DNA from: a virus
Lineage: Duplodnaviria > Heunggongvirae > Uroviricota > Caudoviricetes
Virus record (IMG/VR): IMGVR_UViG_3300009008_000004
Coordinates: 18,004 to 82,003 of that record
DNA length: 64,000 nt
Strand: one strand, 5' to 3'
The notes under the pieces are model-generated. The model made no database searches. It was not told where the DNA came from and saw only the letters and a program-made list of their open reading frames with translations. This document shows, one piece after another, positions 1 through 64,000 of the stretch; position 1 is the first letter of the stretch, and every line of letters begins with the position of its first letter. The position numbers were made by a program, and so were the translations under genes.

Positions 1-96
1 CAGAAGTGTACACGTTGCGTAGAGCCGGCAGAACAGTGCCCCTGGTTTATCTCCGAGCGGGACTCGGAAACACACGCAGGCTGTTGCCGGGGGACC

Positions 97-324
97 TTGG
101 GGTGGGAGGAGGAGGTAGGAGCCTTTATCTGCCTCCGACCGGACAACTCCCCCATAGTTAGGACCGTGCGGACTGTAAAAGGGACGACAAAGGATGTAGC
201 CCTAAACCTCCACGCAGACCCAAGGACATGGGAAGAGATGGAGGCCAAGGGCTACCGTGTAGTCCCCTGCACAATCCAGATACACCGGGGAAAAGACAAG
301 GAACGAGGTAAACCATGGCAGTAG
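97..324 (+). CDS. hypothetical protein
   Basis: 75-aa ORF in + strand gene array; no recognisable motif. Confidence 0.3.
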   Translation: MGWEEEVGAFICLRPDNSPIVRTVRTVKGTTKDVALNLHADPRTWEEMEAKGYRVVPCTIQIHRGKDKERGKPWQ

Positions 325-500
325 TCATCCTTGGAAGTGAAGATGAACACATTGAACCCGGGGAATTCCTGCTCATCTCTATGGATGAGTGGGACTCCTT
401 CCGGGAGGCCTTGAAGGAAGCCGGGCTCTACGAGTCCTTCAAAGAGAACGCCAACTTCAGCACCTACAAGATTAGGGTGAGCCCAGGACACGAGGAGTAA
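315..500 (+). CDS. hypothetical protein
   Basis: 61-aa ORF, acidic; abuts next gene. Confidence 0.3.
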   Translation: MAVVILGSEDEHIEPGEFLLISMDEWDSFREALKEAGLYESFKENANFSTYKIRVSPGHEE

Positions 501-506
501 GGAAAG

Positions 507-857
507 ATGCCCGAGCAATGCAAAAAATGCAAGCGAGATAAGACGGAGGCACATGATGCCGGCCTTTGGGTCGACGGATATTGTTCCACCTGCCAGCTTG
601 TCCTTGGGATGCTCAAACAAACAAAGCCCGAGGAGACCCTTGAGCTCCGTGTAACTCCCGAGAAGATCGCGGAGATCGCCTCCGCCAAGGGGAAGGGGGA
701 GTGCCCAGAATGTGGGCAAGTCGACGAACCCGCCGTCATCCGAGCCTTTAGCGGAGAACCGGATCCCGGGGTGCTCGCCGATTTCATCCGCGACTGGTGG
801 AAAATGCGCCACCACATAATCAAGCTGGAGAAAAGAGATGGACAAAAACAAGAGTAG
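507..857 (+). CDS. Zn-ribbon protein (CxxC...CxxC)
   Basis: CKKCKR...CSTC and CPECG cysteine pairs; RBS-like GGAAAG upstream. Confidence 0.45.
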   Translation: MPEQCKKCKRDKTEAHDAGLWVDGYCSTCQLVLGMLKQTKPEETLELRVTPEKIAEIASAKGKGECPECGQVDEPAVIRAFSGEPDPGVLADFIRDWWKMRHHIIKLEKRDGQKQE

Positions 858-1245
858 CTGCCCGCTGTGCGGGGCAGAAGTAGCAGTGGATGGTCCCGCA
901 TTTATCGCATTCCGATGTGGTAACCGCTACCGCAAAGATAGTGCGTTGAGCCCTCCCCGCCCGCAGGAATGTTGGCGTCGTGCGTATAAGGCTTTGGAGG
1001 CCCGTGCGCTCAAGGCTGAGGAGCTCAATGCCCACCTGTGCGAAGCATTGGAAGAAGCAGGCATCGACTCCTCTGCTATGAGGCAGGGAGAATGCCTCTA
1101 CAAGAAAGAGCTCGAGGAGCAGCGGCAGTTAGTCTCCGCTATTGAGCATGAAATGCAATCTGGCTGCGTGGCCGCGATTCCCGCGGATATTCGGGAACTC
1201 CACAGGAGGATAGCTACCCTGGAAGAAGCACTGCGCGAGAAATAG
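838..1245 (+). CDS. Zn-ribbon/coiled-coil protein
   Basis: CPLCG...RCGN cysteine pairs followed by helical heptad-like segment. Confidence 0.45.
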   Translation: MDKNKSSCPLCGAEVAVDGPAFIAFRCGNRYRKDSALSPPRPQECWRRAYKALEARALKAEELNAHLCEALEEAGIDSSAMRQGECLYKKELEEQRQLVSAIEHEMQSGCVAAIPADIRELHRRIATLEEALREK

Positions 1246-1274
1246 TACGCAGCGGGTATAAGGAGGATACGGTA

Positions 1275-1562
1275 ATGGGGACATCCCATATACAAGTAGA
1301 ACCCCAGCCAATACCTAAGAAGCTTGGCCTATGGCGGTGGTTGACGCGGTGGCTGCCGGGGCACTGTAAGTACTGCGGGAAACCGTATGTACCTGTGTAC
1401 AAAATGCCGGCCCCCTTCGTTCCCCTTGGAACGAGCGGGGCTGGCTGCCCTCTTGGCCATGTCGGTTACGTTAAGGGCTTCAACATCGGATACGGTCTTT
1501 TTAGGGATGAGTTTGATTACGTGAAGTACCCGCCAAGGGAAGAGGAGCTAAAGGATGGCTGA
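1275..1562 (+). CDS. hypothetical protein
   Basis: ATG 7 nt after AAGGAGGA; GGTATAAG box at 1255. Confidence 0.5.
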   Translation: MGTSHIQVEPQPIPKKLGLWRWLTRWLPGHCKYCGKPYVPVYKMPAPFVPLGTSGAGCPLGHVGYVKGFNIGYGLFRDEFDYVKYPPREEELKDG

Positions 1563-1977
1563 GTACCTAAATGACGTAGCGAAGGCGCGTCGGATTATCG
1601 ACGCCCACAAGAAAAGGACCATCCAACTAACAAAGCGAAGCATTATCGCTGACAAGACCATCGCGGTCTTCGAGCAAGCACTTGCCCATGCCGCGAAATT
1701 ATGCGGGAAGGGCTACCACGAACTCCTCAAAGAAGGAGAGCGCCTACTGCAGATGAAGAAAGATGGGCGTAAGCCTGGTGGTTTTACGATGTTCGACTAC
1801 CGCTTCGCGCAAATGGTGCCGACCGCGAAATACTACGGCGAGTGCCGTGTCTACGAGTGCGCACTCTGCGGGGTGCAGAGCAACTCAGTACAAAATGGGG
1901 CAGAACTCCGGCTCTGGTCTAACGCGCACTTATGTTTTGGAGATAAAAAAGATGAGCAAGGAAGGAAAGAGCCATGA
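1555..1977 (+). CDS. hypothetical protein
   Basis: 140-aa ORF overlapping upstream stop by 8 nt (coupled). Confidence 0.5.
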   Translation: MAEYLNDVAKARRIIDAHKKRTIQLTKRSIIADKTIAVFEQALAHAAKLCGKGYHELLKEGERLLQMKKDGRKPGGFTMFDYRFAQMVPTAKYYGECRVYECALCGVQSNSVQNGAELRLWSNAHLCFGDKKDEQGRKEP

Positions 1978-2708
1978 AACGTGCGGTGGGATACACACGA
2001 GAAAACCTTAGCCGGAACCCGAAGTATGAAACCTTCGATTTGATGTACGCCTTCGATTTCCAGGCAGAGAAACTGGTTGCAGAGACCTGCCCAGAAGTCG
2101 ACGGCAAAGAATTCTCCATAACTATGCTGGGCGACACCCGGAACCGACTCCGGGAACTACTCGGCCCCCCCGATTGGCAGCTCCAGGTGGGAACCCAGAG
2201 GAACGTCTACTGCGTAGCCGCAGCCGGTATGGATATCGCAATTGTCGCCTCCAAGCGTGGAACTAGTTTCGAGGGGATCCTTCCCGAGGGGATGGCTCGT
2301 CACAAGAACAGCGGGCAGCAGTATGTCCGTGCCAGCCGAGACAAGGCCGGTCGAGCACTTGGGGCTATCTACCATTTCTTAAAGACTGGGAATACCCAAG
2401 TGCGCTTCAAAGACATCAAGGAGCGGAACGCCAAGTTCCGGAAGATACTCGCCGACAGACCCATGCTGTGGAATGTTGGTTGTCAGGCGGATCGTCACTA
2501 CCTGGTGCGAATGGTCCTGGAGCTTGCAGCCTACGCCTCGAGCCTCCACGAGACGCCGAGTACGCTAAAGACCGCGGTTCCCCTGGAGGAGATTATCTCC
2601 TACATTGAGGGGCGGATCCCGGAGAAGCCCCACGTCGGCAGGCAGCAAACTATTGAGGGCGAGCCCCACTCTGAGCAGCTGAAGCGGTGGGTACGGAGGG
2701 AAGAATGA
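1974..2708 (+). CDS. hypothetical protein
   Basis: 244-aa ORF, ATGA overlap with upstream gene. Confidence 0.55.
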   Translation: MKRAVGYTRENLSRNPKYETFDLMYAFDFQAEKLVAETCPEVDGKEFSITMLGDTRNRLRELLGPPDWQLQVGTQRNVYCVAAAGMDIAIVASKRGTSFEGILPEGMARHKNSGQQYVRASRDKAGRALGAIYHFLKTGNTQVRFKDIKERNAKFRKILADRPMLWNVGCQADRHYLVRMVLELAAYASSLHETPSTLKTAVPLEEIISYIEGRIPEKPHVGRQQTIEGEPHSEQLKRWVRREE

Positions 2709-2929
2709 AAACGTGGAGAGTGGGTAAATTTGGGCACTTCTCTATCCAAGAGCTTGAAGTCGAAGAGCCTATGGAGGACTCCGAGTATGGGGCCTACTTT
2801 GAGTCACTTGAGCTCGCTATTGAGTACGCAAGATGGAGGATCGAGGGACACCTGGAAAGGGCAGAACATCAGGTGGCTTTTCTCAAGAGAGTCCTGCTTG
2901 ACTTCGAAAGAAAATACGGAAAGGGGTAG
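2705..2929 (+). CDS. hypothetical protein
   Basis: ATGA overlap start at 2705 (MKTWRV...). Confidence 0.45.
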   Translation: MKTWRVGKFGHFSIQELEVEEPMEDSEYGAYFESLELAIEYARWRIEGHLERAEHQVAFLKRVLLDFERKYGKG

Positions 2930-2932
2930 GGG

Positions 2933-3100
2933 ATGAAGGTTAAAAAGAAGGCCCCGAACCAACACACACCCAAGGTGTATGACTGGCCAGGGAGAGAAGA
3001 GCAGCTGGCACGCATCCGACTAAAGATCGGGCGTGTGTGCCGGGGAGAACTTGAAATCAGTCCCTTTGCCTGGCGTAGGCCCAGCAAGGAGGAAACATGA
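2933..3100 (+). CDS. small basic hypothetical protein (55 aa)
   Basis: hand-translated ORF MKVKKKAPNQ...; GGGG before ATG; below 60-aa ORF track cutoff. Confidence 0.3.
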   Translation: MKVKKKAPNQHTPKVYDWPGREEQLARIRLKIGRVCRGELEISPFAWRRPSKEET

Positions 3101-3276
3101 ACCCAAACATGATGCCCACAAGCGCTAATGCCATAGTAGAAGCGTGGCACAAATCATGGGAAGAGGATGTAAAGCACACCGAGAAATTGGCGAAAGTGCG
3201 GGACCCGCGGGAATTGAAACGCGGGCGGTTCGCACAGATCGAGGAGATGAAACAACGACGGCTGGAACAACAATGA
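3097..3276 (+). CDS. small hypothetical protein (59 aa)
   Basis: ATGA overlap with preceding small ORF; followed by terminator hairpin. Confidence 0.3.
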   Translation: MNPNMMPTSANAIVEAWHKSWEEDVKHTEKLAKVRDPRELKRGRFAQIEEMKQRRLEQQ

Positions 3277-3287
3277 AAAAGGGCTAA

Positions 3288-3306
3288 GGGAGGAAACTCC
3301 CTTTTT
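3288..3306 (+). terminator. rho-independent terminator (GGGAGG-aaa-CTCCC + T5)
   Basis: hairpin followed by TTTTT directly after 3276 stop. Confidence 0.55.
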
Positions 3307-3320
3307 ATCTCATTGAGATA
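3306..3320. promoter_or_regulatory. palindromic operator-like site TATCTCA-TTGAGATA
   Basis: perfect inverted repeat overlapping a TTGAGA -35-like hexamer 18-19 bp upstream of TATAAG. Confidence 0.45.
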
Positions 3321-3335
3321 TTTGGGGCTATGCCG

Positions 3336-3343
3336 GGTATAAG
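3336..3343 (+). promoter_or_regulatory. GGTATAAG box (putative -10-like promoter element)
   Basis: recurrent 8-mer in + strand intergenic regions; here 39 nt upstream of ATG 3375. Confidence 0.4.
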
Positions 3344-3374
3344 AAGGGTAGATAACCAAACGGAGGACAATACA

Positions 3375-4982
3375 ATGAAGACGTTCGAGACCCCACCGGA
3401 ACGGTGCCCCTTCTGCGATAGCATTGCGCTGATGCGCAGTAAAGGCGGGGATCGTGTGCTCTACTCCTGTCGGACAGAGGTCCTGCTCGTGGGAGGGAGG
3501 ATGTCCGAGGAGCGCATGAAGGATGGTGCGGACCGCGCCAAGGAGTGTGCCTTGCGAGAACTGCAGGAGACAAAAAAGCAGCTCGCTGCGCAGGCAACCA
3601 ACGGCGGCAACGCCCAATCCCAGGAACTCGAGGATATACTCGTTTGGATGGGCTGGAAGGACAGGGAAAGCCTCAGCGAATTTGAGGGTCGGTTCACGGA
3701 AGAATGGGGGGAGCTCCGACGTGCGTATGATCGCGAGCAGGAAATCCTTGAGAGATTCTCCATCCCCAAGAAGCTGTCGTTCGCAGAGTTTATTGAGCGT
3801 ACATGCGCTGATGAAAAGCTCAGCCGGGAGACCTTGGAAAAGATGCTCCGCGACGATCGGGCACTGCGCAAGAAATTTGGTGCCAGGGAGGGCGAGAGTA
3901 CGCATACTTTCGTCCAACGCCTCTACACGGAAGCGAACAGCCCCCTCGCCGAAGAAATGGTCTCCCTGGAGGAGGACAATTCGCGGTTAATCCAGGACGC
4001 CGCGAAAGCCCACACCGATGCCCAGAGGCTTGAGGACGAGCTCAAGATAGCTCAGGCAACTATCGATGCGCTGATACAGGGCAACAAGACAATTCGAAAG
4101 CAATTCGGTGCCCGCGAGAACGAAGAGATGTTCCACTTTGTCCAGCGCCTCCACGAGGGCTACACTGCCTACGAACGGGATGATACTAAGTTTCTTTTCG
4201 ACGTCGGGAAGGAGATGTCGGAGCTCCTGCAGGAATACGACAAGCTGGAAGGGGAAACCCTCCGGGAATGGATTGCCCGCCTGCACGCGGGATACCGCGG
4301 GGAGAAGGAAAAAGACTCCACGGACGACACTGTCCACCTGAAGCGCATTACGGTCCACACCACCGCGTACAAGGAAGAGGTACTCTACATCCCCGCCGAC
4401 CTACCGGACTGCCGTGCCTTTGTACACGAACGGTCCAAAGAGGGGCTCCCCGTCTGCTGTAGCACCGCTAAGGAAGGACAGAACTGCGTCTACTTCGGGG
4501 GTTTGATAGGAGATACGCAGGTCCTCTGCGACCAAACGCCTCGCAAGGAAAAAGAGAACACGCGAACCCTGCGTGTACACCGCTCAGACGATGCGGACGA
4601 AGATACACTCTTCGCACCAACCTGCCCGAGCAAGCCTGCTGGTGGGCGTTGCGCTGAACCACGAGGAGTTGAATGTACCTACTTTCGTGGGGCCGCTACC
4701 TCCCCCACGGAGAGTTCGTGGACTACTGCTGAGTGTGCATGCCCAACCGAGGAAGTAAAGCAGCCGCGAAGTATCACTATCCCAACAGCCTACTTGGATG
4801 GCGTCGGGGGAGCCAAAGAGCTGCGAGCCAGCCCACTAACGGCATGCCCCGATGGTACCCGCAGCTTCTGTATGCGGGGAGAGGACAAATGCCCGCACCT
4901 GGGGCCGTGGGAGAAGGATGCCGAAGGCCGCGCAACATGCCACTACCACGAGGACCTCGATGAGGTGCGTGGTCGAGGGTAG
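3375..4982 (+). CDS. large Zn-ribbon/coiled-coil protein with internal repeats and Cys-rich C-terminus
   Basis: N-terminal CPFCDS...CRTE; repeated (R/K)KFGARExE...FVQRL(Y/H) units; many Cys in last 150 aa; RBS GGAGGA. Confidence 0.6.
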   Translation: MKTFETPPERCPFCDSIALMRSKGGDRVLYSCRTEVLLVGGRMSEERMKDGADRAKECALRELQETKKQLAAQATNGGNAQSQELEDILVWMGWKDRESLSEFEGRFTEEWGELRRAYDREQEILERFSIPKKLSFAEFIERTCADEKLSRETLEKMLRDDRALRKKFGAREGESTHTFVQRLYTEANSPLAEEMVSLEEDNSRLIQDAAKAHTDAQRLEDELKIAQATIDALIQGNKTIRKQFGARENEEMFHFVQRLHEGYTAYERDDTKFLFDVGKEMSELLQEYDKLEGETLREWIARLHAGYRGEKEKDSTDDTVHLKRITVHTTAYKEEVLYIPADLPDCRAFVHERSKEGLPVCCSTAKEGQNCVYFGGLIGDTQVLCDQTPRKEKENTRTLRVHRSDDADEDTLFAPTCPSKPAGGRCAEPRGVECTYFRGAATSPTESSWTTAECACPTEEVKQPRSITIPTAYLDGVGGAKELRASPLTACPDGTRSFCMRGEDKCPHLGPWEKDAEGRATCHYHEDLDEVRGRG

Positions 4983-5031
4983 ATGAGCCAGGGGTCCCCC
5001 GGGGAAACTCGGGGGCCCCGCAGGAGATAGA

Positions 5032-5313
5032 ATGGCGAAGCAATTATCCTTTGATGAAAGAACTGCAAACCTTGTAGAGAGAATCAAGCAAGACTTCGGC
5101 CCCGATGGGGAAGCCTTCTGGTGCGCAAATTGTGGGGCGTCTAACCTCGCTAAATTCGAGGTCCGCCGACGAGCATTCGGGGCCGAAGTTATCACCGAAT
5201 GCGCAGACTGCGCATGCCGCGAGACAACGTGGATAGCCCTTGCGAAGGAAGAAACAAAGAAACCGAAAACCCGCCTGCAGAAGATACAGGAGACACATGG
5301 CAAAGAAACGTAA
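5032..5313 (+). CDS. Zn-ribbon protein
   Basis: CANCG...CADCAC. Confidence 0.45.
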   Translation: MAKQLSFDERTANLVERIKQDFGPDGEAFWCANCGASNLAKFEVRRRAFGAEVITECADCACRETTWIALAKEETKKPKTRLQKIQETHGKET

Positions 5314-5794
5314 AAAGAAGCGGATGAAGCGGGGGCCGACCCAAGTTCAAGCCTGTATCGCCGACCGGAAGCGTACGGGGGTACGGTGCGGATCCTGCCC
5401 TCTCTGCGCCAAAGAGAACTCCCGGGCCTTACTCGCCCTCGACCTACTGCTTGAAGCGACCAAGCGCTTCAAAGCTAATGAGATCAACACCCTGCTAAAA
5501 GAGGCGCAGTACCTAGCTGATACCTTCACCAGGATAGACTATGGGGTGCACACACCTACAGAGTACGAAATGGGGTTACTCCAAGAGGTCGAGAGAGCGG
5601 AAGCACTCTCGGCGGAGAGGGACCGAGTTTTGCGGGCTATGTCGGGACAAAGACGCATCCCCCCCGAAAGGTTCGACGAGTTCGAGGAGGAGCACATAAG
5701 TAAGATCCGCCAGATCCTGCCCGCACTAGTGGAGGGGCTTCCCGAAGAACTGCCTCCCATCCTCACCCTCCCAGGTGCGGAAGAAGAAGAATGA
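5297..5794 (+). CDS. hypothetical protein with highly basic N-terminus
   Basis: MAKKRKKKRMKRG...; in-frame ATG after upstream gene; acidic C-terminus. Confidence 0.45.
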   Translation: MAKKRKKKRMKRGPTQVQACIADRKRTGVRCGSCPLCAKENSRALLALDLLLEATKRFKANEINTLLKEAQYLADTFTRIDYGVHTPTEYEMGLLQEVERAEALSAERDRVLRAMSGQRRIPPERFDEFEEEHISKIRQILPALVEGLPEELPPILTLPGAEEEE

Positions 5795-5801
5795 GTAGTG
5801 C

Positions 5802-5825
5802 GTAGGGCTTCGGCCCTACTTTTAT
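5802..5825 (+). terminator. rho-independent terminator (GTAGGGC-ttcg-GCCCTAC + T-run)
   Basis: 7-bp GC stem, TTCG loop, then TTTTAT. Confidence 0.55.
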
Positions 5826-5889
5826 CTATAATGGATATTTTTGTGGGAAAGGCGATAGAAATCGATAGAATGGGAACAGAGAGGGACCA

Positions 5890-6069
5890 ATGAAGATCAA
5901 CGCAACCAGGATGTTCACCGTACTCGTGGACCTGGATGAGTCTGAGGATGAAGTGGAACTAACCGCGAGGTATCATCTCCCCGAGCATTTAGAGATGTAC
6001 GCTCCTGAGATCGCCGCCCAGCTCTACACTATCGCCAACGAAATCTTCAACAGAGAGGAGTTCCACTAA
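5890..6069 (+). CDS. small acidic hypothetical protein (59 aa)
   Basis: hand-translated ORF MKINATRMFTVLVDLDESEDE...; TAATG overlap with next gene. Confidence 0.3.
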   Translation: MKINATRMFTVLVDLDESEDEVELTARYHLPEHLEMYAPEIAAQLYTIANEIFNREEFH

Positions 6070-6611
6070 TGAAGAAACCGAAGAAAGATGAGGTTTGGAC
6101 GGAACACCCCTCCCACTTCGCGTTTACAGAGGGCTCTCCTACCACAGAACCTGCAGACAAAGTCGGCACATCCATCACCTATGAGCAGGTTGCGGCTACA
6201 CCCCTCGTCCCTGCACCCTCGTCCCCACCGTACACAATTACAACTACAGGAACCCCAAAAGCTTGGGAGCCCCCGCCAGCGTGGGAGCAAAACATCCTCA
6301 GCGCAATGGGCGTCCCTCCTTCAGTCCTCTATCCAGGCGCAGGAGCCCAACAAGCACTCTTGGGCATGCAAATAGAGCAGGCCAAGCAGATGGCGGAAAT
6401 AGCCGCGCAAGAACTCTACATGGAGGGTATAAGTCCTGTAGAAGACCTTCAAGGCAAAGTCGAAAAGGACATGCAGCAGATGATGGACGAGGAGGTTATA
6501 AAGCAGCTCATTAAGATATCAGCTGGGGCGAATACGCCTAAGAAACGCATTGGCCGGCTCAAGAAGATTGCCCAGAGGATGAAGGATGAGGAAACCGAGA
6601 AAGAAGACTAA
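6069..6611 (+). CDS. hypothetical protein (Pro/Thr-rich N-terminal half, helical C-terminal half)
   Basis: 180-aa ORF. Confidence 0.45.
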   Translation: MKKPKKDEVWTEHPSHFAFTEGSPTTEPADKVGTSITYEQVAATPLVPAPSSPPYTITTTGTPKAWEPPPAWEQNILSAMGVPPSVLYPGAGAQQALLGMQIEQAKQMAEIAAQELYMEGISPVEDLQGKVEKDMQQMMDEEVIKQLIKISAGANTPKKRIGRLKKIAQRMKDEETEKED

Positions 6612-7419
6612 AGACATACAGTGGTTCTCGTGGGATAACATTACCAATGTGGTTGGCGCGGGCTTCGCTAACCTCAAAGGTGTAGAGAAGCTCGAACTAC
6701 ACGGCGAGAAGGACATTAAAGGCACAACTTGCGACGGGGTAGTCGTGGATGAGGTAGCGTTCAACGACACATTTGTTCAGGCCTTAGAGGGGGAAGCAAA
6801 GGAAGAGAAAGCCAAGAACAACTCATTCGCTAAGGCAATGGCAGCCTCAGTGATGGAGGCGGTCAACGCGACCTCCCTCATGTCTAAGCTACTACCTGCG
6901 AAACCGATAAACTCTCAAAACGAGACTATAGAGTTGTGTAATCTGACCAACAAACTTGGTTACGGCTACGCAGATTTCACGGAAGAGGAGCGCGAGGCCC
7001 TCAAGATAGCACACGCCAATCGACCCATTGCAGACCTCAAGATGCTCGCAGACAATATTACGAAGTATAAGAAAATCTTCATCGGGAAGGTGGCAATATT
7101 GCATGAGCTCTTGAATAGCATCCCCGACTACGAAATACACCAGCACGAATTGGCAGCCTACTTCGACCATGGGTACTCAGTTGCATTGAAAGCATTAGCA
7201 AAAGACCCGGGGCTCCACTTCCCCGAAAGCCTGCACACGTATGGGCAGCTGGAGGTAGAGAGTGTTGATAAAGAGCAGGGGATAGCCACTATACTCTACG
7301 CCCCGCCGATCGCCGCCCAATATATTCAAGTGGGATTCACAATACCTGGTAAGAAGGAGACCAGACTACAAAAGATAAGGAGGAGAGTTGAAGAAGATCA
7401 GAAAAAAGCGAAAGGGTAG
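6586..7419 (+). CDS. hypothetical protein
   Basis: 277-aa ORF. Confidence 0.5.
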   Translation: MRKPRKKTKDIQWFSWDNITNVVGAGFANLKGVEKLELHGEKDIKGTTCDGVVVDEVAFNDTFVQALEGEAKEEKAKNNSFAKAMAASVMEAVNATSLMSKLLPAKPINSQNETIELCNLTNKLGYGYADFTEEEREALKIAHANRPIADLKMLADNITKYKKIFIGKVAILHELLNSIPDYEIHQHELAAYFDHGYSVALKALAKDPGLHFPESLHTYGQLEVESVDKEQGIATILYAPPIAAQYIQVGFTIPGKKETRLQKIRRRVEEDQKKAKG

Positions 7420-7735
7420 ACCAGTAACTGGGGAGCAGATCACAGCGGAGGTCGAGCGTTTGAAGGCGGCGCACAACCTCTCTAATGTCTACATGTACCC
7501 AAGCCCGGATGGGCAAGTCCACTTGGGTACACGGGAAGAACTGAACGCAGTAATTACCTGGCTACCCTGGGATTTGATTGAACTTGCGCAACAGGGAGAA
7601 CAACAAGAGGGGGACGATGAGCAAGACACCAAGGCCGGCTACATTACAATGGACGGGGGAGAACCTGCACGAAGTGATACTGATGGTGGGGAAGAGGAGA
7701 ATCCCGAACCTGTGGCTGAGCCAGTCGGGGGATAA
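7388..7735 (+). CDS. hypothetical protein with acidic tail
   Basis: MKKIRKKRKG... basic N-terminus, DTDGGEEENPEP tail. Confidence 0.4.
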   Translation: MKKIRKKRKGRPVTGEQITAEVERLKAAHNLSNVYMYPSPDGQVHLGTREELNAVITWLPWDLIELAQQGEQQEGDDEQDTKAGYITMDGGEPARSDTDGGEEENPEPVAEPVGG

Positions 7736-7889
7736 CTTGGTGTTCGGCAAACAGTCAGAAGTAAATGTAGCACAACCGGGAGACCACCTAGTGTGCAAGG
7801 GTGGAGAATTATTCAATCGAGATAAAATGCCAGCAGAAAGGGAACAAACCATTTGCAGGGTCTTTGATTACTTCCCGGGAGGGGACTAA
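7617..7889 (+). CDS. hypothetical protein
   Basis: protein-like ORF (MSKTPRPATLQWTGENLHEV...) overlapping previous ORF out of frame; start uncertain. Confidence 0.3.
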   Translation: MSKTPRPATLQWTGENLHEVILMVGKRRIPNLWLSQSGDNLVFGKQSEVNVAQPGDHLVCKGGELFNRDKMPAEREQTICRVFDYFPGGD

Positions 7890-8077
7890 TGAAGAAGGGG
7901 GAGCTATTGTACACGTTGAACACCCTCACCTCATCTGTTGACGTGTTAGCTATGTCTATGGTCCTCACCATTGATGAGGAGGAGCACCCGAAGCTTAAGA
8001 GGAAGATAAAGGAGTTGCGGAAGCAGACCCGCGAACTATCAGATGCTCTGCAAAAGGCAACGGAGATTTACAAATGA
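7889..8077 (+). CDS. small hypothetical protein
   Basis: 62-aa ORF, ATGA overlap. Confidence 0.4.
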   Translation: MKKGELLYTLNTLTSSVDVLAMSMVLTIDEEEHPKLKRKIKELRKQTRELSDALQKATEIYK

Positions 8078-8165
8078 AACGATACTGGGCCCACCTCAAG
8101 TATGTTACACGGCACAACCGGGTACAACGACTCGTTAGCAGGTACTACTCAGGAGAGGGAAAAGC

Positions 8166-8420
8166 ATGATAAAGAGCACGTACAAGGTCGAGCTCATACC
8201 AGAAGAGTGTTGTGACTACTGTCACGATATCATCCACACCCACTTCGAGGCCTGCCCCATCTGTCATGCTAAGTACGCGGGAACGTCATGCTATGGTGCC
8301 TCCTGGGAAGAAGAGGTTGGTGATGAGATCAGCTGTCTCGAGTGCAATGCTCTCTTCATCATCCGCAAGAAGATGGACGATAATTTTGAGTATACGCTTG
8401 AGCATGTGGAGGGCAAATGA
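8166..8420 (+). CDS. Zn-finger protein
   Basis: CCDYCHD...CPICH...CLECN. Confidence 0.5.
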   Translation: MIKSTYKVELIPEECCDYCHDIIHTHFEACPICHAKYAGTSCYGASWEEEVGDEISCLECNALFIIRKKMDDNFEYTLEHVEGK

Positions 8421-8584
8421 AGACGTGTCCTTACTGTGAGGAGAAACTCCGAAACCCTATGACCTTTAGATGCGGGTCCCACTACGCATTCTTCAGTGCT
8501 ACTAAAATCAACCGGAGTAAGAGATGTTTGCAGATTGAAAATGCAAGGCTGAAGAGAAGGGTACGGGAATTGGAGGAGAAATAG
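8417..8584 (+). CDS. small Zn-ribbon protein (55 aa)
   Basis: MKTCPYCEEKL...FRCGSHY; ATGA overlap with upstream gene. Confidence 0.35.
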   Translation: MKTCPYCEEKLRNPMTFRCGSHYAFFSATKINRSKRCLQIENARLKRRVRELEEK

Positions 8585-9259
8585 ATGAAAGTGATAATCG
8601 CCGGCTCCCGAGACCTCGACAACGTGTCCCACACCCTGGAGAGTAAGGTCACATTTGTGGAGCAAGTTGTAACTAACAGTGGGATGGGCGTTACAAAAGT
8701 ACTCTGCGGGGGCGCTAAAGGCGCAGACCAGTGGGGCAAAGCGTGGGCTATGTCCAGGCACCTCCCCGTAGAGGTCTACACCGCCAACTGGCAAGATTAC
8801 GGTAAAGCCGCAGGGATGATCCGCAACAATGCGATGGCAGACGACGCAGATGGGCTCATCCTTATCTGGGACGGAAAATCCCGGGGCTCCGCACATATGA
8901 AAAAGGCGGCGAAACTCCGTAACCTGTTCGTACACGAACAGTTGATGGATATTCCCCCAATTGAGGGGAAAATCAGAACCAAAACAATGTTCAAGAAAGT
9001 TGTGCATACCTTTGCTGCAGAAGAAGGGTTCCAACTACACTGCTTCTACATCGATACAAAAGGATGGGATGTTGTCCTTGCAGGCCTAGATACGGGCAAC
9101 AACTCCGCTAAACACGCAACGTATACCCTGCGGGAGTGTAAGACCCCCAAACAAAGGGACTGGTGGAAGGCGAGATTCACTGAATGGCTACCGGAGTTGG
9201 TGGCAGGCTACACCAGCAACTCGAAGGCCTATAAGAAGCTACATCTAAAGTGGGACTAG
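8585..9259 (+). CDS. SLOG-type (DprA/LOG-like, DUF2493-like) Rossmann-fold protein with C-terminal extension
   Basis: IIAGSRD...GGAKGADQWG...LILIWDGKSRGS pattern typical of YspA/DprA-like SLOG domains. Confidence 0.45.
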   Translation: MKVIIAGSRDLDNVSHTLESKVTFVEQVVTNSGMGVTKVLCGGAKGADQWGKAWAMSRHLPVEVYTANWQDYGKAAGMIRNNAMADDADGLILIWDGKSRGSAHMKKAAKLRNLFVHEQLMDIPPIEGKIRTKTMFKKVVHTFAAEEGFQLHCFYIDTKGWDVVLAGLDTGNNSAKHATYTLRECKTPKQRDWWKARFTEWLPELVAGYTSNSKAYKKLHLKWD

Positions 9260-9287
9260 GAGGAAGAATGGTAACCAAAAAGCAACT

Positions 9288-9551
9288 ATGTATGGAGGGA
9301 TGATGTCAGTTATAGAGCTGAAAAGACAGGCGCTGAAAGAGGAACTGCTCGAGGCTAAGTTGAGCGCAGAGTGGTTTATCGAAATGATGCGGAAGAACCT
9401 GGAGATCCAGCTCGAAGAGTTGAGAGGTGCTCCCCTTGAATTCCCCGAAATCTCAGTACTCGGCGGATTGGAATTCATGGGGAACACCTTGAATGCTCTC
9501 GGGCGCTACGAGAGTTTACGCAAACAATTTACCTTGGAGGGAAAAGAATGA
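9288..9551 (+). CDS. hypothetical coiled-coil protein
   Basis: 87-aa ORF, ATGA overlap with next gene. Confidence 0.4.
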   Translation: MYGGMMSVIELKRQALKEELLEAKLSAEWFIEMMRKNLEIQLEELRGAPLEFPEISVLGGLEFMGNTLNALGRYESLRKQFTLEGKE

Positions 9552-10579
9552 TCTGGAAATTTGGGATGAAAGGGTGTCACGAACTACAGGAGATACTTGG
9601 GCAGTGCGGGTTTGCAGTTGGTGCTATCGATGGGATCTTCGGTCGTATGACCGAAGCCGCGGTATTGGCATTCCAGGCTAAGCATGGATTGCAGCAAGAT
9701 GGGGTAGTGGGGCCCCGGACAATTGACATGATGGATATGATGTTGAAGCACTCCGAGAGCTACATGGAGACCCCGGAAATCGATACCTTCCATGAAGCAA
9801 TTGGGTTGCCGGCGTTGCTCCCGCAAAACAACTTGGACCGACGGATATCCGACGCCATCAAATTGATGCAAACCTGCGATGATGGACAGGGGTGTAGATA
9901 CGGTGGGTGGATTGATGCCTACCAATTTGGCAAGGACAAGTTCAAGAACGGCGACGAGTTCCCGATCCCTAAGGTCGGAAGGATTATCCCCAACGCAGGA
10001 GTTGTGAAGCCTGCGCATGGGGGAACATGCAGCCCTTGGGCAGGACTGTTCTTGGGGTGGTACTTGTGTGTGAACCAGGACTTCAACTTCCGCATTGGTA
10101 GGAATGCAAGGTGGATGGCTACATGGCCCCACGACAAAGTGTACAAGGGAACTACGATCCCCGGGTACGGCGACTATTGCGAGGTCAATGGAAAGTTGCG
10201 GTTGGAGCACCACCCATTGAACAAGCTGTATGGAGATTGGGAGTGGCTCAACAAGATCAACATCATTGAGATGGACCACCACATTGTCCTTGTATTGAAG
10301 GTTGGTGGTGAGGACGGTCTGCACCTCGAGGATCCCTACAATGAGGGAGTACCGATGAAAAGCGGGTTGTGGAGACTTGGGGCAGATGGCTACTACCCGA
10401 AAGTCAATGGGAAGAAGTATTACAGTGGGACAAAGCAGACGCTCAAGCGCATTAATGCGACAATGCGGTGTAGCCAGAAATGGGATTTTTACCGGGTTAC
10501 AGACATGAATGAAGAGACTTGTAACCCCGATGCAGGACCTTGGGCCGGTCGTACCCCGCGAAAATTGGTCTTGGAGTAG
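9548..10579 (+). CDS. cell-wall hydrolase: N-terminal peptidoglycan-binding domain + CHAP/NlpC-like Cys-His peptidase
   Basis: LGQCGFAVGAIDGIFGRMTEAAVLAFQAKHGLQQDGVVGPRT = PG_binding_1 signature; later GGTCSPWAGLFLGWY (Cys) and EMDHHIVLV (His). Confidence 0.65.
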   Translation: MIWKFGMKGCHELQEILGQCGFAVGAIDGIFGRMTEAAVLAFQAKHGLQQDGVVGPRTIDMMDMMLKHSESYMETPEIDTFHEAIGLPALLPQNNLDRRISDAIKLMQTCDDGQGCRYGGWIDAYQFGKDKFKNGDEFPIPKVGRIIPNAGVVKPAHGGTCSPWAGLFLGWYLCVNQDFNFRIGRNARWMATWPHDKVYKGTTIPGYGDYCEVNGKLRLEHHPLNKLYGDWEWLNKINIIEMDHHIVLVLKVGGEDGLHLEDPYNEGVPMKSGLWRLGADGYYPKVNGKKYYSGTKQTLKRINATMRCSQKWDFYRVTDMNEETCNPDAGPWAGRTPRKLVLE

Positions 10580-10585
10580 GATACT

Positions 10586-11218
10586 ATGGGCTACGTCAAA
10601 CGTAAGCAGTTCTTTGGTCCCGAGAACCGCGCTTCTCTCATTGTTTTCAGGGAGAAAGACGATTATCCCGCGCTCGTTTCCAATGGTCAATGGGCCGTAG
10701 TTGGTCCACGCTCGTTAAGTATTATCCCTTCTATCCTAAATCTGTGGTTGAAGAGTGTGCAGGTGCGAATAGAAAAAGGGGATATTCGATTAGGCGATAT
10801 GACTAAGCCACACTTCACCAAAGTGATCCGCGAATTGATGAGAGGTGAAGCGGAATGCATGCATAACTGGGACGGTGATGTTTATGAAGCATGCTTCCAA
10901 CCGGAACCGAGACAGAGGGAGTTGGTCTACGAAAGATTGTTGAAACTGGATGAAACCGCGACTTTGATTCGTCGACCACTACTAAGTACGAGTGGGGCCA
11001 AGCTCGGGAAAGATGGTACCCCCGTTGCCTATGCATGGGAGGTTACCTACCCCCGACCGACAACGTTTTGGTTGTACTCAGAGTATGTGGGCTTGCTTGC
11101 CCAACACGGAGGATTCATGCTCGAGTATGCGCCGGACACCAGGGCCGCGCTTGTAAAAGACAAGAAGAATAGCCTTATAGGTGCTATTGCCCCATACCAT
11201 CCCCGCGGAGAAGCATAG
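10586..11218 (+). CDS. hypothetical protein
   Basis: 210-aa ORF. Confidence 0.5.
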   Translation: MGYVKRKQFFGPENRASLIVFREKDDYPALVSNGQWAVVGPRSLSIIPSILNLWLKSVQVRIEKGDIRLGDMTKPHFTKVIRELMRGEAECMHNWDGDVYEACFQPEPRQRELVYERLLKLDETATLIRRPLLSTSGAKLGKDGTPVAYAWEVTYPRPTTFWLYSEYVGLLAQHGGFMLEYAPDTRAALVKDKKNSLIGAIAPYHPRGEA

Positions 11219-11233
11219 AGCCTACCTTTACGA

Positions 11234-11250
11234 ATATCTAATCGAGATAT
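11234..11250. promoter_or_regulatory. quasi-palindromic operator-like site ATATCTAATCGAGATAT
   Basis: same 17-mer as 34304-34320 in inverse orientation; overlaps TCGAGA -35-like hexamer. Confidence 0.45.
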
Positions 11251-11263
11251 TTCGACCAATCCG

Positions 11264-11271
11264 GGTATAAG
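11264..11271 (+). promoter_or_regulatory. GGTATAAG box
   Basis: 18 bp after TCGAGA hexamer. Confidence 0.4.
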
Positions 11272-11280
11272 GGTTTCGAA

Positions 11281-11313
11281 AGTAGCTAGAGTACCCGTAG
11301 GGTACTCGTAGCT
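11281..11313 (+). promoter_or_regulatory. 33-nt imperfect palindrome / 5' UTR hairpin (AGTACCC-gta-GGGTACT core)
   Basis: inserted between promoter box and conserved leader ataaccaaacggagga. Confidence 0.4.
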
Positions 11314-11336
11314 AAATAACCAAACGGAGGATCTCT

Positions 11337-11621
11337 ATGCCCACACCCAAGACACTGTTAGCAATACTATTTGGCATTGTGGTTATGGCCGGGTTTGTAT
11401 TCGGCCTGACCCTCATGAACATCGACAAAACACCCTCGGCAGCAATTGCAGAGGACACGCCCCCCGCGAATCAGATAGGCGTGGCCAACACCTTCTGCAT
11501 GGAAGACGTAGTCTGTGTGTACTACACACACGCCAGCGGAGTTGGGCTCGTCTGTGATTTTATGGGGGAGAGCTCACTATCCCGGAAATGCGCTCATGCA
11601 AAAAAAGTGGAAGTGGAGTGA
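11337..11621 (+). CDS. small membrane protein
   Basis: LLAILFGIVVMAGFVFGLTLM TM helix; leader ataaccaaacggagga identical to gene 3375 leader. Confidence 0.5.
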   Translation: MPTPKTLLAILFGIVVMAGFVFGLTLMNIDKTPSAAIAEDTPPANQIGVANTFCMEDVVCVYYTHASGVGLVCDFMGESSLSRKCAHAKKVEVE

Positions 11622-11851
11622 CTGGTGAAACCTGGGGGCACCGGATGAGGAGCAAGCCACTCTTCGGGGCACCGGTCTTGGTAGAACCACCGGACAGCCC
11701 TACCAAACCCACGGAGACATTGTAATGCGTAAAACACTAACCTCTATGTTTGATGAGTATCCAGGACCCGCGACGGAAATGGGTGCCTGCGAGGAAAGTT
11801 AGGATGTGATGGGAGGGGTCCTTCGGGGCCCCTCCCGGGAAGGTAACCTTT

Positions 11852-12475
11852 ATGAGCTCAAAGAGATTAGCAAAGCTCACCAAAAACAAAAAGCCGCAGG
11901 AAGAGCAGGCACCCCCACTCTATAGTGGCTCGGGACCCCCACCCTATAGTGACTCGGGAGCACGCTATTTCCTCTACCACTCTTATGGGGGATGGACAGG
12001 AAAAATTGGTGTCGATGGCGGAACCTATGGTTCGCTAGAGTTCGGCAAAGCCTGGGTACTTAGCTTCGACGGTCCAAGAGACAAATATATCCTCCGCGCT
12101 ATGGAACACATGGATAACAGTAAACACTACACACTAACCCTTTGGGCAATTTGGAACTACGACCCATATACCCGAAAATTCGTGTGTGATCATACAGACT
12201 ACAAAAAAGTCTTAGGTCTCCAGGAAGAAACCGTAGGGCTCGATGAGGGCGGTACTACGGATATCCATACTGCGAGTAAGGAGCAGCTCCGGGAAGAACT
12301 CAGCCGGCTACGGCAAGGTATTCTTCTTAGAGATTCCCACCGATACGTAACCGACGTCGGACTTTACGATAAAAGCGAGATGATCGCACACTGCGCATTC
12401 TGCGATCGTGAGCAAGGACAGGAGTGTAGAAAGCACTGCCCCACTAAAACCCACCCCGCCCACAACGAAAAGTGA
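11852..12475 (+). CDS. hypothetical protein, paralog A (SKRLAKLTK N-terminus, C-terminal Cys cluster)
   Basis: N-terminal SKRLAKLTKNKK and C-terminal HCAFC...C...HC; paralogous to next gene. Confidence 0.5.
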   Translation: MSSKRLAKLTKNKKPQEEQAPPLYSGSGPPPYSDSGARYFLYHSYGGWTGKIGVDGGTYGSLEFGKAWVLSFDGPRDKYILRAMEHMDNSKHYTLTLWAIWNYDPYTRKFVCDHTDYKKVLGLQEETVGLDEGGTTDIHTASKEQLREELSRLRQGILLRDSHRYVTDVGLYDKSEMIAHCAFCDREQGQECRKHCPTKTHPAHNEK

Positions 12476-12485
12476 GGTACTGCCT

Positions 12486-12992
12486 ATGGGCTCAAAAAGA
12501 CTCGCCAAACTTACAGAAAAAAAGAGGGAGGAGCTCCTCTCCCCGTCCCCGGATACCACATTCTCCCTCTTCTACAAAGGATCGGGGTGGGCATACAAAG
12601 TTGATAGTGTCGGCGGAACCTACAGCGAACCAACCTTCGCAAACCGGCTTATCTTCGAGCACACTCAGGCTGCGCCGATCCAGAGGGCTTTTAGGGAAAT
12701 ACAAACCCATGCGCCGGACCTAGCGAAAAACCTCTGCCTGTACGCCATTCAAAAGGGAAAGGAGACGTCGGCCACGCTTGTTTGTACAGCAGCAGATGAG
12801 ATGTTTGTCGTCGGCCAGCACCCCGAGATTAGACGCCTCCGACGAGCACTTGCAGCACGGGATAAAGACCGCTGGTTCTTTGACAGCTCTGGTATCATTC
12901 GCTGTAGTTACTGCCGGCTACCTGAGATGGACGGTTGTGATATTACCTGCCCTACAAGGGCGTACCCCATTATTTCGAAGGAGAACACCTAA
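12486..12992 (+). CDS. hypothetical protein, paralog B
   Basis: MGSKRLAKLTEKK...; C-terminal CSYC...C...C; tandem duplicate of 11852-12475. Confidence 0.5.
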   Translation: MGSKRLAKLTEKKREELLSPSPDTTFSLFYKGSGWAYKVDSVGGTYSEPTFANRLIFEHTQAAPIQRAFREIQTHAPDLAKNLCLYAIQKGKETSATLVCTAADEMFVVGQHPEIRRLRRALAARDKDRWFFDSSGIIRCSYCRLPEMDGCDITCPTRAYPIISKENT

Positions 12993-13357
12993 TGGATTAC
13001 CGACACTCTTTCTGCCTGTGTACTGGGTGGGATGTGGAAACCAATGAAGACGGGCGATGCCTCAAATGTGGGGCAACAGCGGTTGGAGAGGAGATAGAAG
13101 AGCTGGCCCACCAACGCCGCAAGCGGAAGTTGGAGGTTGGGCAGCTGAGACAACAACTGCTGACGAAGGATGATGAGATACTCCGCCGGGATCGGTGGAT
13201 CGACTTGGCAATAGCCTCTGTCGTCGTAAAGGCTGCGTCGGGCGAACACGCAAACCGCCTGCTCAAGACGTTCGCTAAGGAGAGTGGTCATGCCCCGCGA
13301 GCAGCAGACGAGGCAGCAGTAAAGGAGGGGAAGTATGCCAAACGTAAAATGTCCTGA
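12992..13357 (+). CDS. Zn-ribbon/coiled-coil protein
   Basis: CLC...CLKCG then helical region; ATGA-type junction. Confidence 0.45.
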   Translation: MDYRHSFCLCTGWDVETNEDGRCLKCGATAVGEEIEELAHQRRKRKLEVGQLRQQLLTKDDEILRRDRWIDLAIASVVVKAASGEHANRLLKTFAKESGHAPRAADEAAVKEGKYAKRKMS

Positions 13358-13700
13358 GTGCGGGAGCCCCGGAAAGGTAATCCCTATCGGGGCGGACGAT
13401 ACTGTCCAGGGCAATGGTACCTGGGAAATAACCCGATTTAGCTGCGGGCGGCAGGAAGCACGAGATGCCGAAGGGAAGCTATCCCACGACTCGCCTATGA
13501 TGAGGATCCAGCGAGGGTATGGTTGGCTGCAGGAATGTCGGGAGCGGAAGGCCATGATAACCGCCCGCGCCCTCCAAATCGTCTGCGGGGAACACAGTAT
13601 TTGCACCGGGGAAGATAGCGGGCTACTCTTAAAGGGATTGCTCAAGCAAGCTCAACAGGAGTTAGCCAATGCGAATGGGTGGACTATTGAAGACGACTAA
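13335..13700 (+). CDS. Zn-ribbon protein
   Basis: KCPECGSPG...FSCGRQ. Confidence 0.45.
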   Translation: MPNVKCPECGSPGKVIPIGADDTVQGNGTWEITRFSCGRQEARDAEGKLSHDSPMMRIQRGYGWLQECRERKAMITARALQIVCGEHSICTGEDSGLLLKGLLKQAQQELANANGWTIEDD

Positions 13701-13878
13701 CTGGCCTGGCTACGAGCCACACACAGAAACGAACACGCAGTGGGCATGGCGAGTTAGCAAGGATACAGCCGCCAAGCTCACCATCGGTACTATCTGCTTC
13801 ACAGTACTCGCTGCACTCTACACCTGCGATGCTGCGAAAGTTGTGCACCGACAAATCAAGAACCGCCTCCGCGGGTAA
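13669..13878 (+). CDS. small membrane protein
   Basis: LTIGTICFTVLAALYT hydrophobic helix; start uncertain. Confidence 0.35.
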   Translation: MRMGGLLKTTNWPGYEPHTETNTQWAWRVSKDTAAKLTIGTICFTVLAALYTCDAAKVVHRQIKNRLRG

Positions 13879-13899
13879 GAAGGGAACAGCCCTTCTTTA
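13879..13899 (+). terminator. rho-independent terminator (GAAGGG-aaca-GCCCTTC + TTT)
   Basis: hairpin directly after stop at 13878. Confidence 0.5.
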
Positions 13900-13921
13900 C
13901 ACCCAACCACCCCGGTTTTCA

Positions 13922-13929
13922 GGTATAAG
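13922..13929 (+). promoter_or_regulatory. GGTATAAG box
   Basis: 30 nt upstream of ATG 13960. Confidence 0.35.
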
Positions 13930-13959
13930 GCCAACAGAAGCAGCCTATGGAGGACGAAG

Positions 13960-14376
13960 ATGAAATGGGGGGACCGAGAAGAACTGAGGAACAGGAAGTA
14001 TAACCGACAAGATGGACAGCTGATTGAGGAGAAGTGGTTGGCTGAGAACCGAAGGACCCGCGTCGCCGGCTATATGTGGACTGCGATGACTCTCCTGCTC
14101 CTCTGTGGCGTCTTCATGCTGTTGCAGGCGGAAAATAAGTTACTGGCCGAAGTAGAGGGCATCGAGACCGTGGAAGTCTATAAGGACCGCGTTGTGCAAG
14201 CAACATGCCCCGCGTGCCCCAAACAAACAACCATTGTAGGCGGAGACCTTGATCTTCCAGCCGGTACTATGTTGTTCCTCAAGGACGGGGAATGCCGGAC
14301 TGTCAATGACAACAAACAGACGGTCACGCTGCCCACTACTGTATGCCAAGCAGCGTTGAGAGGACTAGCTGAATGA
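13960..14376 (+). CDS. membrane-anchored protein
   Basis: MTLLLLCGVFMLLQA TM helix after basic N-terminus. Confidence 0.5.
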   Translation: MKWGDREELRNRKYNRQDGQLIEEKWLAENRRTRVAGYMWTAMTLLLLCGVFMLLQAENKLLAEVEGIETVEVYKDRVVQATCPACPKQTTIVGGDLDLPAGTMLFLKDGECRTVNDNKQTVTLPTTVCQAALRGLAE

Positions 14377-14684
14377 GGGAATTCAAAGATTGGACCCACG
14401 AGGAACTGAGTGTCTTTATCATGGGGGCAGCATACGCCGACAGTACGTTAGAGCAAGTACTCGACATCCTAGTAGGCAAGGGGATGCTGGATCTCAAAAC
14501 GCACCAACTTGTCATGGACGCAACCGGGTTCACAAAACAGGGGCTGCGCATGCTATGTCAGGAGAGGGGCTATGACATCGAGGAGAACCTCGAAGCTATC
14601 CTGCGCATAGGCAGTGACGCGAAGCGAAGAATTTCAGCGCTCGGACAAGCGACCGAGGAAGCAAAGGAGGCGGAAAAACATTGA
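14373..14684 (+). CDS. hypothetical protein
   Basis: ATGA overlap. Confidence 0.45.
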   Translation: MREFKDWTHEELSVFIMGAAYADSTLEQVLDILVGKGMLDLKTHQLVMDATGFTKQGLRMLCQERGYDIEENLEAILRIGSDAKRRISALGQATEEAKEAEKH

Positions 14685-15025
14685 GCGATACGGAAAATAA
14701 GACCGCCCCCGACGATGAGGTGGAGGTCACAGAGCACGATATGGAGATGATCCTTGTCGGGAGCTCCCTTGCCATCTCTCTCGTTGAGATGCAATTGGAC
14801 ACCATGGCCAAGCATGGTATGCCCGACGTCATCCACGACTTGTTTTCCCAACTTACCCTGATACCCAAGGAAAGTATGTACACCCTCGCCAAGCACTGTG
14901 GTTACGGCTCCCACCTGGTTAACGATGCGCAGGCGATGTCCACCCAACTCAAGGACCTGATTATTGAGCTCAACAAAGCAATGAAGGAATGGATGGAGCT
15001 CCAGGACAAAGAGAACCTAACGTAA
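14681..15025 (+). CDS. hypothetical acidic protein
   Basis: 114-aa ORF. Confidence 0.45.
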   Translation: MSDTENKTAPDDEVEVTEHDMEMILVGSSLAISLVEMQLDTMAKHGMPDVIHDLFSQLTLIPKESMYTLAKHCGYGSHLVNDAQAMSTQLKDLIIELNKAMKEWMELQDKENLT

Positions 15026-15053
15026 TTATCCCATTGCGATATTTGGAGGAAAT

Positions 15054-15413
15054 ATGAGGATCGAAGAAGTATGTACGCTGGTAACTGCTGCCTACGAGGA
15101 CGCCGCAAACCGTATACGGGAAAGTAACCAATCCCTGCGGGAAGACCTACTCGGAGACGGTGTTTATCAACAGTCATATGCCCACCGGAACGCAGAAGAG
15201 ATTGGCCTCGTCACCGTCGTCATGGAGGCTGTCGCCGAGTATAAGGCGTACGTCTACTACAACGGAAAACTGCTGTATATCGTCCAGTCCCCCCGAGACA
15301 GCTTCTGGTCTGCAGTGCGCAGCCGCAGCCTCCCAATCAAAGAGGGGAAATTTACCCACGCGGAATGGGAGGAGATGGAACCCTTTGGCGATCACCTCGA
15401 AGAGGCCGAGTAA
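15054..15413 (+). CDS. hypothetical protein
   Basis: RBS GGAGGA upstream. Confidence 0.45.
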   Translation: MRIEEVCTLVTAAYEDAANRIRESNQSLREDLLGDGVYQQSYAHRNAEEIGLVTVVMEAVAEYKAYVYYNGKLLYIVQSPRDSFWSAVRSRSLPIKEGKFTHAEWEEMEPFGDHLEEAE

Positions 15414-15892
15414 TGTGGTTACAGCCGGAAGAACTACAAGAACACGCAGCTATAGCGACCAAGGACGCTATAACGGCTTTCAGCAAAGAGTACGCTCCCG
15501 GTGATGTGACCATGTTAGCGGGAGCACTCCACATCGCGTCGTTCGCCATCCACTGGCCAAGTACAACGTGCGGATATGGTGGGCTTGGGGGCGCAGCTTT
15601 CTGCTGGGCACCCTGCACCGTTGTCTATGACAAGTACCTTGGTAAGATGCGGGTCTACCACAAGCGAGGATTCGCCTATGAGTTGGCAGACCCCAACTCA
15701 GCATTCTTTGCCTTGCTCGGAATTGGGGTAGGACACCCACCAGGACTACAGGACCTTGAAAGGGCTCGCTCCCTATGCCGAGAAATTACAGATTACGATA
15801 GAACCAACTACATTCCGCGACGCCAGCGTGAAGCGCAGGAAGCGGCAGAACACGCTCGTGTAGACGAAATCATAGGAGAGAACAATGAATGA
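15413..15892 (+). CDS. hypothetical protein
   Basis: TAATG junction start MWLQPEEL. Confidence 0.45.
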   Translation: MWLQPEELQEHAAIATKDAITAFSKEYAPGDVTMLAGALHIASFAIHWPSTTCGYGGLGGAAFCWAPCTVVYDKYLGKMRVYHKRGFAYELADPNSAFFALLGIGVGHPPGLQDLERARSLCREITDYDRTNYIPRRQREAQEAAEHARVDEIIGENNE

Positions 15893-16289
15893 CATGTCAG
15901 TAACCTGCGACACCGCAAAAGTCTTGGACATCCTCAAGGAGAACCGGGAGACCCACCGCAAAATGGTACATGAAGCCCGCAAGGGATTCGTAGAAGAAGC
16001 CCACAAGATGCTGAAAGACTCCCTCAAAAAGCTAAAGGCAGGTAAGCTCAGGAGACTCAGCCTCTCCCTGCAGCCACCTGAGGACCATACCACCGAGTAC
16101 GACACAGCCATCACCATGCTGGAGCTGCATACCAAAGAGAACATCGTGCTGACTGCGGGTGACGTCAGGCGCTACATCGAAGACGAGTGGTCCTGGACCC
16201 GCGGCTTCCTCCTCTCCAATCGCCGGTTCTCAGGAACTGCAGCGGCAATGGCGGTTACCAAGTACGGGCACGAAGACGAAGGCTGGTAG
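15885..16289 (+). CDS. hypothetical protein
   Basis: 134-aa ORF. Confidence 0.45.
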   Translation: MNDMSVTCDTAKVLDILKENRETHRKMVHEARKGFVEEAHKMLKDSLKKLKAGKLRRLSLSLQPPEDHTTEYDTAITMLELHTKENIVLTAGDVRRYIEDEWSWTRGFLLSNRRFSGTAAAMAVTKYGHEDEGW

Positions 16290-16290
16290 G

Positions 16291-16710
16291 ATGTCCGCAG
16301 AGCCGAATATCAGCCAAAGAAAGGCCGATGACCTGTGGGAGATTGCAAAGGGGCTCTACAAGGGAGAATTGTACCACTCGCAGGGTATGGATGGGGATAC
16401 CATGGCAATGGTCTTCCTTCCCATCGGCCTTGGGGCCCTCAAGGACTTCACCGAAGAGGAGGTAAAAGATATTGGCCTGGTCTACGCCCCAATGAAGAGT
16501 CGCTGCAGTACCATGGGCATCGACGGCCACCCCATCTTTAGTACAGCGATCTTGGTACACCGCAAGGACATTCCGCTGCTCAACAAAATGGTCCAGAAGT
16601 TAGAGAAGATGGAGCACATGCGCTTCGAGGATATTCTCAAGGAGGAGAAATACCGGAGGAAGCTTAATGAAATACCGGAGGTGGAAGAAGATACGGAACC
16701 TCCGGGATAA
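16291..16710 (+). CDS. hypothetical protein
   Basis: ATG at 16291 just after upstream stop (MSAEPNISQ...). Confidence 0.45.
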   Translation: MSAEPNISQRKADDLWEIAKGLYKGELYHSQGMDGDTMAMVFLPIGLGALKDFTEEEVKDIGLVYAPMKSRCSTMGIDGHPIFSTAILVHRKDIPLLNKMVQKLEKMEHMRFEDILKEEKYRRKLNEIPEVEEDTEPPG

Positions 16711-16741
16711 GGAGGAGCCTCTACCAAAAGCAACCATACCC

Positions 16742-17044
16742 ATGGCCCAGAAAAAGGGATCGATGTCTGCCGCAGCGATCACTCTGCTGCTCCACAAGAT
16801 AACTGCTAAAAGAAGGGTTGACGTAGTTGGCGCTACAGGGAATGTCTATACCCTACTTAATGTTCGCGACCGCACAGAGGCAGCAGTGATCGCATCTAAC
16901 CATGAGTGCGAGCATGAGAAATGTTGTGTATGGCCCGCGTTTAGTGAGTACGGGACAGTTAAGTCCCACGCCATCGCCTCTTGCCAAATAGCTGACATAC
17001 TCCCAGACATGCCGCCAGAACCACCTATACCCGGAGGAGGCTAA
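16742..17044 (+). CDS. hypothetical protein
   Basis: in-frame ATG after upstream stop; Cys/His-containing. Confidence 0.35.
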   Translation: MAQKKGSMSAAAITLLLHKITAKRRVDVVGATGNVYTLLNVRDRTEAAVIASNHECEHEKCCVWPAFSEYGTVKSHAIASCQIADILPDMPPEPPIPGGG

Positions 17045-17045
17045 T

Positions 17046-17570
17046 ATGCCAAAAGAATACACGGCGCTCCTCCAGATACCGGAGCCTTTACACACATGCC
17101 CCAATTGTGGGGCCCACCCCTTCGAGAGCTTCATGCGCGGATCAGTCCAACGCGCAAAGAGGAGTTGGTTTACCCCCTGGAAGGAGAGACCTTACTGCTC
17201 GATTATCTGCGATATGTGCAAGGAAATAGTGGGGCATGAGTACCCCTTTCTGGGGGAGATAGAGCTAGAAAAGCCCTACCGATATAACAGGGATGTCATC
17301 GCTCCTAAGTACACCTGCGAGGGAGCGCAGCAGAACGTGCTGGCCAGCCTGCAGCAAATAGAGGAGCAGGTAGATGCGCTCGCGGAGTTTATTATGCCCA
17401 AAGAACCCAAAGTAACCGAGTTCCCGGAAAGTGAGGAGCTCGAACAATTTCTGCGAGGAGAAGAAGAGCCTCCCCCGCCGAAACCACCCAAGAAGAAGTC
17501 GAACGTGAAGAGAAGGACCCGTAAGTCCCGCCGGTGGGAACAGATCCTCAAGAAACCACAAGAGGACTAA
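17046..17570 (+). CDS. Zn-ribbon protein with Lys/Arg-rich C-terminus
   Basis: CPNCGAHP...CDMCKE; C-terminal PPPKPPKKKSNVKRRTRKSRR. Confidence 0.5.
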   Translation: MPKEYTALLQIPEPLHTCPNCGAHPFESFMRGSVQRAKRSWFTPWKERPYCSIICDMCKEIVGHEYPFLGEIELEKPYRYNRDVIAPKYTCEGAQQNVLASLQQIEEQVDALAEFIMPKEPKVTEFPESEELEQFLRGEEEPPPPKPPKKKSNVKRRTRKSRRWEQILKKPQED

Positions 17571-17585
17571 TCGCATCCGATACCG

Positions 17586-17593
17586 GGTATAAG
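17586..17593 (+). promoter_or_regulatory. GGTATAAG box
   Basis: 32 nt upstream of ATG 17618. Confidence 0.4.
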
Positions 17594-17617
17594 ACCTCCG
17601 TACGAAGGGAGTTACAT

Positions 17618-19381
17618 ATGGCACTGAAAGACGAGCAATTCATCCAACAGCTGGTCGTCCAGCTGGTAGGACAACAAGCCGAGGAGGGCAAGACAGGAAT
17701 GCACGATGCTGAAAGATGGGAGCAGCTGAACCATGCTCTGCAGGAAGCCAAGGACATCATTACCCAACAAGACGAGATGCTCCGCGAGATGAACGAGCCG
17801 CCTAACTCGTTTGGGACCATCCTCTCAATCGAAGAGCCCGAGCCACCCACGGTGGAAAACCTTCTTCGGAAGAAGGGCCGAGTCAAAGAAGGACGGCCGC
17901 ACGAAGGCCGGGGCATCTTGGTCAAGGATGCCTGGGAAGTCACAGACGAAGAGGGAAAGGCCACAGGAGTTTTCCGCATCTACGCCCAGTTCACCGAGAC
18001 CCCAACGCAGCACCAGAACTACGACCTCGACGATGTCCTCCTCATTGGGGGCGCTGGTGGGACAGTTATCCTCCATACCGGCGAGAAGATCCTGCGTGTA
18101 CCCTTCCCCTATTGGTTGGAGGAAGGTGTCGGGGTGGGCGACGAAGTCCTGCTGAACGTTATGACCCTGGCAATCATCGGAAAGGCAGGAGATCCCATCG
18201 GTGCCGGCGAGATCGGCAGCGTTCGGAATATCATCTCCGACCAACTCTGCGAAGTCGACTACGGTGGCACTACCAGAGTTGTGTTCCAGGGCAAGCATAC
18301 AGAAGAGATCAAGCTCGGGGACCGCGTCGTACTCAACCCCGGCGGAGTCGCTGTCTCCACCAACCTCGGGCGAGGGGAAGACCGGTGGAACCTCGAGACT
18401 GCCCAGGATATCACCTGGGGAGATATCGGTGGGCTCGAGAATGCAAAACGGATGATGCGGGAAGCTGTTGAGTACCCAATCCTCCACCAGGAAATCTATA
18501 CCCGCTACAACAAGAAACCCATCAAGGGTGTCCTTCTCTATGGCCCTCCAGGATGTGGGAAGACTATGCTTGGGAAAGCTGCTGCAACCGCAGTTGCTAA
18601 CCTGCACGGCGGGACGAAGGGTGGTTTCCTCTACATCAAGGGGCCTGAGCTGCTCAACAAGTGGGTTGGTGAGACGGAGGCACAGATTCGCTCCATCTTC
18701 GCAGTTGCCCGTCGGTATCACGAGGAGAATGGCATTCCGGCCCTCATCTTCATAGACGAGGCAGATGCGATCCTCTCCAAACGCGGGTCTGGGAGATCCT
18801 CCGACATGGAGAAGACCATGGTCCCGATGTTCTTGGCTGAGATGGATGGTCTCGACAAGTCGTCTGCACTTGTCGTACTCGCCACCAACAGGTCAGATAA
18901 GTTGGACTCTGCTGTGGTGCGGGATGGTCGTGTGGATCGTAAGATCAAGATTACCCGGCCCACCCCCGAGAGCACCGCGGAGATATTTGCGCTCAACCTT
19001 GTCGACCTTCCGTTTGCGAACGGTGAGGCTGTCGAAGACCTCGCGGAATTCGCGGCACAACAGCTGTTTGACCCCAAGCGAGTGCTGTACCAGATGCAGG
19101 CCAAATCGGGCAACATCCACGAAATTCGGATGGAGCATGCGATCAACGGCGGTATGATTGTGAGTGCTGTCGATCAGGCTACCTCACGGGCAATCGCTCG
19201 GGAGATGGAGGCCAAGAAGGAATCTGGGCTCGCCAAAGTAGACCTGGCTGCAGCAATCAATGATCTGTATCTCCAGAACGCCGATCTGGATCACCACGAA
19301 CTTCTCGTTGAGGTGGCAGACAACCTCGAAGAGGAGATCGCGTCCGTGCGTCCTATGATGCGCGGTAGGAGAGCTGCATGA
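17618..19381 (+). CDS. AAA+ ATPase, PAN/ARC (proteasome-associated ATPase)-like architecture
   Basis: N-terminal coiled coil, beta-rich middle, then classical AAA: GPPGCGKTM Walker A, ALIFIDEADAIL Walker B, second region of homology; RBS GAAGGGAG. Confidence 0.8.
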   Translation: MALKDEQFIQQLVVQLVGQQAEEGKTGMHDAERWEQLNHALQEAKDIITQQDEMLREMNEPPNSFGTILSIEEPEPPTVENLLRKKGRVKEGRPHEGRGILVKDAWEVTDEEGKATGVFRIYAQFTETPTQHQNYDLDDVLLIGGAGGTVILHTGEKILRVPFPYWLEEGVGVGDEVLLNVMTLAIIGKAGDPIGAGEIGSVRNIISDQLCEVDYGGTTRVVFQGKHTEEIKLGDRVVLNPGGVAVSTNLGRGEDRWNLETAQDITWGDIGGLENAKRMMREAVEYPILHQEIYTRYNKKPIKGVLLYGPPGCGKTMLGKAAATAVANLHGGTKGGFLYIKGPELLNKWVGETEAQIRSIFAVARRYHEENGIPALIFIDEADAILSKRGSGRSSDMEKTMVPMFLAEMDGLDKSSALVVLATNRSDKLDSAVVRDGRVDRKIKITRPTPESTAEIFALNLVDLPFANGEAVEDLAEFAAQQLFDPKRVLYQMQAKSGNIHEIRMEHAINGGMIVSAVDQATSRAIAREMEAKKESGLAKVDLAAAINDLYLQNADLDHHELLVEVADNLEEEIASVRPMMRGRRAA

Positions 19382-19584
19382 ACAACAACAACGAGGGAGG
19401 CCAGGGCCGCATGAGACCCCAGACCGGTGGCGGGGGTGGCAGTCTTGACCTCGAACTTCAGGAGCTGCTGGAGACCGGCAACATTCTTGATACGCTTGAT
19501 GCGGCTATCGAGGAGTCCAGCAGAGCAGCGCAACAGGCGCGGGAGTACGAAGAAGAGAGAGATTGGTGCACGCCCTGCGAGTAG
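19378..19584 (+). CDS. small hypothetical protein
   Basis: ATGA overlap; Gly-rich then acidic. Confidence 0.35.
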   Translation: MNNNNEGGQGRMRPQTGGGGGSLDLELQELLETGNILDTLDAAIEESSRAAQQAREYEEERDWCTPCE

Positions 19585-19982
19585 AGCACATCCTCCAACT
19601 ACTCCTGCTCTCCTGCAGCACAGCTGCGATTGCCACAACGATCACCAAGGCAAGCATCTTCAAACCATTGCGGGTACGCCTCCATGGCGCGGGCGAGACT
19701 TCCACATCCATGCACTGGGTATGGAAGCTCTTCGCCTGCCCGTATTGTATGGTCCACTGGGTCGCCTTGGGGATGACACTTCTCTTCTTCCCACGCCCAA
19801 TTGAATTTTGGTGGCCAGCTGATATGGTAGTTAGTTGGTTCGCCCAGGTATATATCGCATCGCGCTTGATTGGTCGGTTACTTGAAGTCTATAAGTTCCC
19901 ACCGGATGACGCGGAGCCGCGGTACACAATGGAGGAGGCAGTGGCGTTCATCAAAGAACTCCATAAGAAGAAGACCGAATAG
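19563..19982 (+). CDS. integral membrane protein (CPYC motif)
   Basis: several hydrophobic segments, WKLFACPYCMVHW. Confidence 0.5.
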   Translation: MVHALRVEHILQLLLLSCSTAAIATTITKASIFKPLRVRLHGAGETSTSMHWVWKLFACPYCMVHWVALGMTLLFFPRPIEFWWPADMVVSWFAQVYIASRLIGRLLEVYKFPPDDAEPRYTMEEAVAFIKELHKKKTE

Positions 19983-19986
19983 GAAT

Positions 19987-20016
19987 GGGGGTCGGTGCCG
20001 GCCGACCCCATTTCCT
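19987..20016 (+). terminator. rho-independent terminator (GGGGGTCGG-tgcc-GGCCGACCCCC + ATTTCCTT)
   Basis: 9-10 bp GC stem immediately after stop 19982. Confidence 0.5.
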
Positions 20017-20032
20017 TAGCTTAGGAGTAGGA

Positions 20033-20530
20033 ATGGCTCTCTATAATGCGCAGATATGCAGCATCTGCAAAGGATCGGGAATTATCCACGGGAAACTCTG
20101 TAACATTTGCACCGGTAAGGGGATTGTCGGTGGAGACCCCGCAGGACACCCAGCTCCCCCACTAACTATGGGAGGGGAAGCACTGGAGTACGTGGAACCA
20201 AAGAACATGGGGTACGGCCGCTTCCGGATGAAGAAGCAGCGTCCGGTAAAGCCGCGCCGCCGCTTTGATGTCTTTCCCCCGGCCACAATAAAGACCCACC
20301 AGCTACGCACTCGGAAGGGGAGATTTCAGGCAATTAGGGATTTAGCACGGGGGCAAGAAGAGCGGCGGCTGAACAAGATTATTGGAAGACGTTACGCGAA
20401 TACACGGGTGTGCGTCTCTTGTGAAGAGGTGATGCGATATAACGAAAACCTCGATATCTTCTTCTGTGCGGCCTGCAAGAGCATGATCCCTTGCCGAAGC
20501 CAAGCAACGGTAGCCTGGTTCACAGAGTAA
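20033..20530 (+). CDS. DnaJ-type CxxCxGxG zinc-finger protein
   Basis: CSICKGSGIIHGKLCNICTGKGIV repeats; C-terminal CVSCEE...CAAC. Confidence 0.5.
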   Translation: MALYNAQICSICKGSGIIHGKLCNICTGKGIVGGDPAGHPAPPLTMGGEALEYVEPKNMGYGRFRMKKQRPVKPRRRFDVFPPATIKTHQLRTRKGRFQAIRDLARGQEERRLNKIIGRRYANTRVCVSCEEVMRYNENLDIFFCAACKSMIPCRSQATVAWFTE

Positions 20531-20559
20531 TATCTCAACTGAATAATTTGGAGGGGGAG

Positions 20560-20916
20560 ATGACCAGACCGATTCACCACGACAAACAGTACATGCACAA
20601 ACTGACCCTCAATGTCCCGAAGGACCAGAAGTCCCACGACTTGTACTGGGAGATACTCAGAGAACGGTCCTCCGGGGAGACTCCGCCACTCATAGTCTCT
20701 GCCCAGAAGTTCATTGCTAATGCGCTCACAGGGCGCGGGCACAACATATCCTGCGGGATGCCGGATTGTGATGGCACTATTTTATTGGACCGCGACCAAG
20801 AAACTCTTGCCCTCAAAGACACCTGTAAGTGCCTCCTCTGCGGGCAGAGATACAACCTCGTAGATATGGGCACATTCAACGAGGGGTACCGCACCCCAAA
20901 AAGAGGCGACAAATGA
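20560..20916 (+). CDS. hypothetical Cys-containing protein
   Basis: RBS GGAGGGGGAG; CGMPDCDG...CKCLLCG. Confidence 0.45.
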   Translation: MTRPIHHDKQYMHKLTLNVPKDQKSHDLYWEILRERSSGETPPLIVSAQKFIANALTGRGHNISCGMPDCDGTILLDRDQETLALKDTCKCLLCGQRYNLVDMGTFNEGYRTPKRGDK

Positions 20917-21092
20917 CAAAGAAATGGGACGTTACCCTCGGGATTCCGCGCACCTTCCGGGTAATAGCGGAAACAGGAGACGATGCTGTGCGGCTGGCAT
21001 GGTCTCTCGACCCCCTAACAGACAGCCGGATGCCAGAGAATATGCCTCAAAAGGTATATGTCCACGAGGTAACAGAGGTTACAGAGGAATGA
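20913..21092 (+). CDS. small hypothetical protein
   Basis: ATGA overlap (MTKKWDVTLG...). Confidence 0.4.
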   Translation: MTKKWDVTLGIPRTFRVIAETGDDAVRLAWSLDPLTDSRMPENMPQKVYVHEVTEVTEE

Positions 21093-21508
21093 AGAAACCT
21101 AAAGTAGTCGGGGTAACCACCGACAAAGCAATGCAAACCAAGGACGGGGAGATGACCGAGGAGGATAAGTCGGTGATGGGGCTAGACCCCGATGCCGAGT
21201 TCATCGAGGTTACCTCTGCAGAGCAGCTGATGGACATCGTCAAAGCCGTCGGCGCTAAGGCAGACGAATTCAAAGAACAGGTGGGCGGTAAAGGGCTCAC
21301 TCAAGAGCAAGCGGACTTCATACGAAATCTGCGGGTAGAAGTAGGCTGCACCTGGCGGGCAGTTGCAGCGCATTGCCACGCACAGAAAGGTTTCGTGGAA
21401 GCGCTGGGGGATTGGGCTCCTCCCAGTAACCAGTTGATGGGCATTGAGTTATGCAAGACTGCGGCGGCAATGTTCGGGGAGGACCCAAACGCAGATCCCT
21501 GGAACTAA
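21089..21508 (+). CDS. hypothetical protein
   Basis: ATGA overlap (MKKPKVVGVTTD...). Confidence 0.45.
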   Translation: MKKPKVVGVTTDKAMQTKDGEMTEEDKSVMGLDPDAEFIEVTSAEQLMDIVKAVGAKADEFKEQVGGKGLTQEQADFIRNLRVEVGCTWRAVAAHCHAQKGFVEALGDWAPPSNQLMGIELCKTAAAMFGEDPNADPWN

Positions 21509-21972
21509 GGATCGAAAGTTAGCACCTCAACAGGCATACCTAATTGCCCCACATCCCGCTCCAGCTCCACAAGATTCTTCTCCAGATCCCGTAGACGGAG
21601 AAGGATATCCTTTCGCTCCCTTTGACATTGCGACATCTTCGTCAAAGAAAGTTCCTTCAAAGCAACTATGGCATCCTTCAACCGGCCCAGCTTATCTGAA
21701 ATCCCTTCCTTAAGATGAGAAACTTCTTTCTCAAGCTTGCCATCCACTTCCTTGAGGGCTGCCGTTAGTTCCTCGTCAAGCATTGTCGCTACCGCGGCAT
21801 CAACATGGGTCTGCTCAACCTCGGGGCCAACCCCGGGGATTTGATCGAGGCCCTTTCCACCTACCATCGCTAAAAGCAGGGTGGCGAGGTAGGGCAATGC
21901 TTGGCGCGCTATACCCACTTCCACTGCTGAGCTGCCCGCACCATTACTCGAGTTCTTGTTCGTCAGTGGCAT
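21505..21972 (-). CDS. hypothetical coiled-coil protein
   Basis: 155-aa minus-strand ORF in a local strand-switch island; heptad-like LxxL repeats. Confidence 0.4.
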   Translation of the reverse strand: MPLTNKNSSNGAGSSAVEVGIARQALPYLATLLLAMVGGKGLDQIPGVGPEVEQTHVDAAVATMLDEELTAALKEVDGKLEKEVSHLKEGISDKLGRLKDAIVALKELSLTKMSQCQRERKDILLRLRDLEKNLVELERDVGQLGMPVEVLTFDP

Positions 21973-22141
21973 TGGATTCTTCCTCCTTTATTGGCTCAGC
22001 AATATCCCAATCCTCTAAACCATTCAGCGCCTGCTCTACTTCCTCGTATTGCACCAACATCTCCGGATCGATTTCCTCTTCCGGTGGGTCTGGTGGTGGA
22101 AATAACAACGCCAATAATGTGAAAACATGTAGGAATCTCAT
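21944..22141 (-). CDS. small secreted/acidic protein
   Basis: N-terminal hydrophobic signal-like MRFLHVFTLLALLF then acidic tail. Confidence 0.3.
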   Translation of the reverse strand: MRFLHVFTLLALLFPPPDPPEEEIDPEMLVQYEEVEQALNGLEDWDIAEPIKEEESNATDEQELE

Positions 22142-22262
22142 AGAAATACCCTCCTATGACGCAAATTCTACCACGCAGGCCCTTGCTACGGAAGGACTCT
22201 CTCCCTTACAATATAGGCAGTTTGGTGCTGACAACGCGACCCGTTACCGCTCTTGTACGAGG

Positions 22263-22664
22263 ATGAGCTACCCGATGGAACAGACAACGAAAGAGACAAC
22301 AGACCTTATTGGCTACGCCGAGTGGCGAGGTTCTGTGCGAGAAGCACTAACCTCGTTAAAGGGGACCGTAGCTCAGCTTAGAGAAGAAAGCGCAACCAAG
22401 GAAGATATCAAAGCTACCTGCCGCAAAATGGATGCCGTCCAAGAACAAATGGAAAAGGCATTGAGCTCTCTCGAGAAATCCGTGGAAAAAGCACTCACAG
22501 GACTTCCATGCCACACAATTGCCAGCCGTGTGTCAGAAAGTGAGAAAGAGATTGCTAAACTCGGGGTAGCCTTCAAGATCAAATCCTCTGTTTGGGGATT
22601 ACTTGGGGGTATTATCCCAAGTGCAATAGTGATTGCCTACATGGTAATCAAAGCAGTCGCTTAG
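22263..22664 (+). CDS. hypothetical protein with C-terminal TM helix
   Basis: in-frame ATG within long + ORF after the minus-strand island; C-terminal WGLLGGIIPSAIVIAYMVI. Confidence 0.4.
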   Translation: MSYPMEQTTKETTDLIGYAEWRGSVREALTSLKGTVAQLREESATKEDIKATCRKMDAVQEQMEKALSSLEKSVEKALTGLPCHTIASRVSESEKEIAKLGVAFKIKSSVWGLLGGIIPSAIVIAYMVIKAVA

Positions 22665-22695
22665 CTAATCCACCACAACCAGCTATGGAGTAGCC

Positions 22696-23028
22696 ATGGG
22701 AATCGATTTCTTGGCCCGGGCTATTACGCGGGTCAAAGCCCTCGATCGGGTACTCCGGCAAGCGAGCAAACAAGACTGGACTTACTATCTACAAAAAGGA
22801 GTGAACACTGAATACCGGGCGGTTGGTAGAGACCAACTTATCCTGGTCAAAGCTCTCCGACTCCTTGCCGAAGTAATCGTCGATATCAGTTACCTAAAAA
22901 TAGACCCCAAACTTCGCGAAAAGATGATTCGGGAACGGATCGATTACGCGATCGACTCTGCTCAGGTACTACTCGCTGAAGAGGAGGCGGAAAAGACCGC
23001 CCACACTCGGTATAAGAGCGATAAGTAG
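22696..23028 (+). CDS. hypothetical protein
   Basis: 110-aa ORF. Confidence 0.45.
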   Translation: MGIDFLARAITRVKALDRVLRQASKQDWTYYLQKGVNTEYRAVGRDQLILVKALRLLAEVIVDISYLKIDPKLREKMIRERIDYAIDSAQVLLAEEEAEKTAHTRYKSDK

Positions 23029-23077
23029 ACAAGTAGAAAAAAGATTACAGGTGCTCGTTGAGGCCTGTTTTCTTTAC

Positions 23078-23884
23078 CTAGAAGTCCAGGGCAGTGCCGC
23101 AATTCCCGCAGAATTTCTGGGAACTCCTCCACCTCCTACCGCAAGTCTTGCAGGCAAGACGGGTCTTTGTCGTAACTGCCTTCCTCACCCGTTGCTTGCC
23201 TACTGCACCTACAAGCTCAAGGACGATTACATTCGGAGGTTCAAGAAGACCCACAGAAGTAGAGTGGAACTTCTGGTCTACAGCGGACCCCGCAACAGTA
23301 ATGCCCTCATCGGAAGCAGGAACTGTACAATTAAAGCAACTGATAGACCCACCGGTAGATGCGCTCTTTACCTGGTGGGGGCCCGTAGTCGTACTACAAG
23401 TAAAGGTACCGCCAGGGGTAGAGGTATACGTCCACGTACCCGGGGCATACGTATAGCTCCACGTAATCGCAGGCTTCTCAAGAGCATACTGTACACGGAT
23501 AAACCCGTCTGAGACGTCGTCCCCCCGATGCTCCTGTATCTCCTCTGTCTTCTGAATGAACTTGAAAGCCTTCCGGGCACGGTCCCCCTTCATGAAACCT
23601 TTGAGCTCCAGTTCTGTGTTGGGAGCTATAACCAGTTGCGTTCCGTCCAAGACATCTGAGCCGTCGATCTCTACGTCTACTACCGCACGTTGGGTAGACA
23701 TGTTCTTCAGCAAGATCGTGTACTCCTCCCCAAAAGGCAGCCGTACACGGCCAGTACGTCGAGTTTCCCCCGGAAGACCCCCGCCTTCCCCACTTACTTG
23801 TTCTTCTCTGAGAAACCGATTGCCAACTTTTACTACAGCCACAAATTGTTCGTGATACATCATGAGAGCCTCCTCTCGGGTCAC
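23078..23884 (-). CDS. hypothetical protein with C-terminal Zn ribbon
   Basis: 268-aa minus-strand ORF ending CKTCGRRW...CGNCG; divergent from HTH gene. Confidence 0.5.
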   Translation of the reverse strand: MTREEALMMYHEQFVAVVKVGNRFLREEQVSGEGGGLPGETRRTGRVRLPFGEEYTILLKNMSTQRAVVDVEIDGSDVLDGTQLVIAPNTELELKGFMKGDRARKAFKFIQKTEEIQEHRGDDVSDGFIRVQYALEKPAITWSYTYAPGTWTYTSTPGGTFTCSTTTGPHQVKSASTGGSISCFNCTVPASDEGITVAGSAVDQKFHSTSVGLLEPPNVIVLELVGAVGKQRVRKAVTTKTRLACKTCGRRWRSSQKFCGNCGTALDF

Positions 23885-23990
23885 CGGCTAAGACCCGTGT
23901 AGTTTACAGCCGGTTAGAGCAACGTCACCGCGACGTCAATATTAGAATACCGCCCCAAAAAATATCTGCAAGGAATAAAGTGGTCCTTCT

Positions 23991-23998
23991 GGTATAAG
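23991..23998 (+). promoter_or_regulatory. GGTATAAG box
   Basis: 32 nt upstream of ATG 24030 in divergent intergenic region. Confidence 0.4.
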
Positions 23999-24029
23999 GG
24001 AGTCAGAGACTACACCTACGGAGCTTATA

Positions 24030-24299
24030 ATGACGGAAATAGATTGGAGACGAAGTTTTGGATTGCGCTTACGTTTAGAGATGACGCGCCAAAACCTTTC
24101 TGCACGAGCACTGAGCCGCGCTACAGGATTGCACCACGACTACATTGGCAGCCTTATCAGGCAACAAACCCCAAGAAATCCCTCGATAGGAACACTACTG
24201 CGGCTAGCAGATGCACTTGGTATTCCCCTGGAACGCCTCTGCGTGCGGGACGGCAAGGGGAAATACCTCTTTACCGATTTACAGGAAACCTATGAGTAG
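24030..24299 (+). CDS. XRE/Cro-CI family helix-turn-helix transcriptional regulator
   Basis: LRLRLEMTRQNLSARALSRATGLHHDYIGSLIRQ...IGTLLRLADALGIPLERL: canonical HTH_3 pattern. Confidence 0.65.
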   Translation: MTEIDWRRSFGLRLRLEMTRQNLSARALSRATGLHHDYIGSLIRQQTPRNPSIGTLLRLADALGIPLERLCVRDGKGKYLFTDLQETYE

Positions 24300-24846
24300 C
24301 GCACACATAATTGAGGACTACCTCGCAGCCACAGTCCACGGGATGGAACTCTTCGGCTTCAAGAAGCCAGAGGGCTGGAACTACCTCAGCATTCAAGACT
24401 ATCTCTTAGATACGGGGAAGGAGTTCGGCACGACCGAGTATCCGGCTGAGGACATTATCCGGGAAATCCAAGAATCGCCTTTCGTAAGGATGGCGGTACA
24501 AGAATGTTTCGCCAACTGCCAGGGGGCAGCGCTTTTGCTTAACGACCCGCGGGTATTGTACGCAGAAGGATTTGCGCTCTCCAGTGGAAGCCTTCCCCTG
24601 CCCGTGCTGCATGCGTGGCTGGTAATAGAGGGTAAAGTCTACGATCCCACCTGGGAAATGGTGGGGCACTATGATAGAAAAACCAGTGCGTACTTCGGGC
24701 GCACCTTTGAAACCGGGTACGTGAGGAGATCTGTACTCGATTCGCGGATGTACGAATCCCTTATCGATGCATGGAGGCACGGCTACCCGCTGCTGCAAGA
24801 GGAAAGGAGGTATCCAGGAAATGAGCGACAGGTTGGAGGAGTTTAA
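24292..24846 (+). CDS. putative papain-like Cys-His peptidase/hydrolase
   Basis: CFANCQGAALLL (Cys) and LHAWLVIEGKVYDPTW (His+aromatic); assignment tentative. Confidence 0.4.
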   Translation: MSSAHIIEDYLAATVHGMELFGFKKPEGWNYLSIQDYLLDTGKEFGTTEYPAEDIIREIQESPFVRMAVQECFANCQGAALLLNDPRVLYAEGFALSSGSLPLPVLHAWLVIEGKVYDPTWEMVGHYDRKTSAYFGRTFETGYVRRSVLDSRMYESLIDAWRHGYPLLQEERRYPGNERQVGGV

Positions 24847-25222
24847 ACGGTTGTGTGCCAAGGAAGATGCCCTGGGCGCAAAGTACCCCGAGATACTGCA
24901 GTACGAAAAAGCCGATGGTACAAAGTACACAATCGGAATGGGACTCGCAGAGGGATGGTATCCACTTATTGATAAGCTCTGCGCAGGGATTATGGCACTC
25001 TCCAAGGAACAGGGGTTCCCGCCCCCACAGGCACTACAAATCAAAGAGAAGTTCGGAACCCTCCGCTTCTATATAGGGCCGGCAACCCAAGAAGTCCACG
25101 ACCTCGTCAACAAGATATGCGCCGAGAGTGCTACTACTTGCGAACGATGTGGGGCTCCGGGAGAATTGCGTGGTGAAGGTTGGGCAAAAACGCTCTGCGA
25201 CAAATGCGACAAAGGAGAGTAA
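24821..25222 (+). CDS. hypothetical protein with C-terminal Zn ribbon
   Basis: CERCGAPG...CDKCDKGE. Confidence 0.45.
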   Translation: MSDRLEEFKRLCAKEDALGAKYPEILQYEKADGTKYTIGMGLAEGWYPLIDKLCAGIMALSKEQGFPPPQALQIKEKFGTLRFYIGPATQEVHDLVNKICAESATTCERCGAPGELRGEGWAKTLCDKCDKGE

Positions 25223-26146
25223 ATGTCGAAGAATGAAGCTAAAATCCCAGAGAATTTGAAACCCCTTTTTGAGGGGTTAGAGTCCGGGGAGATCAAGTAT
25301 GTCGAACCCACAGATACGTTCAAATTCGACTGCTCTGCCTGCGGGCAGTGCTGTATGAACAAGGATGTGTTGGTAAATCCGCATGATATTTGGATGCTCT
25401 TTGAGTCAGGAGTAGCGCAGTCCCTTGGCTTCAACCAGACCGTTGACCTTTACGAGGGCGTACATGCGCCCCTCAGCCTCCACCTGGGTCCGCACTCAGG
25501 GGCTCCTGTATCATCTATCAACTTCCGCCCGGTGGCAGAACCAGAAGAGGGGAAAGAACCCATTACCATCTGCCCCTTCGCAGCACCGGTAGTTACGGAG
25601 TTTGTCTCCGAAGAAAAACTCGAGGCGTTCAAGCTTGGGAAGATCGAGGATCCTGCGGAGGCAAAGGAGATCCTCCAGAAGATAACAAACATCGAGGTTC
25701 TCGAGAATGGGGTTCCGCGGTTCCTTTGCGCACTTCACTCTGCGAAGCCCACAATCTGCCGTGCCTACCCCATCGGGAGAGCGGGGTCCCTCGCAGTGGA
25801 AGATGCCAAAGACGGAAAGGTAGCACCAATGCGGTATGTGCAAGTTCCCCTGACCTGCGGCAAACCAACAGTCGAGTGGACAGTACAAAAGTGGGTTGAC
25901 CACTGGGGCCTCGAAGAGCGGTACAAGGGCTCTGACCTGTACCACGAGCTCGCAAGCTTCATCTCCGCCAACAAAGATGTTCTGCCTCAAGAATTACGGT
26001 GGAATATTGCCAACATCATCTACAACTTCGACTGCTGGGGTGCGCGGGAGTTCCCGGCATCCTACGAAACAGTCATAGCCGCTGGCCACCAGATGGCGCT
26101 TGGGTACCTGGAGGGTAAAACCAATGGTGAGCAAAAAGAAGGGTGA
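25223..26146 (+). CDS. YkgJ-family Zn/Fe-chelating domain protein (CxxCxxCC)
   Basis: FDCSACGQCCMNKDV plus later LCALHSAKPTICRAYP, typical of PF03692-like proteins. Confidence 0.55.
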   Translation: MSKNEAKIPENLKPLFEGLESGEIKYVEPTDTFKFDCSACGQCCMNKDVLVNPHDIWMLFESGVAQSLGFNQTVDLYEGVHAPLSLHLGPHSGAPVSSINFRPVAEPEEGKEPITICPFAAPVVTEFVSEEKLEAFKLGKIEDPAEAKEILQKITNIEVLENGVPRFLCALHSAKPTICRAYPIGRAGSLAVEDAKDGKVAPMRYVQVPLTCGKPTVEWTVQKWVDHWGLEERYKGSDLYHELASFISANKDVLPQELRWNIANIIYNFDCWGAREFPASYETVIAAGHQMALGYLEGKTNGEQKEG

Positions 26147-26459
26147 GCTCTGCCGCCTCTGTATGACCGAAGTACCACTCAACCTGCTCGAGCCTGCGCT
26201 TGTAGTCGGGCCCCGGAAAGCAGATCCCCAGATGGTCTGTGCCTCCGTGGGTATGCTCTGCCGTAAATGCATTACGAAGGCCAAGTCCGCCTCCCTGAAA
26301 GAGCAGGGTGTGCTGGCTGAGCAAATCGAGGCTAACCTCAATACGCTGCAAAGGAATAGGCAGCAACATTGGGGTATAACAGAAAAAGGAGAAGCCTACC
26401 CGATAGAGACGCCCAACCAAGAGGAGGTACACTGCTGGGGTTTGCTCAGGTTCCTGTAA
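26124..26459 (+). CDS. hypothetical Cys-containing protein
   Basis: MVSKKKGELCRLC...; overlaps upstream gene end. Confidence 0.4.
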   Translation: MVSKKKGELCRLCMTEVPLNLLEPALVVGPRKADPQMVCASVGMLCRKCITKAKSASLKEQGVLAEQIEANLNTLQRNRQQHWGITEKGEAYPIETPNQEEVHCWGLLRFL

Positions 26460-26476
26460 ACGAGCTTCACAAGGAG

Positions 26477-26755
26477 TTGAAGAGGGAGCTCATCGCTACT
26501 GGTAAAAGTCTTCAGGCCAGCAGCTTTCGTTACACCGTAGACCTGCGGCACTTAGATGGGTCCTACGTGCATCTGACCAACGCAGAAGTCCAGGCACTGC
26601 AGGCCGGGGACGGCGGCTGGGTCGGCATCTACACTGAACACATGGGCTACTTTTATGCCCATCGCACAGATCTTGAGGAACTTCGGTACCACAAGAACGA
26701 CGACGCCTGGAACGAGGCAGTCGGAGATTGTTGGAACGACCCAGTTGAAGAGTAG
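26477..26755 (+). CDS. hypothetical protein, paralog A (TTG start proposed)
   Basis: no ATG; TTG in frame after upstream stop; C-terminal half homologous to 26769-27131 (IYTEHMGYFYAHRTDLEEL vs IFTEHHGYLLYPRDELTTL). Confidence 0.35.
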   Translation: MKRELIATGKSLQASSFRYTVDLRHLDGSYVHLTNAEVQALQAGDGGWVGIYTEHMGYFYAHRTDLEELRYHKNDDAWNEAVGDCWNDPVEE

Positions 26756-26768
26756 GAGGACTGCACTT

Positions 26769-27131
26769 ATGGTGACTCAGAACGAATTGTCCCACAAAGA
26801 GGCGAAGAAGATCGCCGATGCTCTGGCTGCCAAATTCAGGATTGGCCGGAGTACTGAACAGCGGTTGATGGACCGCGAAGGTGCCGAGGTAGATAAAGCC
26901 TTGGCAGGCAAGGCACCCTTCCGATCTATCGTCGCCTTTGCCCACGAAGATGGCTCCATGTGCACATTCACGCACGCGGAGTTAGTCGAACTCAACCAGA
27001 AGTGGGTTGCCATCTTTACGGAACACCACGGATACTTGCTCTATCCCCGGGATGAGCTGACTACCCTAACCGAGTCGGTACACGACGGGGAGGAGGACGT
27101 ATGGAAGTCGAGAAAAGTGTACAGGCGGTAG
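26769..27131 (+). CDS. hypothetical protein, paralog B
   Basis: MVTQNELSHKEAKK...; tandem paralog of preceding gene. Confidence 0.45.
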   Translation: MVTQNELSHKEAKKIADALAAKFRIGRSTEQRLMDREGAEVDKALAGKAPFRSIVAFAHEDGSMCTFTHAELVELNQKWVAIFTEHHGYLLYPRDELTTLTESVHDGEEDVWKSRKVYRR

Positions 27132-27685
27132 AAGTCCTGGCCAAGATTGTCGAAGAGCTTGGGGGACCGGAGAAGCAAGTACTCTGGTCCTCCATCCACG
27201 AGCGTGTACTGAGCTTGGCGGTCTTTGAACTTGTCTGGTGCCTGATTATCGTGCTGATCGGCGGAGGATACTTAGTTTGGCTTTTCGCGCATATGGAGTT
27301 CCTCACCATCATCATGCGGATCTGCGAGAAAGGCCTACTCCTCAACGAGATGGATACCGGGCCCTTCAAGAGTATGGCGTACCTCATAGTACACAGCGCA
27401 ATCGCATTCGTGTGCGCAATAGTTGTCCTAACCAACCTCGGTAAAGCCGTCGATACCGGTTGGAGTATCGCACACCCCGAAGCAGCCGCAATCGAATGGG
27501 TAATCGGGCAGACCGACAAGCTGGTCCCCGACAAGGTGAACTTCAACACCAACGGCATCAAGAACCGTATCAAGGAATACCGAGAGGAAATTCGTGGAGA
27601 AGGGAAGAGTTTGCGCGCGGAAATGCGAGATCTTCGCAAGGAGATGCGTGATCTCTCGAAGAGCGTTCAAAAGACCTGTCGGTAA
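27101..27685 (+). CDS. integral membrane protein
   Basis: multiple hydrophobic helices (VFELVWCLIIVLIGGGYLVWLF; AYLIVHSAIAFVCAIVVL). Confidence 0.5.
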   Translation: MEVEKSVQAVEVLAKIVEELGGPEKQVLWSSIHERVLSLAVFELVWCLIIVLIGGGYLVWLFAHMEFLTIIMRICEKGLLLNEMDTGPFKSMAYLIVHSAIAFVCAIVVLTNLGKAVDTGWSIAHPEAAAIEWVIGQTDKLVPDKVNFNTNGIKNRIKEYREEIRGEGKSLRAEMRDLRKEMRDLSKSVQKTCR

Positions 27686-27765
27686 AACTTGACGGATGGG
27701 GTCCCGGAGATGGAAAATATCAAGTTGAGATATTCCGCTCCGGGGCCTACATCCATGGGGGAACA

Positions 27766-28266
27766 ATGGACTTCATACTTTCATTCATAAAGGGGATAAC
27801 ACTCAAACAATGGGGATGGGGGCTACTTATTGCATTAGCCTTCGTCGGATTCGCGTCCATCGTACTGAGCTTCCGGAGCTGCGGTAATGAAGCGCGCGTT
27901 ATCGTGGGGACTCTCGTTGACTCCCAGGTAAAGGGAGATAAGCTACTCGCCGACTCCGTACATAAGTTACTGGAGAGCCATAAGGCGGTCCTCGCAGAGC
28001 AGGCCAAGCTCGAGAAAGAGTTAGTCGGGCTCCGCCAGGCGTATGACGAAGAGCTCCGCTCGCTCGAGGCCAAGATAGCCAAGAAAGACCAGGCCATCAA
28101 AGAGGAGTTTGCGCAACGGCTCGCCGAGAGGAGCAAACAATTGAGGGACAACTATGAGAAAACACTTTCTGATCCAGCTGCTGCTAGGGATTCTTTTATC
28201 AATTCTCTGCATCTGTGGGACGACCTCTGGAGCCCTGGGGCAGGAGAAACCCCTGCTGGACCCTGA
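27766..28266 (+). CDS. membrane-anchored coiled-coil protein
   Basis: N-terminal TM (WGWGLLIALAFVGFASIVLSF) then helical region. Confidence 0.45.
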   Translation: MDFILSFIKGITLKQWGWGLLIALAFVGFASIVLSFRSCGNEARVIVGTLVDSQVKGDKLLADSVHKLLESHKAVLAEQAKLEKELVGLRQAYDEELRSLEAKIAKKDQAIKEEFAQRLAERSKQLRDNYEKTLSDPAAARDSFINSLHLWDDLWSPGAGETPAGP

Positions 28267-28690
28267 CGGGTTACGTTGGGTACCGAGAGAAAACTGCTTC
28301 TGCATCAACCACCAGCACCTGGCCAAGGCAAGCCATGCGCTGCAGTATGCCAAAGAGAAGCTGACACTGAAGGACGATGAGTTCAAGAAGAGGATTGATG
28401 CCCTCAATATGGGCTCCGAGCTAAAGCTGAAGCTCACCAAAGACCACTGTGACACACAGCTCAACCTTGTTAGGTCCAGTTACCAGAACCAAATGGACCT
28501 GCTCCTTAAGCAGAGCGACACCCTTGTTTCCGATATCACAAGCACCTACAGCGAGCGGTTAAGGGAGGTTTCTTCTCTCGCCGCACCCCAAAAACCATCA
28601 TGGTATCAACACCCCATGTTTTGGGGTATCATAGGGGCCGTAGGCGGTACAGCGCTGGGTATTAGTATTGGCGCTATTATCTGGAAATAA
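28154..28690 (+). CDS. secreted/lipoprotein-like protein with C-terminal TM
   Basis: signal-like MRKHFLIQLLLGILLSILCICG; C-terminal FWGIIGAVGGTALGISIGAIIW; overlaps previous ORF by 113 nt. Confidence 0.4.
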   Translation: MRKHFLIQLLLGILLSILCICGTTSGALGQEKPLLDPDGLRWVPRENCFCINHQHLAKASHALQYAKEKLTLKDDEFKKRIDALNMGSELKLKLTKDHCDTQLNLVRSSYQNQMDLLLKQSDTLVSDITSTYSERLREVSSLAAPQKPSWYQHPMFWGIIGAVGGTALGISIGAIIWK

Positions 28691-28708
28691 CGAATAGGTG
28701 TCGAAATC

Positions 28709-29095
28709 ATGTGGAAGATACTTGCTCAAGCTGCCCCGAACGCGCCGGCTGTGCAGCACATTGCCCCCGTTGCGAATGATGTGAACTGGTGGATTATCGC
28801 CTTAAGTATCGCAGGTGCCACCGCAATGTTCACCTTCGGTTTCAGCAAAGTGATACGGTTTGCCATACAAGGATCCGAGCGAGAAGGAGTATACGAAGTA
28901 ATCGCGCGCGCAATCTTGGTTGCTATCTGCACTGCCGCAGGCGGTATTGCTGGATGGCGTAGCTGGGATCCCTGGCTTGGCGGACTTGCAGGAATGGTAG
29001 GCTCTGGTGCCTCCACAACGATCATGTATTATCTCAATAAAATATTTAGCAGATTCGCAGCCGGTAACGGGAGCAACCGTCCGCCAGCCGCGTAA
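28709..29095 (+). CDS. small integral membrane protein
   Basis: three hydrophobic segments. Confidence 0.5.
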   Translation: MWKILAQAAPNAPAVQHIAPVANDVNWWIIALSIAGATAMFTFGFSKVIRFAIQGSEREGVYEVIARAILVAICTAAGGIAGWRSWDPWLGGLAGMVGSGASTTIMYYLNKIFSRFAAGNGSNRPPAA

Positions 29096-29153
29096 CCCAC
29101 TGACCTAGAAGGAGGTGTTCCATGCTAATGTAGAACAACTACGGAGGCATGAA

Positions 29154-29408
29154 ATGTACCTGCATCGTTATCTATGTGACGTCCTCGAGGAAATGCGCGC
29201 CTGCGCTAAGACCCTCAACTTCGCAGCACTTCCCGGTCTCATCGAAGAAGCCCAAAGTATGGGCAACCGTATGGAAAACGCCCTTTCGCATAAAAACGAT
29301 ATTGAGCGTTACATGAAAGAGACTAAGGAAGCGAAAGCGGAACGCGACGCTTTGCAGGAAGAAGTGAAACAACTCAAGAAGGAGAAGGAGGCACTCCAAG
29401 GGGAATAA
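29154..29408 (+). CDS. hypothetical coiled-coil protein
   Basis: ATG after ACGGAGG RBS; the 29115 GTG alternative seems less likely. Confidence 0.4.
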   Translation: MYLHRYLCDVLEEMRACAKTLNFAALPGLIEEAQSMGNRMENALSHKNDIERYMKETKEAKAERDALQEEVKQLKKEKEALQGE

Positions 29409-29887
29409 TGAAAATCGTATTTTTGGACATAGACGGGGTCCTGGTAAATAAGCAATACAGCGCCCTCCAGGCGAAGGACATGCGGAAATTTGACCCCGAC
29501 TGTGTAAAACAACTCAACAGGCTACTAGAGGCGGGAGACGCAAATGTGGTCGTGTCCAGCACCTGGCGTCTCGGATACACCAGCCTGCAAGACCTACAGC
29601 ACATGCTTTGGGACCAAGGTGTTGCCTGCGACGTCGTAGGGACTACGCCCCAGCTGGATGGTGTTCGCGGGGAAGAAATACAGGAGTGGCTCGATGTATC
29701 CGATTTGGATATTGAGTCCTTCGTTATCCTGGACGACGACAGCGATATGGCCCATCTGCTCCCCTTCCTCGTAAAAACTACCTTCGACCGCGGGCTGATT
29801 GCAGAGCACGTCGACCGCGCCCTCGAGGTACTACGGGGGGACCATGAGGAAACCAAGATCAAACAAACCCTGGAAGACGGAACCTGA
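29408..29887 (+). CDS. HAD-superfamily phosphatase-like protein
   Basis: MKIVFLDIDGVLVN (motif I DxDGxx) and FVILDDDSD (motif IV). Confidence 0.55.
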   Translation: MKIVFLDIDGVLVNKQYSALQAKDMRKFDPDCVKQLNRLLEAGDANVVVSSTWRLGYTSLQDLQHMLWDQGVACDVVGTTPQLDGVRGEEIQEWLDVSDLDIESFVILDDDSDMAHLLPFLVKTTFDRGLIAEHVDRALEVLRGDHEETKIKQTLEDGT

Positions 29888-30269
29888 TAATTGGGCAGGG
29901 GAATACCATGGATTTCCGGTAGCCATCACACGCAACAACCTGTTAGCGTTGTGTGGGTACGTCGGGGTTCCGCCCACCCACAAGCATTTTGGTAAGCACT
30001 ACAACGACCTCTACGAAGAGGACCCGAGTATTGAAGCGCATGGGGGAATTACCTGGTCGGGAGATCTTCCGAAAGAGATTCCCGGGGCCCCTACAGAGGG
30101 GTACTGGTGGTTCGGCTTCGACTGCGCACATACCTGGGATTTTGTCCCTGGGGTGCTGGAGTATGCTTCAAAAGGATTCTCCTCTGCCTACACAAGCTAT
30201 GCTGAATATCGTACGATAGACTTCGTGAAAACCGAACTCGAGTCTCTAGCAAAGCAGCTAAAGGAGTGA
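29844..30269 (+). CDS. hypothetical protein
   Basis: in-frame ATG (MRKPRSNKPW...); overlaps HAD gene end. Confidence 0.4.
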   Translation: MRKPRSNKPWKTEPDNWAGEYHGFPVAITRNNLLALCGYVGVPPTHKHFGKHYNDLYEEDPSIEAHGGITWSGDLPKEIPGAPTEGYWWFGFDCAHTWDFVPGVLEYASKGFSSAYTSYAEYRTIDFVKTELESLAKQLKE

Positions 30270-30272
30270 GTT

Positions 30273-31004
30273 ATGCAGTTCCTGGCAATGTCAGATATCC
30301 ATGTTGAGTTCCACCGAGATAAAGGGAAATCTTTCCTCCGCTCTCTGGATACTCCAGAGGAAGTTGACGCCATCTTGATCGCCGGCGACCTGGGTAACTA
30401 CCCGGTCCTGGCTAATGCTGTGGGATGGCTCTGTGAGAAGGGGCCGCGGATTATCCTGGTTGCCGGGAACCATGACTTCTATTTCTCCTCCTTCAAGAAG
30501 ACCCGCGAACTTTACAAGAGCCTCGAGGAGAAGCACGAGAACTTCACCTTCCTCGATAATTCCTCAACGGAAGTAGAGGGCGTCGCCATCCACGGAACAA
30601 CCCTTTGGTTCCCCGGCGGCCCACAAAACGAGCGATACTCCCGAGGGCTCAATGATTTCGATGTAATCCAGAACTTCCGCCAGCATGTGTACAAGGAGCA
30701 CAAGAAAGCAAAGAAGTTCTTGTGGGATGTGGTCAAGAAAGGGGATGTTGTCCTCACTCACCACGCCCCCAGTGCAAAATCCATCCGTCCGAGGTACGGA
30801 GCCAGTAACATGAACTGCTTCTACTTCGCGGCGATGGACCAACTCATCCACGAAGTACAACCCCTCTTCTGGATTCACGGCCACATGCATACGCACAATG
30901 GCTACTACATCCAGAAGACCGGGGTATACTGTAACGCCTTCGGCTACTTCGGCCGAGAAGACTGCAATCGCACTTTCCGGGAGCGAGAGATCTTCGCTGT
31001 CTAA
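30273..31004 (+). CDS. calcineurin-like metallophosphoesterase
   Basis: MSDIHVEF (motif I), IAGDLGN (II), VAGNHD (III), LTHHAP, IHGHMH (V). Confidence 0.7.
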   Translation: MQFLAMSDIHVEFHRDKGKSFLRSLDTPEEVDAILIAGDLGNYPVLANAVGWLCEKGPRIILVAGNHDFYFSSFKKTRELYKSLEEKHENFTFLDNSSTEVEGVAIHGTTLWFPGGPQNERYSRGLNDFDVIQNFRQHVYKEHKKAKKFLWDVVKKGDVVLTHHAPSAKSIRPRYGASNMNCFYFAAMDQLIHEVQPLFWIHGHMHTHNGYYIQKTGVYCNAFGYFGREDCNRTFREREIFAV

Positions 31005-31018
31005 CCGGACACCCGCCC

Positions 31019-31026
31019 GGGTATAA
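31019..31026 (+). promoter_or_regulatory. GGTATAAG box
   Basis: CCCGGGTATAAGAG 54 nt upstream of ATG 31080. Confidence 0.4.
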
Positions 31027-31079
31027 GAGACTCGTAACCGAACCTGCCGTATTTCTATTGAGCACACAGGAGGGAAAGT

Positions 31080-32942
31080 ATGCTCGCAATTCTTGTTTTG
31101 ATCACCATCGTAGTACTGTGCAGCATTGTCGTACTGTGGAAGTTCCGCTTCACCAAGAAGGAGTACACCGGGGAGACCACCATGGGTGGTTACGAGAAGT
31201 ACAAGACGGTGAAGCACCATCTGCCGCGCAAACTGCAGATCCTCGGAACTGCGCTTGCTATCATCCTATGGGCAGCAACATTTCTCGGAACGACTCTGTA
31301 CGTCGCACCGAAGACGGGGTACCTCGAGTACTCAAAGACATGGGGTGGTGGCTCCATGGGACCGGGGCAGATCGTTGCCTACGACGGAGAGAACGGCCCG
31401 CAAGCAGAAATTCTGCCGCCCGGACCCCACATCCTACCCCCGTGGCAATTCGAGGTCATCGAACGCTCCGACTTCGTAGTCCCTCCGGGCCAGATCGCAG
31501 AGCTGTCGACCAAGGACGGCGAACCACTATCCCCGGGTATGCGCTATGCACCTGAGTGGCAAGAGCTATCTGCCTTCCTCGATGCAGTAAACTTCCTCTC
31601 CTCTGGGAAAGGCTACAAAGGCGACCAAGTCACAATCCTCAAACCTGGTAACTGGAAGTTCAACCAGAACCTGTATGTCGCCGAACTCGCGAATGTTACC
31701 AACGTCCAGGTTGGGCACGTAGCAGTCGTCAAGGCAAACTACGGAGATGTCCCCACGCCGAAGACGATCAAGACCGCGAATATCATGGAAGTCGAGGTCC
31801 CGCTAACCAAGGAAGAGTTGGACATGGCCTACAAGGAGGCCATCGAGCTGGAGACCCAGCGGCAATTGGCTACAGGCATCCCCGCGGACCAGGTCAATGT
31901 AAAGCGGGAAGACGTAAAGGTCAAGAAGTCCAAAGTCATGCTCAAGGAAGTGGAGCAAGAAGTGGACGATCCCCTGGTAGACGTCGGCGAGCGTGGGATC
32001 TGGAGGAAGCCGCTGATCCCCGGAGAGTACTTCATGCACACGAAGGCGCATGAATTCAAGGATATTTTGACCATGAAGGTTCGCGTTGCCTACAGTCCTG
32101 AGGACAAGAAAGAACAGGACAACGTAGCGTTGGACCCAATCATCGTAAGGTCGAAAGATGGCTTTGAGTTCCCCGTCGACGTGCGCGTGGTCTACCATAT
32201 CGAACCCTCCGATGCACCTTGGGTGGTGGCAACCATCGGCGATGACGACTACGTGCTGGACAAAGTCATGACTCCTGCGGTTCGGTCAATCTTCCGAAAC
32301 CTCATGGGACGCTCGAAAGCACTCGACTTCGTAGCCGACCGCGAACTCAAGCAGCGGGAAGCAAAGTCACTGATTGCGAAAAAGTGCGCAGTGCACGGCG
32401 TCACTGTCGATGAAGTGCTGATCGGCCGGGTTGGTGATGATGCTACGCTGGGGGCGCTGATGAAAACGCAGAAGGACCGCGAGATTGCAGTCCAGCAGCA
32501 AGTGACCCTTGGGGTGCAGCAGAAGGCCGCTGAGCAGCAGAAAGAGCTCAGTAAGACCCAACAGGAGGCCGAGGAGGAAAAGTCCCTGGCAAAAGCCGCC
32601 TACGAGGTCCAGAGGGCACAACAGCGCAAGCTCCAGGCCCAAGAAGACGCGGATGCGGAGGCAATCAAGGTGAAGGTCGCAGCAGAGGCTGAAGCTGAGA
32701 AGATCCGAACGATCGCTCGCGCAGAAGCGGATGGCTACACAATGAAGGTCACCGCACTTGGGCGAGACACAGTCCGGACTATCGAGGCCCTGCGCATCGT
32801 TGGGGACGCCAATCTACGGATCACGCCAAACGTCATGGTATCTGGTGGAACCGAGGGAGTCGTCAGCGCACTCGCAGGAACACTCCTCAACAACTTCAAT
32901 GTCGCTGGGAAGGGCACAGGAATGCCCATACCCACCGAGTAG
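31080..32942 (+). CDS. SPFH/band-7 (flotillin-like) membrane protein
   Basis: N-terminal TM helices, SPFH-like core (FEFPVDVRVVYHIEP), long Ala/Glu/Gln-rich flotillin-type coiled coil. Confidence 0.65.
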   Translation: MLAILVLITIVVLCSIVVLWKFRFTKKEYTGETTMGGYEKYKTVKHHLPRKLQILGTALAIILWAATFLGTTLYVAPKTGYLEYSKTWGGGSMGPGQIVAYDGENGPQAEILPPGPHILPPWQFEVIERSDFVVPPGQIAELSTKDGEPLSPGMRYAPEWQELSAFLDAVNFLSSGKGYKGDQVTILKPGNWKFNQNLYVAELANVTNVQVGHVAVVKANYGDVPTPKTIKTANIMEVEVPLTKEELDMAYKEAIELETQRQLATGIPADQVNVKREDVKVKKSKVMLKEVEQEVDDPLVDVGERGIWRKPLIPGEYFMHTKAHEFKDILTMKVRVAYSPEDKKEQDNVALDPIIVRSKDGFEFPVDVRVVYHIEPSDAPWVVATIGDDDYVLDKVMTPAVRSIFRNLMGRSKALDFVADRELKQREAKSLIAKKCAVHGVTVDEVLIGRVGDDATLGALMKTQKDREIAVQQQVTLGVQQKAAEQQKELSKTQQEAEEEKSLAKAAYEVQRAQQRKLQAQEDADAEAIKVKVAAEAEAEKIRTIARAEADGYTMKVTALGRDTVRTIEALRIVGDANLRITPNVMVSGGTEGVVSALAGTLLNNFNVAGKGTGMPIPTE

Positions 32943-33164
32943 CACCAACATCTGCGAAGGGGGCCTGGTTGGCAGGGCCGGGCCCCCTACAGCAGTTTAT
33001 CCCAATTAGATATTCGAGCAGAAGAGGGTAAAGGAGTAGGTGTTGCTGTAAGGATGACAGCAGGAATCTCCTTCAGTATACTACTGCTACTTCAACCAAT
33101 CCGCGTATGGCCGGGAAACTACTCCCGGCTGTGCCGCCTGGGTTGAACGGCGATGGAGGTAACG

Positions 33165-33299
33165 ATGGGAAAGGAAATGTCCACCTATAAGAAACTTATA
33201 CTCGCCGTGAAACTTGCGGCGACGTACTGGTTCTCGATGGGCAAGTTCCCGACCAAGGAGAAGGTGGCAAAGATGGTCCGGGAGAACAAGCGCGGGTAA
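33165..33299 (+). CDS. small hypothetical protein (44 aa)
   Basis: hand-translated ORF MGKEMSTYKKLILAVKLAATYWF...; below ORF-track cutoff. Confidence 0.25.
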   Translation: MGKEMSTYKKLILAVKLAATYWFSMGKFPTKEKVAKMVRENKRG

Positions 33300-33315
33300 A
33301 GCTACGGAGGTGTGT

Positions 33316-33969
33316 ATGCTACACGTTATATTACAACTACTGCTTGCTGTTGGACCAGCCGAAAAAAGCCAGGTGGAGGACCATGTCGTCCGCCAGGTGA
33401 TCGAGACCAACTTCGACTTTGACGAGACTATAGTCGAAGACATCTTCTATGTCGCAGAGAGGGCTGAGGCGGATCCGATGATCTTAGCCTCAGTAGTAAA
33501 CCGGGAAAGCAACGGCCACCGGCAAGCTACACGTTACTGCGCTAAATGGAAGAGGAAGGAGGACGGGAAGCGAACGTGTGTAAAAGAGAAGTCGTGCTAC
33601 ACAAAGTGCGCAACCCGTACGTTCAAAGATGCCAACGGCATCATCCAAAGTGTGTGGAAGAATCGCTTAGATGTAGGGCTCTGGCAACTACGAGACGCAC
33701 CATCCTGGTCGTGGGTAAGGTGGTACCGCAAAAACCATGACCCGAGCATCCCCAAGAAATGCGCGGTCCAGCGAGAGTGCAGCCGAGAGGCCATGGTGCA
33801 TATCGTGAAGTACCTGAAGAAGCGGGCAAGCTATAAGAATTCCCGCAGCTGCCGCAAACCCCTGCACATACCAGAGTACCAATGGATCGCCTACTGGAAC
33901 TGGTGCGGCTCCTACAACAACCACGTCAAAACAGCTATCCGGCTGTGGAAAGAAGCGCTCGCGATGTAA
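33316..33969 (+). CDS. SLT-like lytic transglycosylase (tentative)
   Basis: signal-like N-terminus, VVNRESNGHRQA (catalytic E-S) and DVGLWQL resembling SLT GLMQ motif; RBS GGAGG. Confidence 0.45.
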   Translation: MLHVILQLLLAVGPAEKSQVEDHVVRQVIETNFDFDETIVEDIFYVAERAEADPMILASVVNRESNGHRQATRYCAKWKRKEDGKRTCVKEKSCYTKCATRTFKDANGIIQSVWKNRLDVGLWQLRDAPSWSWVRWYRKNHDPSIPKKCAVQRECSREAMVHIVKYLKKRASYKNSRSCRKPLHIPEYQWIAYWNWCGSYNNHVKTAIRLWKEALAM

Positions 33970-34054
33970 ATCCCCTGCAGTATCGGGAATAAGAGAAGTC
34001 CAATAGGCCCACTAACGGGCAAAGTTCTGTAAACACAGAGAGGTGAAGTACGTC

Positions 34055-34279
34055 ATGACAGACAAGAAGACTATCAAGGTTACCGTGGCGAAGCTGGGTG
34101 CTGACGATGTGATCGTCGAGGTCCCGGATGGATCGGAAGTTTGCAAGGTAGCGGGGCAGTCCGGCCTCGATACCCGTGGTTGCGTGTTCCAGCTCGACGG
34201 CGAGACTGTCGAAGGGACCGAATTGGTTGGTGAGGGCCAGATCCTCCAACTCGTCCCCCGCGTCGAGGGAGGGGAATAA
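34055..34279 (+). CDS. ubiquitin-like beta-grasp protein (ThiS/MoaD-like) with C-terminal GG-E
   Basis: 74 aa, KVTVAKLG...VEVPDGSEV...GQILQLVPRVEGGE: size, alternation and penultimate Gly-Gly typical of Ubl precursors. Confidence 0.6.
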   Translation: MTDKKTIKVTVAKLGADDVIVEVPDGSEVCKVAGQSGLDTRGCVFQLDGETVEGTELVGEGQILQLVPRVEGGE

Positions 34280-34303
34280 GAACGTGCGGGTGGGCTGCTC
34301 AAA

Positions 34304-34320
34304 ATATCTCGATTAGATAA
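34304..34320. promoter_or_regulatory. quasi-palindromic operator-like site ATATCTCGATTAGATAA
   Basis: reverse complement of the 11234-11250 site; just upstream of E2-like gene RBS. Confidence 0.45.
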
Positions 34321-34351
34321 TTGGGCAGCCTGCCCAACAAGGAGGAACCAG

Positions 34352-35818
34352 GTGGCATACCAGTACAAAACCAACTACAAAGAGCTGGATGAAGCTCTCA
34401 CGACAGAGGCGGAAGTACTTGGGGCGTATATCATCCCCAGATTCGTTGACGTAAACGGGGCAGCCGACGTACACCACAAGCAAGCAGGGATCCCAAAAGC
34501 ACCTGCGGTATTCCTTGCTATCCAGCAGTATGACGTAGGAAATCCCATCTCAGAGGCGCGATTGCGTGTGCGGGGCGAAGACCTCACACTCACGAAGCCC
34601 ATACGCCCAACAAAGACGCCGGGGGTACCGATCGTTGTTAACAACGGCAAAAAACATGGTACCATAACCATCGGCTCGGTCTACGAGAACACGGTCTACC
34701 TCAACTTCAACCTGCCGAACTTTATCAACGCCAAGCGCTACACCAGAACTGCGCGGGGGAAAACGGGCAACACCGATGGCAGCTTCTTACCCAAACTATT
34801 CGCCCAGCACCTCCGTCCAGCATTCCAACTCGCGGCCAAGTTCGACGAAGGCTACAGCTACGCCGACGAAAAGAGAGTCCACGTCCAGAATGTGCTAAAG
34901 ACTCAAAAGACGGTCAAGAAAGAGCTTGAGCGCAAAATCTCCGTCCAAAGGAGGTCTATCGCCAACCACATCCAGGCAATCGAACAAGCAACCTCTAGGC
35001 TGGGAGAGATGCAACAGACGCTTGCCGGCCTCGAGGCCGACCAGGTGAAGCTTGCGAAAAAGGGGGAGACTCGCTTCCGCATCTTCAACAGCTTGTGGGG
35101 TAATGGCATTCACGATCTACGGATCGAGCCCACGCACATCATATTCCTCACAGCCCCGATCTTCTCCGAAGGGCTACCTTTCGGGCGCTTCTGGGTAACT
35201 ATCCCGCGGGGCGCAGACCGTCAGTACTCCAATATCACGATCAAGGCAGAAAACAACACCTACAACATAGGCGGATACGTACACCCACACATCCACGAGA
35301 ATGGGAGTATTTGCTGGGGCACAGCCGGCACGGTTATTGCGCAATTCCGCGGGCGGGGACAAGAGATCGAATGTATCCCCATTATCCTGGAGTACCTCCG
35401 GACCTACCATCATGACCACCAGTACCGCGCCATTGAGTACTGGGACGAGAAATTCGGTAAAAAGGGGGATAAAAAGCGAACTGACCGTGGTTCTCGCTGG
35501 CGTGAGTGTTACAGTAAGGTTACAGATCCGTACGAGTGTGCAGGATGCTTTGCCCCGGAATGCCCTTACCGGGACGGTGCCGAAGATCGTTGCTACAGGC
35601 AGCGGAACAAGAAGCAGGAGTACATTCGGTGTATGCAGTGTAAGGCCTGCAATAACTGGAAACACGCCAAAGCTGCCTGCCGGAAAAACCATCAGCAGGA
35701 CAGGAAGGATTGCGTGGGCTGCCCAGTAACATCATGTACCTACGCCGAGCCTGAGAAAGTGGCAAAAGCCCGCAAACCCAGACGGAAAACGGCTAAAGGG
35801 AGGACTAAGGCCGCATGA
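34352..35818 (+). CDS. E2 (UBC)-like ubiquitin-conjugating domain protein with N-terminal extension and Cys-rich C-terminus
   Basis: GTG start 7 nt after AAGGAGG; GGYVHPHIHENGSICWGTAG matches E2 HPN-x-x-x-x-G-x-I-C active-site signature; C-terminal 100 aa has 14 Cys (Zn-binding-like). Confidence 0.6.
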   Translation: MAYQYKTNYKELDEALTTEAEVLGAYIIPRFVDVNGAADVHHKQAGIPKAPAVFLAIQQYDVGNPISEARLRVRGEDLTLTKPIRPTKTPGVPIVVNNGKKHGTITIGSVYENTVYLNFNLPNFINAKRYTRTARGKTGNTDGSFLPKLFAQHLRPAFQLAAKFDEGYSYADEKRVHVQNVLKTQKTVKKELERKISVQRRSIANHIQAIEQATSRLGEMQQTLAGLEADQVKLAKKGETRFRIFNSLWGNGIHDLRIEPTHIIFLTAPIFSEGLPFGRFWVTIPRGADRQYSNITIKAENNTYNIGGYVHPHIHENGSICWGTAGTVIAQFRGRGQEIECIPIILEYLRTYHHDHQYRAIEYWDEKFGKKGDKKRTDRGSRWRECYSKVTDPYECAGCFAPECPYRDGAEDRCYRQRNKKQEYIRCMQCKACNNWKHAKAACRKNHQQDRKDCVGCPVTSCTYAEPEKVAKARKPRRKTAKGRTKAA

Positions 35819-36753
35819 AAATCAAAGTAGAACCAACAATTTTCCTTCTGCCAGAAGTCATCACGAAGATCGACATCTGGTGTAAGAAGGCCAAAGGGGA
35901 GGTCTCTGGCCTCGGCCTCATCGACATCGATGAAGATGGGGACATCTTTGTAACTGATGTCTACCTACTTGAGCAAAAGTCATCCAGTGGTAATACGGAC
36001 CTCGACCAGGAGGCTGTTGGTAACCTGATGACCGAACTCAGAAAGGAAGGCATCTCAATGTCCAAGCTCCGCTTCTGGTGGCATTCACATGGGAATGGTG
36101 GAGTATTTTGGTCGGGAACCGATGACAAGACCATCGATATTCTCGGCAAAGGCGGCTTTATGGTCTCCATGGTCACCAACAAGAAGCGGGAGAAGAAGTT
36201 CCGGATCGGGATGCAGAAACCGCTGAAACTGGACCTGGATGACGTTGGGTGGAGCCTCGCCTACTTCCCAGACGAAGAGTTTGAGAAGGAGTGCGAAAAG
36301 GAATTCGATGAGAAGGTCAAGGAGGTCACGACGATCACTACCTTCAAGGGTTCCGGAAACTACGGGCACAACCGCTCCGGCCGGGGCCGCTTCTACCATA
36401 ATGGGCGGTGGCACGACTCCTGGCCCGGTGGCAATGGGGGTTCCCGGACCGATTCTCCAGGAGGTGGGCTTCATCAGCCCGTCCCTTTTCAGGGAGAGGA
36501 CACAAGCCCCGGGACAAACAACCCACTCGAAATGCTCCCGTCGTGGGGAGAAATCCCCGGGACCGACGCAAGAAGTAGAGTCAGCGATCTCGTTGGTCAA
36601 GAGATTGAAGAGGTCGATACTCTCTGGCTTATTCTCAACGAAGCGGACTACACGGTAGCCGGGCTTGACCAACTCCGTAAGGCTAACAAGATCGAAACTG
36701 CGGAGCACAACCAAGCACGCGCCCAACTGAAGGAGCTCGGACTCGATGACTGA
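35815..36753 (+). CDS. JAB/MPN (JAMM) metallopeptidase
   Basis: E...WWHSHGNGGVFWSGTD = HxHx7Sx2D JAMM motif; ATGA coupling to E2-like gene. Confidence 0.8.
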   Translation: MKIKVEPTIFLLPEVITKIDIWCKKAKGEVSGLGLIDIDEDGDIFVTDVYLLEQKSSSGNTDLDQEAVGNLMTELRKEGISMSKLRFWWHSHGNGGVFWSGTDDKTIDILGKGGFMVSMVTNKKREKKFRIGMQKPLKLDLDDVGWSLAYFPDEEFEKECEKEFDEKVKEVTTITTFKGSGNYGHNRSGRGRFYHNGRWHDSWPGGNGGSRTDSPGGGLHQPVPFQGEDTSPGTNNPLEMLPSWGEIPGTDARSRVSDLVGQEIEEVDTLWLILNEADYTVAGLDQLRKANKIETAEHNQARAQLKELGLDD

Positions 36754-37411
36754 TATCGACAGGAATGCTATGTATCATCGGCAGCTCGATATCCTCGATC
36801 CGGAGAAGGCTGCCAAACTCAACGTCACTATTATCGGGGCCGGCGCTATCGGCTCCTTCACCGCACTCTCCCTGGCAAAGATCGGCGTAACCAACATCAC
36901 GGTCTACGACGATGACACGGTAGAGCTGCACAACATCCCGAACCAGTGGTACAGACTATCGGATGTCGGGAAGAAGAAGGTCATTGCCCTCCGCGAGATT
37001 ATCGAGCAGTTTACCGGGGTCAAGATTACCGCGATCCCGGAAAAGTTCGATAAGCAGAAGGCAAAAGGATTCGTCATCAGCGGAGTCGACTCCATGGATG
37101 CTCGCATTGGCATCTGGCAGAACCTCAAGATGCAGTTTCCACAGAGGTATCTGGATGCCCGCATGGGAGCGGAGGTGGGGGAGATACACATGGTGAACCC
37201 GGCCGACTTCGACAACGCCGAACAGTACGAGGAGAAGCACCTATTTCCCTCAACTGAGGCTGCTCCAGGAGCATGTACTGCCCGCAGCACAATGTACTGC
37301 GCCAGCGGGCTCGCTGCGATCATTGCGGCAAAGGTCAGCAACTTCATCAACCAGAGGCCCGACTCGGACCTGATCGTGGACTTCCGAAATATGAAGGTGT
37401 TGCCTGTTTGA
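36746..37411 (+). CDS. E1-like ThiF/MoeB-family adenylyltransferase
   Basis: VTIIGAGAIGS nucleotide-binding loop, YDDDTVELHNIPNQ E1 signature, 8-nt overlap with JAB gene. Confidence 0.8.
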   Translation: MTDIDRNAMYHRQLDILDPEKAAKLNVTIIGAGAIGSFTALSLAKIGVTNITVYDDDTVELHNIPNQWYRLSDVGKKKVIALREIIEQFTGVKITAIPEKFDKQKAKGFVISGVDSMDARIGIWQNLKMQFPQRYLDARMGAEVGEIHMVNPADFDNAEQYEEKHLFPSTEAAPGACTARSTMYCASGLAAIIAAKVSNFINQRPDSDLIVDFRNMKVLPV

Positions 37412-37465
37412 TGTGGGAAGCGCGGGGGCCCTCCGGGGCCCTCGCAGCAACCTTGGGAGAAGACC

Positions 37466-38950
37466 ATGGGAGAAAAACGAACCATCGCTGAAGAGGTGAA
37501 GGATCAATTCACGATCGACACCCTTCAAAAACGCACGGCCGAGCTACTCAATGAGTTGCATACGGCCAATGGACCAACGCATAAGAAAGCCCGGATGAAG
37601 CTCCGCTTCCTGACGTTGACGTCTGCCAAGACGTGCGAGCAGGTCAAAGTGGGGCCCACGGAGACCGTGAGAGTCGTACTCGACGCCGCGGATAAGTACC
37701 TCCAGAAGGACGGATTGTCCAAGGAGGAGCGCAACATGGTCCACAGCTTCAAATACGGACTGCGCCTATTCTCTGCTTTGCAGACTACAGGACGCTTAGA
37801 CTCCGACGGGCCTCGACTCGTCAAAGTGCGCAAAACCAAGACAACAACGAAGGCCGTAAGGCGTACGGCACCACAACCCACGGCAGCGGTTGTAACCCCC
37901 AAACCGAAACCGAAAGAAGCCCCCGGCCGCTATCCGGGCATCACTCGGGACGGTACCGTGCTTTCAGGAACCTCCTGGGTAGCCTTCGAATGGGCACGCG
38001 GAGTATTCGTTGCCCTCGATCCACGAGACCGCAGTCGTGTCGACATCTTTGCACAGCACAAGATGGCAGGGCTAAACTCCACAGGCGCACCGGTAATCTA
38101 CCTGCCCTGGTTGACAGGAGACACGAACCCCACGAGTACGATCACCACCCCGGTCTTACTTTCCGCGTTCCTCTGCGGGACAGGTGAGGAAATATCCCAT
38201 CTGAATAAAGACCCATACGACTTCCGCCGTACCAACCTGCGTATCAGCGGAACCCCTATCGACTTCTCCGACAACAACCTGTGCACGCAGTTCGCCCAGG
38301 GGCTGGTAACGGCGACACACTCCGTTGCTGCGCTGGATAAGATGATCACCGAGATCCGGGACACCACAAAACCCGTGACACTCGAGAAGGAGAAGAAAGA
38401 ATGGCTTGCTCTGGTAGAGCTGGCCGAAACTGAGCGAGACGCTACCAAGACACAGGTAGCAGACCTGGAACTCAAGCTCAAAGCTGCGGAGACTGCGGTC
38501 ACCAAAGCAAAGACCGCACTGAAAAGTGCCCGAGCCCGCCAGGATGCCCAGGGTGAGCTGCAGAATACTCTGCGGGAACTGCGATCATCCCTCAACGCCA
38601 AACGACAGGAGTGTGTAGCCCTCAAAGAGGAGCTTACCGAGATACGGGAAACAAGCAACAAGTTCGAGAAAGTCTCCAGTATGGAAGACGAACTCAGCGA
38701 AGCGCACACCTCAGTAGCAAACCTCGAGGTCCAGGTGGAACGCCTGACTAAGGCCAACAAGGAACTCGGGTCGCGGCTACGCAAGCGGGTGGGCGGGGAG
38801 AACGGTTCTATCCAAAAGGTAGCCGTGGTCCCGCCAGCGGTCGTTGACGCTGTCGACGTCATCCGTGATCTCCTCAACGGATCCTTGAAAGACGAGTACA
38901 AACTCCGCTTCATCGGGGATACCATCGCCAACCTGCAACTGCCGGAGTAA
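37466..38950 (+). CDS. hypothetical protein with long C-terminal coiled coil
   Basis: 494-aa ORF; RBS GGGAGAAG; heptad-rich 300-450 region. Confidence 0.55.
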   Translation: MGEKRTIAEEVKDQFTIDTLQKRTAELLNELHTANGPTHKKARMKLRFLTLTSAKTCEQVKVGPTETVRVVLDAADKYLQKDGLSKEERNMVHSFKYGLRLFSALQTTGRLDSDGPRLVKVRKTKTTTKAVRRTAPQPTAAVVTPKPKPKEAPGRYPGITRDGTVLSGTSWVAFEWARGVFVALDPRDRSRVDIFAQHKMAGLNSTGAPVIYLPWLTGDTNPTSTITTPVLLSAFLCGTGEEISHLNKDPYDFRRTNLRISGTPIDFSDNNLCTQFAQGLVTATHSVAALDKMITEIRDTTKPVTLEKEKKEWLALVELAETERDATKTQVADLELKLKAAETAVTKAKTALKSARARQDAQGELQNTLRELRSSLNAKRQECVALKEELTEIRETSNKFEKVSSMEDELSEAHTSVANLEVQVERLTKANKELGSRLRKRVGGENGSIQKVAVVPPAVVDAVDVIRDLLNGSLKDEYKLRFIGDTIANLQLPE

Positions 38951-38954
38951 CATC

Positions 38955-40295
38955 ATGAAACCGACCCGTCTTTGGTCGACATGGAGTGTCTCGAAATTGG
39001 TGCGGGTCCTGGACTGCCCACGATCCTTTGACCTTGTCTACATCAGACAGACGAAGGGTCCCGAAAGCCCGTACAAGGTTTTCGGCTCGGCGGTCCACAC
39101 CATGCTCGAGAGATTCTTCAAAGTGAACTACCAAACAGCTGAGTCCTTCGCCAAGGCGGGCGTCGGTTTCTGGATGGGGGTCGTAGACGGAAGTCACGGC
39201 CCCTCTTCTTTTAGTGCCGAGGTAAGCAAACCAGTCATTATTGACTTCAGTAACGTGAAGGCACCAATGATGTTCCTGGGCATGATGAAGAAGATACTGC
39301 GGATCTTCTACAACGATAATTTGGAGTATAGAGATGGTCCAAAACCTACGCCAGAGGTGGAAAAAAATTTCACGCTTGATCTGGAAGGCAAAAAGATTCG
39401 AGGTATCCTGGATCGACTCCAGCCCGACCATCCGGATCTTGCCTGGAACCGGCGAGACGGGGAGCTCGGCACACGGGTGGGCCACCATATCATCGACTAC
39501 AAGCCATACGTACTCGACCAGTTCGGGCTCCACCTTGACCTGCAACTCACCATGTACAATCTGTGGTACATCCAGCAGTACGGCAGAGACCCCCTCTCAC
39601 TTGGAATCTACAATTACAAAGAGCCCATCGACAGAGTTGTATGCACACCTCCCCGCACCCAGAAGGATTTCGCCGACCTCGCCCTCAAGTTTCAGGAGGC
39701 CTCAGAGTATGTCATTGGCGTGCTCACCGGCGACATGTCGAGGCCCTCCGCAATAACCGGGTTCCGGCATTTCATCCAAGATGACCTGATGACCGGGGTA
39801 ATGACGCCCAAGAAGGTAATGGGTGGTCCCGGGTGTAAGTTCTGTGAGTTCAAGGAGAATTGCCTGAAGATTCACAAAGGGGAGCTACCGACCACGCGGG
39901 AATACGTCAAGAAGAAGTACGAACTTCCAAGCTCCCCACTCCTCCCCTTCGCGGTAAAACATAAGGGAGCGGACCGACCGCGTACCCGCGCGAATCTGCG
40001 GAGAGTGCTTGCCCGCAGAAGGGTAGAGCCTCTGCCCACCAAACCGGAGGAGGTCTATCTCCGCCTACAACTGAAGGTGGATAGGACATCCGACAAAACC
40101 GACCCAACCAAGTATGGGCGCTGCCCCCACTGCGGGTTCGCCCTCCAGAAGAACGGGAAGTGTAACAACTGCCTCTCCTGGTATAGCAAGGATGGCAACT
40201 TCCTCCCCGAGAAATCATGGAAGTCCGTCTCCGACAGGATCAAAAGGAGGAAAGAAAAGGATGAGCAGGATGTGGGACCAGGTAATAGCGGATGA
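38955..40295 (+). CDS. PD-(D/E)xK nuclease, Cas4/RecB-like with Fe-S cysteines and C-terminal Zn ribbon
   Basis: N-terminal Cys (LDCPRSF), ...DRLQPD...IIDYKPY (D-x-K), GGPGCKFCEFKENC three-Cys cluster: Cas4-family arrangement; C-terminal CPHCG...CNNC. Confidence 0.6.
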   Translation: MKPTRLWSTWSVSKLVRVLDCPRSFDLVYIRQTKGPESPYKVFGSAVHTMLERFFKVNYQTAESFAKAGVGFWMGVVDGSHGPSSFSAEVSKPVIIDFSNVKAPMMFLGMMKKILRIFYNDNLEYRDGPKPTPEVEKNFTLDLEGKKIRGILDRLQPDHPDLAWNRRDGELGTRVGHHIIDYKPYVLDQFGLHLDLQLTMYNLWYIQQYGRDPLSLGIYNYKEPIDRVVCTPPRTQKDFADLALKFQEASEYVIGVLTGDMSRPSAITGFRHFIQDDLMTGVMTPKKVMGGPGCKFCEFKENCLKIHKGELPTTREYVKKKYELPSSPLLPFAVKHKGADRPRTRANLRRVLARRRVEPLPTKPEEVYLRLQLKVDRTSDKTDPTKYGRCPHCGFALQKNGKCNNCLSWYSKDGNFLPEKSWKSVSDRIKRRKEKDEQDVGPGNSG

Positions 40296-40926
40296 GTATA
40301 ACCTCCGCCAACAAGTAGCAGACCACACGAACAACACCCTTAACTCCGTCTGTAAGGAATGCGATTCCCCCGTCTGCTGTATGCAGATGTTTGAGGTTAC
40401 CCCGTGGGATGCGCTCCTTATCATCAGGACACATCCGCAAGCGGTAACTCGGCTTATACCCAAGCTGGAAGAGCAGGCTGAACTGGAGAAGAAGTACGCC
40501 GGCGAGATGGAGGAGTACATCCATAACGAACGGCATCCCTGCGCCTTTCTCACTGCCGACGGCAAATGCGAAATATACGCCATGCGCCCCATCATTTGCG
40601 CTATGATGCATATTCGCGAAGGAGAGAAGCGCTGCGGAGACATGGACGCCAAAGAGAAGCATGCAGTTGGGCTCCTCCCGGAGCTCACTGTACGATACCT
40701 CTCCACAACACACAAAGTGTGGGAAGGTGTAGACGGACAACAGGGAATGCGGCACTTCCTACTGGAGAACGGGATGGAGGATATACCTTTTGGATTTATC
40801 CCGGGCCTTGCCACAGCCATACTCGCTGTCGGCGAAGGCAAGAAACCTCCTATGTTCTCCGAGCGGGACATGCTCATGACCGAACTTCGTATGCGGCAAA
40901 AGGGGTACATGAAAGACGCCCCATGA
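40261..40926 (+). CDS. YkgJ-family Zn/Fe-chelating domain protein (second copy)
   Basis: CKECDSPVCC...CAFLTADGKCEIYAMRPIIC. Confidence 0.55.
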   Translation: MSRMWDQVIADEYNLRQQVADHTNNTLNSVCKECDSPVCCMQMFEVTPWDALLIIRTHPQAVTRLIPKLEEQAELEKKYAGEMEEYIHNERHPCAFLTADGKCEIYAMRPIICAMMHIREGEKRCGDMDAKEKHAVGLLPELTVRYLSTTHKVWEGVDGQQGMRHFLLENGMEDIPFGFIPGLATAILAVGEGKKPPMFSERDMLMTELRMRQKGYMKDAP

Positions 40927-40928
40927 AT

Positions 40929-40936
40929 GGTATAAG
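40929..40936 (+). promoter_or_regulatory. GGTATAAG box
   Basis: in 82-bp intergenic region before 41009. Confidence 0.35.
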
Positions 40937-41008
40937 GACGGCAGTAGCTGAAAGGCCGCTGCCGTCCAAGTCCTATAACCCTAACCAGCGCAAGCCGGGA
41001 GCGCATCG

Positions 41009-41653
41009 ATGACAACTATCTCTACACAAGTGATCAACTGGAACCTGATGGCGGGAAGCGTCGATATGGAGGAGAACAGATTGTTGTTCGCCAAAATCCG
41101 GAAAGACGTCTTCATTGCCATCCCTGAGAGTAAGGAAGCTCGTTGCTGGGCACCAATGCTAATCCTAAACCCGAAGAGTCCCATTGTCCGTGGGGGATTA
41201 GCAAAAAAGTACACCGCGGACATCCTTGGAATAGCGAGGGAGCATGTTCAAGGAGAGATTTTACGGCAGCTGATCAGAGCGACTGCTGATGAGAAAAGGA
41301 ATGGGCCGATGGACCGCCTGTCGGTTGTCGAAGCCATGCTCCCTTTTGAGGCCCGGCTGGAATATACAGCGGGAGACACCCCTGACATCCTCAGGCAATT
41401 CCTGGTACCTGCGTGGACAATTGAGCTCCTCGACTACCAGCGCCTGCGTATCGGATGGGTGGACGTAAAGGATGTTCTCCATTGCGTAATGCCCAAGAGC
41501 CTGCGTATCCTGCCAGATAAGCCCTACGACGAAGAGTCTTGGAGGCTGCTTACTGCCCACAATGTCCCGGACCAGCTCGTTGAACTGCTTGAGCACAATG
41601 GAATTGCAATCAGACAAAAGAGACCACGAAAACGTAACAAGAGGAGCCGGTAA
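41009..41653 (+). CDS. hypothetical protein
   Basis: 214-aa ORF. Confidence 0.5.
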   Translation: MTTISTQVINWNLMAGSVDMEENRLLFAKIRKDVFIAIPESKEARCWAPMLILNPKSPIVRGGLAKKYTADILGIAREHVQGEILRQLIRATADEKRNGPMDRLSVVEAMLPFEARLEYTAGDTPDILRQFLVPAWTIELLDYQRLRIGWVDVKDVLHCVMPKSLRILPDKPYDEESWRLLTAHNVPDQLVELLEHNGIAIRQKRPRKRNKRSR

Positions 41654-42543
41654 TGCCAATAGTCATATGCGAAGGAGTAAAGATTCGTATTGTCGGCCAC
41701 CCCTCAAAAAGTAAGTGGGCAGCCGCAACTAACACATACTTTGATGCAGAGACCGGGGAGGAGTTTGACCCGGAGAGCCTGCCCCCGGAGGGACGTGGGC
41801 ACAAGTACGTAATACGTAAGCATATAGCCGACGTACGAGGCTATTACACAATCACCAACGATTTACGGTACTGGGATGGGGAGACCGCCAAAGTGCTGCA
41901 GGTATGCGGGGCAGCCCCACCCAATATCGCTGCGCCCCTAATAGCGGCTGGGCGCAACCTCGTGGAAGCTGCGTGCGGGCCCGGAGAGTTCGATTGTAAC
42001 AAAGTCTACTTAGAGCCCGAGTACCTTGACCTCTTCGAGCAAAAGGCACAAGAGCGGGGATGGTCCGTGGACCACATTGCATGGTGCCCAAAAAGGCACG
42101 CGACACTCGAGCAAACAGCAAAGCTACTCTATGCGGGCCAAGTTGACCCTGAGAAAAGCGGGGACCGCGAAGTGCTCCAGACTGCCGTAGAATCTGCAGA
42201 GCAGCTGCTGGAGAATCCCACCGACCCTGCCTTTATCGCTAACCCCGAAAGGTATACAGTAATCGAAACGCACCTGCACAACCTCAAGGATGCGTTGGGT
42301 TTAGAGATTACCCCCAAGGCACGGCTGGAACTGACGTATGATTTACTGCGGTCCGCAACCTCCTACAAGGATTCCATCCAACTCCAAAATAATCACGTTG
42401 TGATAAATCTTCCGATGGGCCGTGTGAAGATTGGTTTAGAGGAGTGCGTTTACACCTCAGATGCTGGCACACAGACCCTTCATGGGACCGCGAAGAAGAA
42501 ATCGCGGTTGAGCAAAATCAAGAAAAATGGAGGGGACCCTTAG
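41653..42543 (+). CDS. hypothetical protein
   Basis: 296-aa ORF, TAATG junction. Confidence 0.5.
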   Translation: MPIVICEGVKIRIVGHPSKSKWAAATNTYFDAETGEEFDPESLPPEGRGHKYVIRKHIADVRGYYTITNDLRYWDGETAKVLQVCGAAPPNIAAPLIAAGRNLVEAACGPGEFDCNKVYLEPEYLDLFEQKAQERGWSVDHIAWCPKRHATLEQTAKLLYAGQVDPEKSGDREVLQTAVESAEQLLENPTDPAFIANPERYTVIETHLHNLKDALGLEITPKARLELTYDLLRSATSYKDSIQLQNNHVVINLPMGRVKIGLEECVYTSDAGTQTLHGTAKKKSRLSKIKKNGGDP

Positions 42544-42796
42544 TGTTTCACATACTGTCGATTTTTTTCTGCAGTAGTGATGGCGCCTCTCAGACGCCAT
42601 AACGAGCATTTTATTTTTCATTTCTCTGGTGTTTATAAGGTAGTGGTAATTAAAAACTGGTTTTTCCAGTTGAACTGCCTTAACCCGAACGAGAAAAATC
42701 CCATTAAGATATTGATCGGATCCAGCGGGTATGGCACAGTATTAGGCGTCCCATACTTGTGCGGGTCAACAACCACAATTGGAGGTACTCCAGGCT
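42544..42796. promoter_or_regulatory. AT-rich intergenic region with palindrome ATGGCG-N9-CGCCAT and T-runs (candidate partition site/origin/promoter)
   Basis: only sizeable AT-rich non-coding stretch; lies immediately upstream of ParB-like operon. Confidence 0.35.
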
Positions 42797-43090
42797 ATGC
42801 AACAGTTGCTTCCTCAAATCCGGCAGTTTGCCGCAGACAGGACAAGGGAGGCTGCGAGCGCTCTAAATGCTCTTGGCCGTGTCGTCAAAGTTCTCCAGGT
42901 GCTCGACTCCGAATACCAGGAGACGTACCAAACCCTTACGGTACGAGTCGATTCCGGGAAGTACGAGGGGCAAGTCCTGCCCGTCGTACAGATCCAGCTG
43001 GATGGTAAAGGGGTTACCATTTGGGCTACCCACAACGAAAACCCCAAGAAATTTCGCGTCACAGGCGAATTGGAGGTCACACAAGCATGA
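42797..43090 (+). CDS. hypothetical protein
   Basis: ATG 8 nt after GGAGG; 97 aa. Confidence 0.5.
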   Translation: MQQLLPQIRQFAADRTREAASALNALGRVVKVLQVLDSEYQETYQTLTVRVDSGKYEGQVLPVVQIQLDGKGVTIWATHNENPKKFRVTGELEVTQA

Positions 43091-44016
43091 GCAAGAAAAC
43101 CGTACACCTGGTCCTGGAGGATATCCGGTTGGATTCCGATGGTATGTCCAATTGCCGATCGGCTATGGAGGGTATCGAGGAGCTGGCACAGGACATCGTA
43201 GATGAGGGATGCCTGCTCAACCCCATTGGGGTATGGCAGCCCCCGGGAAAGGACTACTACGTCTTGAACTATGGCTACCGTAGGCTCCATGCGCTGAAGT
43301 GGCTCAAAGAACACCGACCCAAAGATTTCATCTCCCTTGACTTTGAGGAGGCTGGGAAGATCCCATGTGCCGCATACGGTGGGGATTTGAACGCCGCATT
43401 GATCAGGAACCTCTCTGAGAACCTGAAGCGGAAGCGGGTAAACCCGGCAGATCTGGTTACCCGGGTCGGGTACCTGCACGAAGTCCGGGGGATGACGGAG
43501 ACACTAATCGCGAAGACCATTGGGATTGCCCAGTCCCAAGTCTCAGGTATGCTGGGAGTCCACCTTGGGTGCTCCAAGGCAGTTATTGGTGCCCTCCGGC
43601 AGAAGCTCATCAACCTGTCCAACGCCAAGAAGTTCAGCAAGCTCCCACACGAGCAGCAGGATGAATTGCTGGAGAAGCTGCTTGAGCAGGACCCTGAGCA
43701 GGCAAAGAAGATCAAGAAGCTTTTGGCCAAGAAGACCGAGGCCTCCGTGCGTCCGGGTGTAAAGACTCTGAAGTCTACTCTTGGGCAGGTAGCTGCACGT
43801 AAGGAAGAGCGGGACAAGGAGTACCGCGATGGAGTCATTGCCGGCCTCAAGTTTGCATTGGGTATCATTGATAAGGTCGAATGGCTGTTTGCTCCGGCAC
43901 ACGCAGTTCCGGAAGATGCAGCTCCTCAGGCCCCGACGAGACTCGTTCGTGCGATGAAACCGAAGAAGAAGTTCGCTGGGAAAGCGCAAGAAAAGGAGAC
44001 CACCAAACCAAAGTGA
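43087..44016 (+). CDS. ParB/Sulfiredoxin-fold (ParB N-terminal domain) protein
   Basis: NPIGVWQ...YYVLNYGYRRLHALKWL = ParB GxxRxxA box; HTH-like middle; Lys-rich C-terminus; ATGA overlap. Confidence 0.6.
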   Translation: MSKKTVHLVLEDIRLDSDGMSNCRSAMEGIEELAQDIVDEGCLLNPIGVWQPPGKDYYVLNYGYRRLHALKWLKEHRPKDFISLDFEEAGKIPCAAYGGDLNAALIRNLSENLKRKRVNPADLVTRVGYLHEVRGMTETLIAKTIGIAQSQVSGMLGVHLGCSKAVIGALRQKLINLSNAKKFSKLPHEQQDELLEKLLEQDPEQAKKIKKLLAKKTEASVRPGVKTLKSTLGQVAARKEERDKEYRDGVIAGLKFALGIIDKVEWLFAPAHAVPEDAAPQAPTRLVRAMKPKKKFAGKAQEKETTKPK

Positions 44017-44031
44017 GGTGTTGATTAGACA

Positions 44032-45639
44032 ATGTCCAAGCTAGAAACCCTGATCCGGGCTGCGTACCCGGTGATCTACGTTGAGACCCCCGAAGAGGAG
44101 CGGTTGTTCCATGAACTTTCACGGATCACCACCGAAACGGGGCTGGATTTATTCACTTGGGATATTTCCGCTGGCTTCCGCCAGTATAAGGACGACGAGT
44201 TCAAGGACATCGATCCTGAAGCGGTAGAGCCACGCGAGGCTATCCCGCAGTATTTCATCAACAAAGATGACGTGAATGGGATTCTGGTACTCCCCGACAT
44301 CCACCGCCTGTTCCATGATGCCGCCTGCCTACGCTTGCTGCGCAACGCGCTCCAGCTGCGGCACCAGGGTGGCATCAAGATCATCTTGATGTGCTCCCCT
44401 ATCATTGACCTTCCCCTGGAGCTCCGCCGGCAGGTAGCTACTGTCGACTTCCCCCTCCCCTCCCGGGAGGAAATCAAGGAATTCCTCGAGGAGCAGCGCA
44501 ACGACGTCCCCAAGACCCTCTTCCCTGTGAAGAAGGAGATGGCGGAGGTGGTTGATAGCTGCCGTGGGCTGACGATGATGGAGATTGAGAATGTTCTGGC
44601 CAACTGCCTGGTCGAGGATTCTCCTCTGAAACCCAGCCGGGTTATCGGGGAGAAGAAAGAGATTCTCCGTGGGGCCAAGTCCCTGGAGTACATCGAATCT
44701 CCCTTGGAACTGAACAAGGATGTCGGGGGTCTCGAGAACGTGATTGCCTGGCTCGAGCTTCGCAAGCGTGCCTTCTCTGAGGATGCTGTGAAGTTCGGGA
44801 TTCCTGCGCCCAAAGGCTTGCTCCTGGTGGGTTTGCCTGGAACAGGGAAAAGCTTGGTCGCCAAAGCAGTTGGTGGTTCTTGGAAGTTCCCTCTGATCCG
44901 CTTCAATATGGGCGCTGCCTTCTCGAAGTGGCAGGGGGAATCCGAGGCGGAGATCCGGAATGCCTGGAACACCGCAGAGGCCTGCGCACCATGCCTCTTG
45001 GTAGTGGATGAAATTGATAAAGCGACCGGCGGTCTGGGCGGCGACTCAGACAATGGGACCGGGAACCGAATTCTTGGAGACCTGCTGACGAAGATGCAGG
45101 AGAACACCAAGGGCGTGGTCGTTATTGCTACCTGTAATGACGTACAGGCGATGCACCCAGCATTGCTTCGTAAAGGCCGCTTTGACGAGATTATCTTCGT
45201 GGACTTGCCCGGCCCCAAGGCCATCGAGCAGATCCTCGATATCCACTTGACGGCAAAGAAGCAGCCAACGTTGGATTCGTTCACCAAGAAAGAACGGAAA
45301 AGCATCGTCGAGCACATGCAGGGCATGACCGGCGCGGAGATTGAGCAGGCAGTTGTAGATGCCATGTACCTGGCATTTGCTGCTGAGCGGGCCCTCCTTC
45401 CTGAGGACCTCGTAGCTGCCGCTACTAACACCCGACCGTATTGCGTCCTGAAAGAGGAGGAAGTCAAATGGATGCGGAAGTGGGCAGAAAACAGGGCGGT
45501 GCCAGCATCCGCCGAAGTCTTGGACTTGACGAAAGCCCTGGACTTTCGCAAGCGCTTGGGCCAAGAACTCCCAGCGGATTCACCAATGTCTACGGTAAAG
45601 AAGCTGCGGCTAAAACGTCCCTCGCGCTCTGGCTCGTAG
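44032..45639 (+). CDS. AAA+ ATPase (classical AAA clade) with N-terminal domain
   Basis: LLLVGLPGTGKSLVAKAV Walker A, CLLVVDEIDKA Walker B, ATCNDVQAMHPALLRKGRFDEII sensor/Arg-finger region. Confidence 0.8.
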   Translation: MSKLETLIRAAYPVIYVETPEEERLFHELSRITTETGLDLFTWDISAGFRQYKDDEFKDIDPEAVEPREAIPQYFINKDDVNGILVLPDIHRLFHDAACLRLLRNALQLRHQGGIKIILMCSPIIDLPLELRRQVATVDFPLPSREEIKEFLEEQRNDVPKTLFPVKKEMAEVVDSCRGLTMMEIENVLANCLVEDSPLKPSRVIGEKKEILRGAKSLEYIESPLELNKDVGGLENVIAWLELRKRAFSEDAVKFGIPAPKGLLLVGLPGTGKSLVAKAVGGSWKFPLIRFNMGAAFSKWQGESEAEIRNAWNTAEACAPCLLVVDEIDKATGGLGGDSDNGTGNRILGDLLTKMQENTKGVVVIATCNDVQAMHPALLRKGRFDEIIFVDLPGPKAIEQILDIHLTAKKQPTLDSFTKKERKSIVEHMQGMTGAEIEQAVVDAMYLAFAAERALLPEDLVAAATNTRPYCVLKEEEVKWMRKWAENRAVPASAEVLDLTKALDFRKRLGQELPADSPMSTVKKLRLKRPSRSGS

Positions 45640-46355
45640 GTATCGCTCAGAATACGCGGCCCACTTACTGGCTGCCTTTTGAGCCCTTACCCGAAAGAGA
45701 CTACATCTCCTCTCTGCAGGTGGACCTGTCAAAGCTCCTCCTCGCAGAAGACGTACGTACCATGGATGACGTGGGGTACCTCCTTGCTGGACTTCCCAGG
45801 GAGGCGCTCCTCGTGATCGATTCCATGGATACTATGCCGATCGGGGCTGGACGACGACTAACTACTGAAAAGCAAGGGGTGAGTTCCGCACTACAGGAAC
45901 TCGCCGCCTTTGCTCCCTTGCTACAATCAAGGCAGATCAGCGTTATCCTGATCTCCCAAATACGGTATAGGCCGGCAACTGGACTACAATCCAGCGCAGG
46001 TGCAATGGAGGGTGCACTTACTGCTGCACTAAACCTCCGAGTACTCAGCCGAGAAACCAAATACGGGGAGCGTACGTGGACCCAGATAGCGGTAGAGAAC
46101 ACACGGCATACGTTGAACCCCCCGGGAAGGGAATGCATACTCTACATGCACCCGTCTCTCGGAATATCGCCCGAACGAGAACTGGTAGAGGAGTTGAAGA
46201 AACGGTACGGTACTAAGTGGAGGTCGGAGCTCACCGGGCGTACAGGTGTTCGACTTCCCAATGGTCTTGTTGCTGCGGCTCAAGCGATCCGCGACAACCC
46301 GGAAACCGCAGAGAAGCTATGGAGGTTACTGTGGCAAAGAAGAAAATCGAAGTAA
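45468..46355 (+). CDS. RecA-like recombinase homolog with degenerate P-loop
   Basis: SLGLDESPG...ALG, YGKEAAAKTS (cf. RecA YGPESSGKTT), LLVIDSMDTM (cf. VVDSVAAL), ILISQIR (cf. IFINQIR), AIRDNPETAEKLWRLL (cf. [20 protein letters not shown]); N-terminus overlaps AAA gene. Confidence 0.5.
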   Translation: MDAEVGRKQGGASIRRSLGLDESPGLSQALGPRTPSGFTNVYGKEAAAKTSLALWLVGIAQNTRPTYWLPFEPLPERDYISSLQVDLSKLLLAEDVRTMDDVGYLLAGLPREALLVIDSMDTMPIGAGRRLTTEKQGVSSALQELAAFAPLLQSRQISVILISQIRYRPATGLQSSAGAMEGALTAALNLRVLSRETKYGERTWTQIAVENTRHTLNPPGRECILYMHPSLGISPERELVEELKKRYGTKWRSELTGRTGVRLPNGLVAAAQAIRDNPETAEKLWRLLWQRRKSK

Positions 46356-46543
46356 CAATCAACCCTGACGGGACTGTCGAGGGGGAGGCCATGGGCCATG
46401 AAGGGGATGGCTGCATGGATGCCCTGCGGGGGATTACCTCCGGAATGAAACGATTGCGGACAAAGCGAAAGCCCGAGTTCTTCAGAACCTGCAAGGTCAG
46501 CGCCCCCGCACTGCGGTATGGTGGTAAGGAGACCAAGCATTAA
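46319..46543 (+). CDS. small hypothetical protein
   Basis: ATG with GGAGG-containing context; basic. Confidence 0.3.
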   Translation: MEVTVAKKKIEVTINPDGTVEGEAMGHEGDGCMDALRGITSGMKRLRTKRKPEFFRTCKVSAPALRYGGKETKH

Positions 46544-46554
46544 GGAGGTCCCAT

Positions 46555-47163
46555 ATGCGCCACAACGCACCGATGCTCCATATAGAGGGCATTGTGTACC
46601 CAACGCAGGCGAACGGCCCAGGAAAGCGCATCCTTGTTGCTGTCCGTGGGTGTTCTCTGCAATGCCCCGGGTGTGTAAACAAACATCTATGGGATCGTAC
46701 CCTCGGCGGAAGATACGTAGACCCAGCGAAGTTCGTGGATGAGTTGCTGAAGACAACGGGACTCTCTCGGGAGGATGCCACTAATGTCGGGCTTACAATC
46801 TCCGGGGCAGAGCCACTAGACCAAGCAGCCGCTCTCTTCATCCTACTTGTCCAAGCAGCCCTGACCTTCAGGGATATCATCGTCTTCTCCGGTTACACCA
46901 TCGAGGAGATCGAGGAAGACGCTCTGAAGAGCTCTTGCCTGGCATGGCTGGACGCAATTATCACAAATAGATATTTGCGGGAGCAGCACGCTACACAGGG
47001 CCTCAAAGGGTCTGCCAATCAGGAAATCATCGTCAACCCCTACCGGAACAAGCTCACTCTGCAAGAGTTGGAGGATTTCGAGCATGTAGTTGAGATCCAC
47101 CCAATCGGGGTGATAACCGGCTTCCCATCAAAGGAAGAGGAGGAAGCATGTCAGCATTCATAG
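46555..47163 (+). CDS. radical-SAM activating-enzyme-like protein (NrdG/QueE-like CxxxCxxC)
   Basis: YPTQANGPGKRILVAVRGCSLQCPGCVN: CxxxCxxC cluster in NrdG/QueE-type context; RBS AGGAGG. Confidence 0.55.
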   Translation: MRHNAPMLHIEGIVYPTQANGPGKRILVAVRGCSLQCPGCVNKHLWDRTLGGRYVDPAKFVDELLKTTGLSREDATNVGLTISGAEPLDQAAALFILLVQAALTFRDIIVFSGYTIEEIEEDALKSSCLAWLDAIITNRYLREQHATQGLKGSANQEIIVNPYRNKLTLQELEDFEHVVEIHPIGVITGFPSKEEEEACQHS

Positions 47164-47573
47164 TTTGCGATCCTGTGGAGCTCACCGAGGATCAGATACT
47201 CCAAACCCTCAAGCTCCTGGGCTATGAGACCATCGAACAGGGAAAAGATCTCCACCTGTATGGCTACCAGGGAGACAAGCGGAAAGAGACCGCGGATATT
47301 GTTGTGCGTCGAAAGTACATCGGCCACTCCAGCAATGACCTTGGCTTCAAGAAGGGTGCGGACGGGAAATACAAGATGATCGTTTCCGAGTACGATCAGC
47401 GTGCCCTCGTAACCAAGCACAACGGTAAGCGAGGAATGCGTTTCCAGCAACTCTTCACGCAAGCAGCCTCTACCTCGAAGGTAATCGAGAATGCTCGCCA
47501 GAAGAAACTCCGGGTCGAAATGCCACAGGAAGGTCTACGGTGGGGAGAACCGATTAAGCTCTCAATTGGCTAA
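47148..47573 (+). CDS. hypothetical protein
   Basis: 141-aa ORF; last + strand gene before strand switch. Confidence 0.45.
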   Translation: MSAFIVCDPVELTEDQILQTLKLLGYETIEQGKDLHLYGYQGDKRKETADIVVRRKYIGHSSNDLGFKKGADGKYKMIVSEYDQRALVTKHNGKRGMRFQQLFTQAASTSKVIENARQKKLRVEMPQEGLRWGEPIKLSIG

Positions 47574-48364
47574 CCGTCGTCGACAATGCTGGCATTGATA
47601 GATGCGCCAAACTCAGGCTGCTGATTCGGAGCTGCCGTCACCAGGTTCACAGCCGGGGTGTTGATCGGAACCACGTTCCCCGGAATGATGGTGATAGTCT
47701 CCTGGATAATCAGGCCCTGGGAGTCCACAGCCATAGTATGTGTCGGAATCATGCACTGCTCGAGGTAGTACGCCCCGACAGTGTTGTCTTCCGTGTCCCG
47801 CATGAGCAACATAATGCCCGTCGGGACGCGGAAGATATCCGACGCCAAGTTCAACCACAGGTTATCATACCCGGGCTGAGTATGGATTGTGGGCAACTCT
47901 CCCGTGAGGGCTGCGCCGTAATCAGAAGCCGTACCCGTGGACGAGAAGGGCTGCAGATAGTCGGGGACAGAGCCCTCGAACATATCGTTGATTGCGGACA
48001 CATCCTGAGGTGAGTCGCTTCCAGTGTAGTACCAGGCGTACATAACACGCAGCAGCGAGGGCCCGTGGTACACAATACGACCCAGGGTTACCTGGCGTAC
48101 TGTACGGCCGCGGAAGAAGTAAGACTTCTCACTCCCAATCTCGAAGAGCTGTTGGACCGCCGAGTTCTGTGCGATAGCAAAGTTCTGAGCCAGACCTATA
48201 GGGTAAACATTGCTCGTCGCCGCAGTACCAAGTGCCTGCAAGAAAGGCGGGCCCACGCACAACAACGTATTTTTACCTGTCAGGTAGTTATTGTCCCGGA
48301 GGCCCCCTTGAACATGTTGGCCCCAGGGGTTCCAGCCGTCAGTTCCGAAAATCTTTTCAGTCAT
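47570..48364 (-). CDS. virion structural protein (hypothetical)
   Basis: 264-aa ORF in minus-strand structural block; stop overlaps + gene stop. Confidence 0.5.
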   Translation of the reverse strand: MTEKIFGTDGWNPWGQHVQGGLRDNNYLTGKNTLLCVGPPFLQALGTAATSNVYPIGLAQNFAIAQNSAVQQLFEIGSEKSYFFRGRTVRQVTLGRIVYHGPSLLRVMYAWYYTGSDSPQDVSAINDMFEGSVPDYLQPFSSTGTASDYGAALTGELPTIHTQPGYDNLWLNLASDIFRVPTGIMLLMRDTEDNTVGAYYLEQCMIPTHTMAVDSQGLIIQETITIIPGNVVPINTPAVNLVTAAPNQQPEFGASINASIVDDG

Positions 48365-48394
48365 TAGTTGGACCTCCGTTGAGGGTCACTACCT

Positions 48395-49012
48395 TTACGA
48401 TAGATCGACCGTGTTCTCAGTAAACTGGACCACAGCAGAGGTGAGAATCACTGCGGAAGTTCCGCCACCTGTGTCGTCCACGAAAAAACGGAAAAGGAGC
48501 GTTTCGCCCGCACCCATGTATGCCGGGGTGCCCGCATCGACCAGTGTTGCTTTGTGCAGCTCGGGAGCTGCGGTGTCATCACCGCGCTTCGCCGGGGTGT
48601 TATGGTCTGCATCGTAGTCAGCATTGTCGTTCCCAAAGAGAACTGCTGCTGTCCGTGCCGCACCATCAGCACCCTGGGTCACCTTCCAGAGCTCGCAACG
48701 AAGATCGACAACCACATCCGCAGTACCTACGGTGTAGTTGACCGTCATACCTGTAGGCATAATCCCCTTTCCAGCAGTTGTTCTGTTGGGTACAGGAACA
48801 GAAACCCACCAGGATTCGCCGCTGGCAGCTGCTGCCCGCGTAACGGACTGAAGACCGCCGGACGTAACAGAAGGCGTAAAGCCTCCACCGTCCTTGAATC
48901 CCATCAAAATATCGACAGCGATTTCGCCGTCAGTCTCCGCTGTGCCGGCGGCGGCAAGCTGTGTATCAAGCGGAGTAGTTGTATTGGCATCAAGTGTAAA
49001 TGCTTTTACCAT
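48395..49012 (-). CDS. virion structural protein (hypothetical, Thr/Ala/Gly-rich)
   Basis: 205-aa ORF. Confidence 0.5.
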   Translation of the reverse strand: MVKAFTLDANTTTPLDTQLAAAGTAETDGEIAVDILMGFKDGGGFTPSVTSGGLQSVTRAAAASGESWWVSVPVPNRTTAGKGIMPTGMTVNYTVGTADVVVDLRCELWKVTQGADGAARTAAVLFGNDNADYDADHNTPAKRGDDTAAPELHKATLVDAGTPAYMGAGETLLFRFFVDDTGGGTSAVILTSAVVQFTENTVDLS

Positions 49013-49038
49013 TGTAATCCTCCCTGCCTACTCCGAGG

Positions 49039-49506
49039 CTATTCAGAAATCACGTAGTCGATGAAAGCTACGATACGGCCAGTAACTCCCAGATCGGCTG
49101 CGGCGACAGTCAGATCCAAGGTCTGCGCTGCCGTGGTTTTAATCATCACTGCTTCCAAGCTAATGCCGCCCGAGAAGGGAGCCGCATTGAAGGCAGTCGC
49201 CAGCTTGACGTCATTCGCGGCTTCGATCCCGAGGGCTACCGTAGCAGCACCACCTGAGGACAGCAGCGTAGTAACATCAAGACGAACATTGGTGACAATC
49301 GCGTTGTCGGGAATGGTAAGGCTGGTACCGGCCGCAGTCCTAAAGGGATGCGGACTACCAGCGATATCCAGCGTATCCTCAGAAGCATCGATGTATGCCT
49401 TGAGGGTCCCGGTCATCTGATCCCCATAGGTGGTCCCATCAGTGGCCACAACACCGTCGCCCTGAGTGAGGTCCAACCCCGTCGAATCAATAGTGAATCC
49501 TTTCAT
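49039..49506 (-). CDS. small structural protein, paralog A
   Basis: near-identical block DTLDIAGSPHPFRTAAGTSLTIPDNAIVTNVRLDV shared with next gene. Confidence 0.55.
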   Translation of the reverse strand: MKGFTIDSTGLDLTQGDGVVATDGTTYGDQMTGTLKAYIDASEDTLDIAGSPHPFRTAAGTSLTIPDNAIVTNVRLDVTTLLSSGGAATVALGIEAANDVKLATAFNAAPFSGGISLEAVMIKTTAAQTLDLTVAAADLGVTGRIVAFIDYVISE

Positions 49507-49531
49507 GGTATTCCTCCCGCCCTACTCAGGC

Positions 49532-50254
49532 TTATTCGGTTACAAAGTAGTCAACCAGCGCCACAATCTTACCCGCGGTCAGGTCCTCTGCGGCAACCGT
49601 AAGGTCCAGTGTCTGAGCACCAGTGGTCTTCACAATAAGAGTCTCCAGGCTCTGCCCGACAGCACCACCAGCATTGAAGGGGGCCCCGGTAATAATGGTA
49701 ACGCCCTTGACGTCAGTAGTAGTCTCAACACCCAGAGAAACTGTAGCCGCGTTAGTAGCAGACGCCAGCACAGTTACCACATCCAGACGCACGTTAGTGA
49801 TAATGGCGTTGTCTGGGATAGTGAGGCTCACACCAGCCGCAGTTCTGAAGGGGTGAGGGCTACCGGCAATATCGAGCGTATCCTCGGTAGCATCAATGTA
49901 GGCATGCGCAGTGTAGCAAGCCTGCGTTGCTCCGTAGGTAGCTCCCTGCGCGAAACTGGTAACACCGGCGTTGGTGATGGCCAGCGGGCCAGTCACTGCG
50001 ACAGAAGTTGCGGTGGTACCGTTACCGACCACGATCTGTGCATTTCCACTGATGTCCAACGCAGTGGGGATATTGGTAGCATTACCGATAAGCATGTTTC
50101 CTTCGGTCAGACCACCAACAATTCCGCCCAGTGCAGTTTCCAGCAGTACAAACGCTGCATCGACATCGCCACGTAGGTCGCGCGCGACCTCATCCCCTCT
50201 TTCCAAGTGGGGGATCGAAGCGACCTGGCTTCCGAAATAAGTACTAGATCCCAT
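49532..50254 (-). CDS. structural protein, paralog B (N-terminal extension + paralogous C-terminal domain)
   Basis: C-terminal 150 aa about 65% identical to 49039-49506 product. Confidence 0.55.
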   Translation of the reverse strand: MGSSTYFGSQVASIPHLERGDEVARDLRGDVDAAFVLLETALGGIVGGLTEGNMLIGNATNIPTALDISGNAQIVVGNGTTATSVAVTGPLAITNAGVTSFAQGATYGATQACYTAHAYIDATEDTLDIAGSPHPFRTAAGVSLTIPDNAIITNVRLDVVTVLASATNAATVSLGVETTTDVKGVTIITGAPFNAGGAVGQSLETLIVKTTGAQTLDLTVAAEDLTAGKIVALVDYFVTE

Positions 50255-50298
50255 GGTTCATTCCTCCCTATAAGGTCCGTCTTTCAAACGAATTCATT

Positions 50299-50315
50299 TT
50301 ATCTCAACGAGATAA
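50299..50315. promoter_or_regulatory. perfect palindrome TTATCTC-AAC-GAGATAA
   Basis: in 66-bp gap upstream (minus-strand sense) of gene 49532-50254; same family as sites at 3306, 11234, 34304. Confidence 0.5.
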
Positions 50316-50320
50316 TTCTC

Positions 50321-53300
50321 CTACACTACCAGCGTCACGTTGATCTGGTTGGCCGGGTAGTACGGCGTCACCGAGATATCCACATACAGCGTATCCGGCT
50401 GCTGTGAGTCGATGTAGATGTTGGTGATCGTGATCTTCGATACGATTGTCCCAGTCATCCCACCGATTACAGAGCTAACCAAAATGCTCACGTAGTCAAG
50501 GAAATTCCTTGTCAGATTGAACTTCCCAGCCAACCCCTGCATAGAGACCCGGAGCCGCTTCGTGATGTAGTCCAGCACATGGGTGATGGACGCTTCCCTG
50601 GTTTGCAGGGAGGTGACATCGGTAGTCAGCTGATGCCGAGTTTCAACTGCGGAGTAGCTGTCCTGCTGGATCAACCACCAAACACCGCCGCCGGCCGCGG
50701 TATCCATGTCGGAAGCTGACAGGAGATCCCAGGAGCCAGAGACACTCTCAATACCCGCAAGAGTAAGTCCGGTAAAGGACTGCTGCGGGGCAGTCGAAGC
50801 GCACAACCCAGCAAGGGCTGCACAAGTGTACATCCCATGGATAGAGGTCGAGGACCCACTTTCCAGGTAGGTAGCAGACGAGGGCTGCACGTACCGAACA
50901 CGGCGGTATCCGTACGCCGTCGCCTTTGAAGCAAGAGCAGCTGCGAGCTGCGCACGCCCCGTCGAGGTTGTGGTATCGATGGAGGCCTGCCTGACATAGA
51001 GAGTAACTGTCTCGCCATCAGCATCCCAAGCCGGGCTGTCTCCACCGGCCTCAACCATAGTAGTTGCGTAGAAGTTATCATCGTTACCGGTGGTCCCCGG
51101 GCCGGAGCCTGCGGAGAAACCGGTGATGCGGCACTTCAACACGTTGCCGGCCTTAATCTCAGACACGGAGTACTTGAACGGATCGTCCGTACGAGTGATG
51201 TAAAGGCCGTTTTCAATGGTAACTGCTCCCGAAATAGGGACAGTCGCACCATTTGCGTCGGTCTTGCCAGCCAGCACAGCAGCAATATTGAAACCGGTGG
51301 CCGCATCGATTGTGACCTCAAAAGAGGTACCAGCAATCTTGTTGAACGGAGCCGTGGTATTCGGTGCCGAGCCACAAGTAGTCGGGGTGCGCTCTGTAGG
51401 TGAATCTTCACAAACGAAGCACACACGCTCGCTCTTTCCGGTAGTCGGGTCTGCCATCGCAGTTACGTGGGCATCAAGCAGCTCATGGACTGCAGGGCTA
51501 TCCGACATCGGAGCAATGGCGTAAACATCGGCAGACTGCAGGAAGTCGAAGGCCTTGGCGTAGGCGCTCGTGGTTCCATAAGCCATCAAAGTCGAGGTTT
51601 CTTCGACACCAAATGCCTTCACCTGGATATTCGGTGCGTTCAGCATCGCAAGGTACACACCGAGGGCCAGCGGGTTCGAAGAATTGACGGGACCAATTGC
51701 AGTCTCCATCTCAGCGTAGGTCGAGTAAATCTGCACAGCCGGGCTTGCACCCGCGGCAGTTATGTCGGTACGCAGGGCAGTGTATCCAGCAGCCAGCTGC
51801 GCAGTGCTGCTCTGGTACTCAACACCACCACCATCTCGGTTAAGCCCGCCCTTCAGGTAGATCAGTTGGTTGGTAGTATCAAACCAGACCTCAGACCGCG
51901 GCTTATCAGAAGTAGTGTTACCCTGGTACTGCCCATCGGTAGCCGCACCAGTAATACCTTGAGAGGAGATGTACCAGGTGCCAAGAGCAGTACCTACTGT
52001 GGCGTTTTGCTCTGTCAGGTCGAGGTATGCGTTGGTCAGTGTCTGAGCGCCAACTATGCCGTCGTTCCAGGTATAGTTAGCGAAGGCAGAGATTGTTCCA
52101 ACGTAACTTCCGGCGTTATACAACTTATCACCGACCTGCACGCGCAGGGGGTCCCCGCGGAAGATCTTACCGGTGAAGTCTGTTGTAGACGTGGTGTACG
52201 GCCCACGGAACAGCATGTTCGCGGCATCTCCACCGAACTCAATTCCCGCATCGTAACCGGCGTAGTTACCGCACATGGTTGCGTCCAAGGTACACTTCAA
52301 AACTTTTTGGCCCGTAGTGAGCAAACGGTAGTCTACCGTATAGGGCCCAGCACCAAGAGAAGCAGCCAAGGTAATCGTCCCAGTCGCTGGGTTGATCCCA
52401 GATACCGTTGAGATAGTTCCCCCCAACGTACCGGATCCTCGGGGAACTGTGTCCCCGGTAATCTGCGCAAGAATAGTCGCCCCACCAACCCGAGCAGCCT
52501 CAACATACGTTAGAGCCGCGACATCGGCCGAAGCGTCTACGAGGGAAGTTGTAGTTAGCGTAGCTGATGTACTGCCATACATCTCTGTAGCATATGGAAT
52601 ATCGGCAGCAGCTTCGGCTGTGAACGGGGAACCGCCGGTCACCAACGCATTAAGGGCTGCAAGCAATCCCGCCTCATTCGTCATGTCAGCCGCATCAAGC
52701 GTATCCGACGTAACCGGTCCCCCATTCACCCTAACAGTAATTGTCTTATTGATCAGGGGTGAGGACGCGCCGTAGAATGACGCCGCGGTGAGCGGGCATT
52801 CCCCAAGTACCGTGGGGTAGGTTTGAGTTGCGCTTGTCGCGGCGTAGTTATATGGATCCGCCCCAAAGTTTAGGCCGTAGATCTTGCCGCTCAAGTCATC
52901 AGAAAGTAAAGCAGATGTAGAACCGTCCAAGTAGCTAATGTTAGTGCTCCCGACAGTCGTGTTAGGTCCAAGAAACGGCTCAATGGTCGCATTCGCCTTC
53001 ATGGCAGTATCAAGGGCGGCCGCCTTGCAGATGTCGGGAACAGCTACTGTCCAAGCCGCGCCACCTGCCCCGCAAACCGCTGGGCAGTATTCAATTTCAA
53101 TTTCTACCGGGAAGGCCGCCCCAGCTACGGGATTCTTTACATTCGGGAGAATATAAGACCCGGGCGATACCGTAAATCCTACGTCAGCCGCGACGCTCGA
53201 GATAATCGTAACGGCCCCACCGGTAAGGGTAGTCAGAGTAAAGACGGGACCAGCGCCTGTAAGGATATACCAACCATTATAGGCTTCGCCCGGGCCCGAC

Positions 53301-54523
53301 CCAGCTTCGAGGTACACGTATGCACCGGTAGCAACCGTACCGGCTGCAACGCCAAGAACACTGGTGAACTGGTCAGGCGCTGTTACATTGCCGTCGGCCA
53401 AAATTCCGTGGCCTGCCCCATCAACATCAGTTTCAGTAAATTTGACCGCAATTTGATTACCGAAAGCTCCTACACCAACACCGGGAGTTACACTCTGGTC
53501 AGTGATGAACTTTTGGAATCCATGGGCCTCAAAATGGTACGCAGCAGTAGTAGTTACACCATCCGCCGACAATTGAATGTCTGTGTACGCGTGCCGGCCT
53601 GTTTGCAGGAGACGACTTGAGGTAGAACCTGTCCCAACTGGCCACAACAATTGGTTGTTTGGGAGTGCATCCAAATCCCACTCGTTACCTGTCAATTGAG
53701 TATCAAGCCAAAGCTCTTTTCCGCCGGGAACAGCGGTACCACCGCCAATGGGCTGCACATGTCCTTCGCGACCAAAGAACCGTTTACCACCCTGGTAGTT
53801 GATGGATTCCTGGTTTGCTGCGTAAGTGCCGGCACCCGCACCGTTATCATATGTAACGCCGACACGGTTATATCGGTTACGGTTGATGGCACTTTCATCA
53901 CTCAAGGTAACAATCGATCCACCCCAGATCCGCGCGACATTGATATTGGTCTCGTCGAAGGTGAGGTAGTCGATAATCCCCCGAGAATCGGGAAGAGACT
54001 TGTACGGGAAAACCATCGGGTTATTCTCGTAGTCACCACTTCCGTAGTACCGAATATCCTCAAAGCCGTTAAACCCGAGAATGGTATGCGCAGAGGTTGC
54101 CCCACCCGAGCGGAACATCAAGCTCGAGCTGTCTCCAGTAGAGACGGTCCGTACACGGATGGTGGTTCCAAAGTAGTCCCAATAGAGATACCCAGAAAAG
54201 GCCTCATTGAGCTTAGAACAGACCGTAGCAATCGGAAGAGTACCCACCGTAGTGAAGGTATACTCACGGTTCGTCCCGTCAACCTCGACATAAATGCTTT
54301 TTGCCGAAGCGCTGATCGCGTAAGTCGCGGTACCACCACCAGAGATGATGGGCGGGAGCGACAGCAGCGCACTGCTGTTCACCGAGCCGTCAGAACTCTG
54401 CATTTCGATGATCTGGTAACAAGGCCCGACAATACATGCCGGGAAGGTAGGACTGTAGATAGTCGGGGTGACAGTCTGCAGTACCTGCTGAATCGTCAAT
54501 CCGGGCTGAGGAATAGAAGCCAT
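50321..54523 (-). CDS. large (1400 aa) Thr/Gly/Ala/Ser-rich structural protein, putative tail fibre/host-recognition protein
   Basis: single 4.2-kb ORF, beta-rich low-charge composition, not helical like a tape measure. Confidence 0.65.
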   Translation of the reverse strand: MASIPQPGLTIQQVLQTVTPTIYSPTFPACIVGPCYQIIEMQSSDGSVNSSALLSLPPIISGGGTATYAISASAKSIYVEVDGTNREYTFTTVGTLPIATVCSKLNEAFSGYLYWDYFGTTIRVRTVSTGDSSSLMFRSGGATSAHTILGFNGFEDIRYYGSGDYENNPMVFPYKSLPDSRGIIDYLTFDETNINVARIWGGSIVTLSDESAINRNRYNRVGVTYDNGAGAGTYAANQESINYQGGKRFFGREGHVQPIGGGTAVPGGKELWLDTQLTGNEWDLDALPNNQLLWPVGTGSTSSRLLQTGRHAYTDIQLSADGVTTTAAYHFEAHGFQKFITDQSVTPGVGVGAFGNQIAVKFTETDVDGAGHGILADGNVTAPDQFTSVLGVAAGTVATGAYVYLEAGSGPGEAYNGWYILTGAGPVFTLTTLTGGAVTIISSVAADVGFTVSPGSYILPNVKNPVAGAAFPVEIEIEYCPAVCGAGGAAWTVAVPDICKAAALDTAMKANATIEPFLGPNTTVGSTNISYLDGSTSALLSDDLSGKIYGLNFGADPYNYAATSATQTYPTVLGECPLTAASFYGASSPLINKTITVRVNGGPVTSDTLDAADMTNEAGLLAALNALVTGGSPFTAEAAADIPYATEMYGSTSATLTTTSLVDASADVAALTYVEAARVGGATILAQITGDTVPRGSGTLGGTISTVSGINPATGTITLAASLGAGPYTVDYRLLTTGQKVLKCTLDATMCGNYAGYDAGIEFGGDAANMLFRGPYTTSTTDFTGKIFRGDPLRVQVGDKLYNAGSYVGTISAFANYTWNDGIVGAQTLTNAYLDLTEQNATVGTALGTWYISSQGITGAATDGQYQGNTTSDKPRSEVWFDTTNQLIYLKGGLNRDGGGVEYQSSTAQLAAGYTALRTDITAAGASPAVQIYSTYAEMETAIGPVNSSNPLALGVYLAMLNAPNIQVKAFGVEETSTLMAYGTTSAYAKAFDFLQSADVYAIAPMSDSPAVHELLDAHVTAMADPTTGKSERVCFVCEDSPTERTPTTCGSAPNTTAPFNKIAGTSFEVTIDAATGFNIAAVLAGKTDANGATVPISGAVTIENGLYITRTDDPFKYSVSEIKAGNVLKCRITGFSAGSGPGTTGNDDNFYATTMVEAGGDSPAWDADGETVTLYVRQASIDTTTSTGRAQLAAALASKATAYGYRRVRYVQPSSATYLESGSSTSIHGMYTCAALAGLCASTAPQQSFTGLTLAGIESVSGSWDLLSASDMDTAAGGGVWWLIQQDSYSAVETRHQLTTDVTSLQTREASITHVLDYITKRLRVSMQGLAGKFNLTRNFLDYVSILVSSVIGGMTGTIVSKITITNIYIDSQQPDTLYVDISVTPYYPANQINVTLVV

Positions 54524-54526
54524 GGT

Positions 54527-55180
54527 CTAGTTCCCTCCATTCAACAAAGTTTCCATGCGCATTGTAATATACTGAATCATAGGTTGGAAAGCCTCGTCAC
54601 CCGTTGCATCCAAATGCAACCGATCTTTTATGAGGAAAGGAGCCTGTACAGCGACGAGCTTCCATTCCGGCATTGAAGATCCCTGCACGAGAGCTCCAGC
54701 CGAGGTTTCCTGCCCAACTACGAGATTGTTGACAACCCCGTGAATACCCATTTTCTGCAGGACCTTTTCAAAAACCGGCACCAACCTAAATACGTAATAT
54801 GCCAATTTTCTCGCCTCCGCCCCCTCACGCGCAATACAATTGATGGTGAAGGCAGCGTTGATGAGTCCCTGGTAGTACGTGGAATTGTCGTTGATAAAGC
54901 TATCCATCGACAACATCTGAGACATCCCCTGCCCGGTCCATGTACTTGCTCCGAGCTGGGTAACTATTGCGGGTCGGGAGGACGAAGATTCCATCTGCAC
55001 CGGACCCTGATCAACAATGATAAGGTCAGTTTCAGTTTGGTTGCCTACCCAACGGTAGTCCCCGGGGGGCCGGGAGCTAAAAATCGCCTTCAACCAGGAG
55101 ACCCAGGCCCGCACCCCTTCCTGGAGAACATCCGGGATGGGATCCTTGAAAGGATGGTATGCGGTAACCGTACTACTCAC
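54527..55180 (-). CDS. structural protein (hypothetical)
   Basis: 217-aa ORF. Confidence 0.5.
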   Translation of the reverse strand: MSSTVTAYHPFKDPIPDVLQEGVRAWVSWLKAIFSSRPPGDYRWVGNQTETDLIIVDQGPVQMESSSSRPAIVTQLGASTWTGQGMSQMLSMDSFINDNSTYYQGLINAAFTINCIAREGAEARKLAYYVFRLVPVFEKVLQKMGIHGVVNNLVVGQETSAGALVQGSSMPEWKLVAVQAPFLIKDRLHLDATGDEAFQPMIQYITMRMETLLNGGN

Positions 55181-55706
55181 TCTTCTTCTCCTGTTTAGGC
55201 TGGTATTTCTTTACCAGGTAAGCCCCAAGGGCCCCGAGTCCAGCGCCTCCTACACCAAGCCCCAACGTCGCGAGAAGCCTACGGGAACGTGGCATACGTC
55301 GGATCTTACGTGAAACCAGGGGAAGGAGTGCTCGAGCAGAAAGTGTGCCCGCAGTACCCCCAAAGGTAGCGGCCATCGCTATCTGCTTTTTACTGTACTT
55401 CTTCCTTCTTCCACGAACCGAAGCATACACCAATTTGCCCGTCGGGGCTGGCGCTGGAGCGCGCCTCTGGACTCGGTTATAGGAACCGAGACTCCTCGCC
55501 AAGTACTTGTTGTCCGCTTGTGGTACAGACAGGTCTGTGCCGGCACCAACCCCCGCAGGCTGCATTGGGTTCTGCGTTTGCTTCTCGGGGGAACCAATGG
55601 CTACTCTGGATTCCGGAGTACCAGAACCCTCAGACCCACCCTGGAAACGACGGGAGCTCAGCTTTACCAACGTTTCCTCAAAGGTATGTTCGGGCGTCCA
55701 ACTCAT
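55173..55706 (-). CDS. hypothetical protein with C-terminal TM helix
   Basis: LATLGLGVGGAGLGALGAYLV near C-terminus. Confidence 0.45.
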   Translation of the reverse strand: MSWTPEHTFEETLVKLSSRRFQGGSEGSGTPESRVAIGSPEKQTQNPMQPAGVGAGTDLSVPQADNKYLARSLGSYNRVQRRAPAPAPTGKLVYASVRGRRKKYSKKQIAMAATFGGTAGTLSARALLPLVSRKIRRMPRSRRLLATLGLGVGGAGLGALGAYLVKKYQPKQEKKSE

Positions 55707-56602
55707 AGTCTGTACACTCCTCGCAGAGCATCATACTCTGGGTCCTTATCGTGACCGACATCCTGGGGGTTTGTAAATAGCCGCTGCGGAGCGGGGAACA
55801 TCGCAATCTTCTCCGCATCCGTCATATTCAAGGGGAGCTTGTACTCTATATCTCCCCGGGGGATCGCATGAAGAGGGAAGTCTTGGCGGACAAGAGCCCT
55901 TCCCTTCTCAACACGACGAATTCCTTCTCCTATCCGCCACCTACGATTTTCCGAGTCTATAACAATCCATCGCGGGTGAATTTCCGGATAATTTGACAAA
56001 CGACCTGTGGCGTTGATGTTCTGGATTTCTCCGAGGTCAGCAGTCGTAGTAGCTTCCGGGGGCATGATTATCTGCATGTTGAGTTCCATGGGACGATGGA
56101 AGCCCCCCACCCATCGAGTATCATAGCAGGCGAGGCACATGGATGTGCTTTTCCGCATCGTAACCGGATCAACACAGGTGCAGATTTGGCCGAAGGTCCT
56201 AATGGGGAATACCCACACTGTACGGCCTGTATACTCTTCCAACCGAATTTGGGCGTTCCGGGCCATCTCCATAGCGTACAAATCCAACTCTGCCCGAAGA
56301 GTTACTCCCCCCTGGGGAGGGTAGTACGCAGATGGGTTTCCCGCCCGTCGCTTATCAATTATCCTAATGCGATAAAACCATTGGCGGTACTGAGATTTTT
56401 GCCCGCGGAGGGTTGTATCCCGGAAACGGAAAGTATCGGAAAAGGGCCCTACGAGGGTAACGTACCCGCTGTGTTCATGGTCGCTGCGCTCAATATAGAA
56501 GTCGTAGTCGAAAAGATCCTCGGTTGTAGGCGCAATTTCCCAGTATAGATCCAGGTAATCCAGATCAAAGCTACGTACCCGAAAATTTTTGACCTCCAAC
56601 AT
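55703..56602 (-). CDS. structural protein (hypothetical)
   Basis: 299-aa ORF. Confidence 0.5.
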   Translation of the reverse strand: MLEVKNFRVRSFDLDYLDLYWEIAPTTEDLFDYDFYIERSDHEHSGYVTLVGPFSDTFRFRDTTLRGQKSQYRQWFYRIRIIDKRRAGNPSAYYPPQGGVTLRAELDLYAMEMARNAQIRLEEYTGRTVWVFPIRTFGQICTCVDPVTMRKSTSMCLACYDTRWVGGFHRPMELNMQIIMPPEATTTADLGEIQNINATGRLSNYPEIHPRWIVIDSENRRWRIGEGIRRVEKGRALVRQDFPLHAIPRGDIEYKLPLNMTDAEKIAMFPAPQRLFTNPQDVGHDKDPEYDALRGVYRL

Positions 56603-56623
56603 ATGGATTACGTTCCTTCTCCA

Positions 56624-57184
56624 TTACGAATTATAGACATTGATTTCCCGTTTCGGTTTAAGAGCAGCTGCAGCACCACCAGTGAGAACCAAGCCCCCAG
56701 TAGTAACCCCAAGCGCAGGACTCTTCTTGTACACATTGACTATCCCATCCAGCGGCTTGAGCCACTTGTTGGACTCTTTTGCAGCACCCCGGCGATACGC
56801 TTTCCGAATCTTCCGGCCCTGCTGACCAAGCTGCGTCAATCGGTCAACCTTCTTACCCTGCTTTCCAACAGTACCAGTAGCCAAGCTTTTCAGCGCACGA
56901 AACCCACGAGAAAGGTACGGCTTGAGAGCCTTATCCCAAATGCCAGCTTCCTTGACCATCTCGGGGGTGATCCGAGCGTTAGCGCCAATACTCGCCACAA
57001 AAGCGAGCTTGGCCAGGAGAGCCTCGTCCCCCCCTTCCTCGGGAGCAGCAACAGTTGCTCTATCAGTAACAAGGAGTTCTTCGCGAGTCATCGCACCGAC
57101 TACGGAGGCCAACTTCACTTGCCGGGCCACATCGTCGGCGGTGTCCTTCTGGCAGTCGGCCAGGAATTGGGTCAAGGCATCCAT
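56624..57184 (-). CDS. hypothetical protein
   Basis: 186-aa ORF. Confidence 0.45.
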   Translation of the reverse strand: MDALTQFLADCQKDTADDVARQVKLASVVGAMTREELLVTDRATVAAPEEGGDEALLAKLAFVASIGANARITPEMVKEAGIWDKALKPYLSRGFRALKSLATGTVGKQGKKVDRLTQLGQQGRKIRKAYRRGAAKESNKWLKPLDGIVNVYKKSPALGVTTGGLVLTGGAAAALKPKREINVYNS

Positions 57185-57843
57185 TATACACTCCGCGGGT
57201 TCTTCAGCTTATCCAGCAGAGGTTTTGGGGCCTCTACCTTCTTATTCATGGAGACTACCGAAGGCTGCTTTATAGGCTTTACTGCAGAAGGAAGCTTAGG
57301 CCTCGGTACCTTTGGGGGCTTGTACCCCTGCACCAGCTGCCGTGCAGACCGGAATTTCCCGGGCGGAGCCTTCGACAAAGTAGGCTTGGGTACTACCTTA
57401 GGCATTTTCGAGCGCTGCAAAAACTTACCTGCCTTTTGAGCCTTCTGGGCTTTTCGCAGAAGTTTATAGGCGCGAGCAAAAGTCCCGGCGGACGCCATCT
57501 TAGGCATACCCTGCTGCGGCTGCCCCTGCGTCGGATCCACTCCCTGCTGCTCTGAAGCTTCTTCCGGAGCCGGGTTTTTGGAGAACAGAGAGATAACTGG
57601 AGACTTCTGCATGTTCTCCAGCACCTTCCGCAGCATCTGTTCCTTATCCGGCTGTGCAGCACCTGCGTGACCTTGGCCAGTGGGTGGCGCGGCCGGCATT
57701 GCTCCACCTGCGGGCTGCGGGGCAGAGGGGACAGCGGCAACTTGTTGGGCTTCTTTCTTCAAATGTACAAAATCGAAGGGGGCTGAAAGCTTTTCTGTCA
57801 GCTCCTCTTCGCGTAGAAAGGCTTCTCTGAGATAACGTTCCAT
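57184..57843 (-). CDS. Pro/Lys-rich basic protein (possible internal/DNA-associated protein)
   Basis: 219 aa, KPxxPK repeats. Confidence 0.45.
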   Translation of the reverse strand: MERYLREAFLREEELTEKLSAPFDFVHLKKEAQQVAAVPSAPQPAGGAMPAAPPTGQGHAGAAQPDKEQMLRKVLENMQKSPVISLFSKNPAPEEASEQQGVDPTQGQPQQGMPKMASAGTFARAYKLLRKAQKAQKAGKFLQRSKMPKVVPKPTLSKAPPGKFRSARQLVQGYKPPKVPRPKLPSAVKPIKQPSVVSMNKKVEAPKPLLDKLKNPRSV

Positions 57844-58226
57844 TAGAGTGACCTCGTCTGCGTACCCTGATAGACATCGTCATACAGGCGAATGATTATT
57901 CCTGCGGGACCCGCGGCATTGATGGAATACGTCAGCACAAGCGGGAGCGGAATACCTTTTGTATAAAAGAGTTGTCCGGGTCCTGTAAGCTGAGGGGAAC
58001 CCCCAACTGCCCCAGCTATATCCTCTCCGACCAGGAAGTGGGTGGTGGCATCGGCAGGAGTCAGGGATGCATCCAGGTCAATAACATCAAGACCAACGTT
58101 CCCGGAGACTACTTGTACAATAGCCTGAGAAAAGAGGTCCGCGTAAGGAATGGTGTATGTCCCCGAAGCGCCCGCTGCAAGGGTCAAGCGGATTACCCGC
58201 TGGGGAGCTGCGGTTATAGACGCCAT
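57843..58226 (-). CDS. small structural protein, paralog A
   Basis: shares VLFYTKG(L/I)..PLVL(S/T)Y...LYDDVYQGT(K/Q)TRSL with next gene. Confidence 0.5.
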   Translation of the reverse strand: MASITAAPQRVIRLTLAAGASGTYTIPYADLFSQAIVQVVSGNVGLDVIDLDASLTPADATTHFLVGEDIAGAVGGSPQLTGPGQLFYTKGIPLPLVLTYSINAAGPAGIIIRLYDDVYQGTQTRSL

Positions 58227-58606
58227 TACAACGACCTCGTCTTAGTGCCCTGGTATACATCATTATACAGGCGGATCTGCAACACAGCATCGGAAACAGC
58301 CCCAATGGCATACGAGAGAACCAACGGTATTGCCAGGCCCTTGGTATAGAACAGGACTCCTTGCCCTGTTAGCTGCCAGTGGGCAGGGACAGTGCCCGCG
58401 ATGTTCTCCCCAACACGGAAGAGTGTACCGGCTACTGCGGGGGTAAATGATGCCAGGAGATCGTAAGTATCCCCGGCATTACCGGACAATACTTGGACAA
58501 CCGCTGCCGAGAAATTCTCGGAGTACGGAATGTCATAAGTGTCCGTGGTATTCTTCGTCAACGTAAGCGATATGTTGCGCCGGCATGTTGCGGTGGTAGA
58601 TACCAT
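58226..58606 (-). CDS. small structural protein, paralog B
   Basis: tandem paralog of 57843-58226. Confidence 0.5.
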   Translation of the reverse strand: MVSTTATCRRNISLTLTKNTTDTYDIPYSENFSAAVVQVLSGNAGDTYDLLASFTPAVAGTLFRVGENIAGTVPAHWQLTGQGVLFYTKGLAIPLVLSYAIGAVSDAVLQIRLYNDVYQGTKTRSL

Positions 58607-59073
58607 TAGTTGAGCTCCTCGCTACGGTCGAAGTTAGGCTCGTAGAAGTCGCTGGTAACTCCCCCACCCATGGCCTGCCGGACATTAAGGCGAGCAATCA
58701 GCTTCATCTTTCTACGCTCCCACTCCGCGGTCAACCGATTTATCAAATTGAGATAAATTGGTGCCTTGTCCGATTCATTGACCTGCACACCCTGCCCATC
58801 GGAGTACGTAAGATGGTTTCGGGCCTGCAAAAACGTGACCGATTCGAGCAAGTATTTCGCGGCACCAATCTTCAATAGAGAAATCGCGGGGAAGGTATCA
58901 GGAGTAAACGCCCCCAAAGGGGAATCCAAATTAAAGTCCTCAATGGCATCAAGAATCGCCATAGCGATGGAACGCTTGCTCGACTCCTCATCTTTAATAA
59001 GACGGTTGAGTTCGGGGAAGTCCCGCAAGTACGCACGAACTACCTCAACAAGCTGTTCCAGACGTGACGCCAT
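58606..59073 (-). CDS. hypothetical protein
   Basis: 155-aa ORF. Confidence 0.5.
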   Translation of the reverse strand: MASRLEQLVEVVRAYLRDFPELNRLIKDEESSKRSIAMAILDAIEDFNLDSPLGAFTPDTFPAISLLKIGAAKYLLESVTFLQARNHLTYSDGQGVQVNESDKAPIYLNLINRLTAEWERRKMKLIARLNVRQAMGGGVTSDFYEPNFDRSEELN

Positions 59074-59379
59074 TTAGTCTTCCTTCTTTTTCTTAGTCGA
59101 CTTCCGCTTCTTCCGTTTCTTCGGCTTGATCTCTACTACATCGTCGGGTGTTCCGAGTTCTCCATCAGGCCCAGGAGAAATTTCAACGCTGACAATCCCA
59201 ACGTCTACTTCGATCTTTTTCTCCGGTTCAGGAGGAGGTGTAGCTGACAGAAAGCCCACGTCGAGAAGATGCTTTAGCTGCGAAGACATGTGCGGGATAT
59301 CCGCAAAGCTTCCTGCCCGAACCTTCCCTACCTGCGGGACGACAACATCAAAGTTCGATGTATTCCATACGCGTAGCAT
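59074..59379 (-). CDS. hypothetical protein with poly-Lys C-terminus
   Basis: ends KPKKRKKRKSTKKKKED. Confidence 0.45.
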   Translation of the reverse strand: MLRVWNTSNFDVVVPQVGKVRAGSFADIPHMSSQLKHLLDVGFLSATPPPEPEKKIEVDVGIVSVEISPGPDGELGTPDDVVEIKPKKRKKRKSTKKKKED

Positions 59380-59814
59380 TTACTTCTTCCCCTTAGAACT
59401 CTTCTTCTTAGTAGCCTTCTTCTTGGGCTTCGGTGCTTCCTTCTCCGGTTCTGGTTCCGGTTCCGGCTCGGGTTCCGGCTCGGGTTCCGGCTCGGGAATA
59501 GGCTCTGGTTCGGGAGTAGGCTCTGGTTCAGGCTCAGGAGTAGGTTCGGGCTGCCCAACAACCTCGGGACCGTCCATATCCTCTGCCATTACCAACTCAA
59601 AGAGGCCGGCGTCAATGGCCTTATCAAGAAGCGCGGCGTACCGGACAAAGATATCGCCGGTAATAGTCACCTGCCCTCCAGGAGCAAGGCGGTAAGGACC
59701 AAACTTGATAATCCCAGACTCAAACAGCTTCCGGAGTTCCGGGTGCTTCGCTTTTGCCATGGCCCAGGCCTTTGCCAAGGTGCGTGGCGCGCGGATGGTA
59801 TATTGGGTTGCCAT
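59380..59814 (-). CDS. hypothetical protein with (PE)n linker and Lys-rich C-terminus
   Basis: [37 protein letters not shown] then [14 protein letters not shown]. Confidence 0.5.
59444..59550. repeat. tandem hexanucleotide-type repeat (GGTTCCGGCTCG-like) encoding PE repeats
   Basis: ggttccggctcgggttccggctcgggttccggctcggg... visible in sequence. Confidence 0.6.
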
Positions 59815-59918
59815 GATTAACTCCTAACGTCGGTTATCAAAATGAACCACAAATACTGGTGAGCCCCCGTTCCGAAAGGAGCCGGGGGCCCATTCACCAA
59901 AAGGCAAGGCACCCAGGC

Positions 59919-61064
59919 TTAGTACGTCCACAGACCCGGGTAGGTGTAACCGTCGGCAACCTGGTTGTTGACTGCGCCAAGCGCGGTCTCAGCAGCCGGG
60001 GCAACCGTCGCACGAATGTTTGCCACACCCGGTGCGATGGTATTACCAGACATCAGCTCCAGGCGGTTGACAGCGGCAATATTGGCGAGGCCCATGCCGA
60101 TGTTTTCCCATGCCCAGAAAGAGATGCTGCGAGCTTCCTTCTTCACATAGAACTTGACGTTGTCCAGGATGTAGGACTTTCCGAAGAAAGCCGGATCCGT
60201 GAAACCATAGACAAATCCGTCGTGAAGCAGGTTACCCTTCAGGGTGGTGAGGATCTGGTAGCCAAGTACGGTGTTGTACTTGTAACCCTTCACCATGACG
60301 TCCTTGGTCAGAACGTGACCGAGGTCGGCAGCAGTCAGCTGTCCGAAGTCTGCGAAGGTATACTCAGTCATCAGAACCTTGGACATCCGCAATGCGCGGC
60401 CCGACAGAGTGAACAGCTTTGCCAAGTAGGCAATGTCCACTTTCTGGATCGGGTTCACAGTTGCGTTATCAGCAACTGCGACGGCAGCAAGCTCACCCTT
60501 GACGGTGGCGTCACGGACATTACCAGCACCGGCTACGGTAGCGTTGGTAACCCAAGTGGTGTTGTCGTTGGGATCTCCACCATTCGCGAGAGCTTCGCGG
60601 GCTTCGATGCACGACATGATATGGACCAGGAAGTACCTGTCCTCAATTTCCTGGATATCCTTCACAATGTTGTTCTTGATAACATCGGAAATCGGGTAGG
60701 TATAGGTCCGGAGTTCTTCGGTGTAACCTTCCCACTTCAGGGAGCTAACAGTGAAGAACGCGACAGCCATCCGGCGTCCCTTGATGAGGCGGGGGTCCGG
60801 CTCACCTCTGAACGAGATCGACATTGCACGGGAGCCGGGCTCCACGTCGACGATCTTGTAGACAGTGTCGTGGTAAAGGGACCGCTGGCATTCAGCAACA
60901 GTCACGGGTTTGGGCGGAAGAATCTTCCGGCAAAAGGACATCTCACGCAGCTTATCACGAACATAGGCGGAGCCGGCGGCAGCCAGCTTCTCTTTCTCAC
61001 CGCTCATGTCATCAGCCTTGGAGATGAACAATTCATTGAGTACGCTTGCAGGCATATTTTCCAT
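59919..61064 (-). CDS. putative major capsid protein (HK97-fold candidate)
   Basis: 381 aa from ATG with AGGAGGAGAA RBS; position downstream of scaffold-like acidic proteins. Confidence 0.5.
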   Translation of the reverse strand: MENMPASVLNELFISKADDMSGEKEKLAAAGSAYVRDKLREMSFCRKILPPKPVTVAECQRSLYHDTVYKIVDVEPGSRAMSISFRGEPDPRLIKGRRMAVAFFTVSSLKWEGYTEELRTYTYPISDVIKNNIVKDIQEIEDRYFLVHIMSCIEAREALANGGDPNDNTTWVTNATVAGAGNVRDATVKGELAAVAVADNATVNPIQKVDIAYLAKLFTLSGRALRMSKVLMTEYTFADFGQLTAADLGHVLTKDVMVKGYKYNTVLGYQILTTLKGNLLHDGFVYGFTDPAFFGKSYILDNVKFYVKKEARSISFWAWENIGMGLANIAAVNRLELMSGNTIAPGVANIRATVAPAAETALGAVNNQVADGYTYPGLWTY

Positions 61065-61077
61065 TGTTCTCCTCCTA

Positions 61078-61725
61078 TTAAGCCACGGTGAGCTGCTGCT
61101 GGAACGGCATGCTATAAATCTGCGCCAGCAACGGTGCACCCGCAACGGCTGCTTCCATCGCTACACCAACAATCCAAATATTCTGGCCTATACCAGCGAT
61201 TGTATGGATGTTACCAGTAGTCGCTACCGTGGTCGGGGTTGTAAGAATGCCCTTGATGCCAGTAAAGCCCATCGAGGTCACGAACTTCGCATTGTCGCCA
61301 TCGGCGTATACAACACAGAGCTCCTCACCCGCGGCGATACCAGTCTCGGCTGCCCACATGTAAGTGTCGATTTCGATGGTTCCCTGAACGATGATGGGAA
61401 CCTTCTGGACGGCCTGCACATCAGTGCCGCCACGCTCGTACCACACCAGGGCCGGGCGGGTCACACAATTGACGGTCCCACTAATGGTACTATGGGTAGC
61501 GTCAATATCATTTGCGCTTGGATCCTGGGAAGGCCGGTCGATGCCGTCAGATGCGGTCATCTGGACCCACTCCCCGACGTCGCAGTACGCTGCATTGTTC
61601 GGGTTATACGAAATACGGTCAGTGCTTGCTACAGCATAGTCCCGCACGCGGATATCCTTCACAATGGAGGTCCGGAGCGTCATGGAGCGGCCTTTGTCTT
61701 TGTATACTCCATTGATAAGGGCCAT
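61078..61725 (-). CDS. Gly/Thr-rich beta protein (head-associated, hypothetical)
   Basis: 215-aa ORF between scaffold-like genes and capsid gene. Confidence 0.45.
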   Translation of the reverse strand: MALINGVYKDKGRSMTLRTSIVKDIRVRDYAVASTDRISYNPNNAAYCDVGEWVQMTASDGIDRPSQDPSANDIDATHSTISGTVNCVTRPALVWYERGGTDVQAVQKVPIIVQGTIEIDTYMWAAETGIAAGEELCVVYADGDNAKFVTSMGFTGIKGILTTPTTVATTGNIHTIAGIGQNIWIVGVAMEAAVAGAPLLAQIYSMPFQQQLTVA

Positions 61726-61736
61726 AGCTCTCCTCC

Positions 61737-62084
61737 TTAGCTAGTCAAAAAAGTTTCAAGTGCATCCGAATTCCCGGCGTCGGCAGAGTCATCTACCTGT
61801 GCGGGAGAAAGGTCACCCACCTGCATCTGCACGGCCTGCGCCAGAACTTCCAGATCTTGGCCAGAGTCAAGAAGAGCGGCGACCTTCTCCTGACGCGGAG
61901 CATCGGGGTCTACAAGTCCTCTCTCTTCCATCTCAGCTACCAGAGCTTCAGCTTTAGCCTGCTTTTCCAGGTCAGCAGTCTTCTCTCTTGCCGCGGAAAC
62001 CTCCTCAGCAAGAGCACGGAGCATTGTCGGTATCTGCTGAAGAACTTCAGCAATTTTTTCCATTTCATTACTCATCGGTACCAC
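61737..62084 (-). CDS. acidic coiled-coil protein (scaffold-like)
   Basis: 115 aa, EKQAKAEALVAEMEERG helical. Confidence 0.45.
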   Translation of the reverse strand: MVPMSNEMEKIAEVLQQIPTMLRALAEEVSAAREKTADLEKQAKAEALVAEMEERGLVDPDAPRQEKVAALLDSGQDLEVLAQAVQMQVGDLSPAQVDDSADAGNSDALETFLTS

Positions 62085-62553
62085 CTCCTACAAGGTCGAG
62101 TACCGTCTTCACTGAAGCCGGCGACGACTTGGGAGCTACGGGGGCCGAAGCCTCCTTGATCTTGCTAACCCACCCTTCGAGGGTCCCCTTGATCTGCTCA
62201 TTAGCGTCGTCTGTTGAATCGGAGGTATCGCTCTGTACCTCGGCCTCGGGAGTGAGGTGGGCCAGTTTCTGGAGGACATGCTCTCGAATTTCTGCGGTAT
62301 CCCCAGCAGGAGCTGCCTCCGCCTGCTTGACGGAAGCAACTTTCTGCTTGAGATATTCTCCGAGATCAAGCTGATCCCCATCAGACTCTACCTGCTTCTC
62401 AGCAGCCAGGGCCTCGATGATACCCTCCACGGACTGTGCCACCTTCTCCACGAACCCAAGGTCCAACGGAACGACCTCCTGAGTGGACTGATTCCCAGAA
62501 TCGATGTTGCGCGCTTCCAGGTCATTCACCAGTAGGTCTTGAAGTGACGACAT
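62068..62553 (-). CDS. acidic hypothetical protein
   Basis: 161 aa, highly acidic. Confidence 0.45.
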   Translation of the reverse strand: MSSLQDLLVNDLEARNIDSGNQSTQEVVPLDLGFVEKVAQSVEGIIEALAAEKQVESDGDQLDLGEYLKQKVASVKQAEAAPAGDTAEIREHVLQKLAHLTPEAEVQSDTSDSTDDANEQIKGTLEGWVSKIKEASAPVAPKSSPASVKTVLDLVGGGTDE

Positions 62554-62565
62554 ATCCGCTCCTCC

Positions 62566-63483
62566 TTATTCGGTTTCCTGCAGAGCTGCGATCATCTCGT
62601 CGACCGGGTAACCGGCTTCGGCGAGCTTCTCGAAAGCGTGGATGGTTACTGCTTCATCCAAATCTTCGTCTGCAGCGACTTTTTCCTGGCCAAGCTCAAA
62701 CATGCCAAGAATTTCATTGGCCCGCTCATCAGCAAGAGCGTCAAGTGCAGAGCCAGTCTTCCTCTTACCCAAAGAATAACTACCACCTGCGAGAGCAGCA
62801 GTGGGGATACCATAAGCGGTACCAGTCTGGAGGCCACCAAGCAGCATCTTGTTGCGGCCTGCTTTGCCCTTCTTGGCTCCCAGGCCAAAACGCTTAGCAG
62901 CGATTTCGCCGGCCCGCTTTTTGCCCTTGCTGCTCATGGTGCCCTTCTGGCCCATGTGCTTGGCACGTTCGCCCAAATACTTCAGCTTCTTGCTTTCGCC
63001 GCGAAGAGCATGCCCGGCACGCAGATTTTTGGCGGTGTACGCGCCCTTTACTCCACGCAGAAGCTTCTCCAGCCATGCGGGAACCGCTTCCTTTTCCATC
63101 TCAGTGAGCTCTGATTCGGTGTACTCGTTTCCGTCTTCATCGACATAGATGGATTCGGTCTCTTCCTGCTCAGAAGCAATTTTGGTCAACTCATCCATGA
63201 GCCCGTGAGCCATCACGCGGCCATAGGCGTCATAAGCAGCGGCAACCTTCTGCAGCTCTCCGTCGCCCATGCCTTCCTGCTCTCCAGCTTCTTTCTGCAG
63301 GTGACCCTGCTCTTCCAGGTCCTGCACAACGGCGGTTTCCAGTTCATCCAGTTGTTCGGGGGTCAGATCGCTAAGATCTACTTCGTACTCGGCAGCAAGC
63401 TTCTCAATGAACTTAGCCTGCGCTGCCTTTTCCAGAGCATCCTGCCCGTCTGTACCATAGATGGTTTCGAGAATGTCACTCAT
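62566..63483 (-). CDS. putative scaffolding protein
   Basis: 305 aa with acidic N- and C-terminal helical regions and basic Gly/Lys-rich centre. Confidence 0.45.
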   Translation of the reverse strand: MSDILETIYGTDGQDALEKAAQAKFIEKLAAEYEVDLSDLTPEQLDELETAVVQDLEEQGHLQKEAGEQEGMGDGELQKVAAAYDAYGRVMAHGLMDELTKIASEQEETESIYVDEDGNEYTESELTEMEKEAVPAWLEKLLRGVKGAYTAKNLRAGHALRGESKKLKYLGERAKHMGQKGTMSSKGKKRAGEIAAKRFGLGAKKGKAGRNKMLLGGLQTGTAYGIPTAALAGGSYSLGKRKTGSALDALADERANEILGMFELGQEKVAADEDLDEAVTIHAFEKLAEAGYPVDEMIAALQETE

Positions 63484-63545
63484 AGTTTTCTCCTCCTAAG
63501 GACATACAAATACAACGATCGAAAAAAAGTTATCGGCGAGAGTAA

Positions 63546-63566
63546 TGGACTTTTAGGAAAGTCCGT
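63546..63566. promoter_or_regulatory. palindrome GGACTTT-tagg-AAAGTCC
   Basis: 7-bp inverted repeat in intergenic region upstream of scaffold-like gene. Confidence 0.3.
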
Positions 63567-63621
63567 GTGAGCCTGCTTTCCAGCTTTTCCGGCCCGTTCG
63601 AACCACAGTGTATACTGGTTT

Positions 63622-63996
63622 CTACGTAAAAGGCAAGCGATTGAGCACACTTTTTATCTCATTTTGCCGTAATCCTGCAGCTACAAGGCCAGAAGAGAAC
63701 AAAACTGGATGCTTCGCTATGAAGCGCTGAAGCATGTTTTGGGGTACGCCTTTCTTCTCTTCTTTACGCAGGTGTGCGCTATACGCGTACACTAAAGGAA
63801 GTAGGAGTGCCCACGCGGGAACCCGCTTAAGGGCACTACCAACTACGGATGCTGACTTCTCCAAACCCCCATTTACGACAATATCATCCAAATGCTCAAG
63901 CGCTTGTCGCCGGTAGTCATTATAGAGACCCCCAAGCATTCTATCGAGCTCCCCGCCCAAAGGAGTCTCTACGTCGGCAGGTTGCGCTTCCGCCAA
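63622..63996 (-). CDS. hypothetical protein
   Basis: 124-aa ORF at window edge. Confidence 0.4.
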   Translation of the reverse strand: MAEAQPADVETPLGGELDRMLGGLYNDYRRQALEHLDDIVVNGGLEKSASVVGSALKRVPAWALLLPLVYAYSAHLRKEEKKGVPQNMLQRFIAKHPVLFSSGLVAAGLRQNEIKSVLNRLPFT

Positions 63997-64000
63997 CTTT

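Follow-up and report, generated by a model that had tools for sequence, protein, structure and literature searches.

Promoter consensus sequences specific to a phage are well known. The late promoters of phage T4 carry TATAAATA at positions -13 to -6, which gp55 recognises together with gp33 and the gp45 clamp, and the promoters read by phage-encoded sigma factors, such as gp28 and gp33/34 of Bacillus phage SPO1 and gp36 of phiEco32, mark middle or late genes. Among bacterial factors, sigma-28 (FliA/SigD) recognises TAAA-N15-GCCGATAA and ECF sigmas recognise a -35 of the GGAAC/GGAAT type, and primary sigma factors require T at -7, one of the two bases that they read in a pocket; to our knowledge T-7 is nearly invariant across every bacterial phylum studied. 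In yeast mitochondria a T7-like polymerase reads the nonanucleotide promoter ATATAAGTA and starts at its last base.

The uncultured large marine phage studied here has a genome of ~183 kb (182.7 kb), part of which is the window, the whole stretch of 64,000 nt that was analysed. It carries a recurrent 8-mer, GGTATAAG, here called the box, and from its distribution and surroundings we infer a promoter function, a start position and a kind of reader: the box would be the -10 core of a class of phage promoters that serves the + strand module and is read by core RNA polymerase with a specialised factor, a reading to which we give about an even chance.

Eleven exact boxes are present in the window where 1.09 are expected, and no more than six were found in any of 100 dinucleotide shuffles, so the recurrence described in an earlier sequence-only reading of this DNA is real and survives the shuffling that was proposed there as a check. 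Ten of the copies are on the + strand, at 1255, 3336, 6426, 11264, 13922, 17586, 23009, 23991, 31020 and 40929, and the sole - strand copy is at 40453-40460. Most of the positions listed earlier are correct, but 31019 should be 31020, 6426 and 40453 had been overlooked, and because of the latter the restriction to the + strand applies to 10 of the 11 copies. Although only 5% of the + strand module is non-coding (2,408 of 47,573 nt), eight of its ten + strand boxes lie fully inside that fraction (Fisher p = 1.8e-9), and an unbiased count ranks GGTATAAG first among the 8-mers of the module's intergenic stretches; the claimed placement upstream of genes is thus upheld, and within the module the bias is clearly towards intergenic and not coding sequence. 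The form CCGGGTATAAG, said to be frequent, occurs at four of the eight intergenic sites, and the distance from box end to start codon is 12-72 nt, not 20-80 nt. One-mismatch variants are near background (36 non-exact matches against ~31 expected), so the box is close to all-or-none. As had been observed, the minus-strand structural block (47570-64000) has no exact copy, on either strand, and there is none in the 9.5 kb past it; another + strand copy lies at window position -2795, in the upstream extension of the genome, within a divergent region at the head of the + strand module, and a terminator hairpin starts ~60 nt past it.

The box is conserved in relatives. Relative R (L012 plus L216) is colinear with 35 kb of the window, with ~38 common genes at 29-81% protein identity, and has five exact boxes, all on the + strand and all intergenic, four in L012 (0.39 expected) and one at L216:11931. 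All five are syntenic with window boxes, those at 11264, 13922, 17586, 23991 and 40929, and the intergenic DNA around them is poorly conserved, with drifted flanks. The distant relative L220 has GCTATAAG six times, always on the + strand, against 0.44 expected; five copies are upstream of genes and one overlaps the last codons of a gene. A GGAATC-type element stands 14-15 nt upstream of GCTATAAG there, exact in three cases and close in two others, and conservation runs 14 nt past the box (GCTATAAGaacaGTGGACCAAC). Another distant relative, L223, has one copy of GCTATAAG. A near-identity DNA search against cultured phages gave no match, and tblastn with the AAA ATPase gave only matches of at most 32% identity. 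Protein scans of IMG/VR found L001, whose SPFH homologue is 48% identical, and relatives of the ATPase at ~35%, none of them enriched in the box, and the further ATPase loci from a metagenome scan (L013-L016 and the rest) were not enriched either. We note that L001 carries a repeated intergenic motif of its own. The pattern GAGATATTT-N8-24-GGTATAAG had at least 119 matches in IMG/VR, from AT-rich phages of one metagenome, which were rejected because all were chance or coding-sequence matches. When the nuclease alignment was used to scan bacterial and archaeal genomes, the one match was a PD-(D/E)XK gene of 32% identity from a Parcubacteria MAG of 37% GC, which is no clue to the host, and a literature search for GGTATAAG or TATAAG as a phage or sigma promoter returned nothing relevant.

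Twenty-two box sites from four genomes, 15 of them from the window and R, were aligned with TATAAG set at -12 to -7. G-14, the whole of TATAAG (A-11 and G-7 included) and a purine at +1 are present in 22 of 22; R-6 and Y-1 follow with 20 each, A-31 with 18 and C-16 with 14, and T is found at -15 in only five. Position -13 is S and depends on the lineage, being GG or GC at -14/-13 with whole sets of sites differing in concert. A weak -35-like GGAAT element lies 16-17 bp upstream of TATAAG; in the window and R its conserved bases are A-31/A-30 alone, L220 has GGAATC, and the element is not TTGACA. Contiguous conservation in the window and R spans 8-11 bases, plus a separate upstream block across a flexible spacer, and G at -7 is the sole base that departs from sigma-70-family geometry. 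The proposal that TATAAG is a -10-like promoter element is consistent with everything that sequence can test (strand, intergenic position, synteny and flanks); the predicted start 5-9 nt downstream agrees with a Y-1/R+1 signature exactly 7 nt past the box, and the "G-rich extension" upstream exists but is better described as C-16, G-14 and S-13. A consensus scan found no enrichment of canonical TTGACA/TATAAT-like promoters, and a scan demanding T at the sixth hexamer position reported none of the boxes. A few good canonical promoters do occur in intergenic gaps (27689, 33054), and those gaps have no box, a separation that fits two promoter classes.

All of the following sites are on the + strand except where noted. 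At seven of the eight window sites with a downstream gene, the leaders predicted from box+7 starts are 18-66 nt long and include a Shine-Dalgarno sequence. The anomalous site is 1255-1262, where the box overlaps a perfect Shine-Dalgarno, AAGGAGGA, and the predicted start, A1269, would leave the gene 1275-1562 (ATG 1275) a leader of just 6 nt with no Shine-Dalgarno, which counts against the box+7 start. The box at 3336-3343 (predicted start A3350) precedes the ATG at 3375 of a 535-aa protein and is itself preceded by a terminator (3286-3303) and then by palindrome B, TTATCTCATTGAGATATTTG (3305-3324), an operator-like element at about -45 to -26 of the putative promoter. Palindrome B recurs as ATATCTAATCGAGATATTTC (11234-11253) in the matching position upstream of box 11264-11271 (predicted start 11278, ATG 11337; syntenic with L012:7209), and has ~25 more copies in the 81.5 kb examined. 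The leader of site 11264 contains a 14-bp hairpin, and the 16-nt ATAACCAAACGGAGGA (11316-11331) is common to the leaders of 11264 and 3336. The box at 13922-13929 (predicted start 13936, ATG 13960) follows a hairpin at 13879-13895, GAAGGG-AACAG-CCCTTC and then TTT; its counterpart, L012:9132, stands directly downstream of a strong terminator at about 9090-9117. The box at 17586-17593 (predicted start G17600) precedes the ATG at 17618 of an AAA+ ATPase (Mpa/ARC-like) and is syntenic with L012:9817, the ATPases behind the two being homologous at 57% identity. The one at 23991-23998 (predicted start 24005) precedes the ATG at 24030 of an 89-aa Cro/C1-type HTH_3 protein, and 16 nt at this site, CCTTCTGGTATAAGGG, are identical at L012:14014, which has the homologous HTH gene downstream. 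Behind box 31020-31027 (predicted start 31034, ATG 31080) is a 620-aa SPFH/Band 7 protein whose gene is missing from R.

The last intergenic box, 40929-40936 (predicted start A40943), lies upstream of a 214-aa protein (ATG 41009) and is syntenic with L216:11931. A + strand hairpin, 40936-40967, begins at its last G (dG -26.2, z = -5.5) and is present in the same register at L216:11931 (dG -29.9, z = -6.5), with compensatory double changes in four of nine outer pairs; no U-tract follows it. A box+7 start would fall within the 5' arm of this hairpin, which counts against our preferred reading. Rfam at gathering thresholds had no family match in the window, L214 or L211, and a tRNA scan of the window was empty.

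The box at 23009-23016 does lie within gene 22696-23028, at its 3' end, as first reported, and has no counterpart in the colinear R. The signature of its flanks is complete (GGAAA in the -35 place, R-6, T-1, A+1), and it is probably functional; it faces a variable region that holds the minus-strand ORF 23078-23863, and may yield an antisense or convergent transcript. The variant seen near 33990 also exists, in the form GGAATAAG at 33986-33993 with G directly before it, and has A for T at -12 together with C-16, A-31/A-30, R-6 and Y-1. The syntenic position in R carries GGCATAAG (L012:19616), with a small gene of 72% identity downstream, and the 33986 variant probably belongs to the class as a weaker member. 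Two exact copies are probably due to chance: 6426-6433, within ORF 6069-6611, has T at -6 and no -35-like element, and 40453-40460, on the - strand, lies within gene 40261-40926 in antisense orientation, the base after it being C and not a purine.

In our preferred reading the class, of general form GSTATAAG, would drive the ~50-kb + strand module of small and accessory genes from promoters of sigma-70-family layout, with a weak GGAAT/GAAW -35-like element, a 16-17 bp spacer, TATAAG at -12 to -7, C-16, G-14 and S-13 resembling an extended -10, and purine-rich -6/-5. Initiation is predicted at the purine 7 nt past the box (box start + 14 in window coordinates), and the box promoters would restart transcription behind internal terminators, some of them with the palindromic operator overlapping their -35 region. 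The reader would be bacterial core RNA polymerase with a specialised specificity factor in place of unmodified housekeeping sigma, because G-7 is invariant and the -14/-13 bases shift in concert between lineages; a phage-encoded sigma, a phage-modified sigma and a host alternative sigma are the options, and the alternative or phage-modified sigma suggested earlier is plausible given the invariant G-7. Among ~130 ORFs (82 kb of the ~183-kb genome), Pfam and PHROGs revealed no domain of the sigma-70 family or of an RNA polymerase, and three minus-strand proteins from upstream had no match in PDB sequence searches. It is conceivable, if on balance somewhat doubtful, that the reader is a phage-encoded factor so far unrecognisable, evolving in step with its promoters within a rare lineage of ~180-kb marine phages; G-7 and the lineage-specific -13 base would then mark the class that it reads, and the factor might be a sigma that has diverged strongly, a protein like gp55, one that remodels sigma, or a non-canonical RNA polymerase.

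The boxes could be read more simply as strong extended -10 promoters (GnTATAAg) whose -35 is poor, served by the unmodified housekeeping sigma of some host that tolerates or prefers G-7. They match seven of nine positions of TGnTATAAT with a canonical -1/+1 geometry, they stand before the Cro-like HTH gene and at the module head as early promoters do, and neither a phage sigma nor a phage polymerase was detected in the 82 kb examined. We nevertheless consider this unlikely, since G-7 occurs in 22 of 22 sites of four genomes, the -35-like element is GGAAT instead of TTGACA, an 8-base invariance with one-mismatch variants at background is atypical, and better canonical -35/-10 pairs occur in other gaps, in L223 as well.

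Two further explanations do without a sigma-type start 7 nt past the box. A non-canonical or single-subunit phage RNA polymerase using the box as its promoter core would start at or just past the box 3' end; the Shine-Dalgarno of site 1255 would then be retained in the transcript, and the 40936-40967 hairpin and its L216 counterpart would sit at the extreme 5' end of the RNA. A purine directly follows the box in 15 of 15 window and R sites (20 of 22 overall), the box is short, invariant and shifts in concert between lineages, conservation in L220 extends 14 nt beyond it, and the 82 kb examined belong to a genome of ~183 kb. The second conserved block upstream, with a spacer varying by 1 nt, is however typical of sigma-type two-block promoters, in 20-22 of the 22 sites Y-1/R+1 falls exactly 7 nt past the box, and no Pfam or PHROG match to a polymerase was found in the 82 kb, nor any polymerase-like ORF or convincing catalytic motif, of the DFDGD type or other, in six frames of the window, all of which makes this reading improbable. 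It is also quite improbable that the box is no promoter at all and is instead bound by a phage DNA- or RNA-binding protein, as an operator or as an antitermination or processing site, or acts within the mRNA leader, as its place in the ribosome-binding region at 1255 and beside a conserved RNA hairpin at 40929 might suggest: it lacks symmetry and measures just 8 bp, it is found after terminators, no Rfam family matches (window, L214 and L211), its distance to the start codon ranges over 12-82 nt, which speaks against a translational element, and the -35-like, Y-1 and R+1 signals would have no role.

If the preferred reading is true, it supplies a transcription map for an uncultured 183-kb phage, in which units begin at box+14 and promoters fall into two classes or more, and a motif by which relatives may be recognised and their genes sorted into temporal classes. 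Only at -7, a base critical to the mechanism, does the consensus differ from bacterial -10 elements, which predicts a factor with altered -7 pocket specificity in the rest of the genome or in the host. General principles are unchanged by it.

Two known elements were set aside. The SigB/SigF-type -10 GGGTAT has its first G in about half of the window sites and one of five R sites, L220 has GCTATA, and the GTTT -35 is absent; an archaeal TATA box is at odds with a PG_binding_1 endolysin, which points to a bacterial host, and with box-to-ATG distances as short as 12 nt. The yeast mitochondrial promoter also has TATAAG inside a short invariant sequence, but the box flanks indicate a start 7 nt downstream, and no single-subunit polymerase gene was found in the 82 kb examined. 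Sigma-28 promoters share an ATAA core after G/C and, at a comparable distance, an A-rich -35, but have CG in the -10 where the box has GT or CT, and GCCGATAA is absent from the aligned sites, which therefore fall outside that class; ECF promoters share the GGAAC/GGAAT-type -35, but have -10 elements of the CGT/GTT types, which bear no relation to TATAAG. Phage-encoded sigma factors likewise read promoters with a phage-specific two-block or -10-only consensus unlike the host's, although the sequences (AGGAGA/TTTNTTT, CGTTAGA/GATATT, TAATGTATA) are unrelated to the box. T4 late promoters resemble it in their almost invariant 8-bp A/T-rich box near -10 with a TATAA core and little or no need of a -35, and in belonging to a large phage in which the box is specific to one temporal gene class. 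They differ in sequence (TATAAATA against GGTATAAG, the latter being the top intergenic 8-mer, with no enrichment of the former noted) and in the weak -35-like block present here, and no PHROG or Pfam match to gp55, gp33 or the sliding clamp was found in ~130 ORFs (82 kb of the ~183-kb genome). With the extended -10 promoter (TGnTATAAT) the box shares G-14, TATAA at -12 to -8, a weak or absent -35 and a pyrimidine followed by a purine start 7 nt on; it differs in having G and not T at -7, in its unconserved T-15, in its conserved -13 (G/C) and C-16, and in its GGAAT -35.

The window belongs to a tailed phage of ~54% G+C whose + strand genes span positions 1–47573 and are followed by a minus-strand structural block that holds a tail-sheath-like match, a 1,400-aa protein of tape-measure size and a weak major-head match. 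It has no DNA matches among cultured phages. Exact-protein look-ups place both of its ends on a single 182,679-bp scaffold (ENA ERZ23498639 scaffold_85), and the coordinates there wrap around, indicating a genome of ~182.6 kb that is circular, circularly permuted or terminally redundant; the sequence read here, the window plus flanking loci L214 and L211, makes up 81.5 kb of it. An endolysin with a peptidoglycan-binding domain indicates that the host is a bacterium, and an NrdG-type activase suggests an anaerobic one. Among 5.8 billion proteins, the phage's PD-(D/E)XK nuclease has just five homologues (E <= 1e-20).

The sequence-only reading had proposed that a repeated 8-mer, GGTATAAG (the "box", general form GSTATAAG), is a -10-like promoter element, and had named shuffled sequence as the comparison to make. 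The 64-kb window contains 11 exact copies, and 100 dinucleotide-preserving shuffles gave a mean of 1.09 and a maximum of 6. Ten lie on the + strand (1255, 3336, 6426, 11264, 13922, 17586, 23009, 23991, 31020 and 40929) and one is on the minus strand (40453–40460), so the supposed restriction to the + strand is true of all but that one. The positions listed in that reading were otherwise correct, except that 31019 is 31020 and that 6426 (+) and 40453 (-), both within coding sequence, had been missed. The absence of boxes from the minus-strand structural block was borne out, as exact search found none on either strand of the block or of the 9.5 kb past it. On a gene map of ORFs with Shine-Dalgarno-supported starts, which matches the source-pipeline gene calls on identical contigs, the non-coding bases of the + strand module (2,408 of 47,573) fully contain eight of the ten + strand boxes (Fisher p = 1.8e-9), and in an unbiased count GGTATAAG is the module's most enriched intergenic 8-mer. 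Its one-mismatch variants occur near the chance rate (36 non-exact matches versus ~31 expected), indicating that the box behaves in an all-or-none fashion.

All eight intergenic boxes have a start codon on the same strand 12–72 nt downstream, and the genes that follow encode an Mpa/ARC-like AAA+ ATPase, a Cro/C1-type HTH protein, an SPFH protein and several unknowns. An intrinsic terminator (3286–3303) precedes box 3336 and a hairpin (13879–13895) precedes box 13922. An extra + strand box lies upstream of the window at -2795, in the divergent region at the head of the + strand module, and ~60 nt past it a terminator hairpin begins (GGGCAGC...GCTGCCC plus a T-run). This stretch (L214:5232–5325, window about -2795 to -2700) could, from its sequence, specify a short non-coding RNA or an attenuated leader, and its arrangement recalls promoter-proximal terminators under antitermination control. 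A 16-nt sequence, ATAACCAAACGGAGGA, is identical at 3352–3367 and 11316–11331, where it ends in the Shine-Dalgarno of two box-driven genes, which may share it as a 5' leader or as a translation element; ACCAAC-like sequence is also found downstream of the predicted start in the distant relatives L220 and L223 (see below). The minus-strand ORF 23078–23863 (261 aa, C-terminal zinc ribbon, good Shine-Dalgarno) stands alone within the + strand module, divergent from the box-driven HTH gene and opposite box 23009; region 23029–24029 is not conserved in the closer relative R.

Relative R was assembled from two loci: a metagenome scan with the ATPase gave one true relative, L012 (57% identity), and L216, whose overlap with L012 is identical, encodes one of the five nuclease homologues (73% identity). 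R is 35.5 kb long and colinear with the window, with ~38 genes in common at 29–81% identity. It carries five exact GGTATAAG boxes (four in the L012 portion versus 0.39 expected), every one on the + strand, intergenic and syntenic with a window box (11264, 13922, 17586, 23991 and 40929), and pairwise alignment shows the box unchanged where the spacers around it have otherwise diverged. The variant GGAATAAG (33986) noted in the sequence-only reading is syntenic with GGCATAAG (L012:19616), which precedes a gene of 72% identity; this indicates that position -12 is dispensable and the remainder of the box is not. The more distant L220 and L223 were reached via the nuclease (38–43% identity). L220 has GCTATAAG six times versus 0.44 expected, always on the + strand, with five copies upstream of genes and one overlapping a gene's last codons; at most of these sites a GGAATC-type element, exact at three of the six, precedes the box by 14–15 nt, with GTGGACCAAC downstream of the box. 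L223 has a single GCTATAAG, upstream of a gene. Nine tRNA genes are clustered at L220:4477–7034, and one, with anticodon TTA matching the UAA stop codon, may be a suppressor tRNA. In L001, an IMG/VR contig encoding a 48%-identical SPFH protein, GGTATAAG is not enriched; this contig repeats a 31-nt intergenic motif, GGATCATTGAAAAGCAGTTTAGAGTAGTGTG, in two copies within about 9300–9860, possibly a promoter or operator of its own.

We aligned 22 sites from the four genomes, numbering the last G of the box -7. G at -14, TATAAG at -12 to -7 and a purine at +1 are present at all 22 sites, as is position -13 in lineage-specific form (G in the window's phage and R, C in L220 and L223). Less strict preferences are A at -31 (18/22), A at -30 (13/22), C at -16 (14/22), a purine at -6 (20/22), a pyrimidine at -1 (20/22) and A at +3 (16/22). 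Judged by sequence, the sites are arranged like a sigma-70-family promoter: two blocks are separated by a spacer varying by 1 base, G-14 resembles that of an extended -10, and a pyrimidine-purine start falls exactly 7 nt past the hexamer. The G at -7 is the one feature that clearly departs from this pattern; primary sigma factors flip A-11 and T-7 into pockets, and T-7 is near invariant. The -35-like block is GGAAT, not TTGACA. A simple sigma-70 consensus scan found canonical promoters neither enriched nor at boxes, and where intergenic DNA does contain good canonical pairs, they are few and occupy gaps without a box (27689, TTGACG-18-GAAAAT; 33054, ATGACA-17-TATACT). In the structural block, ACCAGTAT(N1-5)TGTGGTTC precedes genes in two minus-strand intergenic gaps, at 63618 and 59859; it may be a promoter motif of a late class, though it has these two copies only.

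The box would thus serve as the -10 core in a class of promoters from which the + strand module is transcribed, with transcription restarting again and again along its length; the predicted starts are 1269, 3350, 11278, 13936, 17600, 23023, 24005, 31034 and 40943. Alternatively, it could be the core of a promoter for a phage-encoded non-canonical or single-subunit RNA polymerase, with transcription starting at or just after the box end, and the main support for this comes from two sites. Box 1255 overlaps a perfect Shine-Dalgarno (GGTATAAGGAGGA, 7 nt, ATG), and a start at 1269 gives a 6-nt leader without one. Box 40929 is followed directly by a hairpin (40936–40967; dG -26.2, z = -5.5) whose first pair takes the box's last G and whose 5' arm contains the start 7 nt past the box. 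R has a hairpin in the same register (L216:11938–11971; dG -29.9, z = -6.5), with compensatory double changes in four of the nine outer pairs, and neither hairpin has a U-tract. Against a phage polymerase are the two-block structure with its flexible spacer and the pyrimidine-purine signal 6 and 7 nt past the box. With the sigma-type start, the gene after box 1255 is probably translated mainly from read-through transcripts, and the hairpin may act on upstream read-through RNA by terminating it without a U-tract, or by directing its processing or stabilising it, an effect that box-initiated RNA would escape.

The eight invariant bases, the non-canonical -7 and the concerted GG-to-GC difference between lineages argue that the sigma-type promoter is read by a dedicated specificity factor, not by unmodified housekeeping sigma. 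Candidates would be a phage-encoded sigma, a phage-modified sigma or a host alternative sigma. Pfam and PHROG scans, with every ORF searched separately, found no sigma or polymerase domains in ~130 ORFs of 82 kb out of the ~182.6-kb genome, and neither was among the best 25 of 105 NCBIfam families, below which weak matches might rank. We speculate that the block of small minus-strand genes ahead of the module (L214 1–4908) is an early region that might encode the factor.

A second repeated motif, the 20-bp palindrome TTATCtCAaTtGAGATAttT, has ~25 mostly intergenic sites in the 81.5 kb by PWM scan, with 20-mers at 3305, 5822, 7809, 11234, 15026, 20530, 27717, 32997, 34304, 46958, 50299 and 58740, and also at L012:9776. 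It directly follows terminator T-tracts (3305 and 5822), overlaps box promoters 3336 and 11264 in their -35 region and the canonical-like promoter at 27689 in its -10, and adjoins a Shine-Dalgarno and ATG (15026 and 20530). Its sequence suggests an operator bound by a dimeric regulator; an HTH_3 protein is encoded at 24030–24299. Two AAA+ ATPases match TIGR03689, the model for the Mpa/ARC proteasome ATPase (best E = 9.6e-94), a ThiF-family E1-like protein matches the PRTRC ThiF model (9e-15), and a DUF2997 protein, a weak Prok-JAB match and a ParB-like protein are also present (17618–19381, 44032–45639, 36746–37411, 43021–44016 and nearby small ORFs). Together these matches suggest a phage-borne ubiquitin-like or PRTRC-like conjugation module. 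The relative's second ATPase (L216:14927–17590) is 887 aa long and has a faint intein signal.

The box should help to annotate phages of this lineage and to predict a specificity factor of an unusual kind. Full-text literature searches found no published description of its consensus. It does not match housekeeping promoters (T-7, TTGACA), T4 late promoters (by sequence) or sigma-28 promoters, and we therefore describe it as an element that would work like a sigma-type -10, outside any named class. It is no new principle. The known systems that come closest are extended -10 promoters and, where phages direct transcription, invariant class-specific boxes: the T4 late TATAAATA and the promoters of the SPO1 and phiEco32 sigmas.

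Follow-up and report, generated by a model that had tools for sequence, protein, structure and literature searches.

Results

A recurrent symmetric box between genes

The palindrome that a first-pass annotation had described at five sites in this phage DNA is the real core of a recurrent, symmetric 21-bp box that lies mostly between genes (Table 1). The box is probably the site of a single homodimeric regulator of helix-turn-helix type acting genome-wide, and this predicted regulator would probably be phage-encoded. Positions are those of the window, the whole 64,000-nucleotide stretch of DNA that was analysed.

Alignment of 22 sites gives the dyad consensus AAwTATCyCAwTGrGATAwTT, with TATC-N7-GATA as its minimal form. 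An unbiased enumeration of all dyads with 4-nt arms ranks TATC-N7-GATA as the top family, and its frequency in the window is far above expectation (12 matches vs 0.51 expected). Eight of these 12 exact matches are intergenic, where intergenic DNA makes up 7.1% of the window (binomial P = 2.6e-7). The longer form TATCT-N5-AGATA occurs four times in the window, each time between genes, vs 0.03 expected, and none of 100 shuffles reaches four. The half-site TTATCTC by itself is enriched only ~2.4-fold (16 vs 6.7 expected). A matrix scan of the window returns about 16-17 sites at 13 bits or more (0.5 expected) and 15 sites at 15 bits or more (0.15 expected). Overall, the dyad box is ~25-fold denser in intergenic than in genic DNA.

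The flanks behave as part of the box. Of the 13 exact TATC-N7-GATA matches found in 83 kb, 12 carry A/T on both sides, a rule that also holds for the intragenic matches and that formed no part of the search. The sole exact-core match lacking it is the box at 29697, whose membership is uncertain; so is that of the box at 29030. Box counts cover 83-84 kb of a ~183-kb genome belonging to an uncultivated phage, and the 83 kb read hold about 20 boxes, before or within many unrelated genes.

The earlier description of an operator-like, dyad-symmetric DNA site strongly concentrated between genes is thus borne out, and four of its five sites are real, non-random and intergenic. The set itself was too small, given ~17 sites in the window and ~20 in 83 kb. 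The fifth site (63650-63663, plus strand) is rejected: it is a half-site to which the site matrix gives less than 9 bits, and it is intragenic, lying in a 493-aa gene that runs off the window end, 28-41 nt short of the stop codon (window 63622). Its 14-mer, CTTTTTATCTCATT, recurs at 3301-3314, but this sharing with site 1 is not significant because 70 different 14-mers occur more than once in the window (10-23 in shuffles). Site 2 (11234-11250, ATATCTAATCGAGATAT) had been called the exact reverse complement of site 3 (34304-34320, ATATCTCGATTAGATAA), which is true of the 15-bp core and of 16 of the 17 positions of the full 17-mer. Site 4, at 50299-50315, reads TTATCTCAACGAGATAA.

Table 1. Dyad boxes and candidate binding proteins in the window.
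Feature	Position	Strand	Sequence	Bits	Context
Dyad box	3306-3320		TATCTCATTGAGATA	24.3	After terminator hairpin 3286-3303; 14 bp upstream of GGGTATAAG (3335-3343); gene 3375-4982 downstream
Dyad box	5823-5837		TATCTATAATGGATA	17.3	Immediately 3' of terminator hairpin 5802-5819; gene 5890-6069 downstream
Degenerate dyad box	7810-7824		TATTCAATCGAGATA	15.6	Intergenic; gene 7889-8077 downstream
Dyad box	11235-11249		TATCTAATCGAGATA	22.4	13 bp upstream of GGGTATAAG (11263-11271)
Dyad box	15027-15041		TATCCCATTGCGATA	19.3	28-bp spacer, from stop codon 15025 to ribosome-binding site of gene 15054-15413
Degenerate dyad box	20531-20545		TATCTCAACTGAATA	15.6	Occupies 29-bp spacer, then gene 20560-20916
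Dyad box	27718-27732		TATCAAGTTGAGATA	19.5	Apex of long GC-rich hairpin (~27694-27754, -37.7 kcal/mol, z -6.0)
Degenerate box	29030-29044		TATCTCAATAAAATA	15.1	Within 3' end of gene 28709-29095
Box	29697-29711		TATCCGATTTGGATA	15.7	Within gene 29408-29887
Dyad box	32998-33012		TATCCCAATTAGATA	21.9	Preceded by GC-rich hairpin; 13 bp upstream of GGGTAAAGG (33026-33034)
Dyad box	34305-34319		TATCTCGATTAGATA	22.4	Apex of GC-rich hairpin (~34284-34338, -31.1 kcal/mol, z -5.7); 32 bp before E2-like gene 34352-35818
Weaker dyad box	42697-42711		AATCCCATTAAGATA	13.0	15 bp upstream of GGGTATGGC (42727-42735); precedes operon of 97-aa gene, ParB-like gene and AAA+ gene
Dyad box	46959-46973		TATCACAAATAGATA	18.8	A/T both flanks; within gene 46555-47163
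Dyad box	50300-50314		TATCTCAACGAGATA	22.9	Intergenic, between a 1400-aa gene and gene 49532-50254 (minus strand)
Box	56360-56374		TATCCTAATGCGATA	15.0	A/T both flanks; within gene 55703-56602 (minus strand)
Dyad box	58741-58755		TATCAAATTGAGATA	20.9	A/T both flanks; within gene 58606-59073 (minus strand)
ParB/KorB/Noc-family protein, candidate binder	43087-44016	+			N-terminal GYRR arginine patch, ENLKRK box, helix-turn-helix
XRE/Cro-type helix-turn-helix protein, 89 aa, candidate of the first-pass annotation	24030-24299	+

Symmetry and folding

Inspection of the 22 sites aligned in gene orientation reveals no clearly asymmetric column; the lowest column-asymmetry P, 0.046 uncorrected, falls in the flank, at a position to which the Shine-Dalgarno downstream contributes a G. 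Sites 2 and 3 even face their genes in mutually reverse-complementary orientation, with the 15-bp core exact. Nor do the arms of the 22 sites covary as base pairs: 69.2% of cells are paired between arms vs 71.0% with shuffled partners (427 of 500 shuffles at least as high), and mismatches disrupt the inner pairs in 11 and 15 of the 22 sites. Since strand asymmetry and arm covariation are both lacking and half of the sites are unable to fold, the box is best read as a DNA site bound by a homodimer, and not as a hairpin or a directional promoter.

A role as a nucleic-acid hairpin is accordingly very improbable, whether as an RNA stem-loop (in termination, processing or translational control by the ribosome-binding site) or as an extruded DNA hairpin promoter of the kind that the phage N4 virion RNA polymerase recognises. 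The best four sites do fold, into stems of 5-7 bp closed by loops of 3-5 nt, and the two best reach -4.2 to -5.1 kcal/mol, but RNA folding energies of the 21-mers span -5.1 to -0.1 kcal/mol and several (-0.1, -0.2) are effectively unfolded. Five sites end 3-4 nt before a Shine-Dalgarno, an abutment that is forced by spacers of 28-33 bp. What is conserved is the outer TATC/GATA and the A/T flanks, not complementarity; no T-run lies 3' of the stem, and an Rfam search of the boxes matched no family. Three sites continue into long GC-rich hairpins, lying at the apex of very stable structures, and this placement is unaccounted for by a plain operator model.

Promoter-like elements and the predicted action of the box

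At four sites (3306, 11235, 32998 and 42697) the box stands in register with a -10-like element of GGGTAtaag type 13-15 bp downstream (GATA-N13-15-GGGTA); the exact N13 pattern, GATA-N13-GGGTA, occurs twice vs 0.00 expected. The related sequence GGTATAAG, a putative promoter element, is also found perfect without a dyad at 1255, 13922, 17586, 31020 and 40929, and no conserved -35 is seen at these positions. Promoters of sigma-70 consensus are depleted (4 vs 10.6 expected). As had been proposed for sites 1 and 2, the half nearer the promoter overlaps the -35 position of the promoter-like GGGTATAAG box, with the -35-like TTGAGA and TCGAGA at 19 and 18 bp from TATAAG. This geometry is not a general rule: most boxes lack a -10-like element in register.

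[quoted passage not shown] A dimer at the four registered sites would cover the -35 region and would most simply repress initiation, an action that suits these promoter-like sites.

The same register could instead mean that the box marks out a temporal class of promoters, serving as an activator site or in place of the -35 in the manner of the T4 MotA box or of class II activator sites; a phage factor on the box would then recruit polymerase to GGGTAnnnn 13-15 bp downstream. Imperfect -10-like boxes at two sites (GGGTAAAGG, GGGTATGGC), as activator-dependent promoters would have, the missing -35 at dyad-free GGTATAAG promoters and the sigma-70 depletion all fit activation. We nevertheless consider it unlikely: aside from the boxes out of register and the GGTATAAG boxes that do without a dyad, several boxes end 12-14 nt before a start codon and leave no room for a -10, others are intragenic, and in the relative NODE_722 a terminator hairpin and ~85 bp separate the orthologue of site 2 from its GGTATAAG box.

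For the predicted homodimeric regulator, the promoter-less sites call for another action. These boxes fill 28-33-bp spacers between co-transcribed genes (stop, box, ribosome-binding site, start), sit at GC-rich hairpin apices or are intragenic. Because no promoter fits there, a bound protein could only block elongating polymerase, as in mycobacteriophage stoperators, or alternatively might load at the box and spread from it, as KorB/ParB clamps do.

Conservation in related phages

Five boxes hold their position in related phages while their inner bases drift. The boxes at 11235 and 15027 correspond to L096:5088 and L096:9370; the box at 27718 corresponds to L096:18346 in both position and hairpin context; a site at window-equivalent 65695 corresponds to L001:5351; and the box at 42697 has counterparts at L106:9636 and, in degenerate form, at L108:9594. 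The inner bases read TATCTC in the window phage and TATCAC in NODE_722.

Site turnover between relatives is high, and sites 3 and 4 of the first-pass annotation are not kept. The box at 34305, upstream of the E2-JAB-E1 operon, is missing at the orthologous spacers of relatives, and that at 50300 is missing from the orthologous spacer in L001, L106 and L107. The proposed co-control of the Ubl operon and the structural module does not survive this comparison as a general feature; control of the E2-JAB-E1 operon together with the structural gene would be lineage-specific at best. More distant relatives (~1.1 Mb of loci) hold 0.18-0.28 matches per 64 kb, and L097 and L105 have zero box matches. 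On these comparisons, the box is lineage-specific, recurring in this phage and its close relatives.

Where the flanks of position-conserved sites were compared, at least one flanking gene was non-homologous at four of four; for example, a five-gene indel directly follows the site shared by 15027 and L096:9370. Such junctions would be expected of linker sequences at gene-cassette boundaries that promote module shuffling between phages, with protein binding secondary. However, ~40% of genes have no homologues between these phages, so that chance alone would be expected to give junctions of this kind (P of roughly 0.17 for four of four). The differing inner bases lower homology between phages, and the dyad symmetry and -10-like register are left unexplained. 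A linker role is the least credible of the explanations weighed here.

Candidate binding proteins

The protein encoded at 43087-44016 finds its best PDB match in ParB (4umk, E 3.5e-5), with KorB and Noc weaker. A site lies within ~1 kb upstream of its gene in the window, L106 and L107, although the box directly before the operon scores low (13.0 and 10.0 bits) and is missing in L107. This ParB/KorB-like CTPase-fold protein is a possible binder, if a tentative one. The XRE protein proposed in the first-pass annotation is a doubtful candidate: its own promoter holds only a 6.6-bit look-alike (23963-23977), which a relative lacks, and it has no homologues usable in a co-variation test. The ParB/KorB-like protein ranks slightly ahead of the XRE protein, both being tied to the motif by proximity at most. 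The remaining probability falls to a phage protein so far unrecognised, or to one of the host.

A ParB-like protein raises the prospect that the boxes are centromere-like or clamp-loading sites (parS, NBS, or the dispersed N15-sopC type), serving genome positioning, segregation or compaction and not transcription control. The phage encodes a genuine ParB fold, the sites are palindromic, dispersed and of ParB-site length, at least one adjoins the parB-like operon in three lineages, and intragenic copies are tolerated. Set against this, no ParA-type or KorA partner was found for the protein, and the adjoining ATPase is a classical AAA+ (PF00004). Centromere-like sites have no need of strong intergenic bias or a -10-like register, a plasmid-prophage lifestyle is without evidence, and the link from protein to motif is putative. 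We regard such a function as improbable.

Discussion

In the cluster A mycobacteriophages (L5 gp71, Bxb1 gp69), a short stoperator site is present in more than 20 copies genome-wide, mostly in short intergenic spaces but also at promoters, with a consensus that varies between related phages (PMC9283540, PMC3029335). The box resembles stoperators in its number, in its use of 28-33-bp spacers and in its variable inner bases. It differs in that stoperators are 13 bp, asymmetric and oriented with transcription, which contrasts the symmetric 15/21-bp dyad with no orientation bias described here. Stoperators are bound by a two-domain, monomeric repressor that a temperate phage encodes; the window phage has no recognisable stoperator-type repressor and no sign of lysogeny.

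KorB of plasmid RK2 represses promoters both nearby and distant from its OB sites (PMC11790492), and one account describes Noc as nucleating on 16-bp NBS sites (PMC8429893). KorB-OB, Noc-NBS and ParB-parS each pair a ParB-fold protein with dispersed palindromes of 13-16 bp; likewise, the window encodes a ParB-fold protein (GYRR, ENLKRK) with a box before its operon. In contrast, the box has no sequence relationship to OB (TTTAGCGGCTAAA), it sits in a ~183-kb phage genome rather than on a plasmid or chromosome, the KorA or ParA partner is missing, and the pairing of protein and site is putative here.

Lambdoid Cro/CI (XRE-family) operators are also dyads, their half-site centres spaced by about one helical turn, and overlap the -35/-10 region. 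The lambda operator consensus half-site likewise begins TATCAC. Those operators are clustered by the repressor genes in sets of 3 + 3 and span 17 bp (TATC-N9-GATA), whereas the boxes are dispersed genome-wide with N7 spacing and the promoter of the XRE gene has no good site.

The Streptomyces phage phiC31 carries conserved inverted repeats (CIRs): many copies of a 17-bp inverted repeat occupy intergenic positions in its early region, where the phage repressor binds them, and they often lie close to highly conserved early promoters that are not sigma-70-like. This arrangement closely parallels the pairing of dyad and GGTATAAG, although phiC31, a 41-kb temperate phage, differs in sequence, phage type and host. 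The box is most likely a control element of a type well known from phages, in a phage that is itself unfamiliar.

A symmetric dyad box recurs above expectation

Inspection of the window confirms four full palindromes of the operator-like motif proposed in the first-pass annotation, with cores starting at 3306 (site 1), 11235 (site 2), 34305 (site 3) and 50300 (site 4). These are exactly the four matches to TATCT-N5-AGATA, for which dinucleotide-preserving shuffles give an expectation of 0.03. Reading all intergenic spacers in gene orientation revealed degenerate extra copies, and the minimal core TATC-N7-GATA is matched 12 times in the window versus 0.51 expected. Nor are the matches spread equally into coding regions, as intergenic DNA makes up 7.1% of the window and contains eight of the 12 (binomial P = 2.6e-7). 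These observed and expected counts reject a chance origin of the boxes. A symmetric scan matrix built from eight intergenic sites finds 16 sites in the window at 13 bits or more (0.5 expected); raising the threshold to 15 bits leaves 15 (0.15 expected). Intergenic positions account for 11 of the 17 best-scoring matrix sites, a share that involves some circularity, the matrix having been trained on intergenic sites, whereas the exact-pattern count is free of it. An unbiased enumeration of dyads with 4-nt arms and gaps of 3-11 ranks TATC-N7-GATA as the commonest in the window and joint top in L096, a locus of the relative NODE_722.

Extending the window by 9.5 kb on each side (83 kb scanned) added one further exact site, intragenic at window-equivalent 64951, plus several degenerate ones, including that at window-equivalent 65695, which occupies a 33-bp spacer. 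The total is ~17 boxes in 64 kb and ~20 in 83 kb. Five exact copies lie inside genes. A/T occurs on both flanks in 12 of the 13 exact matches in the 83 kb, intragenic ones included, and since the flanks were outside the search pattern, the intragenic copies look like true members.

The palindrome observation is thus real and stronger than first reported, with the exception of site 5. Its 14-mer CTTTTTATCTCATT is present at 63650-63663 but lacks a second half-site and falls within the 3' end of a 493-aa gene truncated by the window edge (stop codon at window 63622); the sharing of this 14-mer with site 1 is little evidence of membership, as 70 distinct 14-mers recur in the window versus 10-23 in shuffles. 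Intergenic placement, claimed for every site, therefore holds on a codon-usage-based gene map for the four full palindromes and fails for site 5. Site 3, described as the exact reverse complement of site 2, is so across the 15-bp core and agrees at 16 of 17 positions over the full length.

The box is conserved as a symmetric sequence rather than as a hairpin

Twenty-two sites from the window, flanks and two relatives, aligned in the orientation of their local genes, yield the consensus AAwTATCyCAwTGrGATAwTT; the 21-mer type is AAATATCTCATTGAGATATTT in the window and AATATCACGTCTTGATATTT in NODE_722. Comparison of each column with its mirror-column complement indicates no clear asymmetry, the lowest uncorrected P (0.046) coming from a flanking column in which G is contributed by the Shine-Dalgarno sequence downstream. 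The half that deviates from consensus is promoter-distal as often as proximal, and, each read in the direction of its own gene, sites 2 and 3 are inverted with respect to one another. Symmetric columns together with this inversion mean that the box is non-directional, evidence against its being a promoter in its own right, and a directional promoter for a phage polymerase was rejected on these grounds; among the genes in the 84 kb read, none was recognised as coding for an RNA polymerase. Every promoter of the phage N4 virion RNA polymerase can extrude a hairpin with a stem of 5-7 bp and a loop of 3 nt. In contrast, a comparable stem is possible at only ~4 of the 22 boxes.

The arms do not behave as a stem. 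Across the 22 sites, 69.2% of cells in a 9-pair stem are paired versus 71.0% with partners shuffled (427 of 500 shuffles equal or better), no covariation between arms was found, and of the 22 sites 11 have one of the two inner pairs broken and 15 the other. RNA folds of the 21-mers reach only -5.1 to -0.1 kcal/mol, an Rfam search of the boxes gave no match, and no T-run follows the stem at the boxes. The real terminators (3286-3303 and 5802-5819) form hairpins of their own that adjoin a box. An RNA or DNA hairpin or intrinsic terminator was rejected given these weak folds and the lack of covariation, T-run and Rfam match. Host boxes such as those of DnaA, IHF, Fur and LexA-type proteins were likewise set aside, as none is known to match in half-site or spacing.

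What is conserved is the base identity of the arms (TATC, GATA and the A/T flanks), with arm centres 11 bp apart, a combination characteristic of sites that a symmetric protein dimer reads from one face of the DNA. The box has the inverted repeat, the half-site spacing of ~10-11 bp, the symmetry and the half-sites conserved without complementarity that mark operators of dimeric helix-turn-helix (HTH) proteins. Judged by sequence, one dimeric DNA-binding protein most likely occupies all boxes, and the boxes are most likely copies of one dyad operator through which a phage regulator acts genome-wide. Multi-copy operators of that kind are already known. The original operator proposal would then be right in kind and too narrow in scope, and its gene-specific conclusions fail against relatives.

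A separate promoter-like word accompanies some boxes

Enriched words in the oriented spacers resolve into two signals, GGTATAAG and AGATATT/GATATTT. The former has 11 copies in the window versus 1.09 expected, ten of them on the plus strand and eight in spacers, and most lie just upstream of genes with no conserved -35 visible. Relatives down to 43% protein identity, including relatives without the dyad, have it upstream of the same genes (AAA ATPase, XRE), which makes GGTATAAG the better promoter candidate, independent of the dyad. It looks like a clade-wide -10-only promoter box. Sigma-70 promoters pair a TTGACA-like hexamer with a TATAAT-like -10 located 16-18 bp downstream, and consensus versions are depleted here (4 versus 10.6 expected).

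The first-pass annotation also placed a half-site over a -35-like hexamer. TTGAGA (19 bp) and TCGAGA (18 bp) from TATAAG occur at sites 1 and 2 only, and the consensus scan called neither. A -35 geometry does hold at four sites, where the dyad ends 13-15 bp before GGGTA (3306, 11235, 32998 with GGGTAAAGG and 42697 with GGGTATGGC), and fails as a general rule for boxes. A GGGTA -10-like box stands in register (N13-15) at four of ~12 intergenic sites and at none of the others, these promoters being predicted only. Bound at any of the four promoters in register, a dimer would lie over the -35 region and block initiation; at the remaining boxes it could act only on elongating polymerase, or the box would be a loading or spreading site. 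We infer that the dimer represses rather than activates. At 15027, 20531, 65695, L096:9370 and L001:5351 (the last in a related phage locus), the box fills a 28-33-bp spacer in the order stop, box, RBS, start. In the NODE_722 orthologue of site 2, ~85 bp plus a terminator separate the box from GGTATAAG.

Two structural features of these contexts were also observed. Beyond the palindrome, sites 1 and 2 have an entire promoter-leader cassette in common (3306-3367 and 11235-11331), consisting of GAGATATTT-N-CCGGGTATAAG and then the identical 16-mer ATAACCAAACGGAGGA, which ends in a ribosome-binding site; the second copy has an extra leader hairpin, GAGTACCC-GTA-GGGTACTC. Separately, the boxes at 27718, 34305 and L096:18346 sit exactly at the apex of very stable GC-rich hairpins (~27694-27754, ~34284-34338 and ~18321-18379, respectively), with energies of -31 to -38 kcal/mol and z-scores of roughly -5.5 to -6, none with a T-run. 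One of these keeps its position across two phages, and a plain operator model leaves the apex hairpins unexplained.

Positions of dyad boxes, related dyads and the promoter-like word in the window and in related phages
Feature	Locus	Position	Sequence or context
Strong intergenic boxes	L096 (NODE_722)	5088 and 9370	both TATCACGTCTTGATA
Strong intergenic box	L096 (NODE_722)	18346	TATCACAAGTAGATA
Strong intergenic box	L106 (NODE_722)	9636	TATTGCGTCTTGATA
Strong intragenic box	L106 (NODE_722)	9132	
Shared position	window	11235 (site 2)	after orthologue of gene 10586-11218
Shared position	window	15027	after orthologue of 14681-15025
Shared position	window	27718	between orthologues of 26769-27131 and 28154-28690
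Shared position	window	42697	before ParB-like operon
Shared position	window-equivalent	65695	33-bp spacer, L001 lineage
Boxes near or inside ParB-like gene	window	42391, 42697	
Boxes near or inside ParB-like gene	L106	9132, 9636	
Boxes near or inside ParB-like gene	L107	9136, 10431	
Related single dyad	L108	9594	upstream of ParB-like gene
GGTATAAG	window	1255, 3336, 11264, 13922, 17586, 23991, 31020, 40929	plus strand
GGTATAAG inside genes	window	6426, 23009	
GGTATAAG	window	40453	minus-strand copy

The box recurs in closer relatives

Closer relatives carry the box, among them NODE_722, whose proteins are 35-71% identical, and five positions are common to the window phage or its flanks and relatives. 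The inner bases vary by lineage (TATCTC versus TATCAC) and the outer bases are kept. Operator specificities drift likewise among heteroimmune cluster A mycobacteriophages (PMC3029335). The boxes at 34305 (before the E2-like gene), 32998 (before a 44-aa gene), 20531 and 50300 (structural gene) have no counterpart in orthologous spacers. Co-control of the Ubl operon (E2-JAB-E1) and the structural module, which had been deduced from the shared motif, is therefore not a conserved feature.

In more distant relatives, ~1.1 Mb around capsid or AAA genes contains chance numbers only (0.18-0.28 matches per 64 kb), two syntenic relatives at 43-45% AAA identity have no box, and a search for an analogous multi-copy dyad of other sequence found none. 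Megablast of 12 kb against a phage collection gave no match, and no relatives were obtained through the E2-like and ParB-like proteins in viral contigs or the 535-aa protein in metagenome contigs.

The window corresponds, after rotation and reverse complementation, to part of the 182,679-bp ENA scaffold SUTE22-1_SAMN10231914_METAG-scaffold_85 (ERZ23498639), which appears circular or terminally redundant, and almost none of its proteins has a Pfam or PHROG assignment. Capsid relatives (45-49% identity) are ~175-195-kb contigs in MAGs of Deltaproteobacteria, Acidobacteria and Anaerolineales (L081, L084), a spread over several phyla that is probably mis-binning; the capsid relatives in GTDB genomes, ~175-kb whole-phage contigs, yielded no host and no prophage. 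The 587-aa AAA+ ATPase (17618-19381) has thousands of homologues labelled proteasome-associated ATPase, some from candidate-phyla-radiation (CPR) MAGs, and its NODE_722 orthologue (L096 10001-12598) contains an intein with an HNH domain. A second AAA+ gene (44032-45639) has an intein in the L107 lineage (L107 10905-13568). The 691 bp that follow it (45640-46330) contain no called gene, and their start resembles sequence before a 196-aa gene in a relative (L106 12486-12622); this segment may contain a gene that escaped annotation and has an unusual start, or one that has decayed.

Two candidate binders are encoded in the window

Among the window's gene products, only an XRE protein and a ParB-like protein are recognisable as DNA binders, and Pfam and PHROGs on 40 proteins (20 conserved in a relative) gave no additional DNA-binding candidates. 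The XRE protein (24030-24299) matches HTH_3 at 1.5e-8 and among solved structures comes closest to the controller proteins C.AhdI and C.BclI; a homologue search returned only itself. Its NODE_722 orthologue is 38% identical with a different recognition helix, a comparison of two data points only. Its earlier nomination as the regulator is unsupported: the XRE promoter has only a 6.6-bit look-alike, in a segment missing from the relative's XRE promoter. That the XRE protein binds the boxes is unlikely.

The protein at 43087-44016 has, by its sequence, a genuine ParB/KorB/Noc fold. Phmmer aligns its residues 28-201 with ParB 4umk (E 3.5e-5) and more weakly with KorB and Noc; it matches Pfam HTH_ParB, and besides the HTH it carries two motifs conserved in 4 homologues, a GYRR arginine patch and an ENLKRK box. 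A box or related dyad lies within ~1 kb upstream of the ParB-like gene in four lineages, the related dyad being that of the most distant relative. The copies nearest the ParB-like promoter are weak, and L107:9136 is the only strong site in that 21-kb locus. This proximity is suggestive of a link to the binder and is not proof. We would tentatively put the ParB-like protein forward as the better of the two candidate binders, though less likely than not to be the one; the probability that the two leave goes to unrecognised or host proteins.

The ParB-like gene is followed by an ATPase that is AAA+ (PF00004) and not ParA, a gene pair kept in at least 4 related phage lineages, and the window's Pfam record holds no match to a ParA or KorA partner. 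In the more distant relative L108, the spacer before the ParB-like operon (9556-9666) carries a 14-bp perfect inverted repeat, TTCTCTTTGGTATT-N23-AATACCAAAGAGAA, which encloses the single degenerate dyad TTTCTATTTGAGACA.

Relation to known multi-site regulators

Cluster A mycobacteriophages carry operators and stoperators, more than 20 sites in promoters and short intergenic spaces, through which elongation is stopped (PMC9283540, PMC3029335). The boxes resemble stoperators in being many (~20 in 83 kb), mainly intergenic (8/12 exact) and in several cases set in 28-33-bp spacers. In contrast, stoperators are asymmetric 13-bp sites whose orientation follows transcription and which are bound by a monomer, whereas the boxes are symmetric, with sites 2 and 3 inverted; the box is therefore not a member of the stoperator family. 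No Pfam or PHROG match suggested a stoperator-type repressor (monomeric, HTH plus stoperator domain), and neither an integrase nor signs of a prophage were found.

In plasmid RK2, the ParB-family protein KorB acts as a CTP-dependent clamp, loading at palindromic OB sites and repressing nearby and distant promoters (PMC11790492). As in ParB-parS, KorB-OB and Noc-NBS, where the site is a palindrome of 13-16 bp, the box core spans 15 bp with copies beside the parB-like operon, and the replicon encodes a ParB-fold protein, here by sequence (CTPase N-domain plus HTH). Unlike ParB-parS and KorB-OB, no ParA ATPase or KorA-type clamp lock was found in the window. It is conceivable, if rather doubtful, that the boxes are loading or operator sites of the phage's ParB/KorB-like CTP-dependent clamp in a KorB-style genome-wide silencing or timing circuit. 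The circuit would have its sites at promoters, between cistrons and inside genes of this ~183-kb, apparently non-temperate, uncultivated phage. To our knowledge, KorB-style genome-wide clamp silencing has so far been described for plasmids and chromosomes, not large phages.

With proteins mostly lacking recognisable function, two DNA words, the lineage-specific dyad box and the clade-wide GGTATAAG box, provide a first handle on the transcription units of this ~183-kb phage group and their control. The box at the E2-JAB-E1 operon is one of many and is absent in relatives, which corrects the idea of its specific co-regulation with structural genes. If one regulator occupies at least ~20 symmetric sites, promoter-less spacers included, stoperator- or KorB-style control would extend to a new phage group, and the 21-mer and the two candidate proteins would offer a directly testable protein-DNA pair.

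Follow-up and report, generated by a model that had tools for sequence, protein, structure and literature searches.

Mpa and ARC are the proteasome-associated ATPases of Actinomycetota and of other phyla with Pup or UBact, and the presence of a similar gene in a phage raises the question of which tag, if any, the encoded unfoldase recognises and what becomes of its substrates. A preliminary description of this locus, made from the sequence alone, placed the protein among PAN/Mpa/ARC and Cdc48-type unfoldases and raised the possibility that it acts together with a phage-borne ubiquitin-like (Ubl) conjugation cassette. Here we examine this proposal across the window, by which we mean the whole 64-kb stretch of DNA analysed. 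The phage origin of the window is backed by a tail-sheath match (PHROG 279, E=1e-12) and by many relatives in IMG/VR. Megablast with 20 kb of window sequence gave no match to GenBank phages, and in a tblastn search of GenBank with the ATPase (AAA1) no record spanned more than 53% of the protein. A tRNA scan of the window found none, and a promoter scan returned sites no more numerous than in shuffled sequence. The features of the ATPase and of the genes directly downstream are as follows.

17618..19381, + strand: AAA1, Mpa/ARC-like AAA+ unfoldase, 587 aa (open reading frame, family profiles, Foldseek)
17705..17794, + strand: N-terminal coiled-coil helix of AAA1, aa 30-59, putative docking site for a Pup-like helix (AF2, N-terminal profile)
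17804..18373, + strand: beta-rich inter-domain of AAA1, aa 63-252, an OB region into which a small SH3-like barrel is inserted (AF2 strands, profile)
18410..19027, + strand: single classical AAA module of AAA1 (PF00004)
19378..19584, + strand: PupL, Pup-like small protein, 68 aa (gene overlap, conservation, profiles)
19563..19982, + strand: DUF1360-type membrane protein with three transmembrane segments, CPYC motif predicted at the cytoplasmic face (PF07098, gene context)
19988..20009, + strand: GC-rich hairpin, possible end of the three-gene unit (nine-pair stem, 7 GC pairs)

The AAA1 reading frame exists where the preliminary description had placed it, but encodes 587 rather than 588 aa; an in-frame GTG at 17534 is a possible upstream start, and public gene calls take the ATG at 17618. 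Both motifs cited in that description, Walker A (LLYGPPGCGKTMLGK) and Walker B (LIFIDEADAILSK), are present, and we further read from the sequence a pore loop (NKWVGE), a sensor-1 motif (ATNR), and Arg fingers (VVRDGRVDRK), with Walker A/B, the KWVG of the pore loop, and the Arg fingers all intact. AAA1 presumably shares the GPPGCGKT P-loop and an RGSGxSSDxExT pore-2 region with Mpa. Pfam finds one PF00004 module (aa 305-446, E=6e-34), and an AF2 model built from a 41-sequence alignment (mean pLDDT 85.5) orders the protein as helices at 2-21 and 30-59, a beta-rich part at 63-252, and then the AAA module. The layout of coiled coil, beta-rich middle, and single AAA module given in the preliminary description is thereby borne out, and structure prediction of the N-terminal region, suggested there as a check, shows the coiled coil and the OB region, as does the family profile. 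The insert in the OB region matches PsaE/MIB-type barrels weakly in the N-terminal profile of the family.

Among family profiles, AAA1 is matched best by TIGR03689 pup_AAA (E=7.8e-94, aa 31-558 on profile positions 14-486 of 512), scoring 315.2 bits, below the equivalog cut-off of 504.75, compared with 187.7 for PAN and 189 for Cdc48. The PAN match lies well under its own cut-off of 500 bits, covers only aa 199-478, and is accompanied by no HbYX tail. The best 30 Foldseek matches of AAA1 are all Mpa (E down to 5.9e-36), with alignments of about 460-480 columns of near-full-length Mpa chains. A profile of the family's N-terminal 255 aa alone (A9) ranks Mpa and ARC coiled-coil/OB fragments first in the PDB, matching Mpa 1-234 at E=2.9e-5 and the ARC N-domain 2wfw at E=1.1e-3, with a non-significant match to the Mpa OB domain 3fp9 (E=0.32). 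This profile aligns with residues 69-125 of 3m9b_A, the end of the Mpa coiled coil plus the PP junction; a single-sequence phmmer search of the PDB with aa 1-260 found nothing significant, and the family profile alone succeeded. The nearest cellular homologues of AAA1 are canonical Mpa/ARC proteins of phyla known for Pup or UBact. Because TIGR03689, the A9 profile, and Foldseek all favour Mpa/ARC, the preliminary description's other possibility, a protein of an unrelated AAA family that lacks the coiled-coil and OB architecture, does not agree with what we found.

These results support AAA1 as a PAN/ARC-type, specifically Mpa/ARC-like, ATPase; the Mpa/ARC part of the original reading thus stands, but PAN falls on its profile match and Cdc48 on profile and domain count. 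We rejected a Cdc48-like identity on the grounds that AAA1 has one AAA module and that the high PDB scores reflect double counting of D1 and D2. Like Mpa/ARC (TIGR03689; PDB 3M9D, 5KZF, 7PX9), AAA1 has the order coiled coil, OB, single AAA, and C-terminal helical/beta part, and has a Pup-type gene nearby. It differs from Mpa in a shorter coiled coil and in the SH3-like barrel inserted in the OB region, and given these two differences its binding geometry may differ as well. It further differs from Mpa/ARC in being phage-encoded within a family of very varied GC.

The second ATPase that the preliminary description paired with AAA1 proved to be a different kind of protein.

44032..45639, + strand: AAA2, tandem AAA ATPase with a degenerate D1 and an active D2, outside the AAA1 unit (PHROG 8638)

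Its existence, length (535 aa), and motifs (GLPGTGKSLV, VVDEIDKA, RKGRFDEII) are confirmed, and aa 263-391 form its one PF00004 module (E=7e-32). AAA2 matches PHROG 8638 over its full length (E=1.1e-109, aa 1-495 on profile positions 22-541 of 568), a family with 139 phage records, and shares 28-32% identity over more than 90% of its length with such members as Mycobacterium phage Blessica gp97, Pseudomonas phage SM1 gp26, and Rhizobium phage L338C gp50, from which it shows no difference of note. Comparison of its N-terminal half with its AAA half by hhalign (probability 92%, P=6e-7) points to a degenerate first module. Against the Cdc48/VAT layout, AAA2 thus has a degenerate D1 and a D2 with no matched N domain; its match to PDB AAA modules is limited to aa 221-450, and it has neither coiled coil nor OB region. 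The proposed pairing does not hold: AAA2 belongs to a common phage family, in which it is unremarkable, and is unrelated to the AAA1 unit. Membership of AAA1 or AAA2 in a known defence system was also rejected, since PADLOC gave generic AAA matches only (IetA/TRIP13, confined to the AAA module); PADLOC gave no matches for PupL or the DUF1360 protein.

The PupL and DUF1360 genes were overlooked in the preliminary description. PupL comprises a disordered Gly/Lys-rich N-terminus, a Pup-type helix (GNILDTLDAAIEE), and a C-terminal Cys motif, CTPCE in the window rather than the usual CxC. Its ATG overlaps the AAA1 stop codon (ATGA), a Shine-Dalgarno sequence (AGGAG) lies upstream, and the two genes are translationally coupled. 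About 35 viral loci, with GC contents of 27-73%, have a PupL-type gene directly 3' of their ATPase. Members of the family resemble Pup and UBact in their length of about 60-90 aa, in their disordered Gly/Lys-rich start with a GGGGG run as in Mycobacterium tuberculosis Pup, in being encoded beside an Mpa-type ATPase, and in a profile-level likeness that holds in both directions. The amphipathic acidic helix lies at the same distance from the N-terminus as in Pup, and aligning the PupL family with a Pup alignment by hhalign (probability 84.6%, P=6.8e-6) places it on Pup residues 29-50, the Mpa-binding helix. What the family lacks, compared with Pup, is the GGQ/GGE or RTGQ/E end and the FVRxYVQK segment, its members ending instead in CxC-type motifs (CxC or CxCGxxxC). 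This C-terminal FVRxYVQK/GGQ-GGE part is the Dop/PafA-binding portion of Pup. Judged from these sequences, PupL appears to resemble the N-terminal, Mpa-binding half of Pup, and given that it has no GGQ/GGE end and that no Dop/PafA was found, it is probably not ligated to substrates as Pup is.

Alternatively, the likeness of PupL to Pup could be convergent or coincidental, with AAA1 a stand-alone unfoldase or chaperone (for example in assembly or takeover) and PupL and the DUF1360 protein unrelated membrane or metal-binding accessories. The likeness is indeed short and compositionally biased, resting on one amphipathic acidic helix of about 20 residues plus a low-complexity N-terminus. The Pfam Pup model (PF05639) matches no single Pup-like ORF even at E<=10, and in the reverse search of viral ORFs with a narrow mycobacterial Pup HMM, Pup-like proteins rank 3rd, 8th, and 12th, with no individual match reaching significance. 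The sequence signal is weak library-wide as well: among 1.84 billion representatives an exhaustive profile search recovers 12 members at E<=0.001 and a word-indexed search 22 proteins, and the family is too short and divergent to be counted by sequence, so that gene context is needed. Several lines of evidence nonetheless argue against convergence. The strict adjacency of ATPase and PupL, with overlapping start and stop codons, persists across hosts spanning the full GC range given above; Pup ranks first among 177,635 PDB sequences for the PupL profiles from two independent alignments (E=0.003-0.005); and a phage-only profile, when run on 80 cellular Mpa loci (6,146 ORFs), retrieves Pup/UBact with high specificity, 16 of its 17 matches at E<=0.1 being true members (p about 2e-34). 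The hydrophobic spacing of the helix (0, 1, 4, 7, 8), read from the sequences, is also that of Pup (LL..I..VL). We therefore regard coincidence as unlikely.

The third gene of the unit starts within the end of PupL. The window's DUF1360 protein scores 18.3 bits against PF07098 (E=0.0023), just under the 21-bit gathering score; orthologues in two other loci pass (L010, 36.9 bits, E=3.9e-9; L018, 31.5 bits, E=1.8e-7), and a family HMM links the orthologues, retrieving the window protein at E=7e-40. Apart from the window phage, a DUF1360 gene directly follows PupL in about 25 viral loci (GC 27-63%). The CxxC motif is kept in all 20 aligned partners, its cytoplasmic placement being a topology derived from the positive-inside rule. 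PupL proteins with a DUF1360 neighbour mostly have a simple two-Cys CxC or CC end, although some have four Cys; in Pup-like proteins without this neighbour the motif is longer, CxCGxxxCxIGP, and includes at least three Cys. The hairpin begins six bases past the DUF1360 stop codon and has a weak T-run, and may serve as a terminator.

In the window phage's two closest relatives, the ATPase is directly followed by a small gene and a gene of DUF1360 size, and in one of them (L110) the Pup-like sequence itself was read. The trio, or the ATPase and Pup-like gene alone, recurs in about 35 viral loci of uncultured phages, and the trio also occurs on a MAG contig labelled Kerfeldbacteria and in a gammaproteobacterial MAG. 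Our literature search returned no description of phage Pup-like proteins or of the AAA-PupL-DUF1360 trio.

The Ubl conjugation cassette named in the preliminary description exists, with all four components identified in the window.

34043..37411, + strand: Ubl-E2-JAB-E1 cassette with Bil-like gene order, a possible, unproven partner (motifs, ThiF match)
34043-34279: Ubl, 78 aa, ending in RVEGGE
34352-35818: E2-like protein, motif HPHIHENGSICWG
35815-36753: JAB, motif HSHGNGGVFWSGTD
36746-37411: E1 (ThiF, E=4.5e-21)

AAA1 might accordingly recognise conjugates made by this cassette and unfold the tagged host or phage proteins, an activity that could run beside a Pup-like adaptor. The window genome contains the two modules at a distance of 14.7 kb from each other, and in one other phage (L018, contig IMGVR_UViG_3300025005_000002) they form one co-directional cluster of AAA, PupL, DUF1360, E2, E2, JAB, E1, and Ubl; since both modules are rare, chance adjacency is unlikely. 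Against this, L018 is the only one of the 80 viral AAA loci with the cassette within 10 kb of the ATPase, and conversely just one of the 17 viral loci found with an E1 has the ATPase within 10 kb, again on L018's own contig. The two contig lists share no other member, and an E2-based scan of viral contigs recovered that contig only. The window phage and L018 may have both modules by common descent, and what the coiled coil of Mpa-type ATPases binds is a helix rather than a beta-grasp fold (Mpa-Pup, PDB 3M9D). The tag-plus-unfoldase coupling originally proposed is thus weakly supported, gaining from adjacency in L018 and losing from absence in the other 79 loci, and we assign recognition of Ubl conjugates a small probability. 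PupL, rather than the Ubl, is the likely cognate tag of AAA1.

The output of AAA1 is a separate question, to which its C-terminus is relevant. The GQYL motif docks Mpa on the 20S proteasome, and it ends 48 of the 80 cellular homologues of AAA1. AAA1 ends in MMRGRRAA, the family consensus has no penultimate Tyr, and unlike in Mpa/ARC a GQYL/HbYX tail is absent from AAA1, as it is from every viral ATPase with a Pup-like gene next to it. Pfam and family profiles confirm that neither AAA1 nor AAA2 has a protease domain, as the preliminary description had noted. Pup-ligase, proteasome, and protease families were found neither in the scanned window ORFs (most ORFs above about 110 aa; Pfam) nor among the conserved neighbours of viral ATPases, and Dop, PrcA, and PrcB queries gave no match in the window or the viral loci. 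In contrast to Mpa/ARC, therefore, dop, pafA, and prcAB were not found with AAA1 in the 64-kb window; this search covered 64 kb of a genome of roughly 183 kb, the remainder of which could encode a ligase or protease. The other genes conserved around the viral ATPases are ordinary replication or packaging genes (HNH, terminase, DnaB, SNF2, UvrD, DUF5131, Ro60).

That AAA1 feeds a protease of the host (20S proteasome, ClpP, or HslV), making the unit degradative as earlier suggested, would fit the fact that its nearest relatives are proteasomal ATPases and that Mpa-like ATPases ending in GQYL or GMYL occur in eight other viral loci. This suggestion is nevertheless unsupported, as AAA1 lacks the docking tail, and no IGF-type loop is evident in it; moreover, the GC values point to hosts far beyond the Pup-proteasome phyla. 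We consider it improbable, and on account of the missing GQYL tail the output of AAA1 appears not to be proteolysis. It is more improbable still that PupL is a decoy blocking a host Mpa/proteasome pathway, for although it retains the Mpa-binding half of Pup without the ligation half, its gene invariably accompanies that of its own ATPase, most of the implied hosts (DUF1360 type, GC 27-63%) are unlikely to have Pup systems, and one carrier is a gammaproteobacterial MAG.

On balance, and with modest confidence, we favour a reading in which AAA1 is a phage-encoded, proteasome-independent unfoldase of the Mpa/ARC branch that works with its own Pup-like protein, encoded directly 3'. By analogy with Pup and Mpa, the PupL helix would dock on the N-terminal coiled coil of AAA1 and the disordered Gly/Lys-rich N-terminus would enter the pore, with PupL probably acting without ligation to substrates. 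The Cys pair of PupL and the CxxC of the DUF1360 protein may jointly hold one metal ion, much as a zinc clasp does, which would tether PupL as an adaptor, together with AAA1 bound to it, at the inner membrane; alternatively, AAA1 may pull on the DUF1360 protein itself. AAA1 would use ATP to unfold, extract, or remodel its targets. The unit is thus probably free of both conjugation and the proteasome, and probably tethered to the membrane.

The clasp is suggested by motif complementarity and positive-inside topology. In the CD4/CD8-Lck zinc clasp, CxC and CxxC motifs from two chains share one Zn, and a terminal CxC on a PupL-type chain would similarly pair with CxxC on its DUF1360 partner, although the proteins are unrelated and a metal bound in this way is purely hypothetical for the phage pair. 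Should the tether model hold, an analogy may also be drawn with the membrane-anchored AAA protease FtsH, in that a classical-clade AAA ring would sit at the cytoplasmic membrane face; unlike FtsH, AAA1 has no protease domain, and two small proteins would provide its anchor in trans. A bolder extension, to which we give little credence, is that these genes represent an unrecognised, conjugation-free offshoot of Pup-Mpa in phages, in which a PupL degron or adaptor, clasped by its terminal cysteines to a membrane protein (or to other targets where DUF1360 is absent), feeds a proteasome-free Mpa-like motor. In the window phage and L018 this motor would also be wired to a Bil-type Ubl cassette, so that one virus would join Pup-like and Ub-like tagging in remodelling proteins of the host or the virus at the membrane.

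Pup and Mpa are usually seen as belonging to Actinomycetota and a few further phyla, and as bound up with the 20S proteasome and Dop/PafA ligation. In the locus described here, a compact phage module instead brings together the motor and that half of the tag which contacts it; the module stands apart from ligation and proteolysis and is spread across hosts of very different GC. If this reading is true, the Pup helix and the Mpa coiled coil would be a portable recognition pair, and the widespread DUF1360 family would gain a testable partner. On the same condition, the module would suggest a new viral way of applying unfolding force at the membrane. PupL, being small and genetically encoded, could serve as a tool by which to address an AAA+ unfoldase.

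The most interesting content of this locus lies in the partners of its first ATPase (AAA1), a small Pup-like protein (PupL) and a DUF1360 membrane protein, which are encoded directly downstream in a conserved, translationally coupled trio:

17618..19381, + strand: AAA1, Mpa/ARC-like ATPase ORF, 587 codons
19378..19584, + strand: PupL, 68 aa; the start codon overlaps the stop of AAA1 (ATGA) and has an AGGAG seven bases before it
19563..19982, + strand: DUF1360 gene; its start overlaps the end of PupL
19988-20009, + strand: GC-rich hairpin of nine pairs, after the DUF1360 gene

All motifs quoted for AAA1 in the preliminary description are present, but the ORF has 587 codons and not the 588 given there. 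AAA1 contains a single AAA module with intact catalytic motifs (PF00004, aa 305-446, E=6e-34 in Pfam), and its top NCBIfam match, by a wide margin, is the Pup-recognising proteasome ATPase family Mpa/ARC (TIGR03689; E=7.8e-94), with an unbroken alignment of aa 31-558 to profile positions 14-486 of 512. The score, 315 bits, falls short of the curated equivalog cut-off (504.75); the PAN (188 bits), Cdc48 (189 bits) and FtsH (138 bits) models cover the AAA core only. A Cdc48-type reading of the top PDB sequence matches was rejected, as that lead arises solely from counting both Cdc48 AAA modules; among single-stretch matches, Mpa ranks first (5kwa, aa 171-559). An AlphaFold2 model built on 41 homologues (mean pLDDT 85.5) predicts helices at 2-21 and 30-59, a beta-rich region at 63-252, the AAA module, and a mixed helical and beta C-terminal part. 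When this model was compared to the PDB using Foldseek, the best 30 matches were Mpa chains throughout (E down to 5.9e-36), with alignments of ~460-480 columns that span essentially the full length of chains containing both OB domains; proteasomal Rpt subunits ranked after them (E about 1e-25).

To assess the N-terminus apart from the AAA core, we also searched a profile of family residues 1-255 alone against all PDB sequences, and the best matches were a fragment of Mpa (residues 1-234; 3m9b, E=2.9e-5), Mpa at full length (E=2e-4), and the ARC N-domain (2wfw, E=1.1e-3). The same region used as a single-sequence query had no significant match in the PDB. In profile searches, an insert that separates the coiled coil from the first OB strand bears a weak likeness to small SH3-like barrels. 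With one genome considered per prokaryotic species, the nearest cellular relatives are canonical Mpa/ARC proteins (34-40% identity) from Actinomycetota, Nitrospirota, Poribacteria, Verrucomicrobiota, and Armatimonadota, all of which are phyla that carry Pup or UBact. Because the N-terminal, fold, and relative evidence agree on a coiled coil, an OB region, and placement with Mpa/ARC and not with an unrelated AAA family, the PAN/ARC-type assignment proposed earlier is supported in its Mpa/ARC-like form. An HNH endonuclease-bearing intein interrupts the closest long relative of AAA1 (L110 10001-12598, P0003; 68% identity) and brings that protein to 865 aa.

In contrast to Mpa, the AAA1 family consensus has neither HbYX nor GQYL, and AAA1 itself ends in ...VRPMMRGRRAA. 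Cellular homologues served as the control: GQYL is the C-terminus of 48 of the 80, and G[TH][YF]L that of about ten others, while a GQYL-type end occurs in none of the viral ATPases that have a Pup-like gene directly after them. Proteasome, Pup-ligase, ClpP, and Lon families were absent from the window ORFs scanned (most ORFs > ~110 aa) and from the conserved neighbours in related loci, and Dop, PrcB, and PrcA queries taken from cellular loci had no match in the window or the viral loci. The earlier statement that neither ATPase carries an obvious protease domain was likewise borne out for AAA1 and the second ATPase, AAA2, by Pfam and NCBIfam profiles. Other viral Mpa-like ATPases (L058, L060, L063-L067, L073, L081), which form a separate group, do have a GQYL or GMYL terminus. 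Neither Pup-like nor DUF1360 genes lie beside them, and they may be able to dock on the 20S proteasome of a host.

We clustered all ORFs of 80 viral loci with AAA1 relatives, and the sole widely conserved neighbour family was a ~125-aa protein encoded directly downstream, with a small ORF between it and the ATPase in nearly every locus. The ~125-aa protein is a three-TM DUF1360 member (PF07098; E=3.9e-9 in L010, 1.8e-7 in L018, and 0.0023 in the window). All 20 aligned members have a CxxC motif (CPYC) where the second TM segment begins, and since the preceding loop is Lys/Arg-rich, the positive-inside rule would place it at the cytoplasmic face. HMM searches detected DUF1360 in 25 viral loci and, leaving aside the window's own contigs, both DUF1360 and the Pup-like gene in 20; GC content of the carrier loci ranges from 27 to 73%. 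In the two phages most closely related to that of the window, the matching position is occupied by a small gene and one of DUF1360 size; the Pup-like sequence was read in one of the two, L110. About ten further viral loci have the small ORF without DUF1360, and there the C-terminal motif is longer (CxCGxxxCxIGP). This second type of PupL, ending in CxCGxxxCx(I/Y)GP(F/M), was seen in L020, L025-L027, L029, L037, L041, L045, L046, and L057, never with DUF1360 next to it; L029 has two tandem copies. The trio is also found on a MAG contig labelled Kerfeldbacteria. On a 513-kb contig of a gammaproteobacterial MAG (L111, identical to L085; 5756-6281), AAA, PupL (ending RGCFCFR), and DUF1360 lie in cellular-looking surroundings, with PspA about 1.6 kb upstream, a Na/H exchanger, and glycosyltransferases; its PupL and DUF1360 genes are absent from public annotation. 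In the window, the ORFs flanking the trio (17046-17570 and 19985-20530) are rich in CxxC pairs, have a zinc-ribbon look, and are kept only in near-identical contigs.

The N-terminus of PupL is rich in Lys and Gly (a GGGGG run occurs in the window, L018, L022, and L110). It is followed by a conserved amphipathic helix, [IV]P-x-x-D-x-[IL]L-x-x-LD-x-A[IL], and a CxC C-terminal end, although the window has CTPCE where its closest relative, L110, has CVC. When a 15-member PupL profile was searched against 177,635 distinct PDB sequences, Pup ranked first and second (3m9d_G, E=0.0031; 7px9_G, E=0.0064), with an alignment spanning the N-terminus and helix (TEETDDLLDEIDDVLEE); a 29-member profile likewise recovered Pup (E=0.0047). 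Alignment of the family to 17 true Pups using hhalign gave 84.6% probability (P=6.8e-6) over Pup residues 29-50, the stretch that, in the Pup-Mpa complex (PDB 3M9D), forms a helix against the coiled coil of Mpa. Helix hydrophobics at offsets 0, 1, 4, 7, and 8 are I, L, L, A, I in the window and L, L, I, V, L in Pup. In the strongest test, an HMM built only from phage ORFs was searched against 6,146 six-frame ORFs from 80 cellular Mpa loci, in which 48 true positives were present: at E<=0.1, 16 of 17 matches were genuine Pup (…QKGGQ/E) or UBact (…RQRTGQ/E; hypergeometric p about 2e-34), and the seventeenth was the Pup-like ORF of a gammaproteobacterial MAG. In the reverse search of 16,314 viral ORFs, a narrow Pup HMM placed Pup-like ORFs at ranks 3, 8, and 12, none individually significant, and the Pfam Pup model did not detect single PupL members. 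The FVRxYVQKGGQ half of Pup, which binds Dop/PafA and bears the ligated residue, is absent from the PupL family. From these sequence comparisons we conclude that phage PupL probably retains the motor-engaging half of Pup, with a cysteine motif in place of the ligation half.

By analogy with Pup and Mpa, the PupL helix would dock on the AAA1 coiled coil, with the N-terminus entering the pore. The terminal CxC of PupL and the CPYC of DUF1360 may bind one metal ion between them, as in a zinc clasp, which would either hold adaptor and motor at the inner membrane or allow DUF1360 itself to be pulled. The output of AAA1 would be unfolding or extraction instead of degradation. The distribution of cysteines provides circumstantial support for a shared-metal clasp: PupL proteins with DUF1360 next to them mostly end in a two-cysteine CxC or CC, some with four cysteines, and those without DUF1360 have motifs of three or more, which may be self-sufficient. 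The main uncertainty is that every interaction in this model is inferred from sequence and gene order.

The preliminary description had also raised a possible link of AAA1 to a ubiquitin-like (Ubl) conjugation cassette, which is present in the window:

34043-34279, + strand: Ubl, ends GGE
34352-35818, + strand: E2-like, 488 aa
35815-36753, + strand: JAB
36746-37411, + strand: E1

This gene order is like that of Bil defence systems, and with its GGE end the Ubl would need to lose one residue. The E2-like protein is unusually long; its HPH..NG..C core spans aa 230-370 and its C-terminal tail is rich in Cys. Just upstream of the cassette (31080-32942) is a 620-aa SPFH/Band 7 protein (E=2.5e-11) of the membrane-associated scaffold type. 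On one other phage contig (L018, 178 kb), AAA, PupL, DUF1360, E2, E2, JAB, E1, and Ubl form one co-directional cluster, with a third E2 paralogue about 6 kb upstream of the ATPase. The three paralogues are at 3708-4634, 12236-13105, and 13140-13772, two of them in tandem between DUF1360 and JAB. Chance is an unlikely explanation for this adjacency of two rare modules. The pairing of trio and cassette could reflect common ancestry of the two phages. In the other 79 viral AAA loci, no Ubl cassette lies within 10 kb. An E1-based scan found 17 viral loci with a small E1, most with a recognisable E2-like protein and JAB and about half with a recognisable Ubl, and an ATPase lay within 10 kb only at the locus on the L018 contig; the ATPase and E1 contig lists have no further members in common. 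Since the cassette is rarely near the ATPase and these lists barely overlap, the link is at most facultative: the proposed coupling holds as co-occurrence in the window and adjacency in L018, but as a general link it is weak (1/80 loci).

AAA2, which had been paired with AAA1, has a different character:

44032..45639, + strand: AAA2 ORF, 535 aa; one recognisable AAA module at aa 263-391 (PF00004, E=7e-32)

AAA2 is a full-length match to PHROG 8638 (E=1e-109). Of the 139 GenBank phage records with a match, 57 have a homologue that extends over the full length, among them Corndog-like mycobacteriophages, Pseudomonas phage SM1, and Rhizobium phage L338C. Solved AAA modules match aa 221-450 only. 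Because the N-terminal 205 aa align to the protein's own AAA half (hhalign 92%, P=6e-7, 181 columns) and the P-loop position of the first module is altered (VIYVETPEEERLF), AAA2 reads as two AAA modules in tandem, the first of them degenerate. It lacks a coiled coil and an OB region, has no gene of the Pup-like kind beside it, and is an ordinary member of PHROG 8638, and we therefore reject its pairing with AAA1. A ParB-HTH gene (43021-44016) precedes AAA2, and a 4Fe-4S/radical-SAM-like gene (46555-47163; Fer4_12, E=1.7e-22) lies about 0.9 kb downstream. In three cultured phages (L338C, SM1, and HJ05) the AAA2 homologues are followed by a weakly conserved protein of ~200 aa, unlike the downstream ORF in the window.

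The window appears to be a segment of a large tailed-phage genome. The last ~200 aa of a 1400-aa protein (50321-54523, - strand) match tail sheath (PHROG 279, E=1e-12; Pfam TssC), its large N-terminal part has no family match, and most window ORFs have no Pfam family. An identical AAA1 protein occurs on contigs of about 183 kb, and AAA1 relatives are common in IMG/VR. The available literature on DUF1360, Pup-like proteins and phages, proteasome-associated ATPases and phages, and phage-encoded prokaryotic ubiquitin-like proteins contained nothing relevant; the one Bil paper searched does not mention AAA proteins, the proteasome, or phage-encoded systems, and PADLOC has no model for the trio. 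What is new here is a putative Pup-Mpa recognition pair that is carried by phages, detached from ligation and the proteasome, and joined to a membrane protein.
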